Part shown: one piece after another, positions 1-64,000 of the stretch | Position numbering within the stretch: the stretch's first letter is position 1 | How the letters are laid out: each line of letters starts with the position of its first letter | Origin: Paramoeba atlantica | Lineage: Eukaryota; Protista; Discosea | Length of the DNA stretch: 64,000 bases | Direction of reading: 5' to 3' | NCBI GenBank assembly: GCA_977017575.1 | Contig: CDRNVI010000083.1 | Coordinates: 310,001-374,000, forward strand | The notes under the pieces: generated by a model | What the model saw: only the letters and a program-made list of their open reading frames with translations | Told to the model about the DNA's origin: nothing | Databases searched by the model: none | Position numbers and translations under genes: made by a program

Positions 1-3000
1 CCTTTCTTTTGTTAAGACCCTTTCTTTTGTTAAGAACCTTTCTTTTGTTAAGACCCTTTCTTTTGTTAAGACCCTTTCTTTTGTTAAGACCCTTTCTTTT
101 GTTAAGACCCTTTCTTTTGTTAAGACCTTTTCTTTTGTTAAGACCCTTTCTTTTGTTAAGACCCTTTCTTTTGTTAAGCCCCTTTCTTTTGTTAAGACCC
201 TTTCTTTTGTTAAGCCCCTTTCTTTTGTTAAGCCCCTTTCTTTTGTTAAGCCCCTTTCTTTTGTAAAGCCCCTTTCTTTTGTTAAGACCCTTTCTTTTGT
301 TAAGACCCTTTCTTTTGTTAAGACCCTTTCTTTTGTTAAGCCCCTTTCTTTTGTTAAGACCCTTTCTTTTGTTAAGACCCTTTCTTTTGTTAAGACCCTT
401 TCTTTTGTTAAGACCCTTTCTTTTGTTAAGACCCTTTCTTTTGTTAAGACCCTTTCTTTTGTTAAAACCCTTTCTTTTGTTAAGCCCCTTTCTTTTGTTA
501 AGCCCCTTTCTTTTGTTAAGACCCTTTCTTTTGTTAAGACCCTTTCTTTTGTTAAGACCCTTTCTTTTGTTAAGACCCTTTCTTTTGTTAAGCCCCTTTC
601 TTTTGTTAAGACCCTTTCTTTTGTTAAGACCCTTTCTTTTGTTAAGACCCTTTCTTTTGTTAAGACCCTTTCTTTTGTTAAGACCCTTTCTTTTATTAAG
701 ACCCTTTCTTTTGTTAAGACCCTTTCTTTTGTTAAGCCCCTTTCTTTTGTTAAGCCCCTTTCTTTTGTTAAGACCCTTTCTTTTGTTAAGCCCCTTTCTT
801 TTGTTAAGCCCCTTTCTTTTGTTAAGACCCTTTCTTTTGTTAAGACCCTTTCTTTTGTTAAGACCCTTTCTTTTGTTAAGCCCCTTTCTTTTGTTAAGAC
901 CCTTTCTTTTGTTAAGACCCTTTCTTTTGTTAAGACCCTTTCTTTTGTTAAGACCCTTTCTTTTGTTAAGACCCTTTCTTTTGTTAAGCCCCTTTCTTTT
1001 GTTAAGACCCTTTCTTTTGTTAAGACCCTTTCTTTTGTTAAGACCCTTTCTTTTGTTAAGACCCTTTCTTTTGTTAAGACCCTTTCTTTTGTTAAGACCC
1101 TTTCTTTTGTTAAAACCCTTTCTTTTGTTAAGCCCCTTTCTTTTGTTAAGCCCCTTTCTTTTGTTAAGACCCTTTCTTTTGTTAAGCCCCTTTCTTTTGT
1201 TAAGACCCTTTCTTTTGTTAAGACCCTTTCTTTTGTTAAGACCCTTTCTTTTGTTAAGCCCCTTTCTTTTGTTAAGACCCTTTCTTTTGTTAAGACCCTT
1301 TCTTTTGTTAAGCCCCTTTCTTTTGTTAAGACCCTTTCTTTTGTTAAGCCCCTTTCTTTTGTTAAGACCCTTTCTTTTGTTAAAACCCTTTCTTTTGTTA
1401 AGCCCCTTTCTTTTGTTAAGACCCTTTCTTTTGTTAAGCCCCTTTCTTTTGTTAAGACCCTTTCTTTTGTTAAGACCCTTTCTTTTGTTAAGCCCCTTTC
1501 TTTTGTTAAGACCCTTTCTTTTGTTAAGACCCTTTCTTTTGTTAAGACCCTTTCTTTTGTTAAGCCCCTTTTTTTTGTTAAGACCCTTTCTTTTGTTAAG
1601 ACCCTTTCTTTTGTTAAGACCCTTTCTTTTGTTAAGACCCTTTCTTTTGTTAAGACCCTTTCTTTTGTTAAGACCCTTTCTTTTGCTAAGACCCTTCCTT
1701 TTGTTAAGACCCTTTCTTTTGTTAAGACCCTTTCTTTTGTTAAGACCCTTTCTTTTGTTAAGACCCTTTCTTTTGTTAAGACCCTTTCTTTTGCTAAGAC
1801 CCTTCCTTTTGTTAAGACCCTTTCTTTTGTTAAGACCCTTTCTTTTGTTAAGACCCTTTCTTTTGTTAAGACCCTTTCTTTTGTTAAGACCCTTTCTTTT
1901 GTTAAGACCCTTTCTTTTGTTAAGACCCTTTCTTTTGTTAAGACCCTTTCTTTTGTTAAGACCCTTTCTTTTGTTAAGACCCTTTCTTTTGTTAAGACCC
2001 TTTCTTTTGTTAAGACCCTTTCTTTTGTTAAGACCCTTTCTTTTGTTAAGACCCTTTCTTTTGTTAAGACCCTTTCTTTTATTAAGATCCTTTCTTTTGT
2101 TAAGACCCTTTCTTTTGTTAAGCCCCTTTCTTTTGTTAAGCCCCTTTCTTTTGTTAAGACCCTTTCTTTTGTTAAGCCCCTTTCTTTTGTTAAGACCCTT
2201 TCTTTTGTTAAGACCCTTTCTTTTGTTAAGACCTTTTCTTTTGTTAAGACCCTTTCTTTTGTTAAGCCCCTTTCTTTTGTTAAGACCCTTTCTTTTGTTA
2301 AGACCCTTTCTTTTGTTAAGACCCTTTCTTTTGTTAAGACCCTTTCTTTTGTTAAGACCCTTTCTTTTGTTAAAACCCTTTCTTTTGTTAAGCCCCTTTC
2401 TTTTGTTAAGACCCTTTCTTTTGTTAAAACCCTTTCTTTTGTTAAGACCCTTTCTTTTGTTAAGACCCTTTCTTTTGTTAAGCCCCTTTCTTTTGTTAAG
2501 ACCCTTTCTTTTGTTAAGACCCTTTCTTTTGTTAAGCCCCTTTCTTTTGTTAAGCCCCTTTCTTTTGTTAAGACCCTTTCTTTTGTTAAGACCCTTTCTT
2601 TTGTTAAGCCCCTTTCTTTTGTTAAGACCTTTTCTTTTGTTAAGCCCCTTTTTTTTGTTAAGACCCTTTCTTTTGTTAAGACCCTTTCTTTTGTTAAGAC
2701 CCTTTCTTTTGTTAAGACCCTTTCTTTTGTTAAGACCCTTTCTTTTGTTAAAACCCTTTCTTTTGTTAAGCCCCTTTCTTTTGTTAAGACCCTTTCTTTT
2801 GTTAAGACCCTTTCTTTTGTTAAGACCCTTTCTTTTGTTAAGCCCCTTTCTTTTGTTAAGACCCTTTCTTTTGTTAAGACCCTTTCTTTTGTTAAGACCC
2901 TTTCTTTTGTTAAGACCCTTTCTTTTGTTAAAACCCTTTCTTTTGTTAAGCCCCTTTCTTTTGTTAAGCCCCTTTCTTTTGTTAAGACCCTTTCTTTTGT

Positions 3001-6000
3001 TAAGACCCTTTCTTTTGTTAAGACCCTTTCTTTTGTTAAGACCCTTTCTTTTGTTAAGACCCTTTCTTTTGTTAAGACCCTTTCTTTTGTTAAGACCCTT
3101 TCTTTTGTTAAGACCCTTTCTTTTGTTAAGACCCTTTCTTTTGTTAAGCCCCTTTCTTTTGTTAAGACCCTTTCTTTTGTTAAGACCCTTTCTTTTGTTA
3201 AGACCCTTTCTTTTGTTAAGCCCCTTTTTTTTGTTAAGACCCTTTCTTTTGTTAAGACCCTTTCTTTTGTTAAGACCCTTTCTTTTGTTAAGACCCTTTC
3301 TTTTGTTAAGCCCCTTTCTTTTGTTAAGACCCTTTCTTTTGTTAAGACCCTTTCTTTTGTTAAGACCCTTTCTTTTGTTAAGACCCTTTCTTTTGTTAAG
3401 CCCCTTTTTTTTGTTAAGACCCTTTCTTTTGTTAAGACCCTTTCTTTTGTTAAGACCCTTTCTTTTGTTAAGACCCTTTCTTTTGTTAAGCCCCTTTCTT
3501 TTGTTAAGACCCTTTCTTTTGTTAAGACCCTTTCTTTTGCTAAGACCCTTCCTTTTGTTAAGACCCTTTCTTTTGTTAAGACCCTTTCTTTTGTTAAGAC
3601 CCTTTCTTTTGTTAAGACCCTTTCTTTTGTTAAGACCCTTTCTTTTGCTAAGACCCTTCCTTTTGTTAAGACCCTTTCTTTTGTTAAGACCCTTTCTTTT
3701 GTTAAGACCCTTTCTTTTGTTAAGACCCTTTCTTTTGTTAAGACCCTTTCTTTTGTTAAGACCCTTTCTTTTGTTAAGACCCTTTCTTTTGTTAAGACCC
3801 TTTCTTTTGTTAAGCCCCTTTCTTTTGTTAAGCCCCTTTCTTTTGTTAAGACCCTTTCTTTTGTTAAGACCCTTTCTTTTGTTAAGCCCCTTTTTTTTGT
3901 TAAGACCCTTTCTTTTGTTAAGACCCTTTCTTTTGTTAAGACCCTTTCTTTTGTTAAGACCCTTTCTTTTGTTAAGACCCTTTCTTTTGTTAAGACCCTT
4001 TCTTTTGTTAAGACCCTTTCTTTTGCTAAGACCCTTCCTTTTGTTAAGACCCTTTCTTTTGTTAAGACCCTTTCTTTTGTTAAGCCCCTTTCTTTTGTTA
4101 AGACCCTTTCTTTTGTTAAGACCCTTTCTTTTGTTAAGACCCTTTCTTTTGTTAAGCCCCTTTCTTTTGTTAAGACCCTTTCTTTTGTTAAGACCCTTTC
4201 TTTTGTTAAGCCCCTTTCTTTTGTTAAGACCCTTTCTTTTGTTAAGCCCCTTTCTTTTGTTAAGACCCTTTCTTTTGTTAAAACCCTTTCTTTTGTTAAG
4301 CCCCTTTCTTTTGTTAAGACCCTTTCTTTTGTTAAGACCCTTTCTTTTGTTAAGACCCTTTCTTTTGTTAAGCCCCTTTCTTTTGTTAAGACCCTTTCTT
4401 TTGTTAAGACCCTTTCTTTTGTTAAGCCCCTTTCTTTTGTTAAGACCCTTTCTTTTGTTAAGCCCCTTTCTTTTGTTAAGACCCTTTCTTTTGTTAAGAC
4501 CCTTTCTTTTGTTAAGACCCTTTCTTTTGTTAAGACCCTTTCTTTTGTTAAGACCCTTTCTTTTGTTAAGACCCTTTCTTTTGTTAAGACCCTTTCTTTT
4601 GTTAAGACCCTTTCTTTTGTTAAGACCCTTTCTTTTGTTAAGACCCTTTCTTTTGTTAAGACCCTTTCTTTTGTTAAGACCCTTTCTTTTGTTAAGACCC
4701 TTTCTTTTATTAAGATCCTTTCTTTTGTTAAGACCCTTTCTTTTGTTAAGCCCCTTTCTTTTGTTAAGCCCCTTTCTTTTGTTAAGACCCTTTCTTTTGT
4801 TAAGCCCCTTTCTTTTGTTAAGACCCTTTCTTTTGTTAAGACCCTTTCTTTTGTTAAGACCTTTTCTTTTGTTAAGACCCTTTCTTTTGTTAAGCCCCTT
4901 TCTTTTGTTAAGACCCTTTCTTTTGTTAAGACCCTTTCTTTTGTTAAGACCCTTTCTTTTGTTAAGACCCTTTCTTTTGTTAAGACCCTTTCTTTTGTTA
5001 AAACCCTTTCTTTTGTTAAGCCCCTTTCTTTTGTTAAGACCCTTTCTTTTGTTAAAACCCTTTCTTTTGTTAAGACCCTTTCTTTTGTTAAGACCCTTTC
5101 TTTTGTTAAGCCCCTTTCTTTTGTTAAGACCCTTTCTTTTGTTAAGACCCTTTCTTTTGTTAAGCCCCTTTCTTTTGTTAAGCCCCTTTCTTTTGTTAAG
5201 ACCCTTTCTTTTGTTAAGACCCTTTCTTTTGTTAAGCCCCTTTCTTTTGTTAAGACCTTTTCTTTTGTTAAGCCCCTTTTTTTTGTTAAGACCCTTTCTT
5301 TTGTTAAGACCCTTTCTTTTGTTAAGACCCTTTCTTTTGTTAAGACCCTTTCTTTTGTTAAGACCCTTTCTTTTGTTAAAACCCTTTCTTTTGTTAAGCC
5401 CCTTTCTTTTGTTAAGACCCTTTCTTTTGTTAAGACCCTTTCTTTTGTTAAGACCCTTTCTTTTGTTAAGCCCCTTTCTTTTGTTAAGACCCTTTCTTTT
5501 GTTAAGACCCTTTCTTTTGTTAAGACCCTTTCTTTTGTTAAGACCCTTTCTTTTGTTAAAACCCTTTCTTTTGTTAAGCCCCTTTCTTTTGTTAAGCCCC
5601 TTTCTTTTGTTAAGACCCTTTCTTTTGTTAAGACCCTTTCTTTTGTTAAGACCCTTTCTTTTGTTAAGACCCTTTCTTTTGTTAAGACCCTTTCTTTTGT
5701 TAAGACCCTTTCTTTTGTTAAGACCCTTTCTTTTGTTAAGACCCTTTCTTTTGTTAAGCCCCTTTCTTTTGTTAAGACCCTTTCTTTTGTTAAGACCCTT
5801 TCTTTTGTTAAGACCCTTTCTTTTGTTAAGCCCCTTTTTTTTGTTAAGACCCTTTCTTTTGTTAAGACCCTTTCTTTTGTTAAGACCCTTTCTTTTGTTA
5901 AGACCCTTTCTTTTGTTAAGCCCCTTTCTTTTGTTAAGACCCTTTCTTTTGTTAAGACCCTTTCTTTTGTTAAGACCCTTTCTTTTGTTAAGACCCTTTC

Positions 6001-9000
6001 TTTTGTTAAGCCCCTTTTTTTTGTTAAGACCCTTTCTTTTGTTAAGACCCTTTCTTTTGTTAAGACCCTTTCTTTTGTTAAGACCCTTTCTTTTGTTAAG
6101 CCCCTTTCTTTTGTTAAGACCCTTTCTTTTGTTAAGACCCTTTCTTTTGCTAAGACCCTTCCTTTTGTTAAGACCCTTTCTTTTGTTAAGACCATTTCTT
6201 TTGTTAAGACCCTTTCTTTTGTTAAGACCCTTTCTTTTGTTAAGACCCTTTCTTTTGCTAAGACCCTTCCTTTTGTTAAGACCCTTTCTTTTGTTAAGAC
6301 CCTTTCTTTTGTTAAGACCCTTTCTTTTGTTAAGACCCTTTCTTTTGTTAAGACCCTTTCTTTTGTTAAGACCCTTTCTTTTGTTAAGACCCTTTCTTTT
6401 GTTAAGACCCTTTCTTTTGTTAAGCCCCTTTCTTTTGTTAAGCCCCTTTCTTTTGTTAAGACCCTTTCTTTTGTTAAGACCCTTTCTTTTGTTAAGCCCC
6501 TTTTTTTTGTTAAGACCCTTTCTTTTGTTAAGACCCTTTCTTTTGTTAAGACCCTTTCTTTTGTTAAGACCCTTTCTTTTGTTAAGACCCTTTCTTTTGT
6601 TAAGACCCTTTCTTTTGTTAAGACCCTTTCTTTTGCTAAGACCCTTCCTTTTGTTAAGACCCTTTCTTTTGTTAAGACCCTTTCTTTTGTTAAGACCCTT
6701 TCTTTTGTTAAGACCCTTTCTTTTGCTAAGACCCTTCCTTTTGTTAAGACCCTTTCTTTTGTTAAGACCCTTTCTTTTGTTAAGACCCTTTCTTTTGTTA
6801 AGACCCTTTCTTTTGTTAAGACCCTTTCTTTTGTTAAGACCCTTTCTTTTGTTAAGACCCTTTCTTTTGTTAAGACCCTTTCTTTTGTTAAGACCCTTTC
6901 TTTTGTTAAGCCCCTTTCTTTTGTTAAGACCCTTTCTTTTGTTAAGACCCTTTCTTTTGTTAAGACCCTTTCTTTTGTTAAGCCCCTTTTTTTTGTTAAG
7001 ACCCTTTCTTTTGTTAAGACCCTTTCTTTTGTTAAGACCCTTTCTTTTGTTAAGACCCTTTCTTTTGTTAAGACCCTTTCTTTTGTTAAGACCCTTTCTT
7101 TTGTTAAGACCCTTTCTTTTGCTAAGACCCTTCCTTTTGTTAAGACCCTTTCTTTTGTTAAGACCCTTTCTTTTGTTAAGACCCTTTCTTTTGTTAAGAC
7201 CCTTTCTTTTGTTAAGACCCTTTCTTTTGCTAAGACCCTTCCTTTTGTTAAGACCCTTTCTTTTGTTAAGACCCTTTCTTTTGTTAAGACCCTTTCTTTT
7301 GTTAAGACCCTTTCTTTTGTTAAGACCCTTTCTTTTGTTAAGACCCTTTCTTTTGTTAAGACCCTTTCTTTTGTTAAAACCCTTTCTTTTGTTAAGCCCC
7401 TTTCTTTTGTTAAGCCCCTTTCTTTTGTTAAGACCCTTTCTTTTGTTAAGACCCTTTCTTTTGTTAAGACCCTTTCTTTTGTTAAGACCCTTTCTTTTGT
7501 TAAGACCCTTTCTTTTGTTAAGACCCTTTCTTTTGTTAAGACCCTTTCTTTTGTTAAGCCCCTTTCTTTTGTTAAGACCCTTTCTTTTGTTAAGACCCTT
7601 TCTTTTGTTAAGACCCTTTCTTTTGTTAAGCCCCTTTTTTTTGTTAAGACCCTTTCTTTTGTTAAGACCCTTTCTTTTGTTAAGCCCCTTTCTTTTGTTA
7701 AGACCCTTTCTTTTGTTAAGACCCTTTCTTTTGTTAAGACCCTTTCTTTTGTTAAGACCCTTTCTTTTGTTAAGCCCCTTTTTTTTGTTAAGACCCTTTC
7801 TTTTGTTAAGACCCTTTCTTTTGTTAAGACCCTTTCTTTTGTTAAGACCCTTTCTTTTGTTAAGACCCTTTCTTTTGTTAAGACCCTTTCTTTTGTTAAG
7901 ACCCTTTCTTTTGCTAAGACCCTTCCTTTTGTTAAGACCCTTTCTTTTGTTAAGACCCTTTCTTTTGTTAAGACCCTTTCTTTTGTTAAGACCCTTTCTT
8001 TTGTTAAGACCCTTTCTTTTGCTAAGACCCTTCCTTTTGTTAAGACCCTTTCTTTTGTTAAGACCCTTTCTTTTGTTAAGACCCTTTCTTTTGTTAAGAC
8101 CCTTTCTTTTGTTAAGACCCTTTCTTTTGTTAAGACCCTTTCTTTTGTTAAGACCCTTTCTTTTGTTAAGACCCTTTCTTTTGTTAAGCCCCTTTCTTTT
8201 GTTAAGCCCCTTTCTTTTGTTAAGACCCTTTCTTTGGTTAAGACCCTTTCTTTTGTTAAGCCCCTTTTTTTTTGTTAAGACCCTTTCTTTTGTTAAGACC
8301 CTTTCTTTTGTTAAGACCCTTTCTTTTGTTAAGACCCTTTCTTTTGTTAAGACCCTTTCTTTTGTTAAGACCCTTTCTTTTGTTAAGACCCTTTCTTTTG
8401 CTAAGACCCTTCCTTTTGTTAAGACCCTTTCTTTTGTTAAGACCCTTTCTTTTGTTAAGACCCTTTCTTTTGTTAAGACCCTTTCTTTTGTTAAGACCCT
8501 TTCTTTTGCTAAGACCCTTCCTTTTGTTAAGACCCTTTCTTTTGTTAAGACCCTTTCTTTTGTTAAGACCCTTTCTTTTGTTAAGACCCTTTCTTTTGTT
8601 AAGACCCTTTCTTTTGTTAAGACCCTTTCTTTTGTTAAGACCCTTTCTTTTGTTAAGACCCTTTCTTTTGTTAAGACCCTTTCTTTTGTTAAGACCCCTT
8701 CTATTGTTAAGACCCTTTCTTTTGTTAAGACCCTTTCTTTTGTTAAGACCCTTTCTTTTGTTAACACCCTTTCTTTTGTTAAGACCCTTTCTTTTGTTAA
8801 GCCCCTTTCTTTTGTTAAGACCCTTTCTTTTGTTAAGACCCTTTCTTTTGTTAAGACCCTTTCTTTTGTTAAGCCCCTTTTTTTTGTTAAGACCCTTTCT
8901 TTTGTTAAGACCCTTTCTTTTGTTAAGACCCTTTCTTTTGTTAAGACCCTTTCTTTTGTTAAGACCCTTTCTTTTGTTAAGACCCTTTCTTTTGTTAAGA

Positions 9001-12000
9001 CCCTTTCTTTTGCTAAGACCCTTCCTTTTGTTAAGACCCTTTCTTTTGTTAAGACCCTTTCTTTTGTTAAGACCCTTTCTTTTGTTAAGACCCTTTCTTT
9101 TGTTAAGACCCTTTCTTTTGCTAAGACCCTTCCTTTTGTTAAGACCCTTTCTTTTGTTAAGACCCTTTCTTTTGTTAAGACCCTTTCTTTTGTTAAGACC
9201 CTTTCTTTTGTTAAGACCCTTTCTTTTGTTAAGACCCTTTCTTTTGTTAAGACCCTTTCTTTTGTTAAGACCCTTTCTTTTGTTAAGACCCTTTCTTTTG
9301 TTAAGACCCTTTCTTTTGTTAAGACCCTTTCTTTTGTTAAGACCCTTTCTTTTGTTAAGACCCTTTCTTTTGTTAAGCCCCTTTCTTTTGTTAAGACCCT
9401 TTCTTTTGTTAAGACCCTTTCTTTTGTTAAGACCCTTTCTTTTGTTAAGACCCTTTCTTTTGTTAAGACCCTTTCTTTTGTTAAGACCCTTTCTTTTGCT
9501 AAGACCCTTCCTTTTGTTAAGACCCTTTCTTTTGTTAAGACCCTTTCTTTTGTTAAGACCCTTTCTTTTGTTAAGACCCTTTCTTTTGTTAAGACCCTTT
9601 CTTTTGTTAAGACCCTTTCTTTTGTTAAGCCCCTTTCTTTTGTTAAGCCCCTTTCTTTTGTTAAGACCCTTTCTTTGGTTAAGACCCTTTCTTTTGTTAA
9701 GCCCCTTTTTTTTGTTAAGACCCTTTCTTTTGTTAAGACCCTTTCTTTTGTTAAGACCCTTTCTTTTGTTAAGACCCTTTCTTTTGTTAAGACCCTTTCT
9801 TTTGTTAAGACCCTTTCTTTTGTTAAGACCCTTTCTTTTGCTAAGACCCTTCCTTTTGTTAAGACCCTTTCTTTTGTTAAGACCCTTCCTTTTGTTAAGA
9901 CCCTTTCTTTTGTTAAGACCCTTTCTTTTGTTAAGACCCTTTCTTTTGTTAAGACCCTTTCTTTTGTTAAGACCCTTTCTTTTGCTAAGACCCTTCCTTT
10001 TGTTAAGACCCTTTCTTTTGTTAAGACCCTTTCTTTTGTTAAGACCCTTTCTTTTGTTAAGACCCTTTCTTTTGTTAAGACCCTTTCTTTTGTTAAGACC
10101 CTTTCTTTTGTTAAGACCCTTTCTTTTGTTAAGACCCTTTCTTTTGTTAAGACCCTTTCTTTTGTTAAGACCCCTTCTATTGTTAAGACCCTTTCTTTTG
10201 TTAAGACCCTTTCTTTTGTTAAGACCCTTTCTTTTGTTAAGCCCCTTTCTTTTGTTAAGACCCTTTCTTTTGTTAAGACCCTTTCTTTTGTTAAGACCCT
10301 TTCTTTTGTTAAGCCCCTTTTTTTTGTTAAGACCCTTTCTTTTGTTAAGCCCCTTTCTTTTGTTAAGACCCTTTCTTTTGTTAAGACCCTTTCTTTTGTT
10401 AAGACCCTTTCTTTTGTTAAGACCCTTTCTTTTGTTAAGACCCTTTCTTTTGTTAAGACCCTTTCTTTTGCTAAGACCCTTCCTTTTGTTAAGACCCTTT
10501 CTTTTGTTAAGACCCTTTCTTTTGTTAAGACCCTTTCTTTTGTTAAGACCCTTTCTTTTGTTAAGACCCTTTCTTTTGCTAAGACCCTTCCTTTTGTTAA
10601 GACCCTTTCTTTTGTTAAGACCCTTTCTTTTGTTAAGACCCTTTCTTTTGTTAAGACCCTTTCTTTTGTTAAGACCCTTTCTTTTGTTAAGACCCTTTCT
10701 TTTGTTAAGACCCTTTCTTTTGTTAAGACCCTTTCTTTTGTTAAGACCCTTTCTTTTGTTAAGACCCTTTCTTTTGTTAAGACCCTTTTTTTTGTTAAGA
10801 CCCTTTCTTTTGTTAAGACCCTTTCTTTTGTTAAGACCCTTTCTTTTGTTAAGACCCTTTCTTTTGTTAAGACCCTTTCTTTTGTTAAGACCCTTTCTTT
10901 TGTTAAGACCCTTTCTTTTGCTAAGACCCTTCCTTTTGTTAAGACCCTTTCTTTTGTTAAGACCCTTTCTTTTGTTAAGACCCTTTCTTTTGTTAAGACC
11001 CTTTCTTTTGTTAAGACCCTTTCTTTTGCTAAGACCCTTCCTTTTGTTAAGACCCTTTCTTTTGTTAAGACCCTTTCTTTTGTTAAGACCCTTTCTTTTG
11101 TTAAGACCCTTTCTTTTGTTAAGACCCTTTCTTTTGTTAAGACCCTTTCTTTTGTTAAGACCCTTTCTTTTGTTAAGACCCTTTCTTTTGTTAAGACCCT
11201 TTCTTTTGTTAAGACCCTTTCTTTTGTTAAGACCCCTTCTATTGTTAAGACCCTTTCTTTTGTTAAGACCCTTTCTTTTGTTAAGACCCTTTCTTTTGTT
11301 AACACCCTTTCTTTTGTTAAGACCCTTTCTTTTGTTAAGCCCCTTTCTTTTGTTAAGACCCTTTCTTTTGTTAAGACCCTTTCTTTTGTTAAGACCCTTT
11401 CTTTTGTTAAGCCCCTTTTTTTTGTTAAGACCCTTTCTTTTGTTAAGACCCTTTCTTTTGTTAAGACCCTTTCTTTTGTTAAGACCCTTTCTTTTGTTAA
11501 GACCCTTTCTTTTGTTAAGACCCTTTCTTTTGTTAAGACCCTTTCTTTTGCTAAGACCCTTCCTTTTGTTAAGACCCTTTCTTTTGTTAAGACCCTTTCT
11601 TTTGTTAAGACCCTTTCTTTTGTTAAGACCCTTTCTTTTGTTAAGACCCTTTCTTTTGCTAAGACCCTTCCTTTTGTTAAGACCCTTTCTTTTGTTAAGA
11701 CCCTTTCTTTTGTTAAGACCCTTTCTTTTGTTAAGACCCTTTCTTTTGTTAAGACCCTTTCTTTTGTTAAGACCCTTTCTTTTGTTAAGACCCTTTCTTT
11801 TGTTAAGACCCTTTCTTTTGTTAAGACCCTTTCTTTTGTTAAGACCCTTTCTTTTGTTAAGACCCTTTCTTTTGTTAAGACCCTTTCTTTTGTTAAGACC
11901 CTTTCTTTTGTTAAGCCCCTTTCTTTTGTTAAGACCCTTTCTTTTGTTAAGACCCTTTCTTTTGTTAAGACCCTTTCTTTTGTTAAGACCCTTTCTTTTG

Positions 12001-15000
12001 TTAAGACCCTTTCTTTTGTTAAGACCCTTTCTTTTGCTAAGACCCTTCCTTTTGTTAAGACCCTTTCTTTTGTTAAGACCCTTTCTTTTGTTAAGACCCT
12101 TTCTTTTGTTAAGACCCTTTCTTTTGTTAAGACCCTTTCTTTTGTTAAGACCCTTTCTTTTGTTAAGCCCCTTTCTTTTGTTAAGCCCCTTTCTTTTGTT
12201 AAGACCCTTTCTTTGGTTAAGACCCTTTCTTTTGTTAAGCCCCTTTTTTTTGTTAAGACCCTTTCTTTTGTTAAGACCCTTTCTTTTGTTAAGACCCTTT
12301 CTTTTGTTAAGACCCTTTCTTTTGTTAAGACCCTTTCTTTTGTTAAGACCCTTTCTTTTGTTAAGACCCTTTCTTTTGCTAAGACCCTTCCTTTTGTTAA
12401 GACCCTTTCTTTTGTTAAGACCCTTCCTTTTGTTAAGACCCTTTCTTTTGTTAAGACCCTTTCTTTTGTTAAGACCCTTTCTTTTGTTAAGACCCTTTCT
12501 TTTGTTAAGACCCTTTCTTTTGCTAAGACCCTTCCTTTTGTTAAGACCCTTTCTTTTGTTAAGACCCTTTCTTTTGTTAAGACCCTTTCTTTTGTTAAGA
12601 CCCTTTCTTTTGTTAAGACCCTTTCTTTTGTTAAGACCCTTTCTTTTGTTAAGACCCTTTCTTTTGTTAAGACCCTTTCTTTTGTTAAGACCCTTTCTTT
12701 TGTTAAGACCCCTTCTATTGTTAAGACCCTTTCTTTTGTTAAGACCCTTTCTTTTGTTAAGACCCTTTCTTTTGTTAAGCCCCTTTCTTTTGTTAAGACC
12801 CTTTCTTTTGTTAAGACCCTTTCTTTTGTTAAGACCCTTTCTTTTGTTAAGCCCCTTTTTTTTGTTAAGACCCTTTCTTTTGTTAAGCCCCTTTCTTTTG
12901 TTAAGACCCTTTCTTTTGTTAAGACCCTTTCTTTTGTTAAGACCCTTTCTTTTGTTAAGACCCTTTCTTTTGTTAAGACCCTTTCTTTTGTTAAGACCCT
13001 TTCTTTTGTTAAGACCCTTTCTTTTGCTAAGACCCTTCCTTTTGTTAAGACCCTTTCTTTTGTTAAGACCCTTTCTTTTGTTAAGACCCTTTCTTTTGTT
13101 AAGACCCTTTCTTTTGTTAAGACCCTTTCTTTTGCTAAGACCCTTCCTTTTGTTAAGACCCTTTCTTTTGTTAAGACCCTTTCTTTTGTTAAGACCCTTT
13201 CTTTTGTTAAGACCCTTTCTTTTGTTAAGACCCTTTCTTTTGTTAAGACCCTTTCTTTTGTTAAGACCCTTTCTTTTGTTAAGACCCTTTCTTTTGTTAA
13301 GACCCTTTCTTTTGTTAAGACCCTTTCTTTTGTTAAGACCCTTTCTTTTGTTAAGACCCTTTCTTTTGTTAAGACCCTTTCTTTTGTTAAGCCCCTTTCT
13401 TTTGTTAAGACCCTTTCTTTTGTTAAGACCCTTTCTTTTGTTAAGACCCTTTCTTTTGTTAAGACCCTTTCTTTTGCTAAGACCCTTCCTTTTGTTAAGA
13501 CCCTTTCTTTTGTTAAGACCCTTTCTTTTGTTAAGACCCTTTCTTTTGTTAAGACCCTTTCTTTTGTTAAGACCCTTTCTTTTGTTAAGACCCTTTCTTT
13601 TGTTAAAACCCTTTCTTTTGTTAAGCCCCTTTCTTTTGTTAAGCCCCTTTCTTTTGTTAAGACCCTTTCTTTTGTTAAGACCCTTTCTTTTGTTAAGACC
13701 CTTTCTTTTGTTAAGACCCTTTCTTTTGTTAAGACCCTTTCTTTTGTTAAGACCCTTTCTTTTGTTAAGACCCTTTCTTTTGTTAAGCCCCTTTCTTTTG
13801 TTAAGACCCTTTCTTTTGTTAAGACCCTTTCTTTTGTTAAGACCCTTTCTTTTGTTAAGCCCCTTTTTTTTGTTAAGACCCTTTCTTTTGTTAAGACCCT
13901 TTCTTTTGTTAAGACCCTTTCTTTTGTTAAGACCCTTTCTTTTGTTAAGCCCCTTTCTTTTGTTAAGACCCTTTCTTTTGTTAAGACCCTTTCTTTTGTT
14001 AAGACCCTTTCTTTTGTTGAGACCCTTTCTTTTGTTAAGCCCCTTTTTTTTGTTAAGACCCTTTCTTTTGTTAAGACCCTTTCTTTTGTTAAGACCCTTT
14101 CTTTTGTTAAGACCCTTTCTTTTGTTAAGACCCTTTCTTTTGTTAAGACCCTTTCTTTTGTTAAGACCCTTTCTTTTGCTAAGACCCTTTCTTTTGTTAA
14201 GACCCTTTCTTTTGTTAAGACCCTTTCTTTTGTTAAGACCCTTTCTTTTGTTAAGACCCTTTCTTTTGCTAAGACCCTTCCTTTTGTTAAGACCCTTTCT
14301 TTTGTTAAGACCCTTTCTTTTGTTAAGACCCTTTCTTTTGTTAAGACCCTTTCTTTTGTTAAGACCCTTTCTTTTGTTAAGACCCTTTCTTTTGTTAAGA
14401 CCCTTTCTTTTGTTAAGACCCTTTCTTTTGTTAAGCCCCTTTCTTTTGTTAAGCCCCTTTCTTTTGTTAAGACCCTTTCTTTTGTTAAGCCCCTTTCTTT
14501 TGTTAAGACCCTTTCTTTGGTTAAGACCCTTTCTTTTGTTAAGCCCCTTTTTTTTGTTAAGACCCTTTCTTTTGTTAAGACCCTTTCTTTTGTTAAGACC
14601 CTTTCTTTTGTTAAGACCCTTTCTTTTGTTAAGACCCTTTCTTTTGTTAAGACCCTTTCTTTTGTTAAGACCCTTTCTTTTGTTAAGACCCTTTCTTTTG
14701 CTAAGACCCTTCCTTTTGTTAAGACCCTTTCTTTTGTTAAGACCCTTTCTTTTGTTAAGACCCTTTCTTTTGTTAAGACCCTTTCTTTTGTTAAGACCCT
14801 TTCTTTTGCTAAGACCCTTCCTTTTGTTAAGACCCTTTCTTTTGTTAAGACCCTTTCTTTTGTTAAGACCCTTTCTTTTGTTAAGACCCTTTCTTTTGTT
14901 AAGACCCTTTCTTTTGTTAAGACCCTTTCTTTTGTTAAGACCCTTTCTTTTGTTAAGACCCTTTCTTTTGTTAAGACCCTTTCTTTTGTTAAGACCCCTT

Positions 15001-17108
15001 CTATTGTTAAGACCCTTTCTTTTGTTAAGACCCTTTCTTTTGTTAAGACCCTTTCTTTTGTTAACACCCTTTCTTTTGTTAAGACCCTTTCTTTTGTTAA
15101 GCCCCTTTCTTTTGTTAAGACCCTTTCTTTTGTTAAGACCCTTTCTTTTGTTAAGACCCTTTCTTTTGTTAAGACCCTTTCTTTTGTTAAGACCCTTTCT
15201 TTTGTTAAGACCCTTTCTTTTGTTAAGACCCTTTCTTTTGTTAAGACCCTTTCTTTTGCTAAGACCCTTCCTTTTGTTAAGACCCTTTCTTTTGTTAAGA
15301 CCCTTTCTTTTGTTAAGACCCTTTCTTTTGTTAAGACCCTTTCTTTTGTTAAGACCCTTTCTTTTGTTAAGACCCTTTCTTTTGTTAAGACCCTTTCTTT
15401 TGTTAAGACCCTTTCTTTTGTTAAGACCCTTTCTTTTGTTAAGACCCTTTCTTTTGCTAAGACCCTTCCTTTTGTTAAGACCCTTTCTTTTGTTAAGACC
15501 CTTTCTTTTGTTAAGACCCTTTCTTTTGTTAAGACCCTTTCTTTTGTTAAGACCCTTTCTTTTGTTAAGACCCTTTCTTTTGCTAAGACCCTTCCTTTTG
15601 TTAAGACCCTTTCTTTTGTTAAGACCCTTTCTTTTGTTAAGACCCTTTCTTTTGTTAAGACCCTTTCTTTTGTTAAGACCCTTTCTTTTGTTAAGACCCT
15701 TTCTTTTGTTAAGACCCTTTCTTTTGTTAAGACCCTTTCTTTTGTTAAGACCCTTTCTTTTGTTAAGACCCTTTCTTTTGTTAAGACCCTTTCTTTTGTT
15801 AAGACCCTTTCTTTTGTTAAGCCCCTTTCTTTTGTTAAGACCCTTTCTTTTGTTAAGACCCTTTCTTTTGTTAAGACCCTTTCTTTTGTTAAGACCCTTT
15901 CTTTTGTTAAGACCCTTTCTTTTGTTAAGACCCTTTCTTTTGCTAAGACCCTTCCTTTTGTTAAGACCCTTTCTTTTGTTAAGACCCTTTCTTTTGTTAA
16001 GACCCTTTCTTTTGTTAAGACCCTTTCTTTTGTTAAGACCCTTTCTTTTGCTAAGACCCTTCCTTTTGTTAAGACCCTTTCTTTTGTTAAGACCCTTTCT
16101 TTTGTTAAGACCCTTTCTTTTGTTAAGACCCTTTCTTTTGTTAAGACCCTTTCTTTTGTTAAGACCCTTTCTTTTGTTAAGACCCTTTCTTTTGTTAAGA
16201 CCCTTTCTTTTGTTAAGCCCCTTTCTTTTGTTAAGCCCCTTTCTTTTGTTAAGACCCTTTCTTTTGTTAAGACCCTTTCTTTTGTTAAGCCCCTTTTTTT
16301 TGTTAAGACCCTTTCTTTTGTTAAGACCCTTTCTTTTGTTAAGACCCTTTCTTTTGTTAAGACCCTTTCTTTTATTAAGACCCTTTCTTTTGTTAAGACC
16401 CTTTCTTTTATTAAGACCCTTTCTTTTGTTAAGACCCTTTCTTTTGTTAAGCCCCTTTCTTTTGTTAAGCCCCTTTCTTTTGTTAAGACCCTTTCTTTTG
16501 TTAAGCCCCTTTCTTTTGTTAAGACCCTTTCTTTTGTTAAGCCCCTTTCTTTTGTTAAGACCCTTTCTTTTGTTAAGACCCTTTCTTTTGTTAAGACCCT
16601 TTCTTTTGTTAAGACCCTTTCTTTTGTTAAGACCCTTTCTTTTGTTAAGACCCTTTCTTTTGCTAAGACCCTTCCTTTTGTTAAGACCCTTTCTTTTGTT
16701 AAGACCCTTTCTTTTGTTAAGACCCTTTCTTTTGTTAAGACCCTTTCTTTTGTTAAGACCCTTTCTTTTGCTAAGACCCTTCCTTTTGTTAAGACCCTTT
16801 CTTTTGTTAAGACCCTTTCTTTTGTTAAGACCCTTTCTTTTGTTAAGACCCTTTCTTTTGTTAAGACCCTTTCTTTTGTTAAGACCCTTTCTTTTGTTAA
16901 GACCCTTTCTTTTGTTAAGACCCTTTCTTTTGTTAAGCCCCTTTCTTTTGTTAAGCCCCTTTCTTTTGTTAAGACCCTTTCTTTTGTTAAGACCCTTTCT
17001 TTTGTTAAGACCCTTTCTTTTGTTAAGACCCTTTCTTTTGTTAAGACCCTTTCTTTTGTTAAGACCCTTTCTTTTGTTAAGACCCTTTCTTTTGTTAAGA
17101 CCCTTTCT
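1..17108. repeat. Satellite S1, 18-bp unit GTTAAGACCCTTTCTTTT, ~950 copies, open at the left window edge
   Basis: Direct tandem repeat. Recurrent variants include GTTAAGCCCC, GTTAAAACCC, GCTAAGACCCTTCC, CCCCTTTTTTTT, GACCCCTTCTATTG and GTTAACACCC. One 1-nt register shift in a T-run at ~8265-8273. Confidence 0.99.
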
Positions 17109-20100
17109 TTGTTGACTTTTTTTTATTATCTCTCTCACGGATTATGCAGCAGCGAGTGCTTGTCATCCACAGTGGAACTGTGCAGGATAATGACTCAGTC
17201 GTCACCTTCGGTTCGGCGAAAGAGCAGGTGTGTGATACGGAACAAAAATCTGTTTCGCAACCGCGCACGCGAAGAGGTGGACCCATCACAGTACAAACTT
17301 TGGACGACATTGGTTTTGGAAAACGTAAGAAAAAGCATCGCCGGCCAGTGTGGCGTCCGCTCGACCTTGATCCAACTAAAGAGGGAAATTCCACCAGTTC
17401 TGACAGTGAGAAACGTGAAATGCCACGCAAAGTGTCCAGGAGCCGCGTTCCGGATTCGCCGCAACCCAAAAGCTTGGGAAAAGCAGAGAAGCCGAGTGCG
17501 AAAACGAAAAGCCAAAATAAAGGGCAAAAAGGCGAGATTATGGGGAAGGAGGGCGTGCAAAAGAAGGATCAACACTCATTCGAGAGCAAGAGTCTACAAA
17601 GTCCACCTCCCCCAGTAAATATACAAGACAACTGGACGAAACAAGGACGGGACGTTTCCAAACAAGAAAACAATGAAATATCCGAATCCAAGCACCAGAC
17701 GCCCTCGACTGTGAAGGGACACAATCCACGAGAACGTGCGCCAGTTGAACACCTTGTACCTCAAGAACGCGATTCAGACATAGAGGCCGATGCTGAGTAC
17801 TGTGACTCGTCGGAAGATAACGAAAATGCAGGAAACTCGCCCATAGCTCCCGACCATGTTCTTCGGAAAATCTCGGATTGGGGTAAAGGAACGACGTGTG
17901 CAGTACGGTGGTGTTTTCGAAACTCTCAGAATCGAATCTACGAATCGATTGGTGAAGTTGTTTCCAGAAAACTGCGAAAGAAAGCGTTGAACATCAAAAT
18001 TTCGTACCATCCAGCCCCTGACGAAGCCGGGCCCTCTGGAAATCTTTATCTTCCCCAGTCGACGAAAATCAAGGTTTTCGGCATCCGAGCAACTCATCTA
18101 CGCCGTGTTCCAGATTGTGAAGTTTCAACGACGATATGCGCGGCAGAAGATGCGGACGACACAGATCACGGGTGTGACCTAGAGCCTTTGCCTTCTTTCT
18201 CCCAGATCGATCCGACGTTTTTTGTGCATGTGGTAGCTATTTTCCGTTCGATCATAAGAGACTATCCGAGACTTAAACTATCCTCAGAAAAAGATGCATT
18301 ATGGCAAAAATTCCTCAACGCCCCACGAGACTCACTAGTAAGCGTGCGGAAAGCTATCCAAAGACTGGAAAGCATCCCGCATAGCCATAAGAGCGCCAAT
18401 GCCAAGGAAAATGTATTTTTATCCAAAGAGGAGGTAAAGGAGCTCAAAGTTGACCGCCGCTCAATACGCAACGCTCTCCATGCAGCTCGTGCAGGAAATT
18501 TAAGTAAAGCAACCAGAGTCCTGGACAACGTTTATGTAGACTCCCAACTCAGCGTGGACGAAATAGTGCGAAAATTGAAAGACCTTCATCCCACAGGTGA
18601 TCCACCACCTGCGTCATCAGTAGAATACCCACGGGCTGGCGTAATCGAGATGGACGAGGTTCGCTCAGCGGTAAACAAACTCGCGCATGGAGCAGCCCCA
18701 GGCCCGACGGGATTGAGCGAAAACATCCTCCGCTTACTGGCTGATGGCGTGGTATGTTGTTCAGGTTTGTGCCACATGATTAGAGATGTCATCAACGGAG
18801 AAATAAGCACATCAGTTCGCAACCGTCTGACACGTTGTAGAATCATCGCCTTAGCAAAGCCGAATAACGGGGTAAGACCGATAGCGATGGGTGACACAAT
18901 GCTCAAAATAAGTGGCTCAATCCTGCTGCAACGTCATGAAGACTCGTTGAAAAGGTTCTTCCACCCTATGCAACGTGGTGTCTTAGAAAAAAATGCATGT
19001 GAAGGAATCGTTCACGAGCTTCTTGATGACTACAGCAACGGACACACTATTCTTTCGGTAGATAACACCAACGCATATAACACTGCACAGCGCTCAGCAA
19101 TTGCTCAATCCCTGCAGGCGCACAAAAGTTTCAAGCCGTTTATGCGCATGTTTTATTGCGAATACGGAAATCCCTCGGACCTGCTCTTCTTTGCCAACAA
19201 TCGACTACATTCTATACTTCAGAGCACTTCCGGAGTGCGGCAAGGCTCAGCTCTTTCCTCTCTGTACTTTTGTTCACTAATACAAGGTGCGTTGGTGGAA
19301 GTCTCTGATCTTTTTCCAGAAGTGAAAATTAGAGCATACATGGATGACGTTACATTGTCCTCAAAAAATCGCATCTCACTGGAAGCCGCGTTCTTACATC
19401 TCAGAGAGCTATCCACTGACCTTGGCATGCACATAAATTATTCAAAATCAGAATGGTTCAACGCTGAGAGCAGTAAGAATCGGAACAGTCATCCTGATGC
19501 TCTTCGCTCCCTAGGCGTCACCCATTCTGACAAGACAATCAAAATCCTTGGAGCCTACATCGGGGATCACCAAGAGGTCAGCTCACTTCTGGTCAAAAAA
19601 CTAAAGAAGCACCAATGCCTGTTCCGTAGGCTTCGTCGAATGGGGCCCAGCAACATTTCACTGGCTGTACTGCAACGCTGTGCGCTCCCACGTCATGATT
19701 ATCACCTGCGTGTACACCGTCCAGAAGACTCGCTTTTTATGGCCCAAAAATTTGATGAACAAGTTAATGATATTGTGTCGCACTGGTTCTTTGCTGATCC
19801 TATCTCTATCAAGCTATCGTCACTTCCACAACACCTAGGAGGACTTGGTTTGACACCGTCAACATTAAAACATCGTTTCTTTTTCGACACCGCGCGCAAA
19901 TCGATTGATGAGCGAACACTATCCAATAAAGCTCCGGTAGTTTTGCGCAAATCGAAAGGAGGCATTCCCGATGATAATGGAAGCTCAAGCCGTACAGCCA
20001 AGCATCAGACAGCCAGAATTCAAGCATCAAAAGCTATGAAGACGGAACAAAAACTATTAGCCACCGAGTTACGTAAGGATAGCAGAATAGACTCCATACT

Positions 20101-21075
20101 AAAACGCACAACGACTGCCTTTCGACATCTTCCTTCAACTAGCGGATACGTTAATCCTTACCTTTTCAGATACGCTATCATGTTTAGATTAGGCATCAAA
20201 CCGCCTTCGTTGCCGGATCAAGTGAGTTGCCCTGGATGCGCTGCTCAGATAAAATCAGAGGAAATCCTTCACCACATTGTGGGTTGTACAAAGTGTTCTG
20301 GAATGAACGCTACACGAAAACACTCATCTCTAGTGCGCTTTCTAGCCGAACTTTGCTCAAAAGCAGGCCTCCAGTCCGTCATAGAACCTCGCACTTATTC
20401 ATCCTTCTATTGTACCAAGTGCAAGGCACACGTCTCCGCTGATGCGATTGATAACCATCCGTGCCGCGCACGAAGAATAAGGTCAGGCCCCGACCTCGGA
20501 ATTATGTGGCCCCATATGGGTGAAGTACTTTACGACCTCACAGTTGTCCACACCGGTAGCCCAAGCTATCGAAAAATGACAGAAGCTCAGCTCCTGCAAA
20601 ATGCTATTGAGAGAAAGCAGAAGAAATACGTTGAGAAGGGGGGGATTGATGAAGACTTTTTTCGCTGCATCTCCATGACAGAAGGCGGTTTCTTACACAG
20701 CCATATGAAAAATCTCCTTTCCTGTCTAGCAAAGAAAGCCGAACTTAAAATCCCTGAAGTACTAGAAGCTTTTCAACTTGAGATTGAAAAGCTTAATGCA
20801 TATACAATAGTTGCGTAACTGCGCGATTATCTACCCCGAGCATCGTGGCTGGGTTCACTGCAATCGTAAAGAATCCGTAAAGATTACGAATTGGTTACGA
20901 ATTTTCATTAACTGAAAGAAGAAATGATGTTTTATTTTATTATATTAAAGTTTAAACGTATGCGTCTGGCATACTCCAAATTCCTACAAATGCACCACAA
21001 ATATTTCCATTTACAATCGTTCACGAGCTCTCCCCGTCTAACGTATCCAGATCCGGAAAAAAAACAACTAGAAAA
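17109..21075 (+). mobile_element. Element A: near full-length RLE-type non-LTR retrotransposon inserted in S1
   Basis: Flanked by S1 on both sides. Short T-rich 5' UTR, single long ORF and ~200-nt 3' UTR ending in an A-rich stretch. Confidence 0.92.
17144..20869 (+). CDS. RT-RLE polyprotein of element A (1224 aa to a premature TAA at 20816; homologous end at 20869)
   Basis: RT motifs RPIAMGD, VDNTNAYN, SGVRQGSALS, AYMDD, LGGLGL. CCHC knuckle CPGC..HIVGC. RLE motifs RKH, GPDL, YDLTVVH, RKQKKY. The 16 codons after the TAA (LRDYLPRASWLGSLQS) match the C-termini of C and H. Confidence 0.9.
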
Positions 21076-21167
21076 TAACAAAAGAAAGGGTCTTAACAAA
21101 AGAAAGTTAAGACCCTTTCTTTTGTTAAGCCCCTTTCTTTTGTTAAGACCCTTTCTTTTGTTAAGAC
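21076..21167. repeat. Short S1 tract with an internal strand inversion (22-bp perfect inverted repeat, 8-nt loop)
   Basis: 21076-21097 TAACAAAAGAAAGGGTCTTAAC is the reverse complement of 21106-21127. Confidence 0.95.
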
Positions 21168-21749
21168 TATAAGTATACGTTTAGAAATTTAGGATGATTG
21201 ATATAATGGCCCTTCGGGGCACATAATATTTATATTATGAGATATGTAGAAGTTCACGGAAGGAAATTTAGGAGGGGCTTTATAGTGATGAAAATTGGCC
21301 GACGGGCATTGTACGTTTTATTTATGAATAGTTTCTATAGTGATACATGGAAATAAATATTTTATATATTTTGATAGTAGTCTTCAAGTTTTGCTAAGTA
21401 CTACGAGTTACCCACCCACCGGCCCCCGCCATTTGGCGGCGGAACCGGACGGAAAACCCGTTCACTTAGTATCATCTACAAACAATATAGTTTTTGATTT
21501 TCTCATGATATTTCTAAACAAGCGCTTATTTTTCATAGTTTGATTCGAAGGAAGAATGTACGAAATTGTATATTTCATAGTACGGTTTTCACATCTACAA
21601 GAATTTAAGTAGGTTCTTATTTCAGATTTTAGAAGTTGTATTTCAATGAAGTAGGTGCCCCGACGTGAATTTCATTTGTTTGTTTTGTTTAGAGATTTCA
21701 TTTATTTAGTTTGGTATAGTGACACTCCTTCTCTAACCTTTTTATTGCG
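21168..21749 (+). repeat. Left terminal repeat A1 (segments 21168-21246 and 21674-21749 recur in A2)
   Basis: TATAAGTATACG...GAGATATG and ATTTGTTTG...TTGCG match 29771-29849 and 29850-29925. Confidence 0.9.
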
Positions 21750-21832
21750 AATGTTTTTATTGCGAATTAGAGATTTCATTTATTTAGTTTGGTATAGTGA
21801 CACTCCTTCTCTAACCTTTTTATTGCGAATGT
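21689..21832 (+). repeat. 66-bp direct duplication (21689-21754 / 21767-21832) ending at the probable gag ATG
   Basis: Two identical copies read directly; translates as RDFIYLVWYSDTPSLTFLLRM twice. Confidence 0.9.
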
Positions 21833-22882
21833 CTGGCATTTTGAATACTGTTCGCCGTACGTTGTCAATGGGGAGGCAACAGAGTCCTGTTCGAGAAGAT
21901 CCTTCTTCCCCTAATCCGGTTGACCCAAGTTTGCAGTATGGGGAGCAACGTACCACGCTTAACCCGGAGCAAGTGGCGGCTTTGCTTCGGGGGGGAACAG
22001 GTTCGGAGGCAATGTCGGGGGAAGCTAAGGCGGAATTCGCACAGAAGGTTCAGACTTTGATTGCAAAAGGTTACGACGTGTCGGTAGAGGCGGTTTGGGG
22101 CCATCAAGGCGATGCAGTGCGCGAAACTGTCACTGGGAATGTACGCTTGAAATCGGACGGGTCAGGTACCATGGAAGCTGTGTGGACTGACGATCCCGGA
22201 ATGGCGTACGACTTCCCTTTTCCGGACATCGAGTACTACTCCTTAGAAATTGTTCGAGTACGTGCTAAGATGCCTGGTGGCCGAAAGGCGGACGAGGAAC
22301 CTAAGACTCCTAATGCACCCATTACTGACCCGGCCCGATTCACCGCGAACGACCCCCTCACGTGGGGACCATGGCTGGAGTCCGAGGATGAGCTCCGCGT
22401 CCGGGATCTCATACGTGATTTGCGGGCCCATCCCGAGTTTGGCCTCTTGCTGAATGCACCTCCAATTCGTGAACGGCTGTTTAAAACAGTACAGGAGTGG
22501 ATCCAGGCAGCCCGAATCTATCCTTTCTGGCGCGAAGAACATTTCATGGAAATCGTACGTACGGCAATTGAAGAACTTCGGAATAATTATTGGGCCTAAT
22601 CTGGAATTCAGGTAGAGCGCGTTCAGTTAAAACTGCACATGACGAATTGACTTTCATGACGAAACGAAGGACGCGTACTCCAAGGCAGTTGCAGAAGAAA
22701 AGCTATGGAACATGACGGTATCTAAACAATCGACGAATCGCCCGGCCTTTCTCTGCTACCGCTGCCACAAACCAGGTCATTTCCGAGCGAACTGCCCGTT
22801 AAATCAATCGTCTACTCGCTTGACCCCGGGTTTTCGCGGAGGGGTGACGAGCGGCACTTCGAGTGCAAAGAGGAGTCACTAG
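21829..22882 (+). pseudogene. gag: gag-like ORF with a CX2CX4HX4C zinc knuckle, broken by a stop (22597) and a frameshift (~22640)
   Basis: The frame from ATG 21829 closes at 22599. A second frame 22643-22882 encodes CYRCHKPGHFRANC at 22754-22795. Confidence 0.75.
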
Positions 22883-22885
22883 GTA

Positions 22886-24034
22886 GTGCTCCCCACCCCT
22901 TACATCGCTCGTGCCTGTCCGCTGAAAAAGCGGCGGGTGATTTGTCCAGGTCTATCATTCAGCTCATATTTGCACTCTGCAGGGAAGGTGCATGCCTTTG
23001 TGGCATGTCACGGAACGGGACTGCAGAAGCCACAGCATCGGGTGGCGGAAGTAAGGACGTACTCAAGGGCGGGTCAGGCCAAACGATCTCTAGCAGTATA
23101 TCCCGCCGGAAACAAAATCAGGAAACTGGACGTGCAGTCTGCCCAGGACAAGCTCACATGCACAATTTTGAATCTACCAAGTACGAGCCCGCTAGCACAC
23201 CAAATGAGAACCGCGATAAATCCCATGTGGACGAATGCTACTTGGCTCTCAAGGGCACGACTGTGGGGAAGGCTCGAACTTTTTTGTCGGGAAAGAGGGG
23301 TACCACCAGATCCAATACACGCCGTTTTGTTCCTTCAGCAAATGGATCTGGCACCCGCGCCACTGTTGAGCTACACTCGCAATCTTCAAACCGTATTTCA
23401 GCTGAGTCAAACCGATCCTACCCCTCTCAAAATGTTTGCAAAAGCTCTACAGGCAAGAGGCGCTCTCGAACCAACGCGTCAGATGGAGCCAATCACTCCG
23501 TGGCAACTACGCCGGCTAAGGACAAAATTATCGTTAAGCGAAGGGATCGCCGCGTTGATCTGTTGGAAGGCCGCAGCCAGATGGACAGAAGTCGCAGAAC
23601 TAACCCTCGAAAGATTCGTGCGAAATCAACCGAACGAAGTCATAGTCTATTGGGGACGGAACAACAAATCGACTCGTCTCAACCCGTACCGCTTATCGAT
23701 GTGCACAGCCATACAAGGGGAAGGAACTCTAGAGATTGCGGAATACGTCCGGTTTATGAGGAAGGGTCAGCAGGTGACAAGCACAACGGTTCGGGAAATG
23801 GACGTGAAAATGAAGAAAATTCTGGGCCCCGGCTACGGGACACACTCCCTGAAGCGGGGCGCGATAACGTATCTCTTCAACGAGGTGGCGCTCGGACGCG
23901 TCGCTCTCTCAGACGTGCAAAACATAGCCAAACATCAATGCATCAACTCCCTATTACGATACAACGGGAACCTGATAACAACGGCAAAGGCGCTCGGTAC
24001 GCAGCGAGCTTCGGTTCTCCTACCAACCCTATAA
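22886..24034 (+). CDS. Tyrosine recombinase (probable start at a downstream Met)
   Basis: Catalytic signature R (AARW), HxxR (HSLKRGA), H (AKHQ), Y (LLRY). Confidence 0.88.
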   Translation: MLPTPYIARACPLKKRRVICPGLSFSSYLHSAGKVHAFVACHGTGLQKPQHRVAEVRTYSRAGQAKRSLAVYPAGNKIRKLDVQSAQDKLTCTILNLPSTSPLAHQMRTAINPMWTNATWLSRARLWGRLELFCRERGVPPDPIHAVLFLQQMDLAPAPLLSYTRNLQTVFQLSQTDPTPLKMFAKALQARGALEPTRQMEPITPWQLRRLRTKLSLSEGIAALICWKAAARWTEVAELTLERFVRNQPNEVIVYWGRNNKSTRLNPYRLSMCTAIQGEGTLEIAEYVRFMRKGQQVTSTTVREMDVKMKKILGPGYGTHSLKRGAITYLFNEVALGRVALSDVQNIAKHQCINSLLRYNGNLITTAKALGTQRASVLLPTL

Positions 24035-25042
24035 CTCAAGAGGATGTCAACCTTTGTTTCGATCAAATACCGCACGTTAGGCGATACAGTGTTATTTGCG
24101 CGCGGCGCACTTCCCGTCTTGCACGTCCCGAAGACATGAACCTCCCCCTACACGTTAAGGCTGGAATACCCGTAATGGACGTGCAGAAAGTGAAGACTTG
24201 GATGTCCCCTGGTGCGCTTCACCGCCTGGAAACCGTGATGAGACACTTATTTGACACGCGACTTGCAGCGCAGACCGAACCAGCAATCAAAGGTAATCTT
24301 TCGGAAGCTGATGTCGTTGGTTTGCTTGACGCTGGAGTGATTGAAACAGTCGAACAGAAAGAACTCCATCAGCATCCGACTTTACAATAGTAATATTCCT
24401 TTTACCGTAGTTGAATCCGATGAGGAGGGGAACGCCCGGCGCCGATTCATATCCTGGACCAAGGACGACAATATCAGATTAAAGGACTATAAGCCCGACG
24501 TTTCTTTATTGCACCCTTCTTGGTATCTGCATAAGGCTGAGGAAGAAGCAGGCGTTAAGCGCGACTTACGTTGCGGGTTCTACCAAATCGGAGTTCCGCG
24601 CGCGGCACGTGCCAAATTTCGTTTTCGTGACCAAGATGGAGTCTTGCACCAGATGAAAGTTATGCCCATGGGGCACCGATGCGCCCCGGAAATTATGCAC
24701 AAACTGACAGCAGCTATCGCGTGCGACTCTGCTGTATGCAAGCCCACACTGGGCTCCTGTATTGGCTCCGTGGATATTTACATAGACGGTATTCGATTTG
24801 CCGGAACCCGTGAAGAATGCATCAAATTTGTTAAATTTGTTGACGGACGGTGTGCTCAAGTCGGTGGCTTATTTAAGGAGACCGGATCCGACCCTTCCAA
24901 GGAATATGTGTTCAACGGAGTCCTGTACAATCATGAAACCCACAAGGTCAGCCTGGGACCTAGGGTTTTACAAAAAATGTCGCGCGATCGCTATCTTAAC
25001 ATAACGTTTTCTCAACTGGAGACGGCGGTGGGGCGCCTCTTT
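22942..25042 (+). pseudogene. pol: pol of the YR element: long N-terminal frame overlapping the YR gene, RT split by a frameshift at ~24385 and truncated by element F
   Basis: LLDAGVIE (frame 1) continues as PFTVVE..RRRFI, DLRCGFYQ, MPMGHRCAP, YIDG, QLETAVGRLF (frame 2). Confidence 0.8.
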
Positions 25043-28000
25043 CCGAGGTACGGGTTACTATCAATGTCTGGTATCAGCCCACACGAAGAGACACTTCCCC
25101 TCATGGACGACGATACATTCCTACAAGAGGAATCCATACATCTACCTGGATCTTGGGACCAATTTGCTGGAAACGCACACCTCATCAAGCATCCAAGCAC
25201 GTATAATGATCTGCTATATACAACTCCGATTCCTGCGAATGTCCCTAATGACTGGTGCGCGAATGCCGCCTCCATCTTAACTCAACAACAAACGCCTGAT
25301 ACAGGATGCGAAAATGGAGGCGACGAAGAAACGAACCACTCACGTGTTCTCATCAGATCGAATCTCGAAGTTGATACCACACAGCTTGATAATAATTCCA
25401 TGGCTAAGAAATTCCCTCGTCGAAGAGCTTCCGCCACACCTCCGAGTTCTAAGGGTCAGCTTCGGGGCGCTACGAAACCTCAGAAGGCCCGAGAGAAAGC
25501 CAATACAAGAAAAGCGGAAACCGCGGACTACAAGACCACGCGGGGCCCCCACGTTCTCGAACCTACGGAAAACTTATCACGAGTGACCACTCCTCAGGCC
25601 CCGACCCTGGCAAGTGACCAGGTTCCTGCGACCCCGCCCATTTCTGAGGAAGATCCGCCGCAACGAGAGCGCCCTGCAGATGGGTGTACCTGGAAGACGC
25701 AAGCCCACGGAGGGCAGTGGCAGTACTATTGCCACCACGTGGCCTACAGGCATGGGGAAGCAATTTCCAGTGTTTGGTGGGAGAAAGAGGGCCGCTTTCT
25801 GTGCGCCGCATGCGGTCGACATTACGCTCTCAACAAAAAGACGGCGCACGTGAACCAATGCAAAGGGCACGCCGTGCAATCACCTCCACCCTCGCAACCC
25901 TCGGAATGCCTAGGAGAAGCCATCTACGATGTTCAGGGCACGGCCGAGCTACCCTCTCTGGAGCAAATATGCACGACACCGATAAACACCTGCAAAGACG
26001 TCCCACACCGATGCCGACGCATGTGGGCTCAGATATTGACTTACGCCCTATCCATAGCGGTGCGCGAAAATTCAGTGAGGGCGTGGACGCTCCTTGCCTT
26101 ACTTCCAAAGTGCGTCCTTCCAGCCCCGTTCCGAGGAGGCCGCAAAGCCCATATCACTTACTCGTCGTACATTCTCAAAAGAGTGGAGCTTTGGATGGAA
26201 GGACAATACTCGACCCTTTGGTCTCAAGCTGTATCCGATCACGAGAGAAAACGCCCGAAGAACACGAGCAACGAGAACGACGTGGAAAAGGCTATAGTAC
26301 GAGCAGAACTTCTGGTCCGTGACGGGGAATTTTCCAGAGGAATGGCAGCCCTGACGGCAGCTCCCCTCGCACCGCACAACGAAGAAACATTGCGAAAGTT
26401 GCAAAGGAAACATCCTAGCTCCCACGGGAATCCTATCTCCTGCCCTTTGCCACCATTGAAAGAAGACTTTTTACAGCTGGACGAATCGGAAGTAAAAAAG
26501 GCCGTGAATAGTTTTCACCGCGGCTCCTCCGCCGGAACCATGGGTCTTCGACCCGAACACCTACAAGCAGCACTGCAAGAGCATGTTGACCAGAACATGG
26601 ATCCACTCCTGGCGCTCACGTCCTTTGTGAACCACCTTTTAGCAGGCAGAGGCCCGGATGAAGTACACCCCTTCTTTGCAGGTGCACGACTCTGCGCGCT
26701 CGAAAAGGACGAAGAAGACGTGAGGCCTATTGCTGCGGGGGAAACGCTACGACGTTTGGTCAGCAAGGCAGCGTGTCTTTCTTTAAAGGAAAAGGCAAGT
26801 TCCTTCTTCGGCCGCAAACAGTACGGCGTCGCGGCGCCCGCCGGAGCAGAGCGAGTCATTCACAATTGTCGTAGGTTGATGCTCAACAACATGGAAAACG
26901 AAAATATAACCTTCTGTAAAGTGGATCTCCGCAACGCCTTTAACAATGTCAGTAGGCCGGTGTTTATCTTCCTCACGCGAAAGCATTTCCCCGAGTTGTC
27001 CCCATGGGTTGAGTGGTGTTACGCCAACCACAGCTGTCTAACATTTGGTGACGATTTAATTCCTTCGGCCGAGGGCGTGCAGCAAGGTGATCCCCTAGGT
27101 CCCCTCCTGTTCTCTTTGGTTTTGTCGGGGGCAACGGAGGAAATCGCATCGCGTACAAAGCTCCAAACACAGTTATGGTATCTCGATGATGGTGTGATCA
27201 TTGGCGAACCACAGGAAGTCCGGAAGGCACTAGACGTTCTCTCGGAAGTGGGAACTCAGTGGGGACTCTTTCTGAACCTCTCAAAATGTGAAATCATCAC
27301 CCCGCCTGCGTCTGCCCACACCTCTTCCTTTTTCCCCGACATTCCTAGCGACAAAATAAGGTATGACGGAAACTTTGATATCCTTGGGAGTCCGGTGGGC
27401 TCTCCAGAACACTGTGCGAATTTCCTAAGGACACACGCGATCGAGCCAGCCCGCGACACGTTGGAAGCCATCTCCTTGATAGAAGACCCGCAAGTGGCCC
27501 TCGCCCTTATAAGGCAGTGCGCCGGATTCTGCCAAATGGTATACGCACTGCGTACCACCCCTCCCCAAGGCCTCGGAGAACTCTGTCGTCAGCTGGATTT
27601 TCACCTCATGCGCGCTGTGGAACACGCACTTTTTCCTCTTGATCTTCCCGCCCTTGACCAACTACAACGGCCCAAACGTTACGGGGGATTCGGCCTTCGC
27701 TCATCGTCGCTTTACCACTCGGCCGCATACGTTTCTTCTGTGGCTTTTGCCTCCGACAAGGATAAGTGGGATGCAGCCGAAGCTGAGGGGTTTCTTGATT
27801 CGGCACGCGAAATAAATCAAAAAGTTGGGACTGTCCTGATCGATCTGTATACTGGACGTATCCTCAAGCCAAGCTCACCAGACTACCCCAACGAGGCATG
27901 GGACGCCCAGTCACGCCCGGCGAAAAGAAAACTTTCCCATTCCCTCCGCCACCCCCTTTTACCCGACATCACAGAACCAGAAACCATCGTACCACGACAA

Positions 28001-29400
28001 AAACACCTGAGCCACGCAATCGCTGAACAGGAGTTCTATGCTGCTTACGCAAGGGCAGACGCCCGAACGAGGGCACGCTGGGTTTCTCAGTCAGGTAAAG
28101 GGGCCGGAAACTGGGCTTTTGTGACACCCTCAAAGCAAAGAGGGTTGGCTTTCACCCCCACGGAGTTCCGGACGCTATCACGTTGGTGGCTAGGGGTGGA
28201 TGTTTTCCCAGAGGATAGGCCTTGTCCGGCCGAAGGCTGTGCCCTCCCTCTCCTCAAGAACGGTGAACACGCCTTGCTCTGTAAAAATGGGCATGGCATC
28301 ATCGCCCGCCACAACGCCCTGGCACAACAATTCTCATCTTTCTGTTCCAAGGCCCAATTGGGACCACGGTGCGAGATGAGTCTCGGAAACCGAGGCCCCG
28401 GAGGAGCTCTCACGAGGCCTGCGGATGTCTTCCTGCCCACTGCATCCTTGGCAAAAGGGACTCTGGCGCAAGGCATGGTATTGGACTTTGCGGTCACCCA
28501 CGCCCAGCAATTAAAGTATTTGGACTCAGTCCGTAATGCTAGCTGGGTGACCCCAGGGGCTTTTGCCGCGCACTATGCCGAGACCAAGGCGCGACAGCGA
28601 CAAGAAGCAGACGAAGCCGGACATCTCTTCACGGCAATGGTTGTAGATTCCTTTGGGTCCTGGAGAGAAAGTGCCCTAGCGTTACTCCGGGATATCGGAA
28701 CGCAACGGGCGAATGCGTCCAAAGGGTTTCTGTCACGGAGCCAAGCGCGAAATGAACTCTTGACGGAGCTGAATGTTACGCTCATGCGTTCGCAGGCCCG
28801 GATGATGGTGTCACGCATCCCCGTGGCGGATCCAGCGGGGTCTTTGGTAGGGGCATAAGCCCCTACCCACTGTGTCTTACCCACCTATTCTCAAGCCTTG
28901 CTCTCATGAGTGAGGTTCTCCAATGTGAGCCCGGATGCTGGTCGGGTCGACAGAGTCTATGCTCACGCCTAGCCCGCGAGGGCTAGGTACCCCAAGTGAG
29001 GTAGTACACGGGTAGTGAATCTCCTCCCCGTCGGCCAGCATCCTGTTTCGTGACCGTGTCGCTGTCGACACAGGCCCGCGCCTGCGCCCTCCCATATAAC
29101 AAGGGAAGGGTTCACAAGTCAGGCCGTGGAGTGGTCGAAAGACCCGGTCCGGAACGCGCGAATGGATTGGGCATAAATTGCTTCTTTTTATTATTATTGT
29201 TATCAAAATCATAAATACTGTAACTTAAGGCAGGTTGAATTATTAGTTTTGGCTACAACATATGAAATTGCTAATTTGATTGCTTGTTCACAAATCATAT
29301 ACCCCCCCCAATGGACCTACTTGGTTCGTCTACTGAGTAAAAATATAGAATCGCGTTTTATACTTCTCCCCCCCTATTTATTGCAAAAAAAAAAAAAAAA
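25043..29400 (+). mobile_element. Element F: CRE-clade non-LTR retrotransposon nested in the YR element, with poly(A) tail (5' boundary approximate)
   Basis: Intact RT-RLE reading frame, ~530-nt 3' UTR and A16 tail at 29385-29400. Confidence 0.88.
25064..28858 (+). CDS. Zn-finger-RT-RLE protein of element F, in frame with the upstream YR-element RT (24341-28858 open, 1505 aa)
   Basis: CAACGRH..H..C finger; RPIAAGETLRRLVSK, VDLRNAFN, GVQQGDPLGPLLF, YLDDG, YGGFGL; CPAEGC..HALLC, RHN, RPADV, LDFAVTH. Confidence 0.88.
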   Translation: MSGISPHEETLPLMDDDTFLQEESIHLPGSWDQFAGNAHLIKHPSTYNDLLYTTPIPANVPNDWCANAASILTQQQTPDTGCENGGDEETNHSRVLIRSNLEVDTTQLDNNSMAKKFPRRRASATPPSSKGQLRGATKPQKAREKANTRKAETADYKTTRGPHVLEPTENLSRVTTPQAPTLASDQVPATPPISEEDPPQRERPADGCTWKTQAHGGQWQYYCHHVAYRHGEAISSVWWEKEGRFLCAACGRHYALNKKTAHVNQCKGHAVQSPPPSQPSECLGEAIYDVQGTAELPSLEQICTTPINTCKDVPHRCRRMWAQILTYALSIAVRENSVRAWTLLALLPKCVLPAPFRGGRKAHITYSSYILKRVELWMEGQYSTLWSQAVSDHERKRPKNTSNENDVEKAIVRAELLVRDGEFSRGMAALTAAPLAPHNEETLRKLQRKHPSSHGNPISCPLPPLKEDFLQLDESEVKKAVNSFHRGSSAGTMGLRPEHLQAALQEHVDQNMDPLLALTSFVNHLLAGRGPDEVHPFFAGARLCALEKDEEDVRPIAAGETLRRLVSKAACLSLKEKASSFFGRKQYGVAAPAGAERVIHNCRRLMLNNMENENITFCKVDLRNAFNNVSRPVFIFLTRKHFPELSPWVEWCYANHSCLTFGDDLIPSAEGVQQGDPLGPLLFSLVLSGATEEIASRTKLQTQLWYLDDGVIIGEPQEVRKALDVLSEVGTQWGLFLNLSKCEIITPPASAHTSSFFPDIPSDKIRYDGNFDILGSPVGSPEHCANFLRTHAIEPARDTLEAISLIEDPQVALALIRQCAGFCQMVYALRTTPPQGLGELCRQLDFHLMRAVEHALFPLDLPALDQLQRPKRYGGFGLRSSSLYHSAAYVSSVAFASDKDKWDAAEAEGFLDSAREINQKVGTVLIDLYTGRILKPSSPDYPNEAWDAQSRPAKRKLSHSLRHPLLPDITEPETIVPRQKHLSHAIAEQEFYAAYARADARTRARWVSQSGKGAGNWAFVTPSKQRGLAFTPTEFRTLSRWWLGVDVFPEDRPCPAEGCALPLLKNGEHALLCKNGHGIIARHNALAQQFSSFCSKAQLGPRCEMSLGNRGPGGALTRPADVFLPTASLAKGTLAQGMVLDFAVTHAQQLKYLDSVRNASWVTPGAFAAHYAETKARQRQEADEAGHLFTAMVVDSFGSWRESALALLRDIGTQRANASKGFLSRSQARNELLTELNVTLMRSQARMMVSRIPVADPAGSLVGA

Positions 29401-29429
29401 CAGATGCGCTCAGTGACTTGGTCAAATAA
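29401..29429 (+). pseudogene. Probable RNase H C-terminal remnant of the YR element
   Basis: Directly after the poly(A): (GC)A GAT GCG CTC AGT GAC TTG GTC AAA TAA = (A)DALSDLVK*, resembling the ADxLS motif that ends retroelement RNase H. Confidence 0.5.
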
Positions 29430-29523
29430 GCAATAGCGGGGCTATACATGTAGGTGTTTCAGTAGGTGGCCGCCACCATTAACACATGCGCTCGGGTGGT
29501 AGTATTACGTGCGAGCGGGCTGG

Positions 29524-30195
29524 TTCGCGGAGTTGGCGGACGGGATGCCCGTTCGTAAGTAAAGGCGTTTGTTGTCGATTTGTTTCAAATACTGTAAGTT
29601 TGATTGAAATGGCCAGGTACCTTAATTTCTTTTCATGGATAGGTGGTGAGGATACTAAAGCAGTTGAATTCTTTGAATTGCTTTATGAAGAAAGATATTA
29701 CATGATTTAGGAATTGGTTTCATTTTATGTATTCTTGTTCATTATGTGTGAGAAAGAAGACGCTGATTTCTATAAGTATACGTTTAGAAATTTAGGATGA
29801 TCGATATAATGGCCCTTCGGGGCACATAATATTTATATTATGAGATATGATTTGTTTGTTTTGTTTAGAGATTTCATTTATTTAGTTTGGTATAGTGACA
29901 CTCCTTCTCTAACCTTTTAATTGCGCCCGCCCACCAACCCCCAACCACTTCGCGGAGTTGGCGGACGGGATGCCCGTTCGTAAGTAAAGGAGTTTGTTGT
30001 CGATTTGTTTCAAATACTGTAAGTTTGATTGAAATGGCCAGGTACCTTAATTTCTTTTCATGGATAGGTGGTGACGATACTAAAGCAGTTGAATTCTTTG
30101 AATTGCTTTATGAAGAATGATATTACATGATTTAGGAATTGGTTTCATTTTATGTATTCTTGTTCATTATGTGTGAGAAAGAAGACGCTGATTTC
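29524..30195 (+). repeat. Right terminal B1-A2-B2 block (B1 29524-29770, A2 29771-29925, B2 29949-30195)
   Basis: B1 and B2 are 247-bp near-identical direct repeats bracketing a shortened copy of A1. Confidence 0.93.
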
Positions 30196-30405
30196 CTTTT
30201 GTTAAGACCCTTTCTTTTGTTAAGACCCTTTCTTTTGTTAAGACCCTTTCTTTTGTTAAGACCCTTTCTTTTGTTAAGACCCTTTCTTTTGTTAAGACCC
30301 TTTCTTTTGTTAAGACCCTTTCTTTTGTTAAGACCCTTTCTTTTGTTAAGACCCTTTCTTTTGTTAAGACCCTTTCTTTTGTTAAGACCCTTTCTTTTGT
30401 TAAGA
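30196..30405. repeat. S1 tract (~11 units)
   Basis: Direct reading. Confidence 0.97.
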
Positions 30406-33400
30406 GGGCACTAATCTGGTGGAGGAGGCCAGCGACGTGTAACTTCCTTTAGCACTTGTAGCTCGTAATATGTCGGCTTGGCGTGGTTCTTCCATCAATT
30501 TGTCGCGTATGTATTTGTGGTGCAGGTCTTCTGTTGTTGGTTCATCAGCGGAAGGGTTATTATGATTTGGCTGAGTAGTTAGCTGTGTGGCCAAACCCGT
30601 GCAAGGGGCGCGAGCTGAAAGATATATTGGTCGCTCCTTTGCCATTTGCTTGGATTTAGTATACGCTGCTTCCCTAATTGGTTCGGAAGGAGTGATACCT
30701 AACCCGCCTTTCTTAAGAGGAAGCCGTGTCCATGAGATTTGTTTTTCTGTTAGTCCGCCAAACCATGAGGAAAGAGTGTTGGAAACTTCTCCGTCAAATT
30801 GTCTCGTGAGCTCCGATGTATTTTCCGGATGATGTACGCGGATATGATATCGGTGGCGTACATTAATGCACTTGGAAAGCAAAAGAACAGAAACATTGTT
30901 TGCCCCCATTTGCTGAAGACGTCGGAATGCTGTACGGTGTTTTTGAAGCATCTGAACGAGTTTTTCGCTGACCAGATGACTGTCGCCCACGAATGCTCCT
31001 AGAACCTTTGTGGCGCCTGGCTCCCAGTTTACACCTTCCTGCATTAACTGATGCGGCAAAGGGATATGATTGATTCCCCCGAACCAAATACATTTACTGG
31101 AGGAAGTCTCTACGCGTTTCGACGTCAACAGTTCCTTAAGCCGTAAGAATGCATTGGATACCATTTCTGCGTCAGTCGATGCAAAATTGATGTCATCAAC
31201 GAATGCATAAATACGTAGCGTGGGAAATTCGGACGCGATTGTTTCCAAGATTGGTTGAAGAAAAGCGCAGAACAAGATAGTGGATAAGGGGGACCCTTGG
31301 CGCACGCCAGCAGCGCTCATTACAGTGTTGCAAAGTCGGCCATCTTTTCCATAGTAAAGCAGCTCGGATGGAGACCCGTACTCCGCATTGAAGAGACGTA
31401 AGAATGGACGTAGGCTGTGGAATCCAAAGACTGCTCTGGCAATCTCGTCCCGTGATGGGGAGTTGAAGGCGTTCTTAAGGTCAATCGATAAGATGGCGCA
31501 TCCTTCCGCGTAGCGTTCATCAAGTTCCTGCACAACTTTTTCGCAGCCGGATTTAATCATCACTCCGAACTGATGTGGCGAAAACAGAGGGGGTAATGTT
31601 TTCTCGTGGCGCTGTAGTAATACAATTTCGGCGATTTTGAGCCACACCTCACCGACGGCAATCGGTCGAATTCCTTGCGCTGTTTTCGGAATTGCGACGA
31701 GTCGCGCTCTTTTAAGACGCTTCATTACTTCTTCAGGCAGTACCCCGTTGATCAGGTCTGTGAACATATGAGTTAAGCTCAAACAGCAAACCTCATCGTC
31801 CAGGAGAATACGTAGTATCGAGTCCGTCGTACCCGTAGGCCCCGGTGAAGCACCTTTCGCGAGTCGTCTGCCAGCCTCTCTCAGCTCGCTGGGGGTAATG
31901 CATGCGGTGATAGGGGCGTCTTGTGGCAATCGGAAACTCGTTGGGAGATTCGGGTGGAGTGCTATGAGTTTTTCCACGATTTCTTCGTCGCTTTGTGATT
32001 TCGCCGTAATTTCTCGGTCCATAATTTGCGAAGCTTTCGAGACACACCCGTCGAGGACCAGGCTTGTCGCCTTTTTAATAGCGCGTTTATCGTTCGCGTC
32101 AGCGTTCGGTACAGTTCCTTCTGATCTTTGTAATTCATGATTCTCTTGCGATGATTCTTGATCGTCATGTGAGTCCAATGGACGGCGACGGCGGCGCTTC
32201 ACCGTAACTTTTCGAATAGTTGCCAGAGAGTATTTCATGGCAGAGAGAACTCTATGCCAGATGCGGTAGCGGTGTGGATAAGAACTATCGGCATATTCCC
32301 GCATTATGTCGCGATAAATCGCAACGACGCAAGGAATATATTCTGGAGACACTGTGCGTAATGTCGGCATCGGTTCGCGATCGAGATCGTCCTCAGTATG
32401 TTGTCGGCGCGAGTACGTTTTACTCGGTTCGCTATTCTGTTGTACGCGCGGTTCCCACAACAGTCGAAAGATGCGAACGTTGGAATGAGGGGGAATATGC
32501 CCATCAAACACCTCACCAATATTGTGTCCAATGATGCCTTCGTAACTTAACGCTAGTTTTCGAACGTTTCGCACTTTCCGAGATGTTTTAACAGTGCCAC
32601 TCGATACGTTTAGGATGGGCGTGCAGTCAAAGCTCCATGCTACCAGGCACCGATCCCCTGGCTTCGCGTTGTGAGACAATCTGGATACTTCGTCCGGGGG
32701 AATGGGAAAGTGAACAGCAGGATCAATTTCTTGACACATGGAGTTGGCAAGAATTGTCAACGACTCACTCGAAGATAGTGCCAGCGTCTTTGCTGAAGCA
32801 GTGTCGTCAGCGTTTCCTTCGCAGTCGAAAAATTGTTCTGGTTCTTCACTGTCGTTATGGTTATTGTTTTCCGACGGCGGGTTCTCGTGGTGTCCTTCCT
32901 CTTCTGCATCTATCTGCTAATTCCTCTATCTGCTAAAACTGGTGCGTTTACCGTCGCTTTCTTGCCGCGTCGACAAAAAAGGTTCGAAAACAGGTCCTTC
33001 GAAAACAATTTCGCGAGTATTTTAACCGTTGCTTTGTTCGCTGGAGTTGGCGGGGGGAGCGGTGGAGGGAGAAGTGGGGTATGCGGCTGGGGGGTATGAG
33101 ACTCAGTTGTGATACGCGACTCGATGACTTCCTCCGGAAGAGGCGACGTGTTACACGGCTCAGAAATTCTATGCGACTCGATGTCCTGTGCAGCGGGGAG
33201 TTTCGCTAGCCTTTCTTGGCGTAAAGCTTCGTGAAATTCCCAGCGAGCTTGTTTGCGCTCTTTTCTTTGGAGGTAGAATTCTTCGTCAGAAAGAATCCGA
33301 GCTGACGGATTTAGCGGCCGCAGAACTATATCATTGATCGGTACCTCTGCGTCTTCTTCTCTAACGGCACCGGCTCTGTGTGGCGATCTGGGGGCGGGGG

Positions 33401-33876
33401 AGCAGGAAAGCGCCTTAGCATAAGTAAGCGAAGTGTCAGTTGACGAAAGCTTTTCCACCCTTTGCATTTGTTTTAAGATAGGCGAGGGGTTATCGGATCT
33501 TAGCGACGTGTTAGCCCTCACCCGCGCTCTCCGGGATAACGTGTGCATGCTGGTACGTGGAGGTGGTGGCGAAAAGGGATGCGCAGGCGGCGGTGGCGGA
33601 CATGTTCTCATTTTACACCGTACGGATGCTGACGTTGATGGTGGTGATGGCGTCGTCGGCGGTGGCGGCCGTGGTGGTGATTGTTCGGGTGATTGTTCGA
33701 GCGGCGGGGGTGGTGACGGTGGTGGTTGTGGGGTGGGCTTCTCTTTCTTCTTCCGGCGTGTGGGGGGAAGCGACTGGACAATGGGAGCTACCCCGGCATC
33801 CTTCGCCTTGGCACGCGTCAGCATGCCCATTTTCGGAAAAAGAGTAGGAAAAAAAAACAACAAGGTACAGAAGGTT
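30406..33876 (-). mobile_element. Element B copy 1: 3'-truncated, frameshifted non-LTR retrotransposon (Pro-rich ORF 32910-33863 plus RT frame 30400-32900)
   Basis: RT motifs RPIAVGE, IDLKNAFN, GVRQGSPLS, AFVDD, KGGLG. The frame ends at LVPS with the stop supplied by S1; no CCHC/RLE domain. Confidence 0.92.
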
Positions 33877-34333
33877 GTTAAGACCCTTTCTTTTGTTAAG
33901 ACCCCTTCTATTGTTAAGACCCTTTCTTTTGTTAAGACCCTTTCTTTTGTTAAGACCCTTTCTTTTGTTAAGACCCTTTCTTTTGTTAAGACCCTTTCTT
34001 TTGTTATGACCCTTTCTTTTGTTAAGACCCTTTCTTTTGTTAAGACCCTTTCTTTTGTTAAGACCCTTTCTTTTGTTAAGACCCTTTCTTTTGTTAAGAC
34101 CCTTTCTTTTGTTAAGACCCTTTCTTTTGTTAAGACCCTTTCTTTTGTTAAGACCCTTTCTTTTGTTAAGACCCTTTCTTTTGTTAAGACCCTTTCTTTT
34201 GTTAAGACCCTTTCTTTTGTTAAGACCCTTTCTTTTGTTAAGACCCTTTCTTTTGTTAAGACCCTTTCTTTTGTTAAGACCCTTTCTTTTGTTAAGACCC
34301 TTTCTTTTGTTAAGACCCTTTCTTTTGTTAAGA
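33877..34333. repeat. S1 spacer, 457 bp
   Basis: 25 units plus 7 nt; carries the GACCCCTTCTATTG and GTTATGACCC variants. Confidence 0.97.
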
Positions 34334-37300
34334 GGGCACTAATCTGGTGGAGGAGGCCAGCGACGTGTAACTTCCTTTAGCACTTGTAGCTCGTAATATG
34401 TCGGCTTGGCGTGGTTCTTCCATCAATTTGTCGCGTATGTATTTGTGGTGCAGGTCTTCTGTTGTTGGTTCATCGGCGGAAGGGTTATTATGATTTGGCT
34501 GAGTAGTTAGCTGTGTGGCCAAACCCGTGCAAGGGGCGGGAGCTGAAAGATATATTGGTCGCTCCGTTGCCATTTGCTTGGATTTAGTATACGCTGCTTC
34601 CCTAATTGGTTCGGAAGGAGTGATACCTAACCCGCCTTTCTTAAGAGGAAGCCGTGTCCATGAGATTTGTTTTTCTGTTAGTCCGCCAAACCATGAGGAA
34701 AGAGTGTTGGAAACTTCTCCGTCAAATTGTCTCGTGAGCTCCGATGTATTTTCCGGATGATGTACGCGGATATGATATCGGTGGCGTACATTAATGCACT
34801 TGGAAAGCAAAAGAACAGAAACATTGTTTGCCCCCATTTGCTGAAGACGTCGGAATGCTGTACGGTGTTTTTGAAGCATCTGAACGAGTTTTTCGCTGAC
34901 CAGATGACTGTCGCCCACGAATGCTCCTAGAACCTTTGTGGCGCCTGGCTCCCAGTTTACACCTTCCTGCATTAACTGATGCGGCAAAGGGATATGATTG
35001 ATTCCCCCGAACCAAATACATTTACTGGAGGAAGTCTCTACGCGTTTCGACGTCAACAGTTCCTTAAGCCGTAAGAATGCATTGGATACCATTTCTGCGT
35101 CAGTCGATGCAAAATTGATGTCATCAACGAATGCATAAATACGTAGCGTGGGAAATTCGGACGCGATTGTTTCCAAGATTGGTTGAAGAAAAGCGCAGAA
35201 CAAGATAGTGGATAAGGGGGACCCTTGGCGCACGCCAGCAGCGCTCATTACAGTGTTGCAAAGTCGGCCATCTTTTCCATAGTAAAGCAGCTCGGATGGA
35301 GACCCGTACTCCGCATTGAAGAGACGTAAGAATGGACGTAGGCTGTGGAATCCAAAGACTGCTCTGGCAATCTCGTCCCGTGATGGGGAGTTGAAGGCGT
35401 TCTTAAGGTCAATCGATAAGATGGCGCATCCTTCCGCGTAGCGTTCATCAAGTTCCTGCACAACTTTTTCGCAGCCGGATTTAATCATCACTCCGAACTG
35501 ATGTGGCGAAAACAGAGGGGGTAATGTTTTCTCGTGGCGCTGTAGTAATACAATTTCGGCGATTTTGAGCCACACCTCACCGACGGCAATCGGTCGAATT
35601 CCTTGCGCTGTTTTCGGAATTGCGACGAGTCGCGCTCTTTTAAGACGCTTCATTACTTCTTCAGGCAGTACCCCGTTGATCAGGTCTGTGAACATATGAG
35701 TTAAGCTCAAACAGCAAACCTCATCGTCCAGGAGAATACGTAGTATCGAGTCCGTCGTACCCGTAGGCCCCGGTGAAGCACCTTTCGCGAGTCGTCTGCC
35801 AGCCTCTCTCAGCTCGCTGGGGGTAATGCATGCGGTGATAGGGGCGTCTTGTGGCAATCGGAAACTCGTTGGGAGATTCGGGTGGAGTGCTATGAGTTTT
35901 TCCACGATTTCTTCGTCGCTTTGTGATTTCGCCGTAATTTCTCGGTCCATAATTTGCGAAGCTTTCGAGACACACCCGTCGAGGACCAGGCTTGTCGCCT
36001 TTTTAATAGCGCGTTTATCGTTCGCGTCAGCGTTCGGTACAGTTCCTTCTGATCTTTGTAATTCATGATTCTCTTGCGATGATTCTTGATCGTCATGTGA
36101 GTCCAATGGACGGCGACGGCGGCGCTTCACCGTAACTTTTCGAATAGTTGCCAGAGAGTATTTCATGGCAGAGAGAACTCTATGCCAGATGCGGTAGCGG
36201 TGTGGATAAGAACTATCGGCATATTCCCGCATTATGTCGCGATAAATCGCAACGACGCAAGGAATATATTCTGGAGACACTGTGCGTAATGTCGGCATCG
36301 GTTCGCGATCGAGATCGTCCTCAGTATGTTGTCGGCGCGAGTACGTTTTACTCGGTTCGCTATTCTGTTGTACGCGCGGTTCCCACAACAGTCGAAAGAT
36401 GCGAACGTTGGAATGAGGGGGAATATGCCCATCAAACACCTCACCAATATTGTGTCCAATGATGCCTTCGTAACTTAACGCTAGTTTTCGAACGTTTCGC
36501 ACTTTCCGAGATGTTTTAACAGTGCCACTCGATACGTTTAGGATGGGCGTGCAGTCAAAGCTCCATGCTACCAGGCACCGATCCCCTGGCTTCGCGTTGT
36601 GAGACAATCTGGATACTTCGTCCGGGGGAATGGGAAAGTGAACAGCAGGATCAATTTCTTGACACATGGAGTTGGCAAGAATTGTCAACGACTCACTCGA
36701 AGATAGTGCCAGCGTCTTTGCTGAAGCAGTGTCGTCAGCGTTTCCTTCGCAGTCGAAAAATTGTTCTGGTTCTTCACTGTCGTTATGGTTATTGTTTTCC
36801 GACGGCGGGTTCTCGTGGTGTCCTTCCTCTTCTGCATCTATCTGCTAATTCCTCTATCTGCTAAAACTGGTGCGTTTACCGTCGCTTTCTTGCCGCGTCG
36901 ACAAAAAAGGTTCGAAAACAGGTCCTTCGAAAACAATTTCGCGAGTATTTTAACCGTTGCTTTGTTCGCTGGAGTTGGCGGGGGGAGCGGTGGAGGGAGA
37001 AGTGGGGTATGCGGCTGGGGGGTATGAGACTCAGTTGTGATACGCGACTCGATGACTTCCTCCGGAAGAGGCGACGTGTTACACGGCTCAGAAATTCTAT
37101 GCGACTCGATGTCCTGTGCAGCGGGGAGTTTCGCTAGCCTTTCTTGGCGTAAAGCTTCGTGAAATTCCCAGCGAGCTTGTTTGCGCTCTTTTCTTTGGAG
37201 GTAGAATTCTTCGTCAGAAAGAATCCGAGCTGACGGATTTAGCGGCCGCAGAACTATATCATTGATCGGTACCTCTGCGTCTTCTTCTCTAACGGCACCG

Positions 37301-37804
37301 GCTCTGTGTGGCGATCTGGGGGCGGGGGAGCAGGAAAGCGCCTTAGCATAAGTAAGCGAAGTGTCAGTTGACGAAAGCTTTTCCACCCTTTGCATTTGTT
37401 TTAAGATAGGCGAGGGGTTATCGGATCTTAGCGACGTGTTAGCCCTCACCCGCGCTCTCCGGGATAACGTGTGCATGCTGGTACGTGGAGGTGGTGGCGA
37501 AAAGGGATGCGCAGGCGGCGGTGGCGGACATGTTCTCATTTTACACCGTACGGATGCTGACGTTGATGGTGGTGATGGCGTCGTCGGCGGTGGCGGCCGT
37601 GGTGGTGATTGTTCGGGTGATTGTTCGAGCGGCGGGGGTGGTGACGGTGGTGGTTGTGGGGTGGGCTTCTCTTTCTTCTTCCGGCGTGTGGGGGGAAGCG
37701 ACTGGACAATGGGAGCTACCCCGGCATCCTTCGCCTTGGCACGCGTCAGCATGCCCATTTTCGGAAAAAGAGTAGGAAAAAAAAACAACAAGGTACAGAA
37801 GGTT
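34334..37804 (-). mobile_element. Element B copy 2
   Basis: Near-identical to copy 1 at +3928. Confidence 0.93.
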
Positions 37805-38261
37805 GTTAAGACCCTTTCTTTTGTTAAGACCCCTTCTATTGTTAAGACCCTTTCTTTTGTTAAGACCCTTTCTTTTGTTAAGACCCTTTCTTTTGTTAAG
37901 ACCCTTTCTTTTGTTAAGACCCTTTCTTTTGTTATGACCCTTTCTTTTGTTAAGACCCTTTCTTTTGTTAAGACCCTTTCTTTTGTTAAGACCCTTTCTT
38001 TTGTTAAGACCCTTTCTTTTGTTAAGACCCTTTCTTTTGTTAAGACCCTTTCTTTTGTTAAGACCCTTTCTTTTGTTAAGACCCTTTCTTTTGTTAAGAC
38101 CCTTTCTTTTGTTAAGACCCTTTCTTTTGTTAAGACCCTTTCTTTTGTTAAGACCCTTTCTTTTGTTAAGACCCTTTCTTTTGTTAAGACCCTTTCTTTT
38201 GTTAAGACCCTTTCTTTTGTTAAGACCCTTTCTTTTGTTAAGACCCTTTCTTTTGTTAAGA
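37805..38261. repeat. S1 spacer, 457 bp
   Basis: Same variant pattern as the previous spacer. Confidence 0.97.
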
Positions 38262-41200
38262 GGGCACTAATCTGGTGGAGGAGGCCAGCGACGTGTAACT
38301 TCCTTTAGCACTTGTAGCTCGTAATATGTCGGCTTGGCGTGGTTCTTCCATCAATTTGTCGCGTATGTATTTGTGGTGCAGGTCTTCTGTTGTTGGTTCA
38401 TCGGCGGAAGGGTTATTATGATTTGGCTGAGTAGTTAGCTGTGTGGCCAAACCCGTGCAAGGGGCGGGAGCTGAAAGATATATTGGTCGCTCCGTTGCCA
38501 TTTGCTTGGATTTAGTATACGCTGCTTCCCTAATTGGTTCGGAAGGAGTGATACCTAACCCGCCTTTCTTAAGAGGAAGCCGTGTCCATGAGATTTGTTT
38601 TTCTGTTAGTCCGCCAAACCATGAGGAAAGAGTGTTGGAAACTTCTCCGTCAAATTGTCTCGTGAGCTCCGATGTATTTTCCGGATGATGTACGCGGATA
38701 TGATATCGGTGGCGTACATTAATGCACTTGGAAAGCAAAAGAACAGAAACATTGTTTGCCCCCATTTGCTGAAGACGTCGGAATGCTGTACGGTGTTTTT
38801 GAAGCATCTGAACGAGTTTTTCGCTGACCAGATGACTGTCGCCCACGAATGCTCCTAGAACCTTTGTGGCGCCTGGCTCCCAGTTTACACCTTCCTGCAT
38901 TAACTGATGCGGCAAAGGGATATGATTGATTCCCCCGAACCAAATACATTTACTGGAGGAAGTCTCTACGCGTTTCGACGTCAACAGTTCCTTAAGCCGT
39001 AAGAATGCATTGGATACCATTTCTGCGTCAGTCGATGCAAAATTGATGTCATCAACGAATGCATAAATACGTAGCGTGGGAAATTCGGACGCGATTGTTT
39101 CCAAGATTGGTTGAAGAAAAGCGCAGAACAAGATAGTGGATAAGGGGGACCCTTGGCGCACGCCAGCAGCGCTCATTACAGTGTTGCAAAGTCGGCCATC
39201 TTTTCCATAGTAAAGCAGCTCGGATGGAGACCCGTACTCCGCATTGAAGAGACGTAAGAATGGACGTAGGCTGTGGAATCCAAAGACTGCTCTGGCAATC
39301 TCGTCCCGTGATGGGGAGTTGAAGGCGTTCTTAAGGTCAATCGATAAGATGGCGCATCCTTCCGCGTAGCGTTCATCAAGTTCCTGCACAACTTTTTCGC
39401 AGCCGGATTTAATCATCACTCCGAACTGATGTGGCGAAAACAGAGGGGGTAATGTTTTCTCGTGGCGCTGTAGTAATACAATTTCGGCGATTTTGAGCCA
39501 CACCTCACCGACGGCAATCGGTCGAATTCCTTGCGCTGTTTTCGGAATTGCGACGAGTCGCGCTCTTTTAAGACGCTTCATTACTTCTTCAGGCAGTACC
39601 CCGTTGATCAGGTCTGTGAACATATGAGTTAAGCTCAAACAGCAAACCTCATCGTCCAGGAGAATACGTAGTATCGAGTCCGTCGTACCCGTAGGCCCCG
39701 GTGAAGCACCTTTCGCGAGTCGTCTGCCAGCCTCTCTCAGCTCGCTGGGGGTAATGCATGCGGTGATAGGGGCGTCTTGTGGCAATCGGAAACTCGTTGG
39801 GAGATTCGGGTGGAGTGCTATGAGTTTTTCCACGATTTCTTCGTCGCTTTGTGATTTCGCCGTAATTTCTCGGTCCATAATTTGCGAAGCTTTCGAGACA
39901 CACCCGTCGAGGACCAGGCTTGTCGCCTTTTTAATAGCGCGTTTATCGTTCGCGTCAGCGTTCGGTACAGTTCCTTCTGATCTTTGTAATTCATGATTCT
40001 CTTGCGATGATTCTTGATCGTCATGTGAGTCCAATGGACGGCGACGGCGGCGCTTCACCGTAACTTTTCGAATAGTTGCCAGAGAGTATTTCATGGCAGA
40101 GAGAACTCTATGCCAGATGCGGTAGCGGTGTGGATAAGAACTATCGGCATATTCCCGCATTATGTCGCGATAAATCGCAACGACGCAAGGAATATATTCT
40201 GGAGACACTGTGCGTAATGTCGGCATCGGTTCGCGATCGAGATCGTCCTCAGTATGTTGTCGGCGCGAGTACGTTTTACTCGGTTCGCTATTCTGTTGTA
40301 CGCGCGGTTCCCACAACAGTCGAAAGATGCGAACGTTGGAATGAGGGGGAATATGCCCATCAAACACCTCACCAATATTGTGTCCAATGATGCCTTCGTA
40401 ACTTAACGCTAGTTTTCGAACGTTTCGCACTTTCCGAGATGTTTTAACAGTGCCACTCGATACGTTTAGGATGGGCGTGCAGTCAAAGCTCCATGCTACC
40501 AGGCACCGATCCCCTGGCTTCGCGTTGTGAGACAATCTGGATACTTCGTCCGGGGGAATGGGAAAGTGAACAGCAGGATCAATTTCTTGACACATGGAGT
40601 TGGCAAGAATTGTCAACGACTCACTCGAAGATAGTGCCAGCGTCTTTGCTGAAGCAGTGTCGTCAGCGTTTCCTTCGCAGTCGAAAAATTGTTCTGGTTC
40701 TTCACTGTCGTTATGGTTATTGTTTTCCGACGGCGGGTTCTCGTGGTGTCCTTCCTCTTCTGCATCTATCTGCTAATTCCTCTATCTGCTAAAACTGGTG
40801 CGTTTACCGTCGCTTTCTTGCCGCGTCGACAAAAAAGGTTCGAAAACAGGTCCTTCGAAAACAATTTCGCGAGTATTTTAACCGTTGCTTTGTTCGCTGG
40901 AGTTGGCGGGGGGAGCGGTGGAGGGAGAAGTGGGGTATGCGGCTGGGGGGTATGAGACTCAGTTGTGATACGCGACTCGATGACTTCCTCCGGAAGAGGC
41001 GACGTGTTACACGGCTCAGAAATTCTATGCGACTCGATGTCCTGTGCAGCGGGGAGTTTCGCTAGCCTTTCTTGGCGTAAAGCTTCGTGAAATTCCCAGC
41101 GAGCTTGTTTGCGCTCTTTTCTTTGGAGGTAGAATTCTTCGTCAGAAAGAATCCGAGCTGACGGATTTAGCGGCCGCAGAACTATATCATTGATCGGTAC

Positions 41201-41729
41201 CTCTGCGTCTTCTTCTCTAACGGCACCGGCTCTGTGTGGCGATCTGGGGGCGGGGGAGCAGGAAAGCGCCTTAGCATAAGTAAGCGAAGTGTCAGTTGAC
41301 GAAAGCTTTTCCACCCTTTGCATTTGTTTTAAGATAGGCGAGGGGTTATCGGATCTTAGCGACGTGTTAGCCCTCACCCGCGCTCTCCGGGATAACGTGT
41401 GCATGCTGGTACGTGGAGGTGGTGGCGAAAAGGGATGCGCAGGCGGCGGTGGCGGACATGTTCTCATTTTACACCGTACGGATGCTGACGTTGGTGGTGA
41501 TGGCGTCGTCGGCGGTGGCGGCCGTGGTGGTGATTGTTCGGGTGATTGTTCGAGCGGCGGGGGTGGTGACGGTGGTGGTTGTGGGGTGGGCTTCTCTTTC
41601 TTCTTCCGGCGTGTGGGGGGAAGCGACTGGACAATGGGAGCTACCCCGGCATCCTTCGCCTTGGCACGCGTCAGCATGCCCATTTTCGGAAAAAGAGTAG
41701 GAAAAAAAAACAACAAGGTACAGAAGGTT
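38262..41729 (-). mobile_element. Element B copy 3 (3-bp deletion in the Pro-rich ORF)
   Basis: Near-identical; ORF is 316 aa versus 317 aa. Confidence 0.93.
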
Positions 41730-42204
41730 GTTAAGACCCTTTCTTTTGTTAAGACCCCTTCTATTGTTAAGACCCTTTCTTTTGTTAAGACCCTTTCTTT
41801 TGTTAAGACCCTTTCTTTTGTTAAGACCCTTTCTTTTGTTAAGACCCTTTCTTTTGTTATGACCCTTTCTTTTGTTAAGACCCTTTCTTTTGTTAAGACC
41901 CTTTCTTTTGTTAAGACCCTTTCTTTTGTTAAGACCCTTTCTTTTGTTAAGACCCTTTCTTTTGTTAAGACCCTTTCTTTTGTTAAGACCCTTTCTTTTG
42001 TTAAGACCCTTTCTTTTGTTAAGACCCTTTCTTTTGTTAAGACCCTTTCTTTTGTTAAGACCCTTTCTTTTGTTAAGACCCTTTCTTTTGTTAAGACCCT
42101 TTCTTTTGTTAAGACCCTTTCTTTTGTTAAGACCCTTTCTTTTGTTAAGACCCTTTCTTTTGTTAAGACCCTTTCTTTTGTTAAGACCCTTTCTTTTGTT
42201 AAGA
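41730..42204. repeat. S1 spacer, 475 bp
   Basis: 26 units plus 7 nt. Confidence 0.97.
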
Positions 42205-45200
42205 GGGCACTAATCTGGTGGAGGAGGCCAGCGACATGTAACTTCCTTTAGCACTTGTAGCTCGTAATATGTCGGCTTGGCGTGGTTCTTCCATCAATTT
42301 GTCGCGTATGTATTTGTGGTGCAGGTCTTCTGTTGTTGGTTCATCGGCGGAAGGGTTATTATGATTTGGCTGAGTAGTTAGCTGTGTGGCCAAACCCGTG
42401 CAAGGGGCGGGAGCTGAAAGATATATTGGTCGCTCCTTTGCCATTTGCTTGGATTTAGTATACGCTGCTTCCCTAATTGGTTCGGAAGGAGTGATACCTA
42501 ACCCGCCTTTCTTAAGAGGAAGCCGTGTCCATGAGATTTGTTTTTCTGTTAGTCCGCCAAACCATGAGGAAAGAGTGTTGGAAACTTCTCCGTCAAATTG
42601 TCTCGTGAGCTCCGATGTATTTTCCGGATGATGTACGCGGATATGATATCGGTGGCGTACATTAATGCACTTGGAAAGCAAAAGAACAGAAACATTGTTT
42701 GCCCCCATTTGCTGAAGACGTCGGAATGCTGTACGGTGTTTTTGAAGCATCTGAACGAGTTTTTCGCTGACCAGATGACTGTCGCCCACGAATGCTCCTA
42801 GAACCTTTGTGGCGCCTGGCTCCCAGTTTACACCTTCCTGCATTAACTGATGCGGCAAAGGGATATGATTGATTCCCCCGAACCAAATACATTTACTGGA
42901 GGAAGTCTCTACGCGTTTCGACGTCAACAGTTCCTTAAGCCGTAAGAATGCATTGGATACCATTTCTGCGTCAGTCGATGCAAAATTGATGTCATCAACG
43001 AATGCATAAATACGTAGCGTGGGAAATTCGGACGCGATTGTTTCCAAGATTGGTTGAAGAAAAGCGCAGAACAAGATAGTGGATAAGGGGGACCCTTGGC
43101 GCACGCCAGCAGCGCTCATTACAGTGTTGCAAAGTCGGCCATCTTTTCCATAGTAAAGCAGCTCGGATGGAGACCCGTACTCCGCATTGAAGAGACGTAA
43201 GAATGGACGTAGGCTGTGGAATCCAAAGACTGCTCTGGCAATCTCGTCCCGTGATGGGGAGTTGAAGGCGTTCTTAAGGTCAATCGATAAGATGGCGCAT
43301 CCTTCCGCGTAGCGTTCATCAAGTTCCTGCACAACTTTTTCGCAGCCGGATTTAATCATCACTCCGAACTGATGTGGCGAAAACAGAGGGGGTAATGTTT
43401 TCTCGTGGCGCTGTAGTAATACAATTTCGGCGATTTTGAGCCACACCTCACCGACGGCAATCGGTCGAATTCCTTGCGCTGTTTTCGGAATTGCGACGAG
43501 TCGCGCTCTTTTAAGACGCTTCATTACTTCTTCAGGCAGTACCCCGTTGATCAGGTCTGTGAACATATGAGTTAAGCTCAAACAGCAAACCTCATCGTCC
43601 AGGAGAATACGTAGTATCGAGTCCGTCGTACCCGTAGGCCCCGGTGAAGCACCTTTCGCGAGTCGTCTGCCAGCCTCTCTCAGCTCGCTGGGGGTAATGC
43701 ATGCGGTGATAGGGGCGTCTTGTGGCAATCGGAAACTCGTTGGGAGATTCGGGTGGAGTGCTATGAGTTTTTCCACGATTTCTTCGTCGCTTTGTGATTT
43801 CGCCGTAATTTCTCGGTCCATAATTTGCGAAGCTTTCGAGACACACCCGTCGAGGACCAGGCTTGTCGCCTTTTTAATAGCGCGTTTATCGTTCGCGTCA
43901 GCGTTCGGTACAGTTCCTTCTGATCTTTGTAATTCATGATTCTCTTGCGATGATTCTTGATCGTCATGTGAGTCCAATGGACGGCGACGGCGGCGCTTCA
44001 CCGTAACTTTTCGAATAGTTGCCAGAGAGTATTTCATGGCAGAGAGAACTCTATGCCAGATGCGGTAGCGGTGTGGATAAGAACTATCGGCATATTCCCG
44101 CATTATGTCGCGATAAATCGCAACGACGCAAGGAATATATTCTGGAGACACTGTGCGTAATGTCGGCATCGGTTCGCGATCGAGATCGTCCTCAGTATGT
44201 TGTCGGCGCGAGTACGTTTTACTCGGTTCGCTATTCTGTTGTACGCGCGGTTCCCACAACAGTCGAAAGATGCGAACGTTGGAATGAGGGGGAATATGCC
44301 CATCAAACACCTCACCAATATTGTGTCCAATGATGCCTTCGTAACTTAACGCTAGTTTTCGAACGTTTCGCACTTTCCGAGATGTTTTAACAGTGCCACT
44401 CGATACGTTTAGGATGGGCGTGCAGTCAAAGCTCCATGCTACCAGGCACCGATCCCCTGGCTTCGCGTTGTGAGACAATCTGGATACTTCGTCCGGGGGA
44501 ATGGGAAAGTGAACAGCAGGATCAATTTCTTGACACATGGAGTTGGCAAGAATTGTCAACGACTCACTCGAAGATAGTGCCAGCGTCTTTGCTGAAGCAG
44601 TGTCGTCAGCGTTTCCTTCGCAGTCGAAAAATTGTTCTGGTTCTTCACTGTCGTTATGGTTATTGTTTTCCGACGGCGGGTTCTCGTGGTGTCCTTCCTC
44701 TTCTGCATCTATCTGCTAATTCCTCTATCTGCTAAAACTGGTGCGTTTACCGTCGCTTTCTTGCCGCGTCGACAAAAAAGGTTCGAAAACAGGTCCTTCG
44801 AAAACAATTTCGCGGGTATTTTAACCGTTGCTTTGTTCGCTGGAGTTGGCGGGGGGAGCGGTGGAGGGAGAAGTGGGGTATGCGGCTGGGGGGTATGAGA
44901 CTCAGTTGTGATACGCGACTCGATGACTTCCTCCGGAAGAGGCGACGTGTTACACGGCTCAGAAATTCTATGCGACTCGATGTCCTGTGCAGAGGGGAGT
45001 TTCGCTAGCCTTTCTTGGCGTAAAGCTTCGTGAAATTCCCAGCGAGCTTGTTTGCGCTCTTTTCTTTGGAGGTAGAATTCTTCGTCAGAAAGAATCCGAG
45101 CTGACGGATTTAGCGGCCGCAGAACTATATCATTGATCGGTACCTCTGCGTCTTCTTCTCTAACGGCACCGGCTCTGTGTGGCGATCTGGGGGCGGGGGA

Positions 45201-45675
45201 GCAGGAAAGCGCCTTAGCATAAGTAAGCGAAGTGTCAGTTGACGAAAGCTTTTCCACCCTTTGCATTTGTTTTAAGATAGGCGAGGGGTTATCGGATCTT
45301 AGCGACGTGTTAGCCCTCACCCGCGCTCTCCGGGATAACGTGTGCATGCTGGTACGTGGAGGTGGTGGCGAAAAGGGATGCGCAGGCGGCGGTGGCGGAC
45401 ATGTTCTCATTTTACACCGTACGGATGCTGACGTTGATGGTGGTGATGGCGTCGTCGGCGGTGGCGGCCGTGGTGGTGATTGTTCGGGTGATTGTTCGAG
45501 CGGCGGGGGTGGTGACGGTGGTGGTTGTGGGGTGGGCTTCTCTTTCTTCTTCCGGCGTGTGGGGGGAGGCGACTGGACAATGGGAGCTACCCCGGCATCC
45601 TTCGCCTTGGCACGCGTCAGCATGCCCATTTTCGGAAAAAGAGTAGGAAAAAAAAACAACAAGGTACAGAAGGTT
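42205..45675 (-). mobile_element. Element B copy 4
   Basis: Near-identical; a few SNPs. Confidence 0.93.
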
Positions 45676-46708
45676 GTTAAGACCCTTTCTTTTGTTAAGA
45701 CCCCTTCTATTGTTAAGACCCTTTCTTTTGTTAAGACCCTTTCTTTTGTTAAGACCCTTTCTTTTGTTAACACCCTTTCTTTTGTTAAGACCCTTTCTTT
45801 TGTTAAGACCCTTTCTTTTGTTAACACCCTTTCTTTTGTTAAGACCCTTTCTTTTGTTAAGACCCTTTCTTTTGTTAAGACCCTTTCTTTTGTTAAGACC
45901 CTTTCTTTTGTTAAGACCCTTTCTTTTGTTAAGACCCTTTCTTTTGTTAAGACCCTTTCTTTTGTTAAGACCCTTTCTTTTGTTAAGACCCTTTCTTTTG
46001 TTAAGACCCTTTCTTTTGTTAAGACCCTTTCCTTTGTTAAGACCCTTTCTTTTGTTAAGACCTTTTCTTTTTTTAAGACCCTTTCTTTTTTTAAGACCCT
46101 TTCTTTTGTTAAGACCCTTTCTTTTGTTAAGACCCTTTCTTTTGTTAAGACCCTTTCTTTTGTTAAGACCCTTTCTTTTGTTAAGACCCTTTCTTTTGTT
46201 AAGACCCTTTCTTTTGTGAAGACCCTTTCTTTTGTTAAGACCCTTTCTTTTGTTAAGACCCTTTCTTTTGTTAAGACCCTTTCTTTTGTTAAGACCCTTT
46301 CTTTTGTTAAGACCCTTTCTTTTGTTAAGACCCTTTCTTTTGTTAAGACCCTTTCTTTTGTTAAGACCCTTTCTTTTGTTAAGACCCTTTCTTTTGTTAA
46401 GACCCTTTCTTTTGTTAAGACCCTTTCTTTTGTTAAGACCCTTTCTTTTGTTAAGACCCTTTCTTTTGTTAAGACCCTTTCTTTTGTTAAGACCCTTTCT
46501 TTTGTTAAGACCCTTTCTTTTGTTAAGACCCTTTCTTTTGTTAAGACCCTTTCTTTTGTTAAGACCCTTTCTTTTGTTAAGACCCTTTCTTTTGTTAAGA
46601 CCCTTTCTTTTGTTAAGACCCTTTCTTTTGTTAAGACCCTTTCTTTTGTTAAGACCCTTTCTTTTGTTAAGACCCTTTCTTTTGTTAAGACCCTTTCTTT
46701 TGTTAAGA
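45676..46708. repeat. S1 spacer, 1033 bp
   Basis: 57 units plus 7 nt. Confidence 0.97.
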
Positions 46709-49700
46709 GGGCACTAATCTGGTGGAGGAGGCCAGCGACGTGTAACTTCCTTTAGCACTTGTAGCTCGTAATATGTCGGCTTGGCGTGGTTCTTCCATCA
46801 ATTTGTCGCGTATGTATTTGTGGTGCAGGTCTTCTGTTGTTGGTTCATCGGCGGAAGGGTTATTATGATTTGGCTGAGTAGTTAGCTGTGTGGCCAAACC
46901 CGTGCAAGGGGCGGGAGCTGAAAGATATATTGGTCGCTCCGTTGCCATTTGCTTGGATTTAGTATACGCTGCTTCCCTAATTGGTTCGGAAGGAGTGATA
47001 CCTAACCCGCCTTTCTTAAGAGGAAGCCGTGTCCATGAGATTTGTTTTTCTGTTAGTCCGCCAAACCATGAGGAAAGAGTGTTGGAAACTTCTCCGTCAA
47101 ATTGTCTCGTGAGCTCCGATGTATTTTCCGGATGATGTACGCGGATATGATATCGGTGGCGTACATTAATGCACTTGGAAAGCAAAAGAACAGAAACATT
47201 GTTTGCCCCCATTTGCTGAAGACGTCGGAATGCTGTACGGTGTTTTTGAAGCATCTGAACGAGTTTTTCGCTGACCAGATGACTGTCGCCCACGAATGCT
47301 CCTAGAACCTTTGTGGCGCCTGGCTCCCAGTTTACACCTTCCTGCATTAACTGATGCGGCAAAGGGATATGATTGATTCCCCCGAACCAAATACATTTAC
47401 TGGAGGAAGTCTCTACGCGTTTCGACGTCAACAGTTCCTTAAGCCGTAAGAATGCATTGGATACCATTTCTGCGTCAGTCGATGCAAAATTGATGTCATC
47501 AACGAATGCATAAATACGTAGCGTGGGAAATTCGGACGCGATTGTTTCCAAGATTGGTTGAAGAAAAGCGCAGAACAAGATAGTGGATAAGGGGGACCCT
47601 TGGCGCACGCCAGCAGCGCTCATTACAGTGTTGCAAAGTCGGCCATCTTTTCCATAGTAAAGCAGCTCGGATGGAGACCCGTACTCCGCATTGAAGAGAC
47701 GTAAGAATGGACGTAGGCTGTGGAATCCAAAGACTGCTCTGGCAATCTCGTCCCGTGATGGGGAGTTGAAGGCGTTCTTAAGGTCAATCGATAAGATGGC
47801 GCATCCTTCCGCGTAGCGTTCATCAAGTTCATGCACAACTTTTTCGCAGCCGGATTTAATCATCACTCCGAACTGATGTGGCGAAAACAGAGGGGGTAAT
47901 GTTTTCTCGTGGCGCTGTAGTAATACAATTTCGGCGATTTTGAGCCACACCTCACCGACGGCAATCGGTCGAATTCCTTGCGCTGTTTTCGGAATTGCGA
48001 CGAGTCGCGCTCTTTTAAGACGCTTCATTACTTCTTCAGGCAGTACCCCGTTGATCAGGTCTGTGAACATATGAGTTAAGCTCAAACAGCAAACCTCATC
48101 GTCCAGGAGAATACGTAGTATCGAGTCCGTCGTACCCGTAGGCCCCGGTGAAGCACCTTTCGCGAGTCGTCTGCCAGCCTCTCTCAGCTCGCTGGGGGTA
48201 ATGCATGCGGTGATAGGGGCGTCTTGTGGCAATCGGAAACTCGTTGGGAGATTCGGGTGGAGTGCTATGAGTTTTTCCACGATTTCTTCGTCGCTTTGTG
48301 ATTTCGCCGTAATTTCTCGGTCCATAATTTGCGAAGCTTTCGAGACACACCCGTCGAGGACCAGGCTTGTCGCCTTTTTAATAGCGCGTTTATCGTTCGC
48401 GTCAGCGTTCGGTACAGTTCCTTCTGATCTTTGTAATTCATGATTCTCTTGCGATGATTCTTGATCGTCATGTGAGTCCAATGGACGGCGACGGCGGCGC
48501 TTCACCGTAACTTTTCGAATAGTTGCCAGAGAGTATTTCATGGCAGAGAGAACTCTATGCCAGATGCGGTAGCGGTGTGGATAAGAACTATCGGCATATT
48601 CCCGCATTATGTCGCGATAAATCGCAACGACGCAAGGAATATATTCTGGAGACACTGTGCGTAATGTCGGCATCGGTTCGCGATCGAGATCGTCCTCAGT
48701 ATGTTGTCGGCGCGAGTACGTTTTACTCGGTTCGCTATTCTGTTGTACGCGCGGTTCCCACAACAGTCGAAAGATGCGAACGTTGGAATGAGGGGGAATA
48801 TGCCCATCAAACACCTCACCAATATTGTGTCCAATGATGCCTTCGTAACTTAACGCTAGTTTTCGAACGTTTCGCACTTTCCGAGATGTTTTAACAGTGC
48901 CACTCGATACGTTTAGGATGGGCGTGCAGTCAAAGCTCCATGCTACCAGGCACCGATCCCCTGGCTTCGCGTTGTGAGACAATCTGGATACTTCGTCCGG
49001 GGGAATGGGAAAGTGAACAGCAGGATCAATTTCTTGACACATGGAGTTGGCAAGAATTGTCAACGACTCACTCGAAGATAGTGCCAGCGTCTTTGCTGAA
49101 GCAGTGTCGTCAGCGTTTCCTTCGCAGTCGAAAAATTGTTCTGGTTCTTCACTGTCGTTATGGTTATTGTTTTCCGACGGCGGGTTCTCGTGGTGTCCTT
49201 CCTCTTCTGCATCTATCTGCTAATTCCTCTATCTGCTAAAACTGGTGCGTTTACCGTCGCTTTCTTGCCGCGTCGACAAAAAAGGTTCGAAAACAGGTCC
49301 TTCGAAAACAATTTCGCGGGTATTTTAACCGTTGCTTTGTTCGCTGGAGTTGGCGGGGGGAGCGGTGGAGGGAGAAGTGGGGTATGCGGCTGGGGGGTAT
49401 GAGACTCAGTTGTGATACGCGACTCGATGACTTCCTCCGGAAGAGGCGACGTGTTACACGGCTCAGAAATTCTATGCGACTCGATGTCCTGTGCAGAGGG
49501 GAGTTTCGCTAGCCTTTCTTGGCGTAAAGCTTCGTGAAATTCCCAGCGAGCTTGTTTGCGCTCTTTTCTTTGGAGGTAGAATTCTTCGTCAGAAAGAATC
49601 CGAGCTGACGGATTTAGCGGCCGCAGAACTATATCATTGATCGGTACCTCTGCGTCTTCTTCTCTAACGGCACCGGCTCTGTGTGGCGATCTGGGGGCGG

Positions 49701-50179
49701 GGGAGCAGGAAAGCGCCTTAGCATAAGTAAGCGAAGTGTCAGTTGACGAAAGCTTTTCCACCCTTTGCATTTGTTTTAAGATAGGCGAGGGGTTATCGGA
49801 TCTTAGCGACGTGTTAGCCCTCACCCGCGCTCTCCGGGATAACGTGTGCATGCTGGTACGTGGAGGTGGTGGCGAAAAGGGATGCGCAGGCGGCGGTGGC
49901 GGACATGTTCTCATTTTACACCGTACGGATGCTGACGTTGATGGTGGTGATGGCGTCGTCGGCGGTGGCGGCCGTGGTGGTGATTGTTCGGGTGATTGTT
50001 CGAGCGGCGGGGGTGGTGACGGTGGTGGTTGTGGGGTGGGCTTCTCTTTCTTCTTCCGGCGTGTGGGGGGAAGCGACTGGACAATGGGAGCTACCCCGGC
50101 ATCCTTCGCCTTGGCACGCGTCAGCATGCCCATTTTCGGAAAAAGAGTAGGAAAAAAAAACAACAAGGTACAGAAGGTT
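46709..50179 (-). mobile_element. Element B copy 5
   Basis: Near-identical; followed by only 24 nt of S1 (50180-50203). Confidence 0.93.
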
Positions 50180-50463
50180 GTTAAGACCCTTTCTTTTGTT
50201 AAGCATAATGTTTGCCCTCCTGAATTTCAAATCGTAAACTTATAGAAATACAATCACTATTTTACACAAGTTTACATATTATAAAGGAACCTAATATTCT
50301 GATCTGCGTATTAGGAGGAAGAGGAGGATGGGAGTAGCTCGGCTAGCGCATCGTCTTTGGCTAGGAAAGAGCAAGCAACTAGGCGGAAGAAGCAAAGTGA
50401 AAGAAGAAGCAAAGTGAGAGAAGACTGGGGGAGGGAGAGTATTCGAACACACTTAGTGACCTT

Positions 50464-53184
50464 CTAGAAGCGAAGTCCACCTATCCAGTTATCCTTCGGA
50501 ATGTACTCACGTAGTTGAGATACCACCGTGTATGCGGACATCTTTTCAATCTCAAGTTGAAATCCCTGTCGTACATTGTCGTAGTTCATTTTTGCGCGCT
50601 GCGCTATTGCCTTTAAAAGTGCCTTGGTGTCATTGTGTAGAAGGCCACAGTCTGAGGTGGCCAGACAACGGAAGTATTCACTATCGACACCCTTTTCGGA
50701 GACATATTTCTTGATTTTTCGATCGATCGCTTGTTGTATGAGTGCTGAACTGGTCTGTTTCGCGTAACTGTTGCAACAGGTGTGCACCACCGTGAAGTCA
50801 TAGAGCACTTCCCCCATGTGTGGCCACATGATGGCGAGATCAGGTCCCGAGCGGATACGGCGTGCTTTACATGGATGCTGTTCGGCTACGTCGGCGGCGA
50901 TGGAGCATTTACATTTGGTGCAGTAATATGAGGAGTGAATGCGCGGTTCAGTGACGTTCGGAAGACCTGCTTTGGAACATAACTCTGATAGGTAGCGGAC
51001 GATGTGGGAATGTTTGCGTGTGCAGTTCATACCAGAGCAACGAGAGCAGCCTGCAACATGTGGAATGATGCTGGATGGGGATTCTTGGGTGCAGCATCCA
51101 GGGCATGTGACTTTGGCAGGAGCTTGGGGTAAACTGATTCCTAACCGCATCATGAGTGTGTATCGAAATAAATAAGGATTGATATAATTGCTCGTGCTTT
51201 CGAGATGCAAGTTGTTCTCCATAGTGCGTTTCATTACAAGCTCCAATTGCGAATTCTTCCGTAGCTCGTAAGCCTTCTTTTCGTGTTCTTCTTTCATCTT
51301 CTTTTTCAGCAGCTTCTGGGCGACTTCACTACGACTTTGTCCGTTGGCGTGTACTTTATCTCCACCTTTTATACCTACTGGAGCGTTATTGGGTTTTGGG
51401 TGCTCAACAATAGATTTCCGGGCAGTTTCAAAGTAGTATTTCTGCTTCAAAGTCGAGGAGATCAATCCTAGGCCGCCTAGTTTCTGAGGAAGTACCGCTA
51501 GTTGCAAGGCTTGTGTGTCAGCTCCGCACCATTTCTTAAGAACTTGTTGAACGTGGTCTTCGAAGGCTTCGGCTAGCCGCGTGGTTGCTTCCGGACGATG
51601 AACTCGCAGATGATAATCTTGTCGCGGAATTGTGCATCGACGTAGAATTGCGAGGGACAGATTGCTTGGACCCATTAGCAGGAGTCGACGGAAGAGGCAT
51701 TTGTGTTTTTCCATCTTCCGTAGAAGAAGATCTTTTATCACCTCATTTGCTCCTATGTACGCTCCCAATATTTTAAGCGCATCATTCCGGGAGTTAACAC
51801 CTAAGCGGTTCAGGGACAATAGTTCGTCATCAAATGTAGTATTCTTTTGGAACCATTCACATTTCTGAAACTTGACATGCAGGTTAAGATCACTGGTAAG
51901 TTCGCGCAAGTGCAAGAACGCTGCCCCAAGTGACAACACGTTTTTCGAGCTTAGGGTCACGTCATCCTGGTATGCTCTGATCGTTACGTCGGGATATAGG
52001 CTGGCTACTTCTCGTATTGGGCTTTGTAGAAGGGCACAGAAGTACATGGAGGATAGAGCTGAACCTTGGCGGATTCCGGAAGAACTTTCCAAGACGGCGT
52101 AGAGGGCATTATGCGCGAAGAAGAGGAGCTCCGAAGGTAGCCCATACTCAAAGTAGAACAGGCGCAGGAAAGGTTTGAATATGGGATTGCTTACCAGTAT
52201 TTGTGCAATGGCATCGCGTCGCGGGGTATTATACGCATTGCTGAAATCTACCGTAAGCAACGCATGTCCGTCCTCGTATTCTTGAAGCAATTCGTGGACG
52301 ATGGATTCGCAGGCATTTTTGTGTAGGACTCCTCGTTGAATTGGCGCAAAGAATGTCTTCAAGGTGGTTTCATGTCGCTGCAGTAGAATAGATCCACAGA
52401 TTTTCAAAATAGTGTCTCCCATGGCAACTGGACATATCCCGTTCTGCGGCTTTGGTAGGGCGATGATTCTGCAGCGAGTAAGGCGCTTCCGGACGCTTAG
52501 TGGAACTTCTCCGTTGATTACATCTCGAACCATGTGGCACAGTGAAAGGCATGATACATCATCGTCTACAAGCAACCGCATCATACTCTCACTTAGCCCG
52601 CTTGGTCCGGGGGAAGCTCCACGAGCCAATTTCTCAACTGCCAGACGAAGTTCCGAACTTTCAACAACTCCGATGCGTGGGAAGTCAGCTTCCGGTATTT
52701 GGATAGGGGGTCCATCAGGATGCAATTCTCGTAGTTTCTGAAATTTTTCTTCGGCCGAAAGAGTGGAGTCCTTGTAAACGTTATCTAGAATTCGAGTGGC
52801 TTTCCCCAGATTCCCTGCTTTGGCTGTTCGCAACGCGTTTCGGATCGCGCGCCTGTCGATTTCTAGTTCGGCTCGTTGTTCTGCACTTAGATTTATGCCA
52901 TCTGATAGCTCGTTACGTTCCTTTCGCACGTGTCCCACTCTTTGGGTTCTTCTAATTGCATCCCGCACTGTAGCAAGTGAGTCTCGCGGCGCATTCATAA
53001 ATTTGTGCCAGATCGCTGCTTTCTCAGAATCAAGTTCAACAGTGGCATAGCCTCGGATAATCGCACGGAAGATTGCTACCACATGCACCGCGAAGGATGG
53101 CTCGATGTTGGGAAGGTCCGGGAGGGGGTCGAGATCGCAGCCACTGTCGTCAGACGAGACATTTTCTGATTCGAAATCCACACC
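50464..53184 (-). CDS. RT-RLE portion of element C
   Basis: DFSNAYN, SGIRQGSALS, AYQDD, CPGC..HVAGC, GPDL, YDFTVVH, RKIKKY. The conserved RP motif is changed to CP. Clearly homologous to A and H. Confidence 0.9.
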   Translation of the reverse strand, partial: GVDFESENVSSDDSGCDLDPLPDLPNIEPSFAVHVVAIFRAIIRGYATVELDSEKAAIWHKFMNAPRDSLATVRDAIRRTQRVGHVRKERNELSDGINLSAEQRAELEIDRRAIRNALRTAKAGNLGKATRILDNVYKDSTLSAEEKFQKLRELHPDGPPIQIPEADFPRIGVVESSELRLAVEKLARGASPGPSGLSESMMRLLVDDDVSCLSLCHMVRDVINGEVPLSVRKRLTRCRIIALPKPQNGICPVAMGDTILKICGSILLQRHETTLKTFFAPIQRGVLHKNACESIVHELLQEYEDGHALLTVDFSNAYNTPRRDAIAQILVSNPIFKPFLRLFYFEYGLPSELLFFAHNALYAVLESSSGIRQGSALSSMYFCALLQSPIREVASLYPDVTIRAYQDDVTLSSKNVLSLGAAFLHLRELTSDLNLHVKFQKCEWFQKNTTFDDELLSLNRLGVNSRNDALKILGAYIGANEVIKDLLLRKMEKHKCLFRRLLLMGPSNLSLAILRRCTIPRQDYHLRVHRPEATTRLAEAFEDHVQQVLKKWCGADTQALQLAVLPQKLGGLGLISSTLKQKYYFETARKSIVEHPKPNNAPVGIKGGDKVHANGQSRSEVAQKLLKKKMKEEHEKKAYELRKNSQLELVMKRTMENNLHLESTSNYINPYLFRYTLMMRLGISLPQAPAKVTCPGCCTQESPSSIIPHVAGCSRCSGMNCTRKHSHIVRYLSELCSKAGLPNVTEPRIHSSYYCTKCKCSIAADVAEQHPCKARRIRSGPDLAIMWPHMGEVLYDFTVVHTCCNSYAKQTSSALIQQAIDRKIKKYVSEKGVDSEYFRCLATSDCGLLHNDTKALLKAIAQRAKMNYDNVRQGFQLEIEKMSAYTVVSQLREYIPKDNWIGGLRF

Positions 53185-53460
53185 GAGGGGCCGCACAGGA
53201 CATAAAAGAAAATAACTATAAAGATGAAATAATAATTTGCACCCGCCAAACCCGGCGGCTATAGGATGGGGGTTTGGTGGGTGGGACAAAAAACGCGTAA
53301 AGGAAAAAGATTCTACAAGTAAGTAATCAGTAAATATGTAAATTTTCAGAATACATATTGTAGCTTTTATACATGATTCAATTACAACCCCCTTTCGGGG
53401 AAAAGAAACAATGAAAATTATAACCCCCTTCCGGGGCATTTGACCCGATATTAGCCCCTC
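53185..53460. mobile_element. 276-bp MITE-like insertion with short TIRs (GAGGGGC/GCCCCTC)
   Basis: Removing it joins GNLT to GVDFESEN in one frame of element C. AT-rich interior with two CCCCG(G/A)AAGGGGG hairpins. Confidence 0.75.
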
Positions 53461-54361
53461 GGTTAAATTTCCATGCGTAGACTTCTACTCCTCCAGGTTC
53501 TGGATCGCCGTCTCCACTTGAAGAAGTTTCGTCGCCCGAAGACTGTAGATTTTAATTTTGTCCGACTGTGGAAGGTATAAGACGCCGGCGTTGGAAGGCC
53601 CCGCGTGGACACCCGTTCGAGAAAGGGAGGGAAGGGAGTTCTCTCCAGGAAAAAGTTCATGAGGTATATAAAATAGGTTTGATACTTACTTCGCGAAGTT
53701 GATATTACAGTACTGGTGAAGATAATGTCTTTTACTCTGTTGTCCATGATGGATGTTATATTTCGGTAGCTCTGTAGTTCTACAGATTAAACATTACAGT
53801 TTACATACGCTTACTATATCTGATTGACTATATGTTTTTCTTCCGGAAGTGCAATTCAGTGCCTTTCCCCCATTTCGCCACAGTGTTGTGAACTTGATCT
53901 GCTGCTTTTGTGCTGTTGTTTCGCATCGCCATTTCTCCCTGATCAGCGTCGGAATCACTGTCTAGCGTCATTTGAACACGCTCACTTTCGATGTCACTCT
54001 CTTGCCCGTTTTCAGCTGTTGGAAACGCAAATTGTGTATTGATTTCGCGTGCGTTTCCAGAGTTTTCTTGGTTCGAGACTATTTTGAATTTTTGCGGAGT
54101 AATTTTGATGATGTTCTTTACCGGGGTGATGGTGGGTGTTCCGTGATCGACCCAGTTCTTCGATAAAGGTTCGGCTCCAATGACTCGGATGCGTGGTGTT
54201 TTCTTCGGCTTTTCCGTGGTAGAATTCTTAATTACTGCATCGCTTTTTACGATCTTTTCTTTGCTGTTCGTGTCTTGCGTCCGTATTTTTACAGTTACAC
54301 GACCAGATTTCACATTCATGCTCTTCGGTGTGTTGGCGGATCCCCGAGCAGGGCGCGTCAT
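53461..54361 (-). pseudogene. N-terminal region of element C with stops and frameshifts
   Basis: KWGKG and GPSNAGVLYLPQSDKIKIY match DWGKG and GPSGNLYLPQSTKIKVF of A. TAG at 53485-53487. Confidence 0.75.
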
Positions 54362-54412
54362 AGTGATTAAATCGATATAAAAAAAAATCAACCAACAAGG
54401 TACAGAAAGTTT

Positions 54413-55923
54413 GTTAAGACCCTTTCTTTTGTTAAGACCCTTTCTTTTGTTAAGACCCTTTCTTTTGTTAAGACCCTTTCTTTTGTTAAGACCCTTTCTT
54501 TTGTTAAGACCCTGTCTTTTGTTAAGACCCTTTCTTTTGTTAACACCCTTTCTTTTGTTAACACCCTTTCTTTTGTTAACACCCTTTCTTTTGTTAAGAC
54601 CCTTTCTTTTGTTAAGACCCTTTCTTTTGTTAAGACCCTTTCTTTTGTTAAGACCCTTTCTTTTGTTAAGACCCTTTCTTTTGTTAAGACCCTTTCTTTT
54701 GTTAACACCCTTTCTTTTGTTAACACCCTTTCTTTTGTTAAGACCCTTTCTTTTGTTAAGACCCTTTCTTTTGTTAAGACCCTTTCTTTTGTTAAGACCT
54801 TTTCTTTTGTTAAGACCCTTTCTTTTGTTAAGACCCTTTCTTTTGTTAAGACCCTTTCTTTTGTTAAGACCCTTTCTTTTGTTAAGACCCTTTCTTTTGT
54901 TAAGACCCTTTCTTTTGTTAAGACCCTTTCTTTTGTTAAGACCCTTTCTTTTGTTAAGACCCTTTCTTTTGTTAAGACCCTTTCTTTTGTTAACACCCTT
55001 TCTTTTGTTAACACCCTTTCTTTTGTTAAGACCCTTTCTTTTGTTAACACCCTTTCTTTTGTTAACACCCTTTCTTTTGTTAAGACCCTTTCTTTTGTTA
55101 AGCCCCTTTCTTTTGTTAAGCCCCTTTCTTTTGTTAAGCCCCTTTCTTTTGTTAAGCCCCTTTCTTTTGTTAAGCCCCTTTCTTTTGTTAAGCCCCTTTC
55201 TTTTGTTAAGCCCCTTTCTTTTGTTAAGCCCCTTTCTTTTGTTAAGCCCCTTTCTTTTGTTAAGCCCCTTTCCTTTGTTAAGCCCCTTTCTTTTGTTAAG
55301 CCCCTTTCTTTTGTTAAGACCCTTTCTTTTGTTAAGACCCTTTCTTTTGTTAAGACCCTTTCTTTTGTTAAGACCCTTTCTTTTGTTAAGACCCTTTCTT
55401 TTGTTAAGACCTTTTCTTTTGTTCAGACCCTTTCTTTTGTTAACACCCTTTCTTTTGTTAAGACCCTTTCTTTTGTTAAGACCTTTTCTTTTGTTAAGAC
55501 CCTTTCTTTTGTTAAGACCCTTTCTTTTGTTAAGACCCTTTCTTTTGTTATGACCCTTTCTTTTGTTATGACCCTTTCTTTTGTTAAGACCCTTTCTTTT
55601 GTTAAGACCCTTTCTTTTGTTAAGACCCTTTCTTTTGTTAAGACCCTTTCTTTTGTTAAGACCCTTTCTTTTGTTAAGACCCTTTCTTTTGTTAAGACCC
55701 TTTCTTTTGTTAAGACCCTTTCTTTTGTTAAGACCCTTTCTTTTGTTAAGACCCTTTCTTTTGTTATGACCCTTTCTTTTGTTAAGACCCTTTCTTTTGT
55801 TAAGACCCTTTCTTTTGTTAAGACCCTTTCTTTTGTTAAGACCCTTTCTTTTGTTAAGACCCTTTCTTTTGTTAAGACCCTTTCTTTTGTTAAGACCCTT
55901 TCTTTTGTTAAGACCCTTTCTTT
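54413..55923. repeat. S1 array, ~84 units, with clustered variant units
   Basis: Run of consecutive GTTAAGCCCC units at ~55100-55310; GTTAACACCC and GTTATGACCC clusters. Confidence 0.98.
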
Positions 55924-55926
55924 ACC

Positions 55927-56340
55927 CTTTCTGTACCTTGTTGTTTTCTTACTCTTACAATTATGTCCACCGCCCACGGCAACACTCTCCCAGGGGTGAA
56001 CTTTTCACACGCTGATCGGAAGAATAGCTTACAATCCAATCCCAAGAAGATTCCGCGAATCAGAATAGTGACGAGTGAGAAGGAACTTTCGAAATCATGG
56101 GCAGACCATGGAGCGTACGACTTTCCACCTCGAGAACGAATCAAGGCCAGAGCACGCGATGATGCCGAAATATATTTGTCTCCAATAGATTGTCCGTCGA
56201 ATGTAAGCTCAGATGCCGATTCACGAGACAGCCTTGACAGCGATACCTCAGATACGATGTCCACGGACGGTGACCAGCTAGCAACTGTGTCTTGTTCTAG
56301 ATCAGCTCCGACTTTGTCGTTAAATGAAAAAAAGGAACAA
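55927..56340 (+). pseudogene. Element E 5' fragment (leader plus N-terminal ORF 55963-56355)
   Basis: CTTTCTGTACCTTGTTG leader; PKKIPRIRIV..ELSKSWADHG matches PKKTPRIRVI..PLSKNWVDHG of C. Confidence 0.75.
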
Positions 56341-56447
56341 AAACAAAGGTCTTAACAAAAGCCCGTGGAGCGCATATATTATATACGCGCCGATTACTAT
56401 CAAATGTTCACATTCTAATAAACTAATATCCCTTTCTTTTCTTAAGA

Positions 56448-58035
56448 AGTATTTGAGATGACAAGCTTAAAAACTTGTCCCAGTGTATTGGTCGTGAGCT
56501 AGAAACTGGCGGAGTTGAGCGTGGAGGATAGTTCCTGCCTGTTCCTGGTGGAGTAGCGTAAATGTTTCCATTACGCTGTGTCTCTCTAGCCCGCAACGGT
56601 CCGCAATAGCCCACAGGAGATTCCGAGTGGCGTTGTGCATGGAACCGCAGGACAGAACAGGGATACATTCAAAGCATTCCTTGTTTATCATGCCACTGTC
56701 AACATAGCGTACACGCTTGCGCTTTATCGCTTCGTTCATGAGGAATGTCGTATTGTGTTTGATATTCGAGGGAGCCAGTTCGTGAACTACTGTGAGGTCG
56801 TAGTATTTCTCTCCTGAAGCCCATTGAATTGCAAGGTCGGGGCCCGTGCGACGCAGAGTACTTCCAACACATGTCCTGGTATGTTCCGTTTTGTTTTCAG
56901 GGTGGATCGTGGCTGCGCACGCAGAGCACTCATAGTAACTGAACTGACGAGGTTCACGTTCACACGGCAATCCAGCTCGGAGGCATAGCTCGTAAAGGTA
57001 GCGAACAAGGGCATGATGCTTCGTAGTTACATTGTGTCCTGCACATTTGACGCATCCAGGTATGTGGGTTAGCGCTTCCGAGGAGCTTAGGAGCTTTTTG
57101 CATCCCGGGCATAGCAACGAGTTTGGCAGTTGTGGGTGGCTTATTTTTAGTCGTGACATGATGTTTAGCGTGTAGATGTGCGAAGGAATGATTTTGCGAT
57201 TCCCGATAAGCCATTCATAGCTCCCTTTCTTGCTGCAAGCTTTAATCGTCGGAGCCCACTCCTTGTTTTTGAGAAGATTTGTCTGGATTTCTGTGGCTCT
57301 TTTGGTCTCCGTCACCACCTCGTCCTCAGGTGTCTTATGTGATTCCTCCAACGTCCCTGCAGGTGCTGGCGGTTCCATGCGTTGTGCCATCCGAGCTGAA
57401 AAGGTTTTTTGATGCTCAAAAACGGCATGTCGCGATGAAGTGTACGCAGCGTTCCGCAAGGGTTCTGTTTCTGGAATACCCAATCCACCTTTCTTTAAAG
57501 GTAGTCTTGCTATCATTTCTTGCTCTGGACTCAGAGGTCCCAACCACGATGTGACGACATTCTTGATCTCGTGGTCAAATTTTTGCGCTAGCTCAAGTGA
57601 GGCCTCTGGTTTATGTACCCGTACGTGATAACGGTGCCGAACGTTTACGCTGCGCGATAGCAAAAGCAGGGACGCGTTGTTGGCACCCATCTTTTTAAGA
57701 CGTCTGAATATCGTATGGTGTTTTTCCAGCGTTCGGATTAATTCGGATCCTATGCGCTGTTCCTCCCCAACGAATGCACCCAGTACTTTAATGACTTCGC
57801 TCTCTGTACGCACACCTTCTTCTTTGAGGGTTGATGGAATGGGGGCGTCGCTTTTCCCTTCAAACCAGATGCATTTTTCGTTATTGAGTTGAATTCCTTC
57901 AGTGAGAAGCAGGGTTTGTAACCGGTGGTATGCCGCCTCGACCTCTTTTCCACTAGGAGAAGTGAGGCTGACGTCGTCGACGTAAGCTAGAACTTTGACG
58001 TTTGGAAATTCCTGCGCTATGGTCTCCAACATGGG
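56448..58035 (-). mobile_element. Element G: 5'-truncated RLE non-LTR retrotransposon (ORF 56467-58032)
   Basis: Starts just before AYVDD. KGGLG, CPGC..HIPGC, GPDL, YDLTVVH, RKRVRY. RT part is closest to B. Confidence 0.88.
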
Positions 58036-58575
58036 GAAGGTCTAGCAACGAGCGGAAGGTTTCCCAAGGCGCCGGATCGCGTTCTCGACATCATAAAGGA
58101 CTGGGGAAAGGGTAGCACGTGCGAAATACGATGGGGATTCAATGAGAAAGAGACATATACCAGTGAAGGTGCGGTGTCCAAGAGAACGGTGCGTCGAGGT
58201 TTAGTGAAGCTCACGATTGCATACAAGCCTAAAGAGGGTAGCGAAGGACCCGCTGGTCTTCTTCACCTTCCGCAATCCGCGAAGATCAAAATTTGGTCGA
58301 TTAACGAAGTGAAGATTAACAAATCAAGACTCCCTCCGTTGAATCCGTAGAAGAGAAGAACTCAGACCTGAATGAAAGCTTTGAGACAGCGGACGACGGT
58401 TGCGACCTAGATCCCCTCCCCAGATTTTCGCAAATTGATTCTTCGTTCTCAGTACATGTTGTTGCAATTTTTCGCTCGATTATTGGTGCTTATCCGAAAG
58501 CCAAGACAGAATCAGAGAAATCCGCTATCTGGCACAAACTTTTAAATGCTCCCAGGGATTCTTTAGCAACTTGGA
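58036..58575 (+). pseudogene. Element E continuation, with stop and frameshift, truncated before RT
   Basis: Manual translation: APDRVLDIIKDWGKGSTCEIRWGF..LHLPQSAKIKIW, then DDGCDLDPLP..VHVVAIFRSII and IWHKLLNAPRDSL, matching A and C. Confidence 0.8.
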
Positions 58576-58887
58576 GGCATTTCTCCTGTGAAATCCTATG
58601 ACAGGAAGCCACGGGCGAAACATCACCTTCCCCCCTTCTCTCGTGAGAGAAACTACCTCCAAAAATAACTAGAACAGAACTTACAAGTAAATGAATAAAT
58701 AAATAGATAAATAGATACTTTCGTGTGAGAAAGATGATTCCGTTTTTTTTTTTGCAATTTTTTTTTTATTCTGTAATACGATCTATAACTTTTCTCTCTC
58801 CGTATCCCCCTAACGGGGATTCTGACTTTCTTCACTCACTTTTCAAATCGCGAGGAATTGGGTGGCCCGAATGTCGCTGCTGGTTGT

Positions 58888-59375
58888 CATCCGTTGAAGT
58901 CGTGGCGCAGAAAACCTCACGAGCGAATTCACAAATGGTCCGAGCAGAAAGAAATTTTAGAGGCTCAAGAACTATCTGCAAATCCACTGCCGAGAGATGC
59001 GGTCCGGTACATCGAGAATACACCGATTTTCGTTTCCTGAGCAGAAAAGGATTTTTGGCGCTCGAAAGAAACACAAACATGATGTTAACCCAACGTCCCA
59101 TACGCAAACTCTGCGCAGCAGCTTTACGAATTGTACCTGTCGTCACGCACGTCGACTTGTCCCTCGGCACTTCGACATCCGTTGAAATCATAGCGCAAAG
59201 AACCCCGCAAAGAATGATTTGGCACATGGTCCGAGCAGAAAGAGATTTTAAAGGCTCAAGAACTATTTGCGACACATCCGTTGCCGAGATATGCGAACCT
59301 GCCCACCGAGAATACACCAACGCATTCTGTTTCCTGAGCAGAAAAGGACTTTTGGCGCTCGAAAGAAACATAAAC
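58888..59375. repeat. Diverged ~190-bp direct duplication (58888-59078 / 59176-59375), coding status unclear
   Basis: Shared blocks such as ATGGTCCGAGCAGAAAG and TTCCTGAGCAGAAAAGGA; indels appear to be multiples of 3. Confidence 0.8.
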
Positions 59376-60050
59376 TTTTTTTTTTTTCGTACATGGAGAA
59401 AATCTTTGCCTCAACCGCCTCGACCGCCACCCGGTGTCCAACCGGAAGGCTTTTCTTGGTCGAGTGAGCTGGCCACCTTCCAGTGGCAAGATGAATGGGT
59501 GTTTCCACCCACGCACCTCAGGGGAGACACCCCATTACAGGGTAGTGCGAGACTTGCTTACCAGAGTTTTGTTGAATCTCGGATTGCGTCAGAGACTCTG
59601 GTAGCTCACTCGCTAAAAACTCCACTGCTCCGGATTGTTAGTCCAGGAGCGCTCCTAGCGTGGAGAAACGAAGGACCTAGCCTAGAAAAAAGGATCTAGT
59701 CCCTTCGCTTCTCCGGGAGATGGGGAGGGATAAAACCTCAGCTAGCACCAATGCCGTTCCACCTCCACCGAGGGGGTAGGGTTAGCGCGCTTGCTAACGA
59801 CATACATGCCTCGGCGACGGGATGCTACCCCGTCTATGCCCCGGAACGCGGTTAACGACGCCGCGAACAAGGGTTGAACAGGAATAGGAACGGACACATT
59901 CCCTCCTGCCAGCTCGGAAACCCTTACGTCGGAAGGCTGGGGTCGCCACGCCCCATCACCGGCAACGGTCCAATGCCGGGCTCCTGACCTCATCTTCCCC
60001 TTCTGACGCACCCAAAAGGATATGCCGTGGCAGTGGCGACCCAGTTAGGA

Positions 60051-60926
60051 TAAACAAAAAGGGGGTAATAAACAAAAAGGGGGTAATAAACAAAAAGGGG
60101 GTAATAAACAAAAAGGGGGTAATAAACAAAAAGGGGGTAATAAACAAAAAGGGGGTAATAAACAAAAAGGGGGTAATAAACAAAAAGGGGGTAATAAACA
60201 AAAAGGGGGTAATAAACAAAAAGGGGGTAATAAACAAAAAGGGGGTAATAAACAAAAAGGGGGTAATAAACAAAAAGGGGGTAATAAACAAAAAGGGGGT
60301 AATAAACAAAAAGGGGGTAATAAACAAAAAGGGGGTAATAAACAAAAAGGGGGTAATAAACAAAAAGGGGGTAATAAACAAAAAGGGGGTAATAAACAAA
60401 AAGGGGGTAATAAACAAAAAGGGGGTAATAAACAAAAAGGGGGTAATAAACAAAAAGGGGGTAATAAACAAAAACGGGGTAATAAACAAAAAGGGGGTAA
60501 TAAACAAAAAGGGGGTAATAAACAAAAAGGGGGTAATAAACAAAAAGGGGGTAATAAACAAAAAGGGGGTAATAAACAAAAAGGGGGTATAAACAAAAAG
60601 GGGGTAATAAACAAAAAGGGGGTAATAAACAAAAAGGGGGTAATAAACAAAAAGGGGGTAATAAACAAAAAGGGGGTAATAAACAAAAAGGGGGTAATAA
60701 ACAAAAAGGGGGTAATAAACAAAAAGGGGGTAATAAACAAAAAGGGGGTAATAAACAAAAAGGGGGTAATAAACAAAAAGGGGGTAATAAACAAAAAGGG
60801 GGTAATAAACAAAAAGGGGGTAATAAACAAAAAGGGGGTAATAAACAAAAAGGGGGTAATAAACAAAAAGGGGGTAATAAACAAAAAGGGGGTAATAAAC
60901 AAAAAGGGGGTAATAAACAAAAAGGG
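60051..60926. repeat. Satellite S2, 18-bp unit TAAACAAAAAGGGGGTAA, ~48 copies
   Basis: Direct reading; one substitution (~60475) and one 1-nt deletion (~60588). About 1.5 degenerate units continue at 62058-62087. Confidence 0.98.
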
Positions 60927-60929
60927 CTA

Positions 60930-62053
60930 GGGGGGACCTTCGATGAATCTTCATCGAAAGTTGTACACTTTCGATGAAGCACATCGAAAGTTGTACACTT
61001 TCGATGAATCTTCATCGAAGGTGTTTTTGACTTTTTTTGACTTTTTTAACTTTTTGTTTTTGAACGAATTTTTCCATTGGCTGTTGAAAACACGTTGCAT
61101 GAAACATATAATTTCATTTTAAATTCAATAATTTTTTGTTTTTTTGTCTGAATTCTGACTTTCCGTTTTTTTTCACATTTTGGCTTGGGGGTACGTTCGT
61201 TGATTTCTCAACGAACGTACCCTGTGACCGTAAAAAATCTGCAGGACCTTAGAGGGAGGAGGAAGAAAGGCCCAACTGATAACTACTTGATAATCTTGAT
61301 AATCTTGACCAACTACCTTGATAACAAATTTTAGTACCCATTCGTGGGAAGCAATTTGCGAAGCCCAACTACTTGATAACAAATTTTAGTACCCATTTTG
61401 GCCGCGCGGGGGCCCCCGCGTGAGCGGGGGTGCGCGCGGCCGCGAAACGGCGAGGGCCCGCGTGAGCGGGCCTGAGCCGTACCCCGCTTAGGGTTCCCCT
61501 GTGCGTCGTTAGTGGGAAGCAATTTGCGAAGCTCACTGAATTTCGTAGTTTTCGCTACGCAGGCGTTGTCAACGTATATAGCGAAGTGTAGGATACTGAA
61601 CGCACGGAAAATGAAAATCAAAAAAAATTCTTGGATGTTCCACAAAAGTCCTTGACTTATGCAAAAGTCCTTGATTTCCACCGTGAATTTCCGTTCGTTG
61701 AGTACTCAACGAAAATCCGGCACTTCGTTGAGTGCTCAACGAAAATCCTGTGTTTACCCCTTCCGCAGGATTGTCGCTCAAAATATGTATATGGATCAGT
61801 CAAAAACGCTTCGATGAAGATAAACTGAAGAAACGGTGAAATTCCTCTACGAGCCTTCACAAAACACTTCGATGATGCACCAAAAAAGTCAAAATGTCTA
61901 TATGCATCCGCGAAAAACGTTTGCGTGAAGATTTGAAAAAATAAAAAAAAAGTCAAAAACACCTTCGATGAAGATTCATCGAAAGTGTACAACTTTCAAT
62001 GTGCTTCATCGAAAGTTGTACACTTTCGATGAAGCTTCATCGAAGGTCCCCCC
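60930..62053. mobile_element. 1124-bp non-autonomous DNA transposon (MITE-like) with ~115-bp TIRs and TA flanks, inserted in S2
   Basis: TA|GGGGGGACCTTCGATGAA... and ...TTCATCGAAGGTCCCCCC|TA. The TIRs are built of palindromic TTCGATGAA/TTCATCGAA subrepeats. No transposase ORF. Confidence 0.88.
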
Positions 62054-62230
62054 TACCCACAAAAAGGGGGTAATAAACAAAAAGGGCATTAGCCCTCATG
62101 CCGAGACTAGGGATCACACATCCAGATCTTCCTTCTCAACTGCTTTGCCCAGGATGTAACATTCTTTTGAAAGACGAATCAATATTGCCTTTTTTTTTTG
62201 TTCTCTTCATCGAAGGTCCCCACTACCCAA

Positions 62231-62371
62231 CATCATCTGGTATTTTTATCTTATGAGCCGTCATTACTGTTTTTTTTTTTGTGTTATCTTGTGTGCTTTT
62301 GGCCCGATTTCCGGAGTAACTTCAAAGATTCAGCATTGTAGACTTCCTACCCAATGTTCTTGGGCCATATA
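62231..62371 (-). pseudogene. Diverged 3'-end fragment of an H-family element
   Basis: Matches 62493-62632 (last codons plus 3' UTR of H) with scattered substitutions. Confidence 0.8.
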
Positions 62372-64000
62372 TATAAACTTTTAGAACTTGATAAAATTGA
62401 TAACCATTGCACATACTCAGTTCCACTTTTTATCTATCTTTATCACCAATGACTGTCCTAAGATGTTGCAACGTCTTGAGATTAAAACCAAATCATCATC
62501 TAGCATTTTAGCTTATGTGCCGTCATCACTGTTTTTTTTTGTGTGTTATCTTGTGTGCTTTTGGCACGATTTCCGGAGTAACTTCAAAGATTCAGCATTG
62601 CAGACTTCCTACCCAATGTTCTTGGGCCATATATTGCCGCAGTTGCGAGAAGATAGTGTATGCGGAGAATTTTTCAATTTCCAATTGGAATGCTTCTCGA
62701 GTGTTTTCTACGTCTAGGCCTGCCCTATTTGCCAGTGTCTTGAGGAGTTCCTTAGTTTCCTTGTGAAGAAGACCACAATCTGTTACTGGTATGCAGCGAA
62801 AGTATTCTTGGTCCAATCCTTTTTCCTGCACATATTTCCGTTGCTTACGGTCTACCGCATTTTGGAGGAGGGCAACGCTTGTCTGCCGCTTGTAGCTCCC
62901 ACAACAAGTGTGCACCACTGTCACATCGTAGAGTATCTCCCCAACATTTGGCCACATTATGGCCAGATCAGGGCCTGAACGAATTCTCCGAGCACGACAA
63001 GGATGATGTTCTGCAGCTTCAGGTGAAATGGAACATTTGCACTTCGTGCAGAAGAAGGAAGAATGAAGGCGTGGTTCTATAGCGCAGGGTACTCCAGCTT
63101 TGGCACAAAGATCGGAAAGGTAGCGCACGATGTGGGAGTGCTTTCTCGTACAGTTCATCCCTGCACATCTTGAACACCCAGCTACATGTGAAATGATTCC
63201 ATGTGGTGTTTCCGTGGCGCCGCATCCTGGACAAGTAATTTCATTCGGCGCACCTTGGAGTGCGATACCAAGCCGCATCATGAGTGTATATCGGAAGAGA
63301 TACGGATTCACGTAATTATTTGTCGCTGCCAAGTGGAGATTTGCTTCTTTTGATCGCTTCATAATGCCCGCAAATCTATCCTTTTGCATCAGTTCTGAAG
63401 CCAGTGTTTCATGTTCTAACTTAATCTGCTTTTTGAAATCAGTACGTGCAGCTTGGCTGGAAATTTTCTTGTGGTTGGCACCTTTCCGCTCTCCCGTGAT
63501 ATCTACTGGAGCGTTAGTGGGTTTAAGTTGCTCATCAATAGATTTACGGGAAATCGCAAAAAGATAGCGTTGCTTCAATATCGTCGATGTTATGCCTAAG
63601 CCGCCCATCTTACATGGTAGAGAAGCTAGTCGGAGGGCTTCATCATCTGCATTGCACCATCGTCTCAACACTTTGTGGATTTCTTTATCAAATACCTCAG
63701 CGAGGGAAAACGTTGCCTCTGGAACGTGCACTCTAAGATGATAATCGTGACGTGGAAGAGTACACCGACGCAGGATTGCTAGCGACAGGTTACTTGGCCC
63801 CATCACCCGCAGACGACGAAAAAGGCATTCATGTTTACTCAGCTTTTCAATCAGTTTATGTTCCACAACTTTCGCACTTCCTATGTATCCACCTAACACT
63901 TTGATGGACTGTTCGCATGTTGTGACGCCAAGCTCCTTGAGGTTGGTTTTATTTAATACTTCGTTTGTGTTTCGGAACCACTCGCATTTTCCGTAGTTTA
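62372..64000 (-). mobile_element. Element H: RLE non-LTR retrotransposon running off the right edge (frame open from the edge to stop at 62592)
   Basis: HDYHLRVH, MGGLG, CPGC..HVAGC, GPDL, YDVTVVH, RKQRKY; homologous to A and C. Confidence 0.9.

Follow-up and report, generated by a model that had tools for sequence, protein, structure and literature searches.

We analyzed a 64,000-nt stretch of the genome of the protist Paramoeba atlantica (assembly GCA_977017575.1), referred to here as the window, which corresponds to positions 310,001 to 374,000 of contig CDRNVI010000083.1 (C83). The host uses a spliced leader. An 18-bp satellite, S1 (unit, GGGTCTTAACAAAAGAAA), already recognized in a preliminary description of this DNA, fills positions 1 to 17110 and recurs in smaller blocks as far as 55923; the plus strand of the window carries its C-rich strand. 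The features of the window are as follows.

1..17110, C-rich strand on plus: S1 satellite, part of a 27.6-kb block (C83:299470-327110) that extends to the left of the window
17111..21075, plus strand: LINE A, with an intact 1224-aa ORF (17144-20818) encoding a reverse transcriptase (RT), a CCHC motif, and an R2-type endonuclease
21076..21167: S1 pair, 30 nt G-rich (21076-21105) and then 62 nt C-rich
21168..30195, plus strand: DIRS-like tyrosine-recombinase (YR) retroelement with an internal copy of its 3'-terminal 250 bp
30196..50203, minus strand: five block-duplicated units, each an S1 spacer plus a 3'-truncated LINE, B
30406-33874, 34334-37802, 38262-41727, 42205-45673, and 46709-50177, minus strand: the B copies
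50204..50252, minus strand: 49-nt YR-head fragment, joined to the truncated 3' UTR of C
50253..54409, minus strand: LINE C (ORF 50464-53439: RT, CCHC, and endonuclease)
54410..55923, C-rich strand on plus: S1 block
55924..56296, plus strand: fragment whose head is a hybrid between an S1 unit and the spliced leader (3' part)
56297..60049, minus strand: LINE G, without flanking S1
60050..62102, minus strand: S2, a second 18-mer array, split by a ~1.1-kb terminal-inverted-repeat (TIR) element (~60924-62058)

Because the array runs on to the left of the window, S1 blocks are spread over C83:271998-365923, with a total of ~49-50 kb in a single orientation. S1 makes up 0.12% of the genome, and small blocks also occur on at least five contigs other than C83; the blocks examined were a sample from the first 100 of ~2270 matches. 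Among the matches listed, every S1 block is internal and flanked by non-S1 sequence at both sides, and none stands at a chromosome end with its G-rich strand running 3' outward, which rules out S1 as a telomere. On C83, S1 lies at 272-366 kb of a 450-kb contig; the blocks on C2, C4, C9, and C12 occupy internal sites, and that on C24 lies ~6 kb from the contig end, with non-S1 sequence filling the remainder. Literature searches with the S1 unit and with the 3' 17 nt of the leader (the sole leader fragment queried) gave no match. Derivation of S1 from the spliced leader is at most a possibility, the likeness being loose (TCTTAAC.AAAAGA versus CTTTAACGATAAAGA, plus TTTCT and TTGTT in common). S1 loosely resembles both the first 15 nt of the leader and LINE 3' UTR motifs.

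At the 5' end of LINE A, just ~6 nt of spliced leader is left. The 3' UTR of A is cut short within a stretch that is continuous in seven other copies, and an A-rich 19-mer comes next. The junction with S1, ..AGAAAA|TAAC (21075/21076), had been quoted as the 3' end of A running into G-rich S1; the junction is real, but the S1 beyond it is G-rich for 30 nt only and then flips to C-rich at 21105/21106, the S1 pair as a whole forming an inverted repeat with a 21-bp stem and an 8-nt loop. Reads over 20850-21450 (601 letters; short contigs only) covered the A-tail/S1 junction in three runs of one study; the inverted S1 junction was not bridged by any of them, none of the runs on record as RNA contained the interval, and one run presumed to be RNA had no part of it. 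Other A-type 3' ends have TTAAGACC-type tails, three of which run into other 17-18-mer arrays. The idea that S1 is a 5' leader array of A was ruled out by five other full-length A copies, which have variably truncated spliced-leader heads and unrelated upstream DNA.

The YR element is bounded by S1 on either side, as first described, and the two flanks form no simple duplication. Its 3'-terminal 250 bp is repeated ~420 bp upstream, here and in more than 12 other copies, and it has the organization of DIRS-like elements: split/internal terminal copies, no LTRs, and no fixed target duplication. Its RT frame continues in-frame into a nested CRE-like ZnF-RT-endonuclease LINE (ORF 24341-28858). A Pfam search for a tyrosine recombinase in the YR element gave no match, as did an Rfam search of its head, in which no twister was recognizable; a 382-aa ORF (22886-24034) carries R..E, H-x-x-R, and a C-terminal Y at recombinase-like spacing and matches ORFs of two more elements on C4 at 31-33% identity.

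Pfam RVT_1 was matched by A, B, C, and the nested LINE (E values of 1e-13 to 1e-21) and partially by G, and the columns CPGC..H..GC, E-P-R, G-P-D, D-x-T, and K were conserved across 13 sequences. Both hallmarks of LINEs with a restriction-like endonuclease (RLE; R2 type) were present, namely, the RT and a C-terminal CCHC motif with a PD-(D/E)xK endonuclease. The C-terminal domain of A was modeled as a confident fold (pLDDT of 84), and the top seven PDB matches in a fold search with this model were all R2 proteins (E values of 8e-6 to 2e-4), showing that the endonuclease of A, as modeled, has an R2-like fold. A sequence-only PDB search with A returned just weak RT matches to L1, and the nearest named database matches were weak ones to Diplonema hypothetical proteins.

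The junction strings originally quoted for A, B, and C were found in the sequence, as were the 5' junctions of B (GGGTCTTAACA|B) and C (GGGTCTTAACAA|C, in which a 15-16-nt spliced-leader remnant adjoins G-rich S1). The supposed 3' ends of B, C, and G did not hold up. In B, the junction (..GTGCCC|TCTTAAC) cuts the reading frame, and two other B copies continue past it into CCHC/endonuclease coding sequence. The spacers in the B block measure 210, 459, 459, 477, and 1035 bp and are followed by 26 bp of S1; since the five B copies show only 3-6 differences per 3469 bases and their S1 spacers carry the same marker variants, they represent one insertion followed by block duplication. At the C junction (..ATTATG|CTTAAC, 50204/50203), the true partner of S1 is the 49-nt YR 5'-head fragment, which had been counted as the final 49 nt of C; its sequence continues otherwise at no fewer than eight other loci, and the 3' UTR of C itself extends to poly(A) tails elsewhere. 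The junction attributed to G (..TACT|TCTTAAG, 56448/56447) sits within the G 3' UTR, and 19 other copies are 98-99% identical right across it. This UTR contains one S1-like 18-mer (56447-56430) and ends in its own S1-like 18-mer tail (56361-56336), which in all 12 copies checked comprises 1.5-3 units, the number varying by copy. The fragment at 55924..56296 is terminated by the 3' end of G. For annotation purposes, most apparent element ends here are not ends, and five insertions are one event.

The second array, S2, was considered as an expanded 3' tail of LINE H. Other H copies ruled this out: they stop at an A-run ~90 nt before S2, and the 87-nt piece adjoining S2 has other continuations at three further loci. 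The 1.07-kb TIR element inside the array was also ruled out as an 18-mer specialist, having an 8-bp duplication at varied AAAG-rich sites. Five of its ~14 independent copies lie within 18-mer arrays.

The preliminary description had proposed a community of retroelements specialized on S1. Among copies elsewhere in the genome, none of 12 other C 3' UTR copies lay in S1 (several ended in poly(A)), and the same was true of 12 other ends of G and 12 of the YR element. For A, 1 of 13 other 3' ends and none of 5 other 5' ends were in S1, the latter all being headed by the spliced leader with unrelated flanks. Both full-length B copies lie outside S1, with no S1 within 6.5 kb. The 3' UTR family abutting the left edge of the big array had 1 of 16 other independent copies near S1; it has hundreds of dispersed copies, ruling out the CRE-like LINE at that edge as an S1 specialist. 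Most copies were outside S1 in every family that could be tested, and the proposed community thus failed a test set beforehand. Rather than being S1 specialists, A, B, C, G, and the YR element are scattered through the genome as generalists; they are headed by the spliced leader and mostly tailed by poly(A), and the YR element shows no S1 preference. The great majority of copies of a site-specific LINE lie in one target, which is not the case for A, B, C, or G.

It is therefore very improbable, in our judgment, that S1 serves each of several LINE families, and the YR element as well, as a dedicated target in the way that rDNA serves R2. Phase-locked junctions, short duplications centered on TTAAC, the R2-type endonuclease fold, and the predominance of target specificity among RLE-bearing LINE clades (PMC4640811) would all suit such dedication; set against them are the unrelated flanks of nearly all sampled A, B, C, G, and YR copies, which lie outside S1, the misreading as element ends of three of the four 3' junctions quoted, and the reduction of five window insertions to one duplicated event. 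Since the families reside mostly elsewhere in the genome, S1 is a favored hot spot rather than a private landing pad.

Within S1, phasing of the junctions was strong in either orientation. The start of G-rich S1 falls within unit positions 4-10 (mode, 5; most commonly CTTAAC) at no fewer than 13 independent junctions, and the 13 start junctions have 13 different left flanks, on C83, C2, C4, C9, and C24. The near-constant register first described was confirmed as clustering beyond chance once loci outside the window were included (Rayleigh P of 2.5e-5, n = 13; 2e-4 for outside-window junctions alone), and randomness of junctions within the 18-mer, a second outcome set beforehand as refuting, was not seen. 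For G-rich S1, 8 of 15 ends are at AAAAG(A), which is position 15 or 16 (P of ~1e-3), and three of these eight ends adjoin poly(T), i.e., the poly(A) tails of opposite-sense elements. The suggested short duplication centered on TTAAC was likewise borne out: six insertions lying between two stretches of S1 have duplications of 4-9 bp, the length being 6-9 bp in five.

B: TCTTAACA
C chimera: CTTAACAA
B 3' UTR fragment on C9: CTTAACA
753-bp insert on C2: AACAAA
5'-truncated G-like LINE, C83:272204-272621: TCTTTTGTT
Leader-headed, A9-tailed copy, C83:272674-273479: CTTT

A fixed 3' junction position together with a short duplication was found within S1 only. The preliminary interpretation is thus supported in part: S1 is a preferred, phase-specific insertion substrate but no private target of a specialized community. 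Untargeted arrival, with a large neutral satellite retaining what lands in it and with registers produced by microhomology or later rearrangement, strikes us as quite unlikely. It would draw on retrocopies that are abundant genome-wide (the 3' 16-mer of the leader has ~960 dispersed copies), on some 5' junctions lying in clear S1/leader microhomology (TTTCT and TTGTT), and on the presence in S1, too, of a hAT-like MITE whose general preference is for AAAG-rich targets. However, the 3' junctions cluster without flank microhomology, and 2 of 67 flanks sampled family by family adjoin S1, for which a simple binomial estimate gives a P value of ~0.003 given the 0.12% genome share.

We hypothesize, at roughly even chances of being right, that generalist R2-like LINE endonucleases prefer nicking after AAG, which makes S1 a phase-locked hot spot. 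S1 would have collected insertions from elements that are generalist across the rest of the genome: several R2-type LINE families, whose templates would have been RNAs capped by the spliced leader, together with a DIRS-like recombinase element and one small TIR transposon. Reverse transcription would be primed from a nick placed after AAG. A C-rich-strand nick after GTTAAG would yield X|CTTAAC on the element sense strand, a G-rich-strand nick after AAAAG would yield X|CTTTTG for opposite-orientation elements, and a second-strand cut ~8 bp off would leave 7-9-bp duplications. Because the AAG motif occurs once per strand per 18 bp, S1 would be struck more than average DNA and in a constant register. 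Outside S1, CT follows 9 of 26 poly(A)-tailed copies versus ~6% expected, implying a primer strand that ends in AG. We infer from these patterns that the phasing stems from endonuclease nick preference.

Several observations sit poorly with this nick-preference hypothesis. A three-letter motif is a weak rule that dispersed copies follow in part, and the starts scatter over positions 4-10 instead of marking one bond. Poly(A) was present at 0 of 13 CTTAAC sense-strand 3' junctions versus 3 of 8 CTTTTG junctions, an asymmetry that one enzyme acting on one RNA pool would not predict. Several left flanks of S1 are internal points of other elements (the B ORF and the YR head), so that 3'-truncated RNAs must have been templates. 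Moreover, an A-type copy on C24 has S1 on its 3' side only, with none within 8 kb upstream, and fits S1 carried on RNA better than insertion into an existing array.

The main rival explanation, which we regard as unlikely but worth serious consideration, is that S1 itself traveled on RNA, its blocks being reverse-transcribed pieces with fixed ends. The source would be 3' transduction from elements residing within S1 or expansion of S1-like 18-mer LINE tails, and the constant registers would reflect RNA ends or the reverse transcription start, not the target nick site. The variable G tail and the A-type tails that precede other arrays are of the expected kind; isolated ~200-bp blocks on C24 and C2 start and end exactly at both hot registers, that on C24 following the 5'-truncated A copy without upstream S1; and one junction between S1 and a 5'-truncated LINE occurs on both C4 and C9 with different left flanks and S1 lengths. 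RNA-borne S1 nevertheless leaves the two-sided insertions with 4-9-bp duplications, in either orientation, unexplained. A LINE with an exact S1 tail was not found, arrays of 16-28 kb are too large for single RNA copies, and the test case of a tail-derived array (H tail to S2) failed. A further scheme seems to us rather improbable: LINEs would themselves make S1 and sister 17-18-mers as arrays with fixed ends, by reiterated reverse transcription of the short repeat module of a 3' tail. Every unit would then offer the bond preferred by the endonuclease once on each strand, and each array would become a self-reinforcing insertion sink.

Descriptions of target-specific LINEs usually take one family at a time and present it as a single-site specialist. 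In the present case, a single satellite is entered, at fixed bonds and in either orientation, by several generalist families copied from ordinary spliced-leader mRNAs. Should a short nick preference underlie the phasing, a satellite could become a safe retrotransposition sink without true family specificity, and a testable cleavage rule would follow for a group of R2-like enzymes that has received little study. CR1- and L2-type "stringent" LINEs have 3' tails of short tandem repeats with 3-8-nt units. The G 3' end, with its 1.5-3 units of an 18-mer of its own in variable number, is similar, but units here are 17-18 nt, and growth of kilobase arrays from such tails is only a possibility.

Target-specific RLE LINEs include R2 (28S rDNA), CRE/SLACS/CZAR (spliced-leader genes), R4/Dong, NeSL/Togen, and some HERO families (microsatellites) (PMC4640811). 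The elements described here share with them the domain order (RT, CCHC motif, and restriction-like endonuclease) and the type of insertion, in which 3' junctions are precise within a repeated target, 5' junctions are less so, and duplications are short. Those LINEs, however, have almost all their copies in the target, unlike A, B, C, and G, which resemble processed mRNA copies in having the cell's spliced leader at the start and, often, poly(A) at the end. YURE LINEs prefer U2-snRNA-derived satellites (PMC4640811) and so offer a case of RLE LINE preference, not strict specificity, for a satellite; the YURE satellite, however, comes from an ancestral target gene, whereas S1 shows only a loose likeness to the leader and to LINE 3' UTRs. 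In Bombyx mori, the telomeric TTAGG repeats harbor the LINEs TRAS and SART. Their target classes are listed in PMC4640811 and PMC6530143. As in S1, a short tandem repeat is entered at fixed positions, with different bonds for each orientation. The TRAS and SART endonuclease is of the AP type, however, and a given family occurs in the repeat alone and in a single orientation, whereas the S1 case involves an R2-type endonuclease, an internal 18-bp repeat, and families that reside mostly elsewhere.

Junctions with S1, the 18-bp satellite that the preliminary description proposed as a common target of retroelements, were non-random within the 18-mer. With the unit numbered G1 G2 G3 T4 C5 T6 T7 A8 A9 C10 A11-A14 G15 A16-A18 and read left to right, G-rich S1 started at positions 4 to 10 at 13 independent junctions (13 differing left flanks, five contigs), most commonly at C5 (CTTAAC). 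The Rayleigh test on this register gave R = 0.83 and p = 2.5e-5 (n = 13), with p = 2e-4 when only loci outside the window were used, so the proposed phasing is borne out. Of 15 array ends, 8 fell at G15 or A16 (p ~1e-3); three of these eight abut poly(T), i.e., the poly(A) tail of an opposite-orientation element, and a fourth is the 3' end of YR, a putative DIRS-like tyrosine-recombinase element. In start and end classes alike, the would-be priming strand for reverse transcription ends in AAG.

S1 blocks and elements (plain numbers are window positions; the window is C83:310001-374000)
1-17110, S1 main block, C-rich on +
17111-21075, +, LINE A: RT, C-terminal CCHC plus endonuclease region
21076-21105, reversed S1 piece, 30 nt, opposite to remaining S1
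21106-21167, 30196-30405, 33875-34333, 37803-38261, shorter S1 blocks, C-rich on +
41728-42204, 45674-46708, 50178-50203, 54410-55923, shorter S1 blocks, C-rich on +
21168-30195, YR element: ORF with recombinase-like R, H-x-x-R, Y spacing; internal copy of 3' terminus
50253-54409, -, LINE C: RT, C-terminal CCHC plus endonuclease region
56297-60049, -, LINE G: RT, C-terminal CCHC plus endonuclease region
62592-63899, LINE H: RT, C-terminal CCHC plus endonuclease region
C83:281837-298401 and 299470-327110, large S1 blocks, with a 1068-bp TIR element between
C83:298402-299469, that TIR element; relative in the window at ~60924-62058
C83, 272-273.6 kb, three small S1 blocks

The S1 unit is the 18-mer GGGTCTTAACAAAAGAAA, with its C-rich strand on +, and neighboring DNA showed that the array extends leftward beyond the window. 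In the assembly (45.7 Mb, 248 contigs), contig C83 carries ~49 kb of S1, in a single orientation throughout; among the matches listed, contigs C2, C4, C9, C12, and C24 add ~6 kb in small blocks, which together amounts to ~0.12% of the genome. None of the blocks seen lay at a contig end. Orientation reverses at 21105/21106, and the reversal creates an inverted repeat immediately after the 3' end of A, at 21076-21126 (21-bp stem, 8-nt loop); it could reflect integration snap-back or a transduced piece. The A-tail/S1 junction is present in the organism's public runs, as short contigs only; no run recorded as RNA had the A-tail/S1 stretch, nor did one run guessed to be RNA. A literature search found neither the S1 unit nor the 3' 17 nt of the cell's spliced leader in any paper.

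LINEs with a restriction-like endonuclease (RLE) can be target specific (PMC4640811). The last 234 residues of A gave a confident structure model (pLDDT 84) whose best seven PDB matches were all R2 retrotransposon proteins; on the basis of this model, the LINEs with a CCHC-endonuclease region are R2-type and RLE bearing. Among named database entries, those closest to them are distant hypothetical proteins of Diplonema. The YR recombinase ORF was not recognized by Pfam. The YR RT frame continues into a nested CRE-like LINE: 24341-28858 is a single open frame in which a DIRS-type RT makes up the first ~290 aa and a complete CRE-like ZnF-RT-endonuclease LINE follows, most simply a nested insertion staying in frame by chance. 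The leader, reconstructed from 20 dispersed copies, is ~36 nt long and ends in TTTCTGTACCTTGTTG, a 16-mer with ~960 copies scattered genome-wide; remnants head B and C (15 to 16 nt) and A (~6 nt). Partial tandem duplications of its first 11 to 15 nt precede full leader heads (e.g., C83:272674-272703), and poly(A) tails directly abut leader starts, forming head-to-tail trains. The H 3'UTR, at 62260-62600 (-), contains a direct duplication of ~265 bp, and an A-run near 62195 is where other H copies end.

Most of the 3' ends quoted as S1 junctions are not true element ends. That of LINE B, which has an RT and ends short of the CCHC-endonuclease region, is a break inside the ORF; two other copies continue into CCHC coding sequence. 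The five window B copies differ by 3 to 6 per 3469 bases, and two marker units recur from spacer to spacer at equal distance from B; the B-plus-spacer unit was therefore duplicated as a block. The S1-adjacent 49 nt of "C" belong to the head of a YR element, which continues elsewhere (eight other loci) as CTCCATACTG..; this insertion is a chimera of a truncated C 3'UTR and a YR-head fragment. G is not in S1, contrary to the preliminary description: what was read as its junction, at 56448/56447, is one lone S1-like 18-mer within the G 3'UTR, 98 to 99% conserved in 19 other copies, and 12 of 12 copies have their own tail of 1.5 to 3 S1-like units. On the - strand, a G-rich-type unit (56447-56430) and a C-rich-type tail (56361-56336), ~70 nt apart, could form an 11-bp pairing that includes one mismatch, an arrangement conserved in 19 copies that may constitute a candidate 3' recognition stem. 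For A, G-rich S1 does follow as described, but the 3'UTR is cut where seven other copies read on; the order after the cut is an A-rich 19-mer, 30 nt of G-rich S1, and C-rich S1.

The retroelement families are not specialised on S1, contrary to what had been proposed. We searched the genome with each family's ends and read the flanks, and the sampled copies lay almost entirely outside S1. Counts in S1 were 0 of 12 for other C 3'UTR copies (several with poly(A) at differing end points), 0 of 12 for other YR 3' ends (1 of 12 in another 18-mer), and 0 of 12 for other G copies. Other A 3' ends were followed by S1 in 1 of 13 (on C24), by other 17- to 18-mers in 3, and by poly(A) in 2; all five other full-length 5' ends had variable-length leader remnants with unrelated DNA upstream. 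Neither of two full-length B copies had S1 within 6.5 kb. On its left, the big array is bordered by a LINE whose 3'UTR has hundreds of dispersed copies, only 1 of 16 other independent ones being near S1; this 3'UTR family also forms tandem arrays of period ~2.28 kb (C21:358-9739, C22:137527-156036).

S1 borders six insertions at either end, and all six show a duplication, with the proviso that in an 18-bp array an n-bp duplication is indistinguishable from an (18-n)-bp deletion.

Two-sided S1 insertions and their duplications
B: TCTTAACA
C chimera: CTTAACAA
5'-truncated B 3'UTR, C9: CTTAACA
753-bp insert, C2: AACAAA
5'-truncated G-like LINE, C83:272204-272621, other orientation: TCTTTTGTT
Leader-headed, A9-tailed copy, C83:272674-273479, other orientation: CTTT

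Separately, one junction recurs on C4 (458000-467999) and C9 (280500-283500), where G-rich S1 meets a LINE cut off at its ..ASPGPTG.. codons; left flanks differ, and S1 lengths are 198 to 953 bp. Segmental duplication could account for this recurrence, as could retrocopying of a transcript begun in S1. The TIR family is young and non-autonomous (0.56 to 2.5 kb, copies 96 to 100% alike at the end), with an antisense leader copy in the element's interior; insertion is at AAAG-rich sites and duplicates 8 bp of target, a length that would suit a hAT-like MITE. Among independent TIR copies, ~5 of 14 lie within 18-mer arrays (S1, arrays like the window's second one, S2, and a GTGGTCTTAATACAAAAA array). 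At least seven distinct 17- to 18-mers form arrays at other loci, in addition to 60050-60926 in the window; they share a G/T-rich core, TCTTAA- or ATTAA-type letters, and an A-rich run, and often adjoin LINE or YR ends.

Sampled by family with the window's own copies excluded, 2 of 67 flanks were S1 adjacent against a 0.12% target (p ~0.003, our binomial estimate from small numbers); a less conservative count gave 3 of 91. Outside S1, CT followed poly(A) in 9 of 26 tailed copies versus ~6% expected, the same AG-ending primer as at S1 junctions; four of these nine then read into a leader start, which could also come from template jumping. The simplest account covering both orientations and the two-sided insertions, to which we give even chances, is that generalist LINE endonucleases would prefer to nick after AAG, with the two strands cut ~8 bp apart, each S1 unit presenting one such bond on each strand. 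Four observations speak against this as a complete account: poly(A) is never seen in the CTTAAC class, a number of left flanks fall at points inside other elements, S1 lies only downstream of the C24 copy, as if carried on RNA, and the G-type tails are 18-mer modules carried by these LINEs. We therefore retain as the main rival that some of the S1 blocks arrived on RNA. The systems for comparison are TRAS/SART elements and CR1-type tails.

Follow-up and report, generated by a model that had tools for sequence, protein, structure and literature searches.

SLACS/CRE-type retrotransposons insert into spliced leader (SL) RNA genes, splitting the exon at nt 11/12, and are flanked by both halves of the gene. 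The elements described here resemble SLACS, CRE1, CRE2 and CZAR in encoding a reverse transcriptase (RT) followed by a C-terminal CCHC motif and a PD-(D/E)XK restriction-like endonuclease (RLE), in residing in a euglenozoan host and in being tied to the SL. Like the fungal telomere-repeat-targeting elements MoTeR, FoTeR and Cnl1 of the same RLE clade (PMC12857005), they are RLE-type elements that lie in tandem repeats of terminal type, end in repeat units and form head-to-tail tandem arrays. The relict SLs of dinoflagellates (Slamovits and Keeling 2008; PMC5585692, PMC12014239) are likewise host SLs that became part of the genomic DNA as the 5' end of retroposed units, and are likewise 5'-truncated and stacked, recording repeated rounds of trans-splicing and reverse transcription. 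In Perkinsela sp., 100–360-bp pieces of the SL RNA gene lie beside ingi/L1Tc-type (APE) elements (PMC5601477).

The 64,000-nt stretch of DNA analysed here (the window) holds retrotransposons A, B1–B5, C and E, which begin with 3' sequence of the host SL, and it departs from each of these systems. As opposed to SLACS/CRE, the 3' end of the exon precedes the element up to its last base, neither SL nor intron ever follows, and the elements are inserted in 18-bp arrays or lie in poly(A)-linked chains. A relic of ancestral SL gene targeting, one of three hypotheses of the first-pass annotation, is unsupported and does not fit, since none of the elements is flanked by an SL half or by the intron; the window has no SL 5' half, and no SL lies 3' of any element as CRE-type insertion inside the exon would leave it. 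As opposed to the dinoflagellates, the SL here tags autonomous RT-encoding retrotransposons and their short derivatives rather than host genes, and the host is a euglenozoan whose 38-nt SL is of kinetoplastid type. In contrast to the fungal elements, the repeat is an 18-mer of putative terminal type, both orientations occur, and the 5' end carries a host SL, which fungi cannot supply. In contrast to Perkinsela sp., the exon alone is present and exactly abuts the UTR of RLE-type elements.

In the window, TTCTGTACCTTGTTG has seven exact matches, each at an element 5' end: on the minus strand ending at 33872 (B1), 37800, 41725, 45671, 50175 (B2–B5) and 54407 (C), and on the plus strand at 55929–55943 (E). 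The chance expectation was 0.27 matches in a search allowing up to two mismatches, and none of 100 shuffles reached seven; the 8-mer TTCTGTAC has no further occurrence anywhere in the window. The motif represents nt 23/24–38 of the 38-nt SL AACTTTAACGATAAAGATACAGTTTCTGTACCTTGTTG, with 16 nt retained in C and E (TTTCTG...) and 15 nt in B. All seven exact copies stood as first described. However, the junctions of B1–B5 are identical, as are the variant repeat units upstream of them, and these copies thus derive from one event that was tandemly amplified. This leaves three independent 15–16-nt cases (B, C and E), to which A adds a 6-nt remnant. The UTR of A starts at the same point as that of a relative with a longer SL remnant (L002 9974), which identifies the TTGTTG that A was said to retain (17109–17114) as a genuine SL remnant. 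The claim that similarity stops right after TTG did not hold for every pair, since B and E share a T-run and then C(C/T)TACTCTT beyond the SL remnant. No AG is present between the SL and ATG of B.

The window opens with a 17-kb array (1–17108, plus strand) of approximately 950 copies of an 18-bp unit, CCTTTCTTTTGTTAAGAC, with the 'C-strand' on the plus strand (TRF, 96% matches) and strong strand skew, which adjoins the 5' end of element A (17109–21106, plus). A has a single ORF (17144–20818; RT and C-terminal RLE) and ends in 1.7 repeat units in the 'G-strand' sense (21076–21106), after which the C-strand array resumes. Element B1 (30406–33874, minus) consists of a CC filler, the 15-nt SL remnant (33858–33872), ORF1 (32910–33830) and a 3'-truncated RT ORF2 (30400–32760) that lacks the RLE and continues into the array. 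B2–B5 (34334–50177, minus) repeat the B1 unit in tandem, junction included, with spacings of 25–57 repeat units. The B1 unit is also present in contig ctg3669c (L004/L005), with a 100% identical ORF2 sequence and the same junction. Element C (50204–54409, minus) has a C filler, the 16-nt SL remnant (54393–54408), ORF1 (53828–54361) and an ORF2 encoding RT and RLE (50464–53439), and its 3' end directly joins 1.4 repeat units without poly(A). C and E face each other with their 5' ends across an 84-unit array (54410–55927, plus), the final unit of which is irregular (...CTTT/ACCC). Element E (55928–56361, plus) is a short derivative of ~430 bp, with the 16-nt SL remnant (55928–55943), a 130-aa ORF related to C ORF1 and a short tail with one G-strand unit at its end. 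Two fragments lie on the minus strand, namely R56 (56467–58032), the RT C-terminus and RLE of a further family member with no 5' end present, and R62 (62592–63899), which covers C-terminal RT/RLE sequence and has 62% identity to C. Elements occur in both orientations in the window arrays, and the S2 array (60050–60926) has the opposite polarity. L002 was rejected as a continuation of the window, as the expected 18-bp array is absent there.

By sequence comparison, A, B, C and E are non-LTR retrotransposons of a single clade characterised by an RT and a C-terminal RLE. The elements had been described as having unrelated 5' regions, which applies to the ORF1/N-terminal parts only, where B is distinct from C and E; the RT ORFs are 56% identical between A and C and 35–38% between B and either of these. 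Invariant C-x2-C-x11-H-x3-C, KH, E, GPD-x13-D and K residues were found in A, C, R56, R62, P0001 and P0003. They match the C-terminal REL pattern of the CRE clade, CCHC ... (R/K)H(D/N) ... E ... (R/K)PD ... D/E (PMC12857005), with different spacings and a second Cys/His cluster between E and PD. The window elements have this RLE and no Exo_endo_phos domain. The nearest atlas clusters of the RT include Euglenozoa, PDB matches were solely generic LINE RTs, and no identical protein was found on record for the A ORF or for B ORF1 with either of two start choices.

The identity of the shared bases with the 3' end of the host SL, suspected in the first-pass annotation, was established from SL RNA genes. 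On L003, a microbial-mat metagenome contig of a relative, the same 38-nt exon ends in CTGTACCTTGTTG and continues into GTATGAGAAGCTTCGAAC, a GT intron starting with GTATGAGAAGC, and a 5S rRNA gene (98 bits) is located 0.4 kb away. L003 belongs to a relative and not to the host, as the host runs contain 5–8% of its sampled words. Each of the host DNA runs X1–X3 yielded one contig comprising SL nt 12–38 and 18 intron nt with no mismatches, at depths of 58, 432 and 1545, respectively, compared to 2–100 for the 90–168 other contigs per run (~20-fold deeper); in all of the others, heterogeneous T-rich sequence takes over exactly at the end of the exon. For the host, the SL RNA gene is known only from the 45-nt contig match, and the complete gene is that of the relative. 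The check proposed in the first pass, whether the SL ends in the motif, was thereby positive, contrary to the refuting outcome of a host with no SL or a different SL 3' end and of SL RNA genes lacking the motif. Published euglenozoan SLs match the leader at 30–33 of 38 nt, and comparison with the published list bears out the 14/16 agreement with the Leishmania-type SL end noted at first. Neither the window nor any host locus contains GTATGAGAAGC, Rfam had no matching SL RNA family (the sole L003 match was the 5S rRNA), and the literature search gave no relevant paper on the motif, the 18-mer or the SL 5' half. Two high-depth contigs of RNA run X5 have the SL followed by T-rich sequence with no link to A, B, C or E; no transcripts of these elements were seen in this run, which contained almost none of the sampled words of 53400–56400.

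Further contigs of this organism contain 11 independent element 5' ends that begin at SL nt 1–7, several of them directly after poly(A) runs of 12–22 A. Poly(A) 3' ends are immediately followed by the next SL in L001 (8702–8725), L002, L007 and L009, and the L009 copies match the L003 exon at 38/38 nt; unlike these poly(A)-linked copies, the 3' ends in the window join 18-mer units. No clear TSDs surround the L001 copy. Starts within the SL are distributed as 11 at nt 1–7, none at nt 8–22 and at least 15 at nt 23–33, and all ~30 remnants end in TTGTTG before differing UTRs. SL nt 3–38 are invariant in six of seven long copies, and the following 30 nt have an average pairwise identity of 49%. 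Stacked relics, in which a full or partial SL is followed by TACCTTGTTG and the UTR, are present in five loci (L009 7481–7528, L007, L002, L006). The stacked relic is 10 nt long and starts at nt 29 (after ...CTG), not after AG as in dinoflagellates, and relics starting at nt 23 were seen solely without a fresh SL upstream.

We consider retroposition of trans-spliced, SL-carrying RNA, also among the original hypotheses, the best supported explanation of the motif, with a probability of roughly 0.7. As the shared bases are the tail of the host SL, the elements were most likely copied to DNA from processed, leader-carrying RNA. Element RNAs would receive the SL at their 5' end, most likely via ordinary trans-splicing and presumably anew in each generation, and reverse transcription of the mature RNA would copy it into each new DNA copy, which would place the boundary exactly at the final base of the exon. 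This reading is favoured by full SLs after poly(A), by the stacked relics, which are expected from repeated cycles of splicing and retroposition, and by an invariant SL beside divergent UTRs. The master copy predicted in the first pass, with an acceptor in place of the SL, was not found. The SL would serve as a built-in tag for mature RNA, and its presence, truncation and stacking on the copies would constitute a direct genomic record of movement via trans-spliced RNA and of 5' junction formation. Such a record has so far been available mainly for dinoflagellate host genes, whereas euglenozoan relatives are known for the opposite relation, insertion into SL genes. Here it also links SL-headed elements to unusual 18-bp terminal-type arrays.

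An unlikely alternative is that master elements reside inside SL RNA genes at the exon–intron boundary, where the SL RNA promoter would drive a capped-SL RNA without trans-splicing and dispersed copies would inherit the SL. The RLE has the pattern of SLACS/CRE, a clade that targets SL genes in trypanosomatids, B lacks an acceptor site downstream of the SL, and the SL/UTR boundary is fixed within families, but no element followed by the SL intron was present in the ~220 kb of host DNA read, and stacked relics need splicing onto an existing transcript, which promoter fusion does not explain. Slightly less credible still is a single gain of the SL by the clade ancestor, with the 3' part kept by selection as a promoter, initiator or translation signal and not re-acquired. 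Although the families are all of one clade, a role as promoter motifs has been proposed for relict SLs in dinoflagellates (PMC5585692), and the 15–16-nt forms precede intact-looking ORFs (B, C), simple inheritance is hard to reconcile with a whole 38-nt identity to the SL gene exon across 35–56% RT identity next to a UTR at 49%, with remnants of 0 to 38 nt even inside the B family, or with stacked relics. A convergent signature intrinsic to the elements, analogous to Pr77 of ingi/L1Tc, has nothing but the position of the motif at element 5' ends in its favour and is out, as near to certainty as we would put it, because the motif is identical to the last 15–16 nt of an exon present in SL RNA genes of relative and host and extends to the full 38-nt SL in sister copies, on elements that carry an RLE instead of an APE.

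Under the retroposition reading, the loss of the 5' two-thirds of the SL from the window copies in 18-bp arrays would date from the formation of the 5' junction. SL and repeat unit share just two 5-nt matches, TTTCT and TTGTT, located at the junctions of E and A, respectively, and the placement of the plus-oriented junctions on these two 5-mers suggests microhomology-guided joining. The B and C junctions do not lie on microhomology and have C or CC between the G-strand repeats and the relic. The 16-nt relic also occurs twice outside arrays (L002 9958, L007 17427), and the array can thus not be the sole reason for truncation at nt 23. Telomerase healing was rejected as sole cause of the truncated junctions, given these two relics, the wrong repeat polarity at B and C and the opposite polarity of S2. 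As a cause of truncation, a strong SL hairpin finds no support in folding energy alone (−6 kcal/mol, z −1.4), and the loci examined contained no fresh SL on a 16-nt relic as re-splicing at the internal AG (nt 21–22) would produce. A more far-reaching scenario, conceivable but doubtful, is that this RLE clade in a euglenozoan systematically propagates via SL-capped RNA, recycling the leader each generation, and builds and extends the long 18-bp arrays by template jumping or telomerase-like copying of 18-nt 3' tails, maybe capping chromosome ends; truncated-SL junctions would be the footprints, and starts at nt 23–33 would stem from an SL hairpin or internal acceptor sites.

For a poorly known protist lineage, the analysis also provides the SL sequence and a portion of the SL RNA gene. 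This lineage is detectable in marine and sediment metagenomes.

The 15-mer TTCTGTACCTTGTTG has seven exact matches in the window, each upstream of an element ORF whose opening ATG sits 22–35 nt downstream. By chance, a search allowing up to two mismatches would return 0.27 matches, and no shuffle out of 100 gave as many as seven. Its core, TTCTGTAC, has no further match anywhere in the window. This confirms the first-pass annotation, according to which the elements share a 5' terminal sequence of which element A keeps only TTGTTG (17109–17114). The B junctions are identical in all five copies (B1–B5), including the variant repeat units upstream; these copies are a single event amplified as a tandem unit of ~3.9 kb, and the independent cases of the 15–16-nt motif are therefore three (B, C, and E), plus A.

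RVT_1 reverse transcriptases (RTs) are encoded by A, B, C, and two fragments (56467–58032 and 62592–63899). RT identity is 56% between A and C and 35–38% between B and either of these. A C-terminal module, CCHC ... KH ... E ... GPD-x13-D ... K, is invariant in all but the 3'-truncated B and fits the restriction-like endonuclease (RLE) pattern quoted for SLACS/CRE and MoTeR (PMC12857005). The elements thus form a single clade of RLE-type non-LTR elements whose 5' modules diverge. The earlier description of "unrelated 5' regions" concerns these modules only; the elements themselves are kin, with RTs of 35–56% identity and, except in the truncated B, a common RLE module. Between A and B1 the array is broken by a 9-kb element with three ORFs (21168–30195), one of them a 1505-aa RT ORF that is 24–25% identical to the RLE-type RTs.

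In ENA assembly ERZ24900291, relatives of A (53–55% identical) occur together with a copy of B ORF2 that shows no differences, and its B junction is the same as that of the window, which assigns the assembly to the same organism. Across the ~160 kb examined, a 38-nt sequence, AACTTTAACGATAAAGATACAGTTTCTGTACCTTGTTG, has the motif as its 3' end; it heads many elements and often abuts the poly(A) tail of the element before it. Aligned end to end with published 39-nt euglenozoan spliced leaders (SLs), it shows 30–33 identities. A scan of JGI metagenomes yielded one contig (L003), from a microbial-mat relative, with the identical 38 nt followed by GTATGAGAAGCTTCGAAC, the intron start of kinetoplastid SL RNAs. 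At 0.4 kb from this SL exon is a 5S rRNA gene (98 bits), so that L003 carries a 5S rRNA–SL RNA gene repeat, a linkage typical of several euglenozoans. Only 5–8% of the sampled words of L003 are present in the host runs; its words were also found in sediment, cold-seep, and seawater metagenomes, so the host's relatives have a wide environmental distribution.

Comparison of the host runs against L003:1–440 recovered one contig in each of three DNA runs that carries SL nt 12–38 plus 18 intron bases with no mismatches, diverges from L003 beyond them, and has a depth of 58, 432, and 1545, respectively, versus 2–100 for other contigs. This deep contig represents the multicopy SL RNA gene of the host itself. 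A further 90–168 contigs per DNA run leave L003 exactly at the last exon base and continue into heterogeneous T-rich sequence; they represent SL-headed retrocopies. An RNA run with the same species label contained two high-depth SL-headed contigs. In one RNA contig of this run, the reverse complement of SL nt 18–38 is fused to the SL start, which is probably an artefact of cDNA snapping back at the inverted repeat of the SL. The proposal that the shared 5' bases are a spliced-leader 3' end is borne out by the match to the SL exon in L003 and in the host DNA-run contig. By the first-pass annotation, the proposal would be refuted if host mRNAs had no SL or an SL with another 3' end and SL RNA genes lacked the motif; the exon in the host SL RNA gene contig ends in the motif, so this refutation does not apply.

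Among the proposed origins, retroposition of trans-spliced element RNA is supported by four observations, namely that the boundary falls exactly at the exon end, element chains contain poly(A)–SL junctions, stacked SL relics occur in five places, and the SL is invariant while its surroundings diverge: SL nt 3–38 are invariant in six of seven long copies, and the adjoining 30 nt have a mean pairwise identity of 49%, in families with RTs only 35–56% identical. A relic of SLACS/CRE-type targeting of SL genes predicts SL gene halves at both element flanks. The SL was found at the 5' side only, extending to its very last base, neither its 5' half nor its intron is present in the window, and no SL intron follows an element among all host loci examined, which speaks against this origin. 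An intrinsic element signature is excluded because the motif is identical to the SL exon.

In keeping with retroposed trans-spliced RNA, each stacked relic begins with a complete or incomplete SL, continues with TACCTTGTTG (nt 29–38), and passes into the UTR. They lie in loci from contigs of the same organism (L009 7481–7528; L007 7400–7456 and, on the minus strand, 22229–22273; L002 18930–18975, minus strand; L006 15825–15843). Such stacking is a known signature of dinoflagellate relict SLs, themselves known as retroposition tags (PMC5585692). The 10-nt relic begins after ...CTG, not after AG, which hints at non-AG acceptor use, as is reported in Perkinsela. The SL gene has A at nt 2 (AACT...), as do the L009 copies; several other copies have T there (ATCT...), which would reflect either polymorphism or misreading near the cap. 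In Perkinsela, SL RNA gene fragments adjoin retrotransposons, and the SL is found on an L1Tc-like mRNA (PMC5601477); in fungi RLE elements are known within terminal repeats (MoTeR/FoTeR; PMC12857005). New here are euglenozoan RLE-type retrotransposons that start with the exact host SL exon and bear graded and stacked SL relics, with truncated forms embedded in 18-bp arrays.

Independent SL remnants, tallied over the window and loci including L001, L002, L007, and L009, with A and one B variant scored by eye, start at nt 1–7 in 11 cases and at nt 23–33 in at least 15, and none starts at nt 8–22. Truncation therefore concentrates in a hot window starting just past the internal ...ACAG of the SL. 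Upstream of plus-oriented copies the array is in C-strand sense, and only two 5-mers are common to SL and repeat unit, TTTCT (nt 23–27) and TTGTT (nt 33–37). The E and A junctions fall exactly on these 5-mers, which fits microhomology-guided joining of cDNA to the upstream target. At the junctions of B and C, which do not sit on a microhomology, G-strand repeats are followed by one or two extra C and then by the relic. The B-array contig has three junction types (SL nt 24, SL nt 33, and no SL), and the 16-nt relic is also present at two sites outside arrays (L002 9958, L007 17427). The SL hairpin is small (loop nt 23–25, −6 kcal/mol, z −1.4); both it and internal acceptor use are possible contributors to truncation. 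A 27.5-kb contig, circular per the assembler (ctg3669c; L004/L005), contains only B units and 18-mer arrays, with one partial 5' duplication beside its three array/B 5' junctions, and could be either extrachromosomal circular DNA or a misassembled tandem array.

Positions 1–17108 comprise ~950 copies of the 18-bp unit, a possible terminal repeat. Between the elements lie shorter arrays of this unit, with the same polarity throughout. A and E end 3' in 1–1.7 G-strand units, though they lie within C-strand arrays. At the 3' end of A (21076–21167), 1.7 G-strand units switch to C-strand at 21106/21107, so that the junction forms a short palindrome around TTAA. C runs straight into G-strand units; its L001 relative, whose 3' UTR is homologous, has a poly(A) end instead. 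B breaks off inside its RT ORF, where the array takes over. Such 3' junctions point either to target-primed insertion into the arrays or to template jumping onto repeat-tailed RNAs. The arrays contain variant blocks, such as GCCC for GACC at ~55100–55300 in an inner array. A second 18-bp repeat, ATAAACAAAAAGGGGGTA, purine-rich on the plus strand and opposite in polarity to the main arrays, forms 49 copies at 60050–60926 and 1.5 more units at 62050–62087. In L002, 4.2 copies of another 18-bp unit resembling the main one, ATTAAGACCACTTTTTGT, follow the poly(A) of an A-like element (13800–13882).
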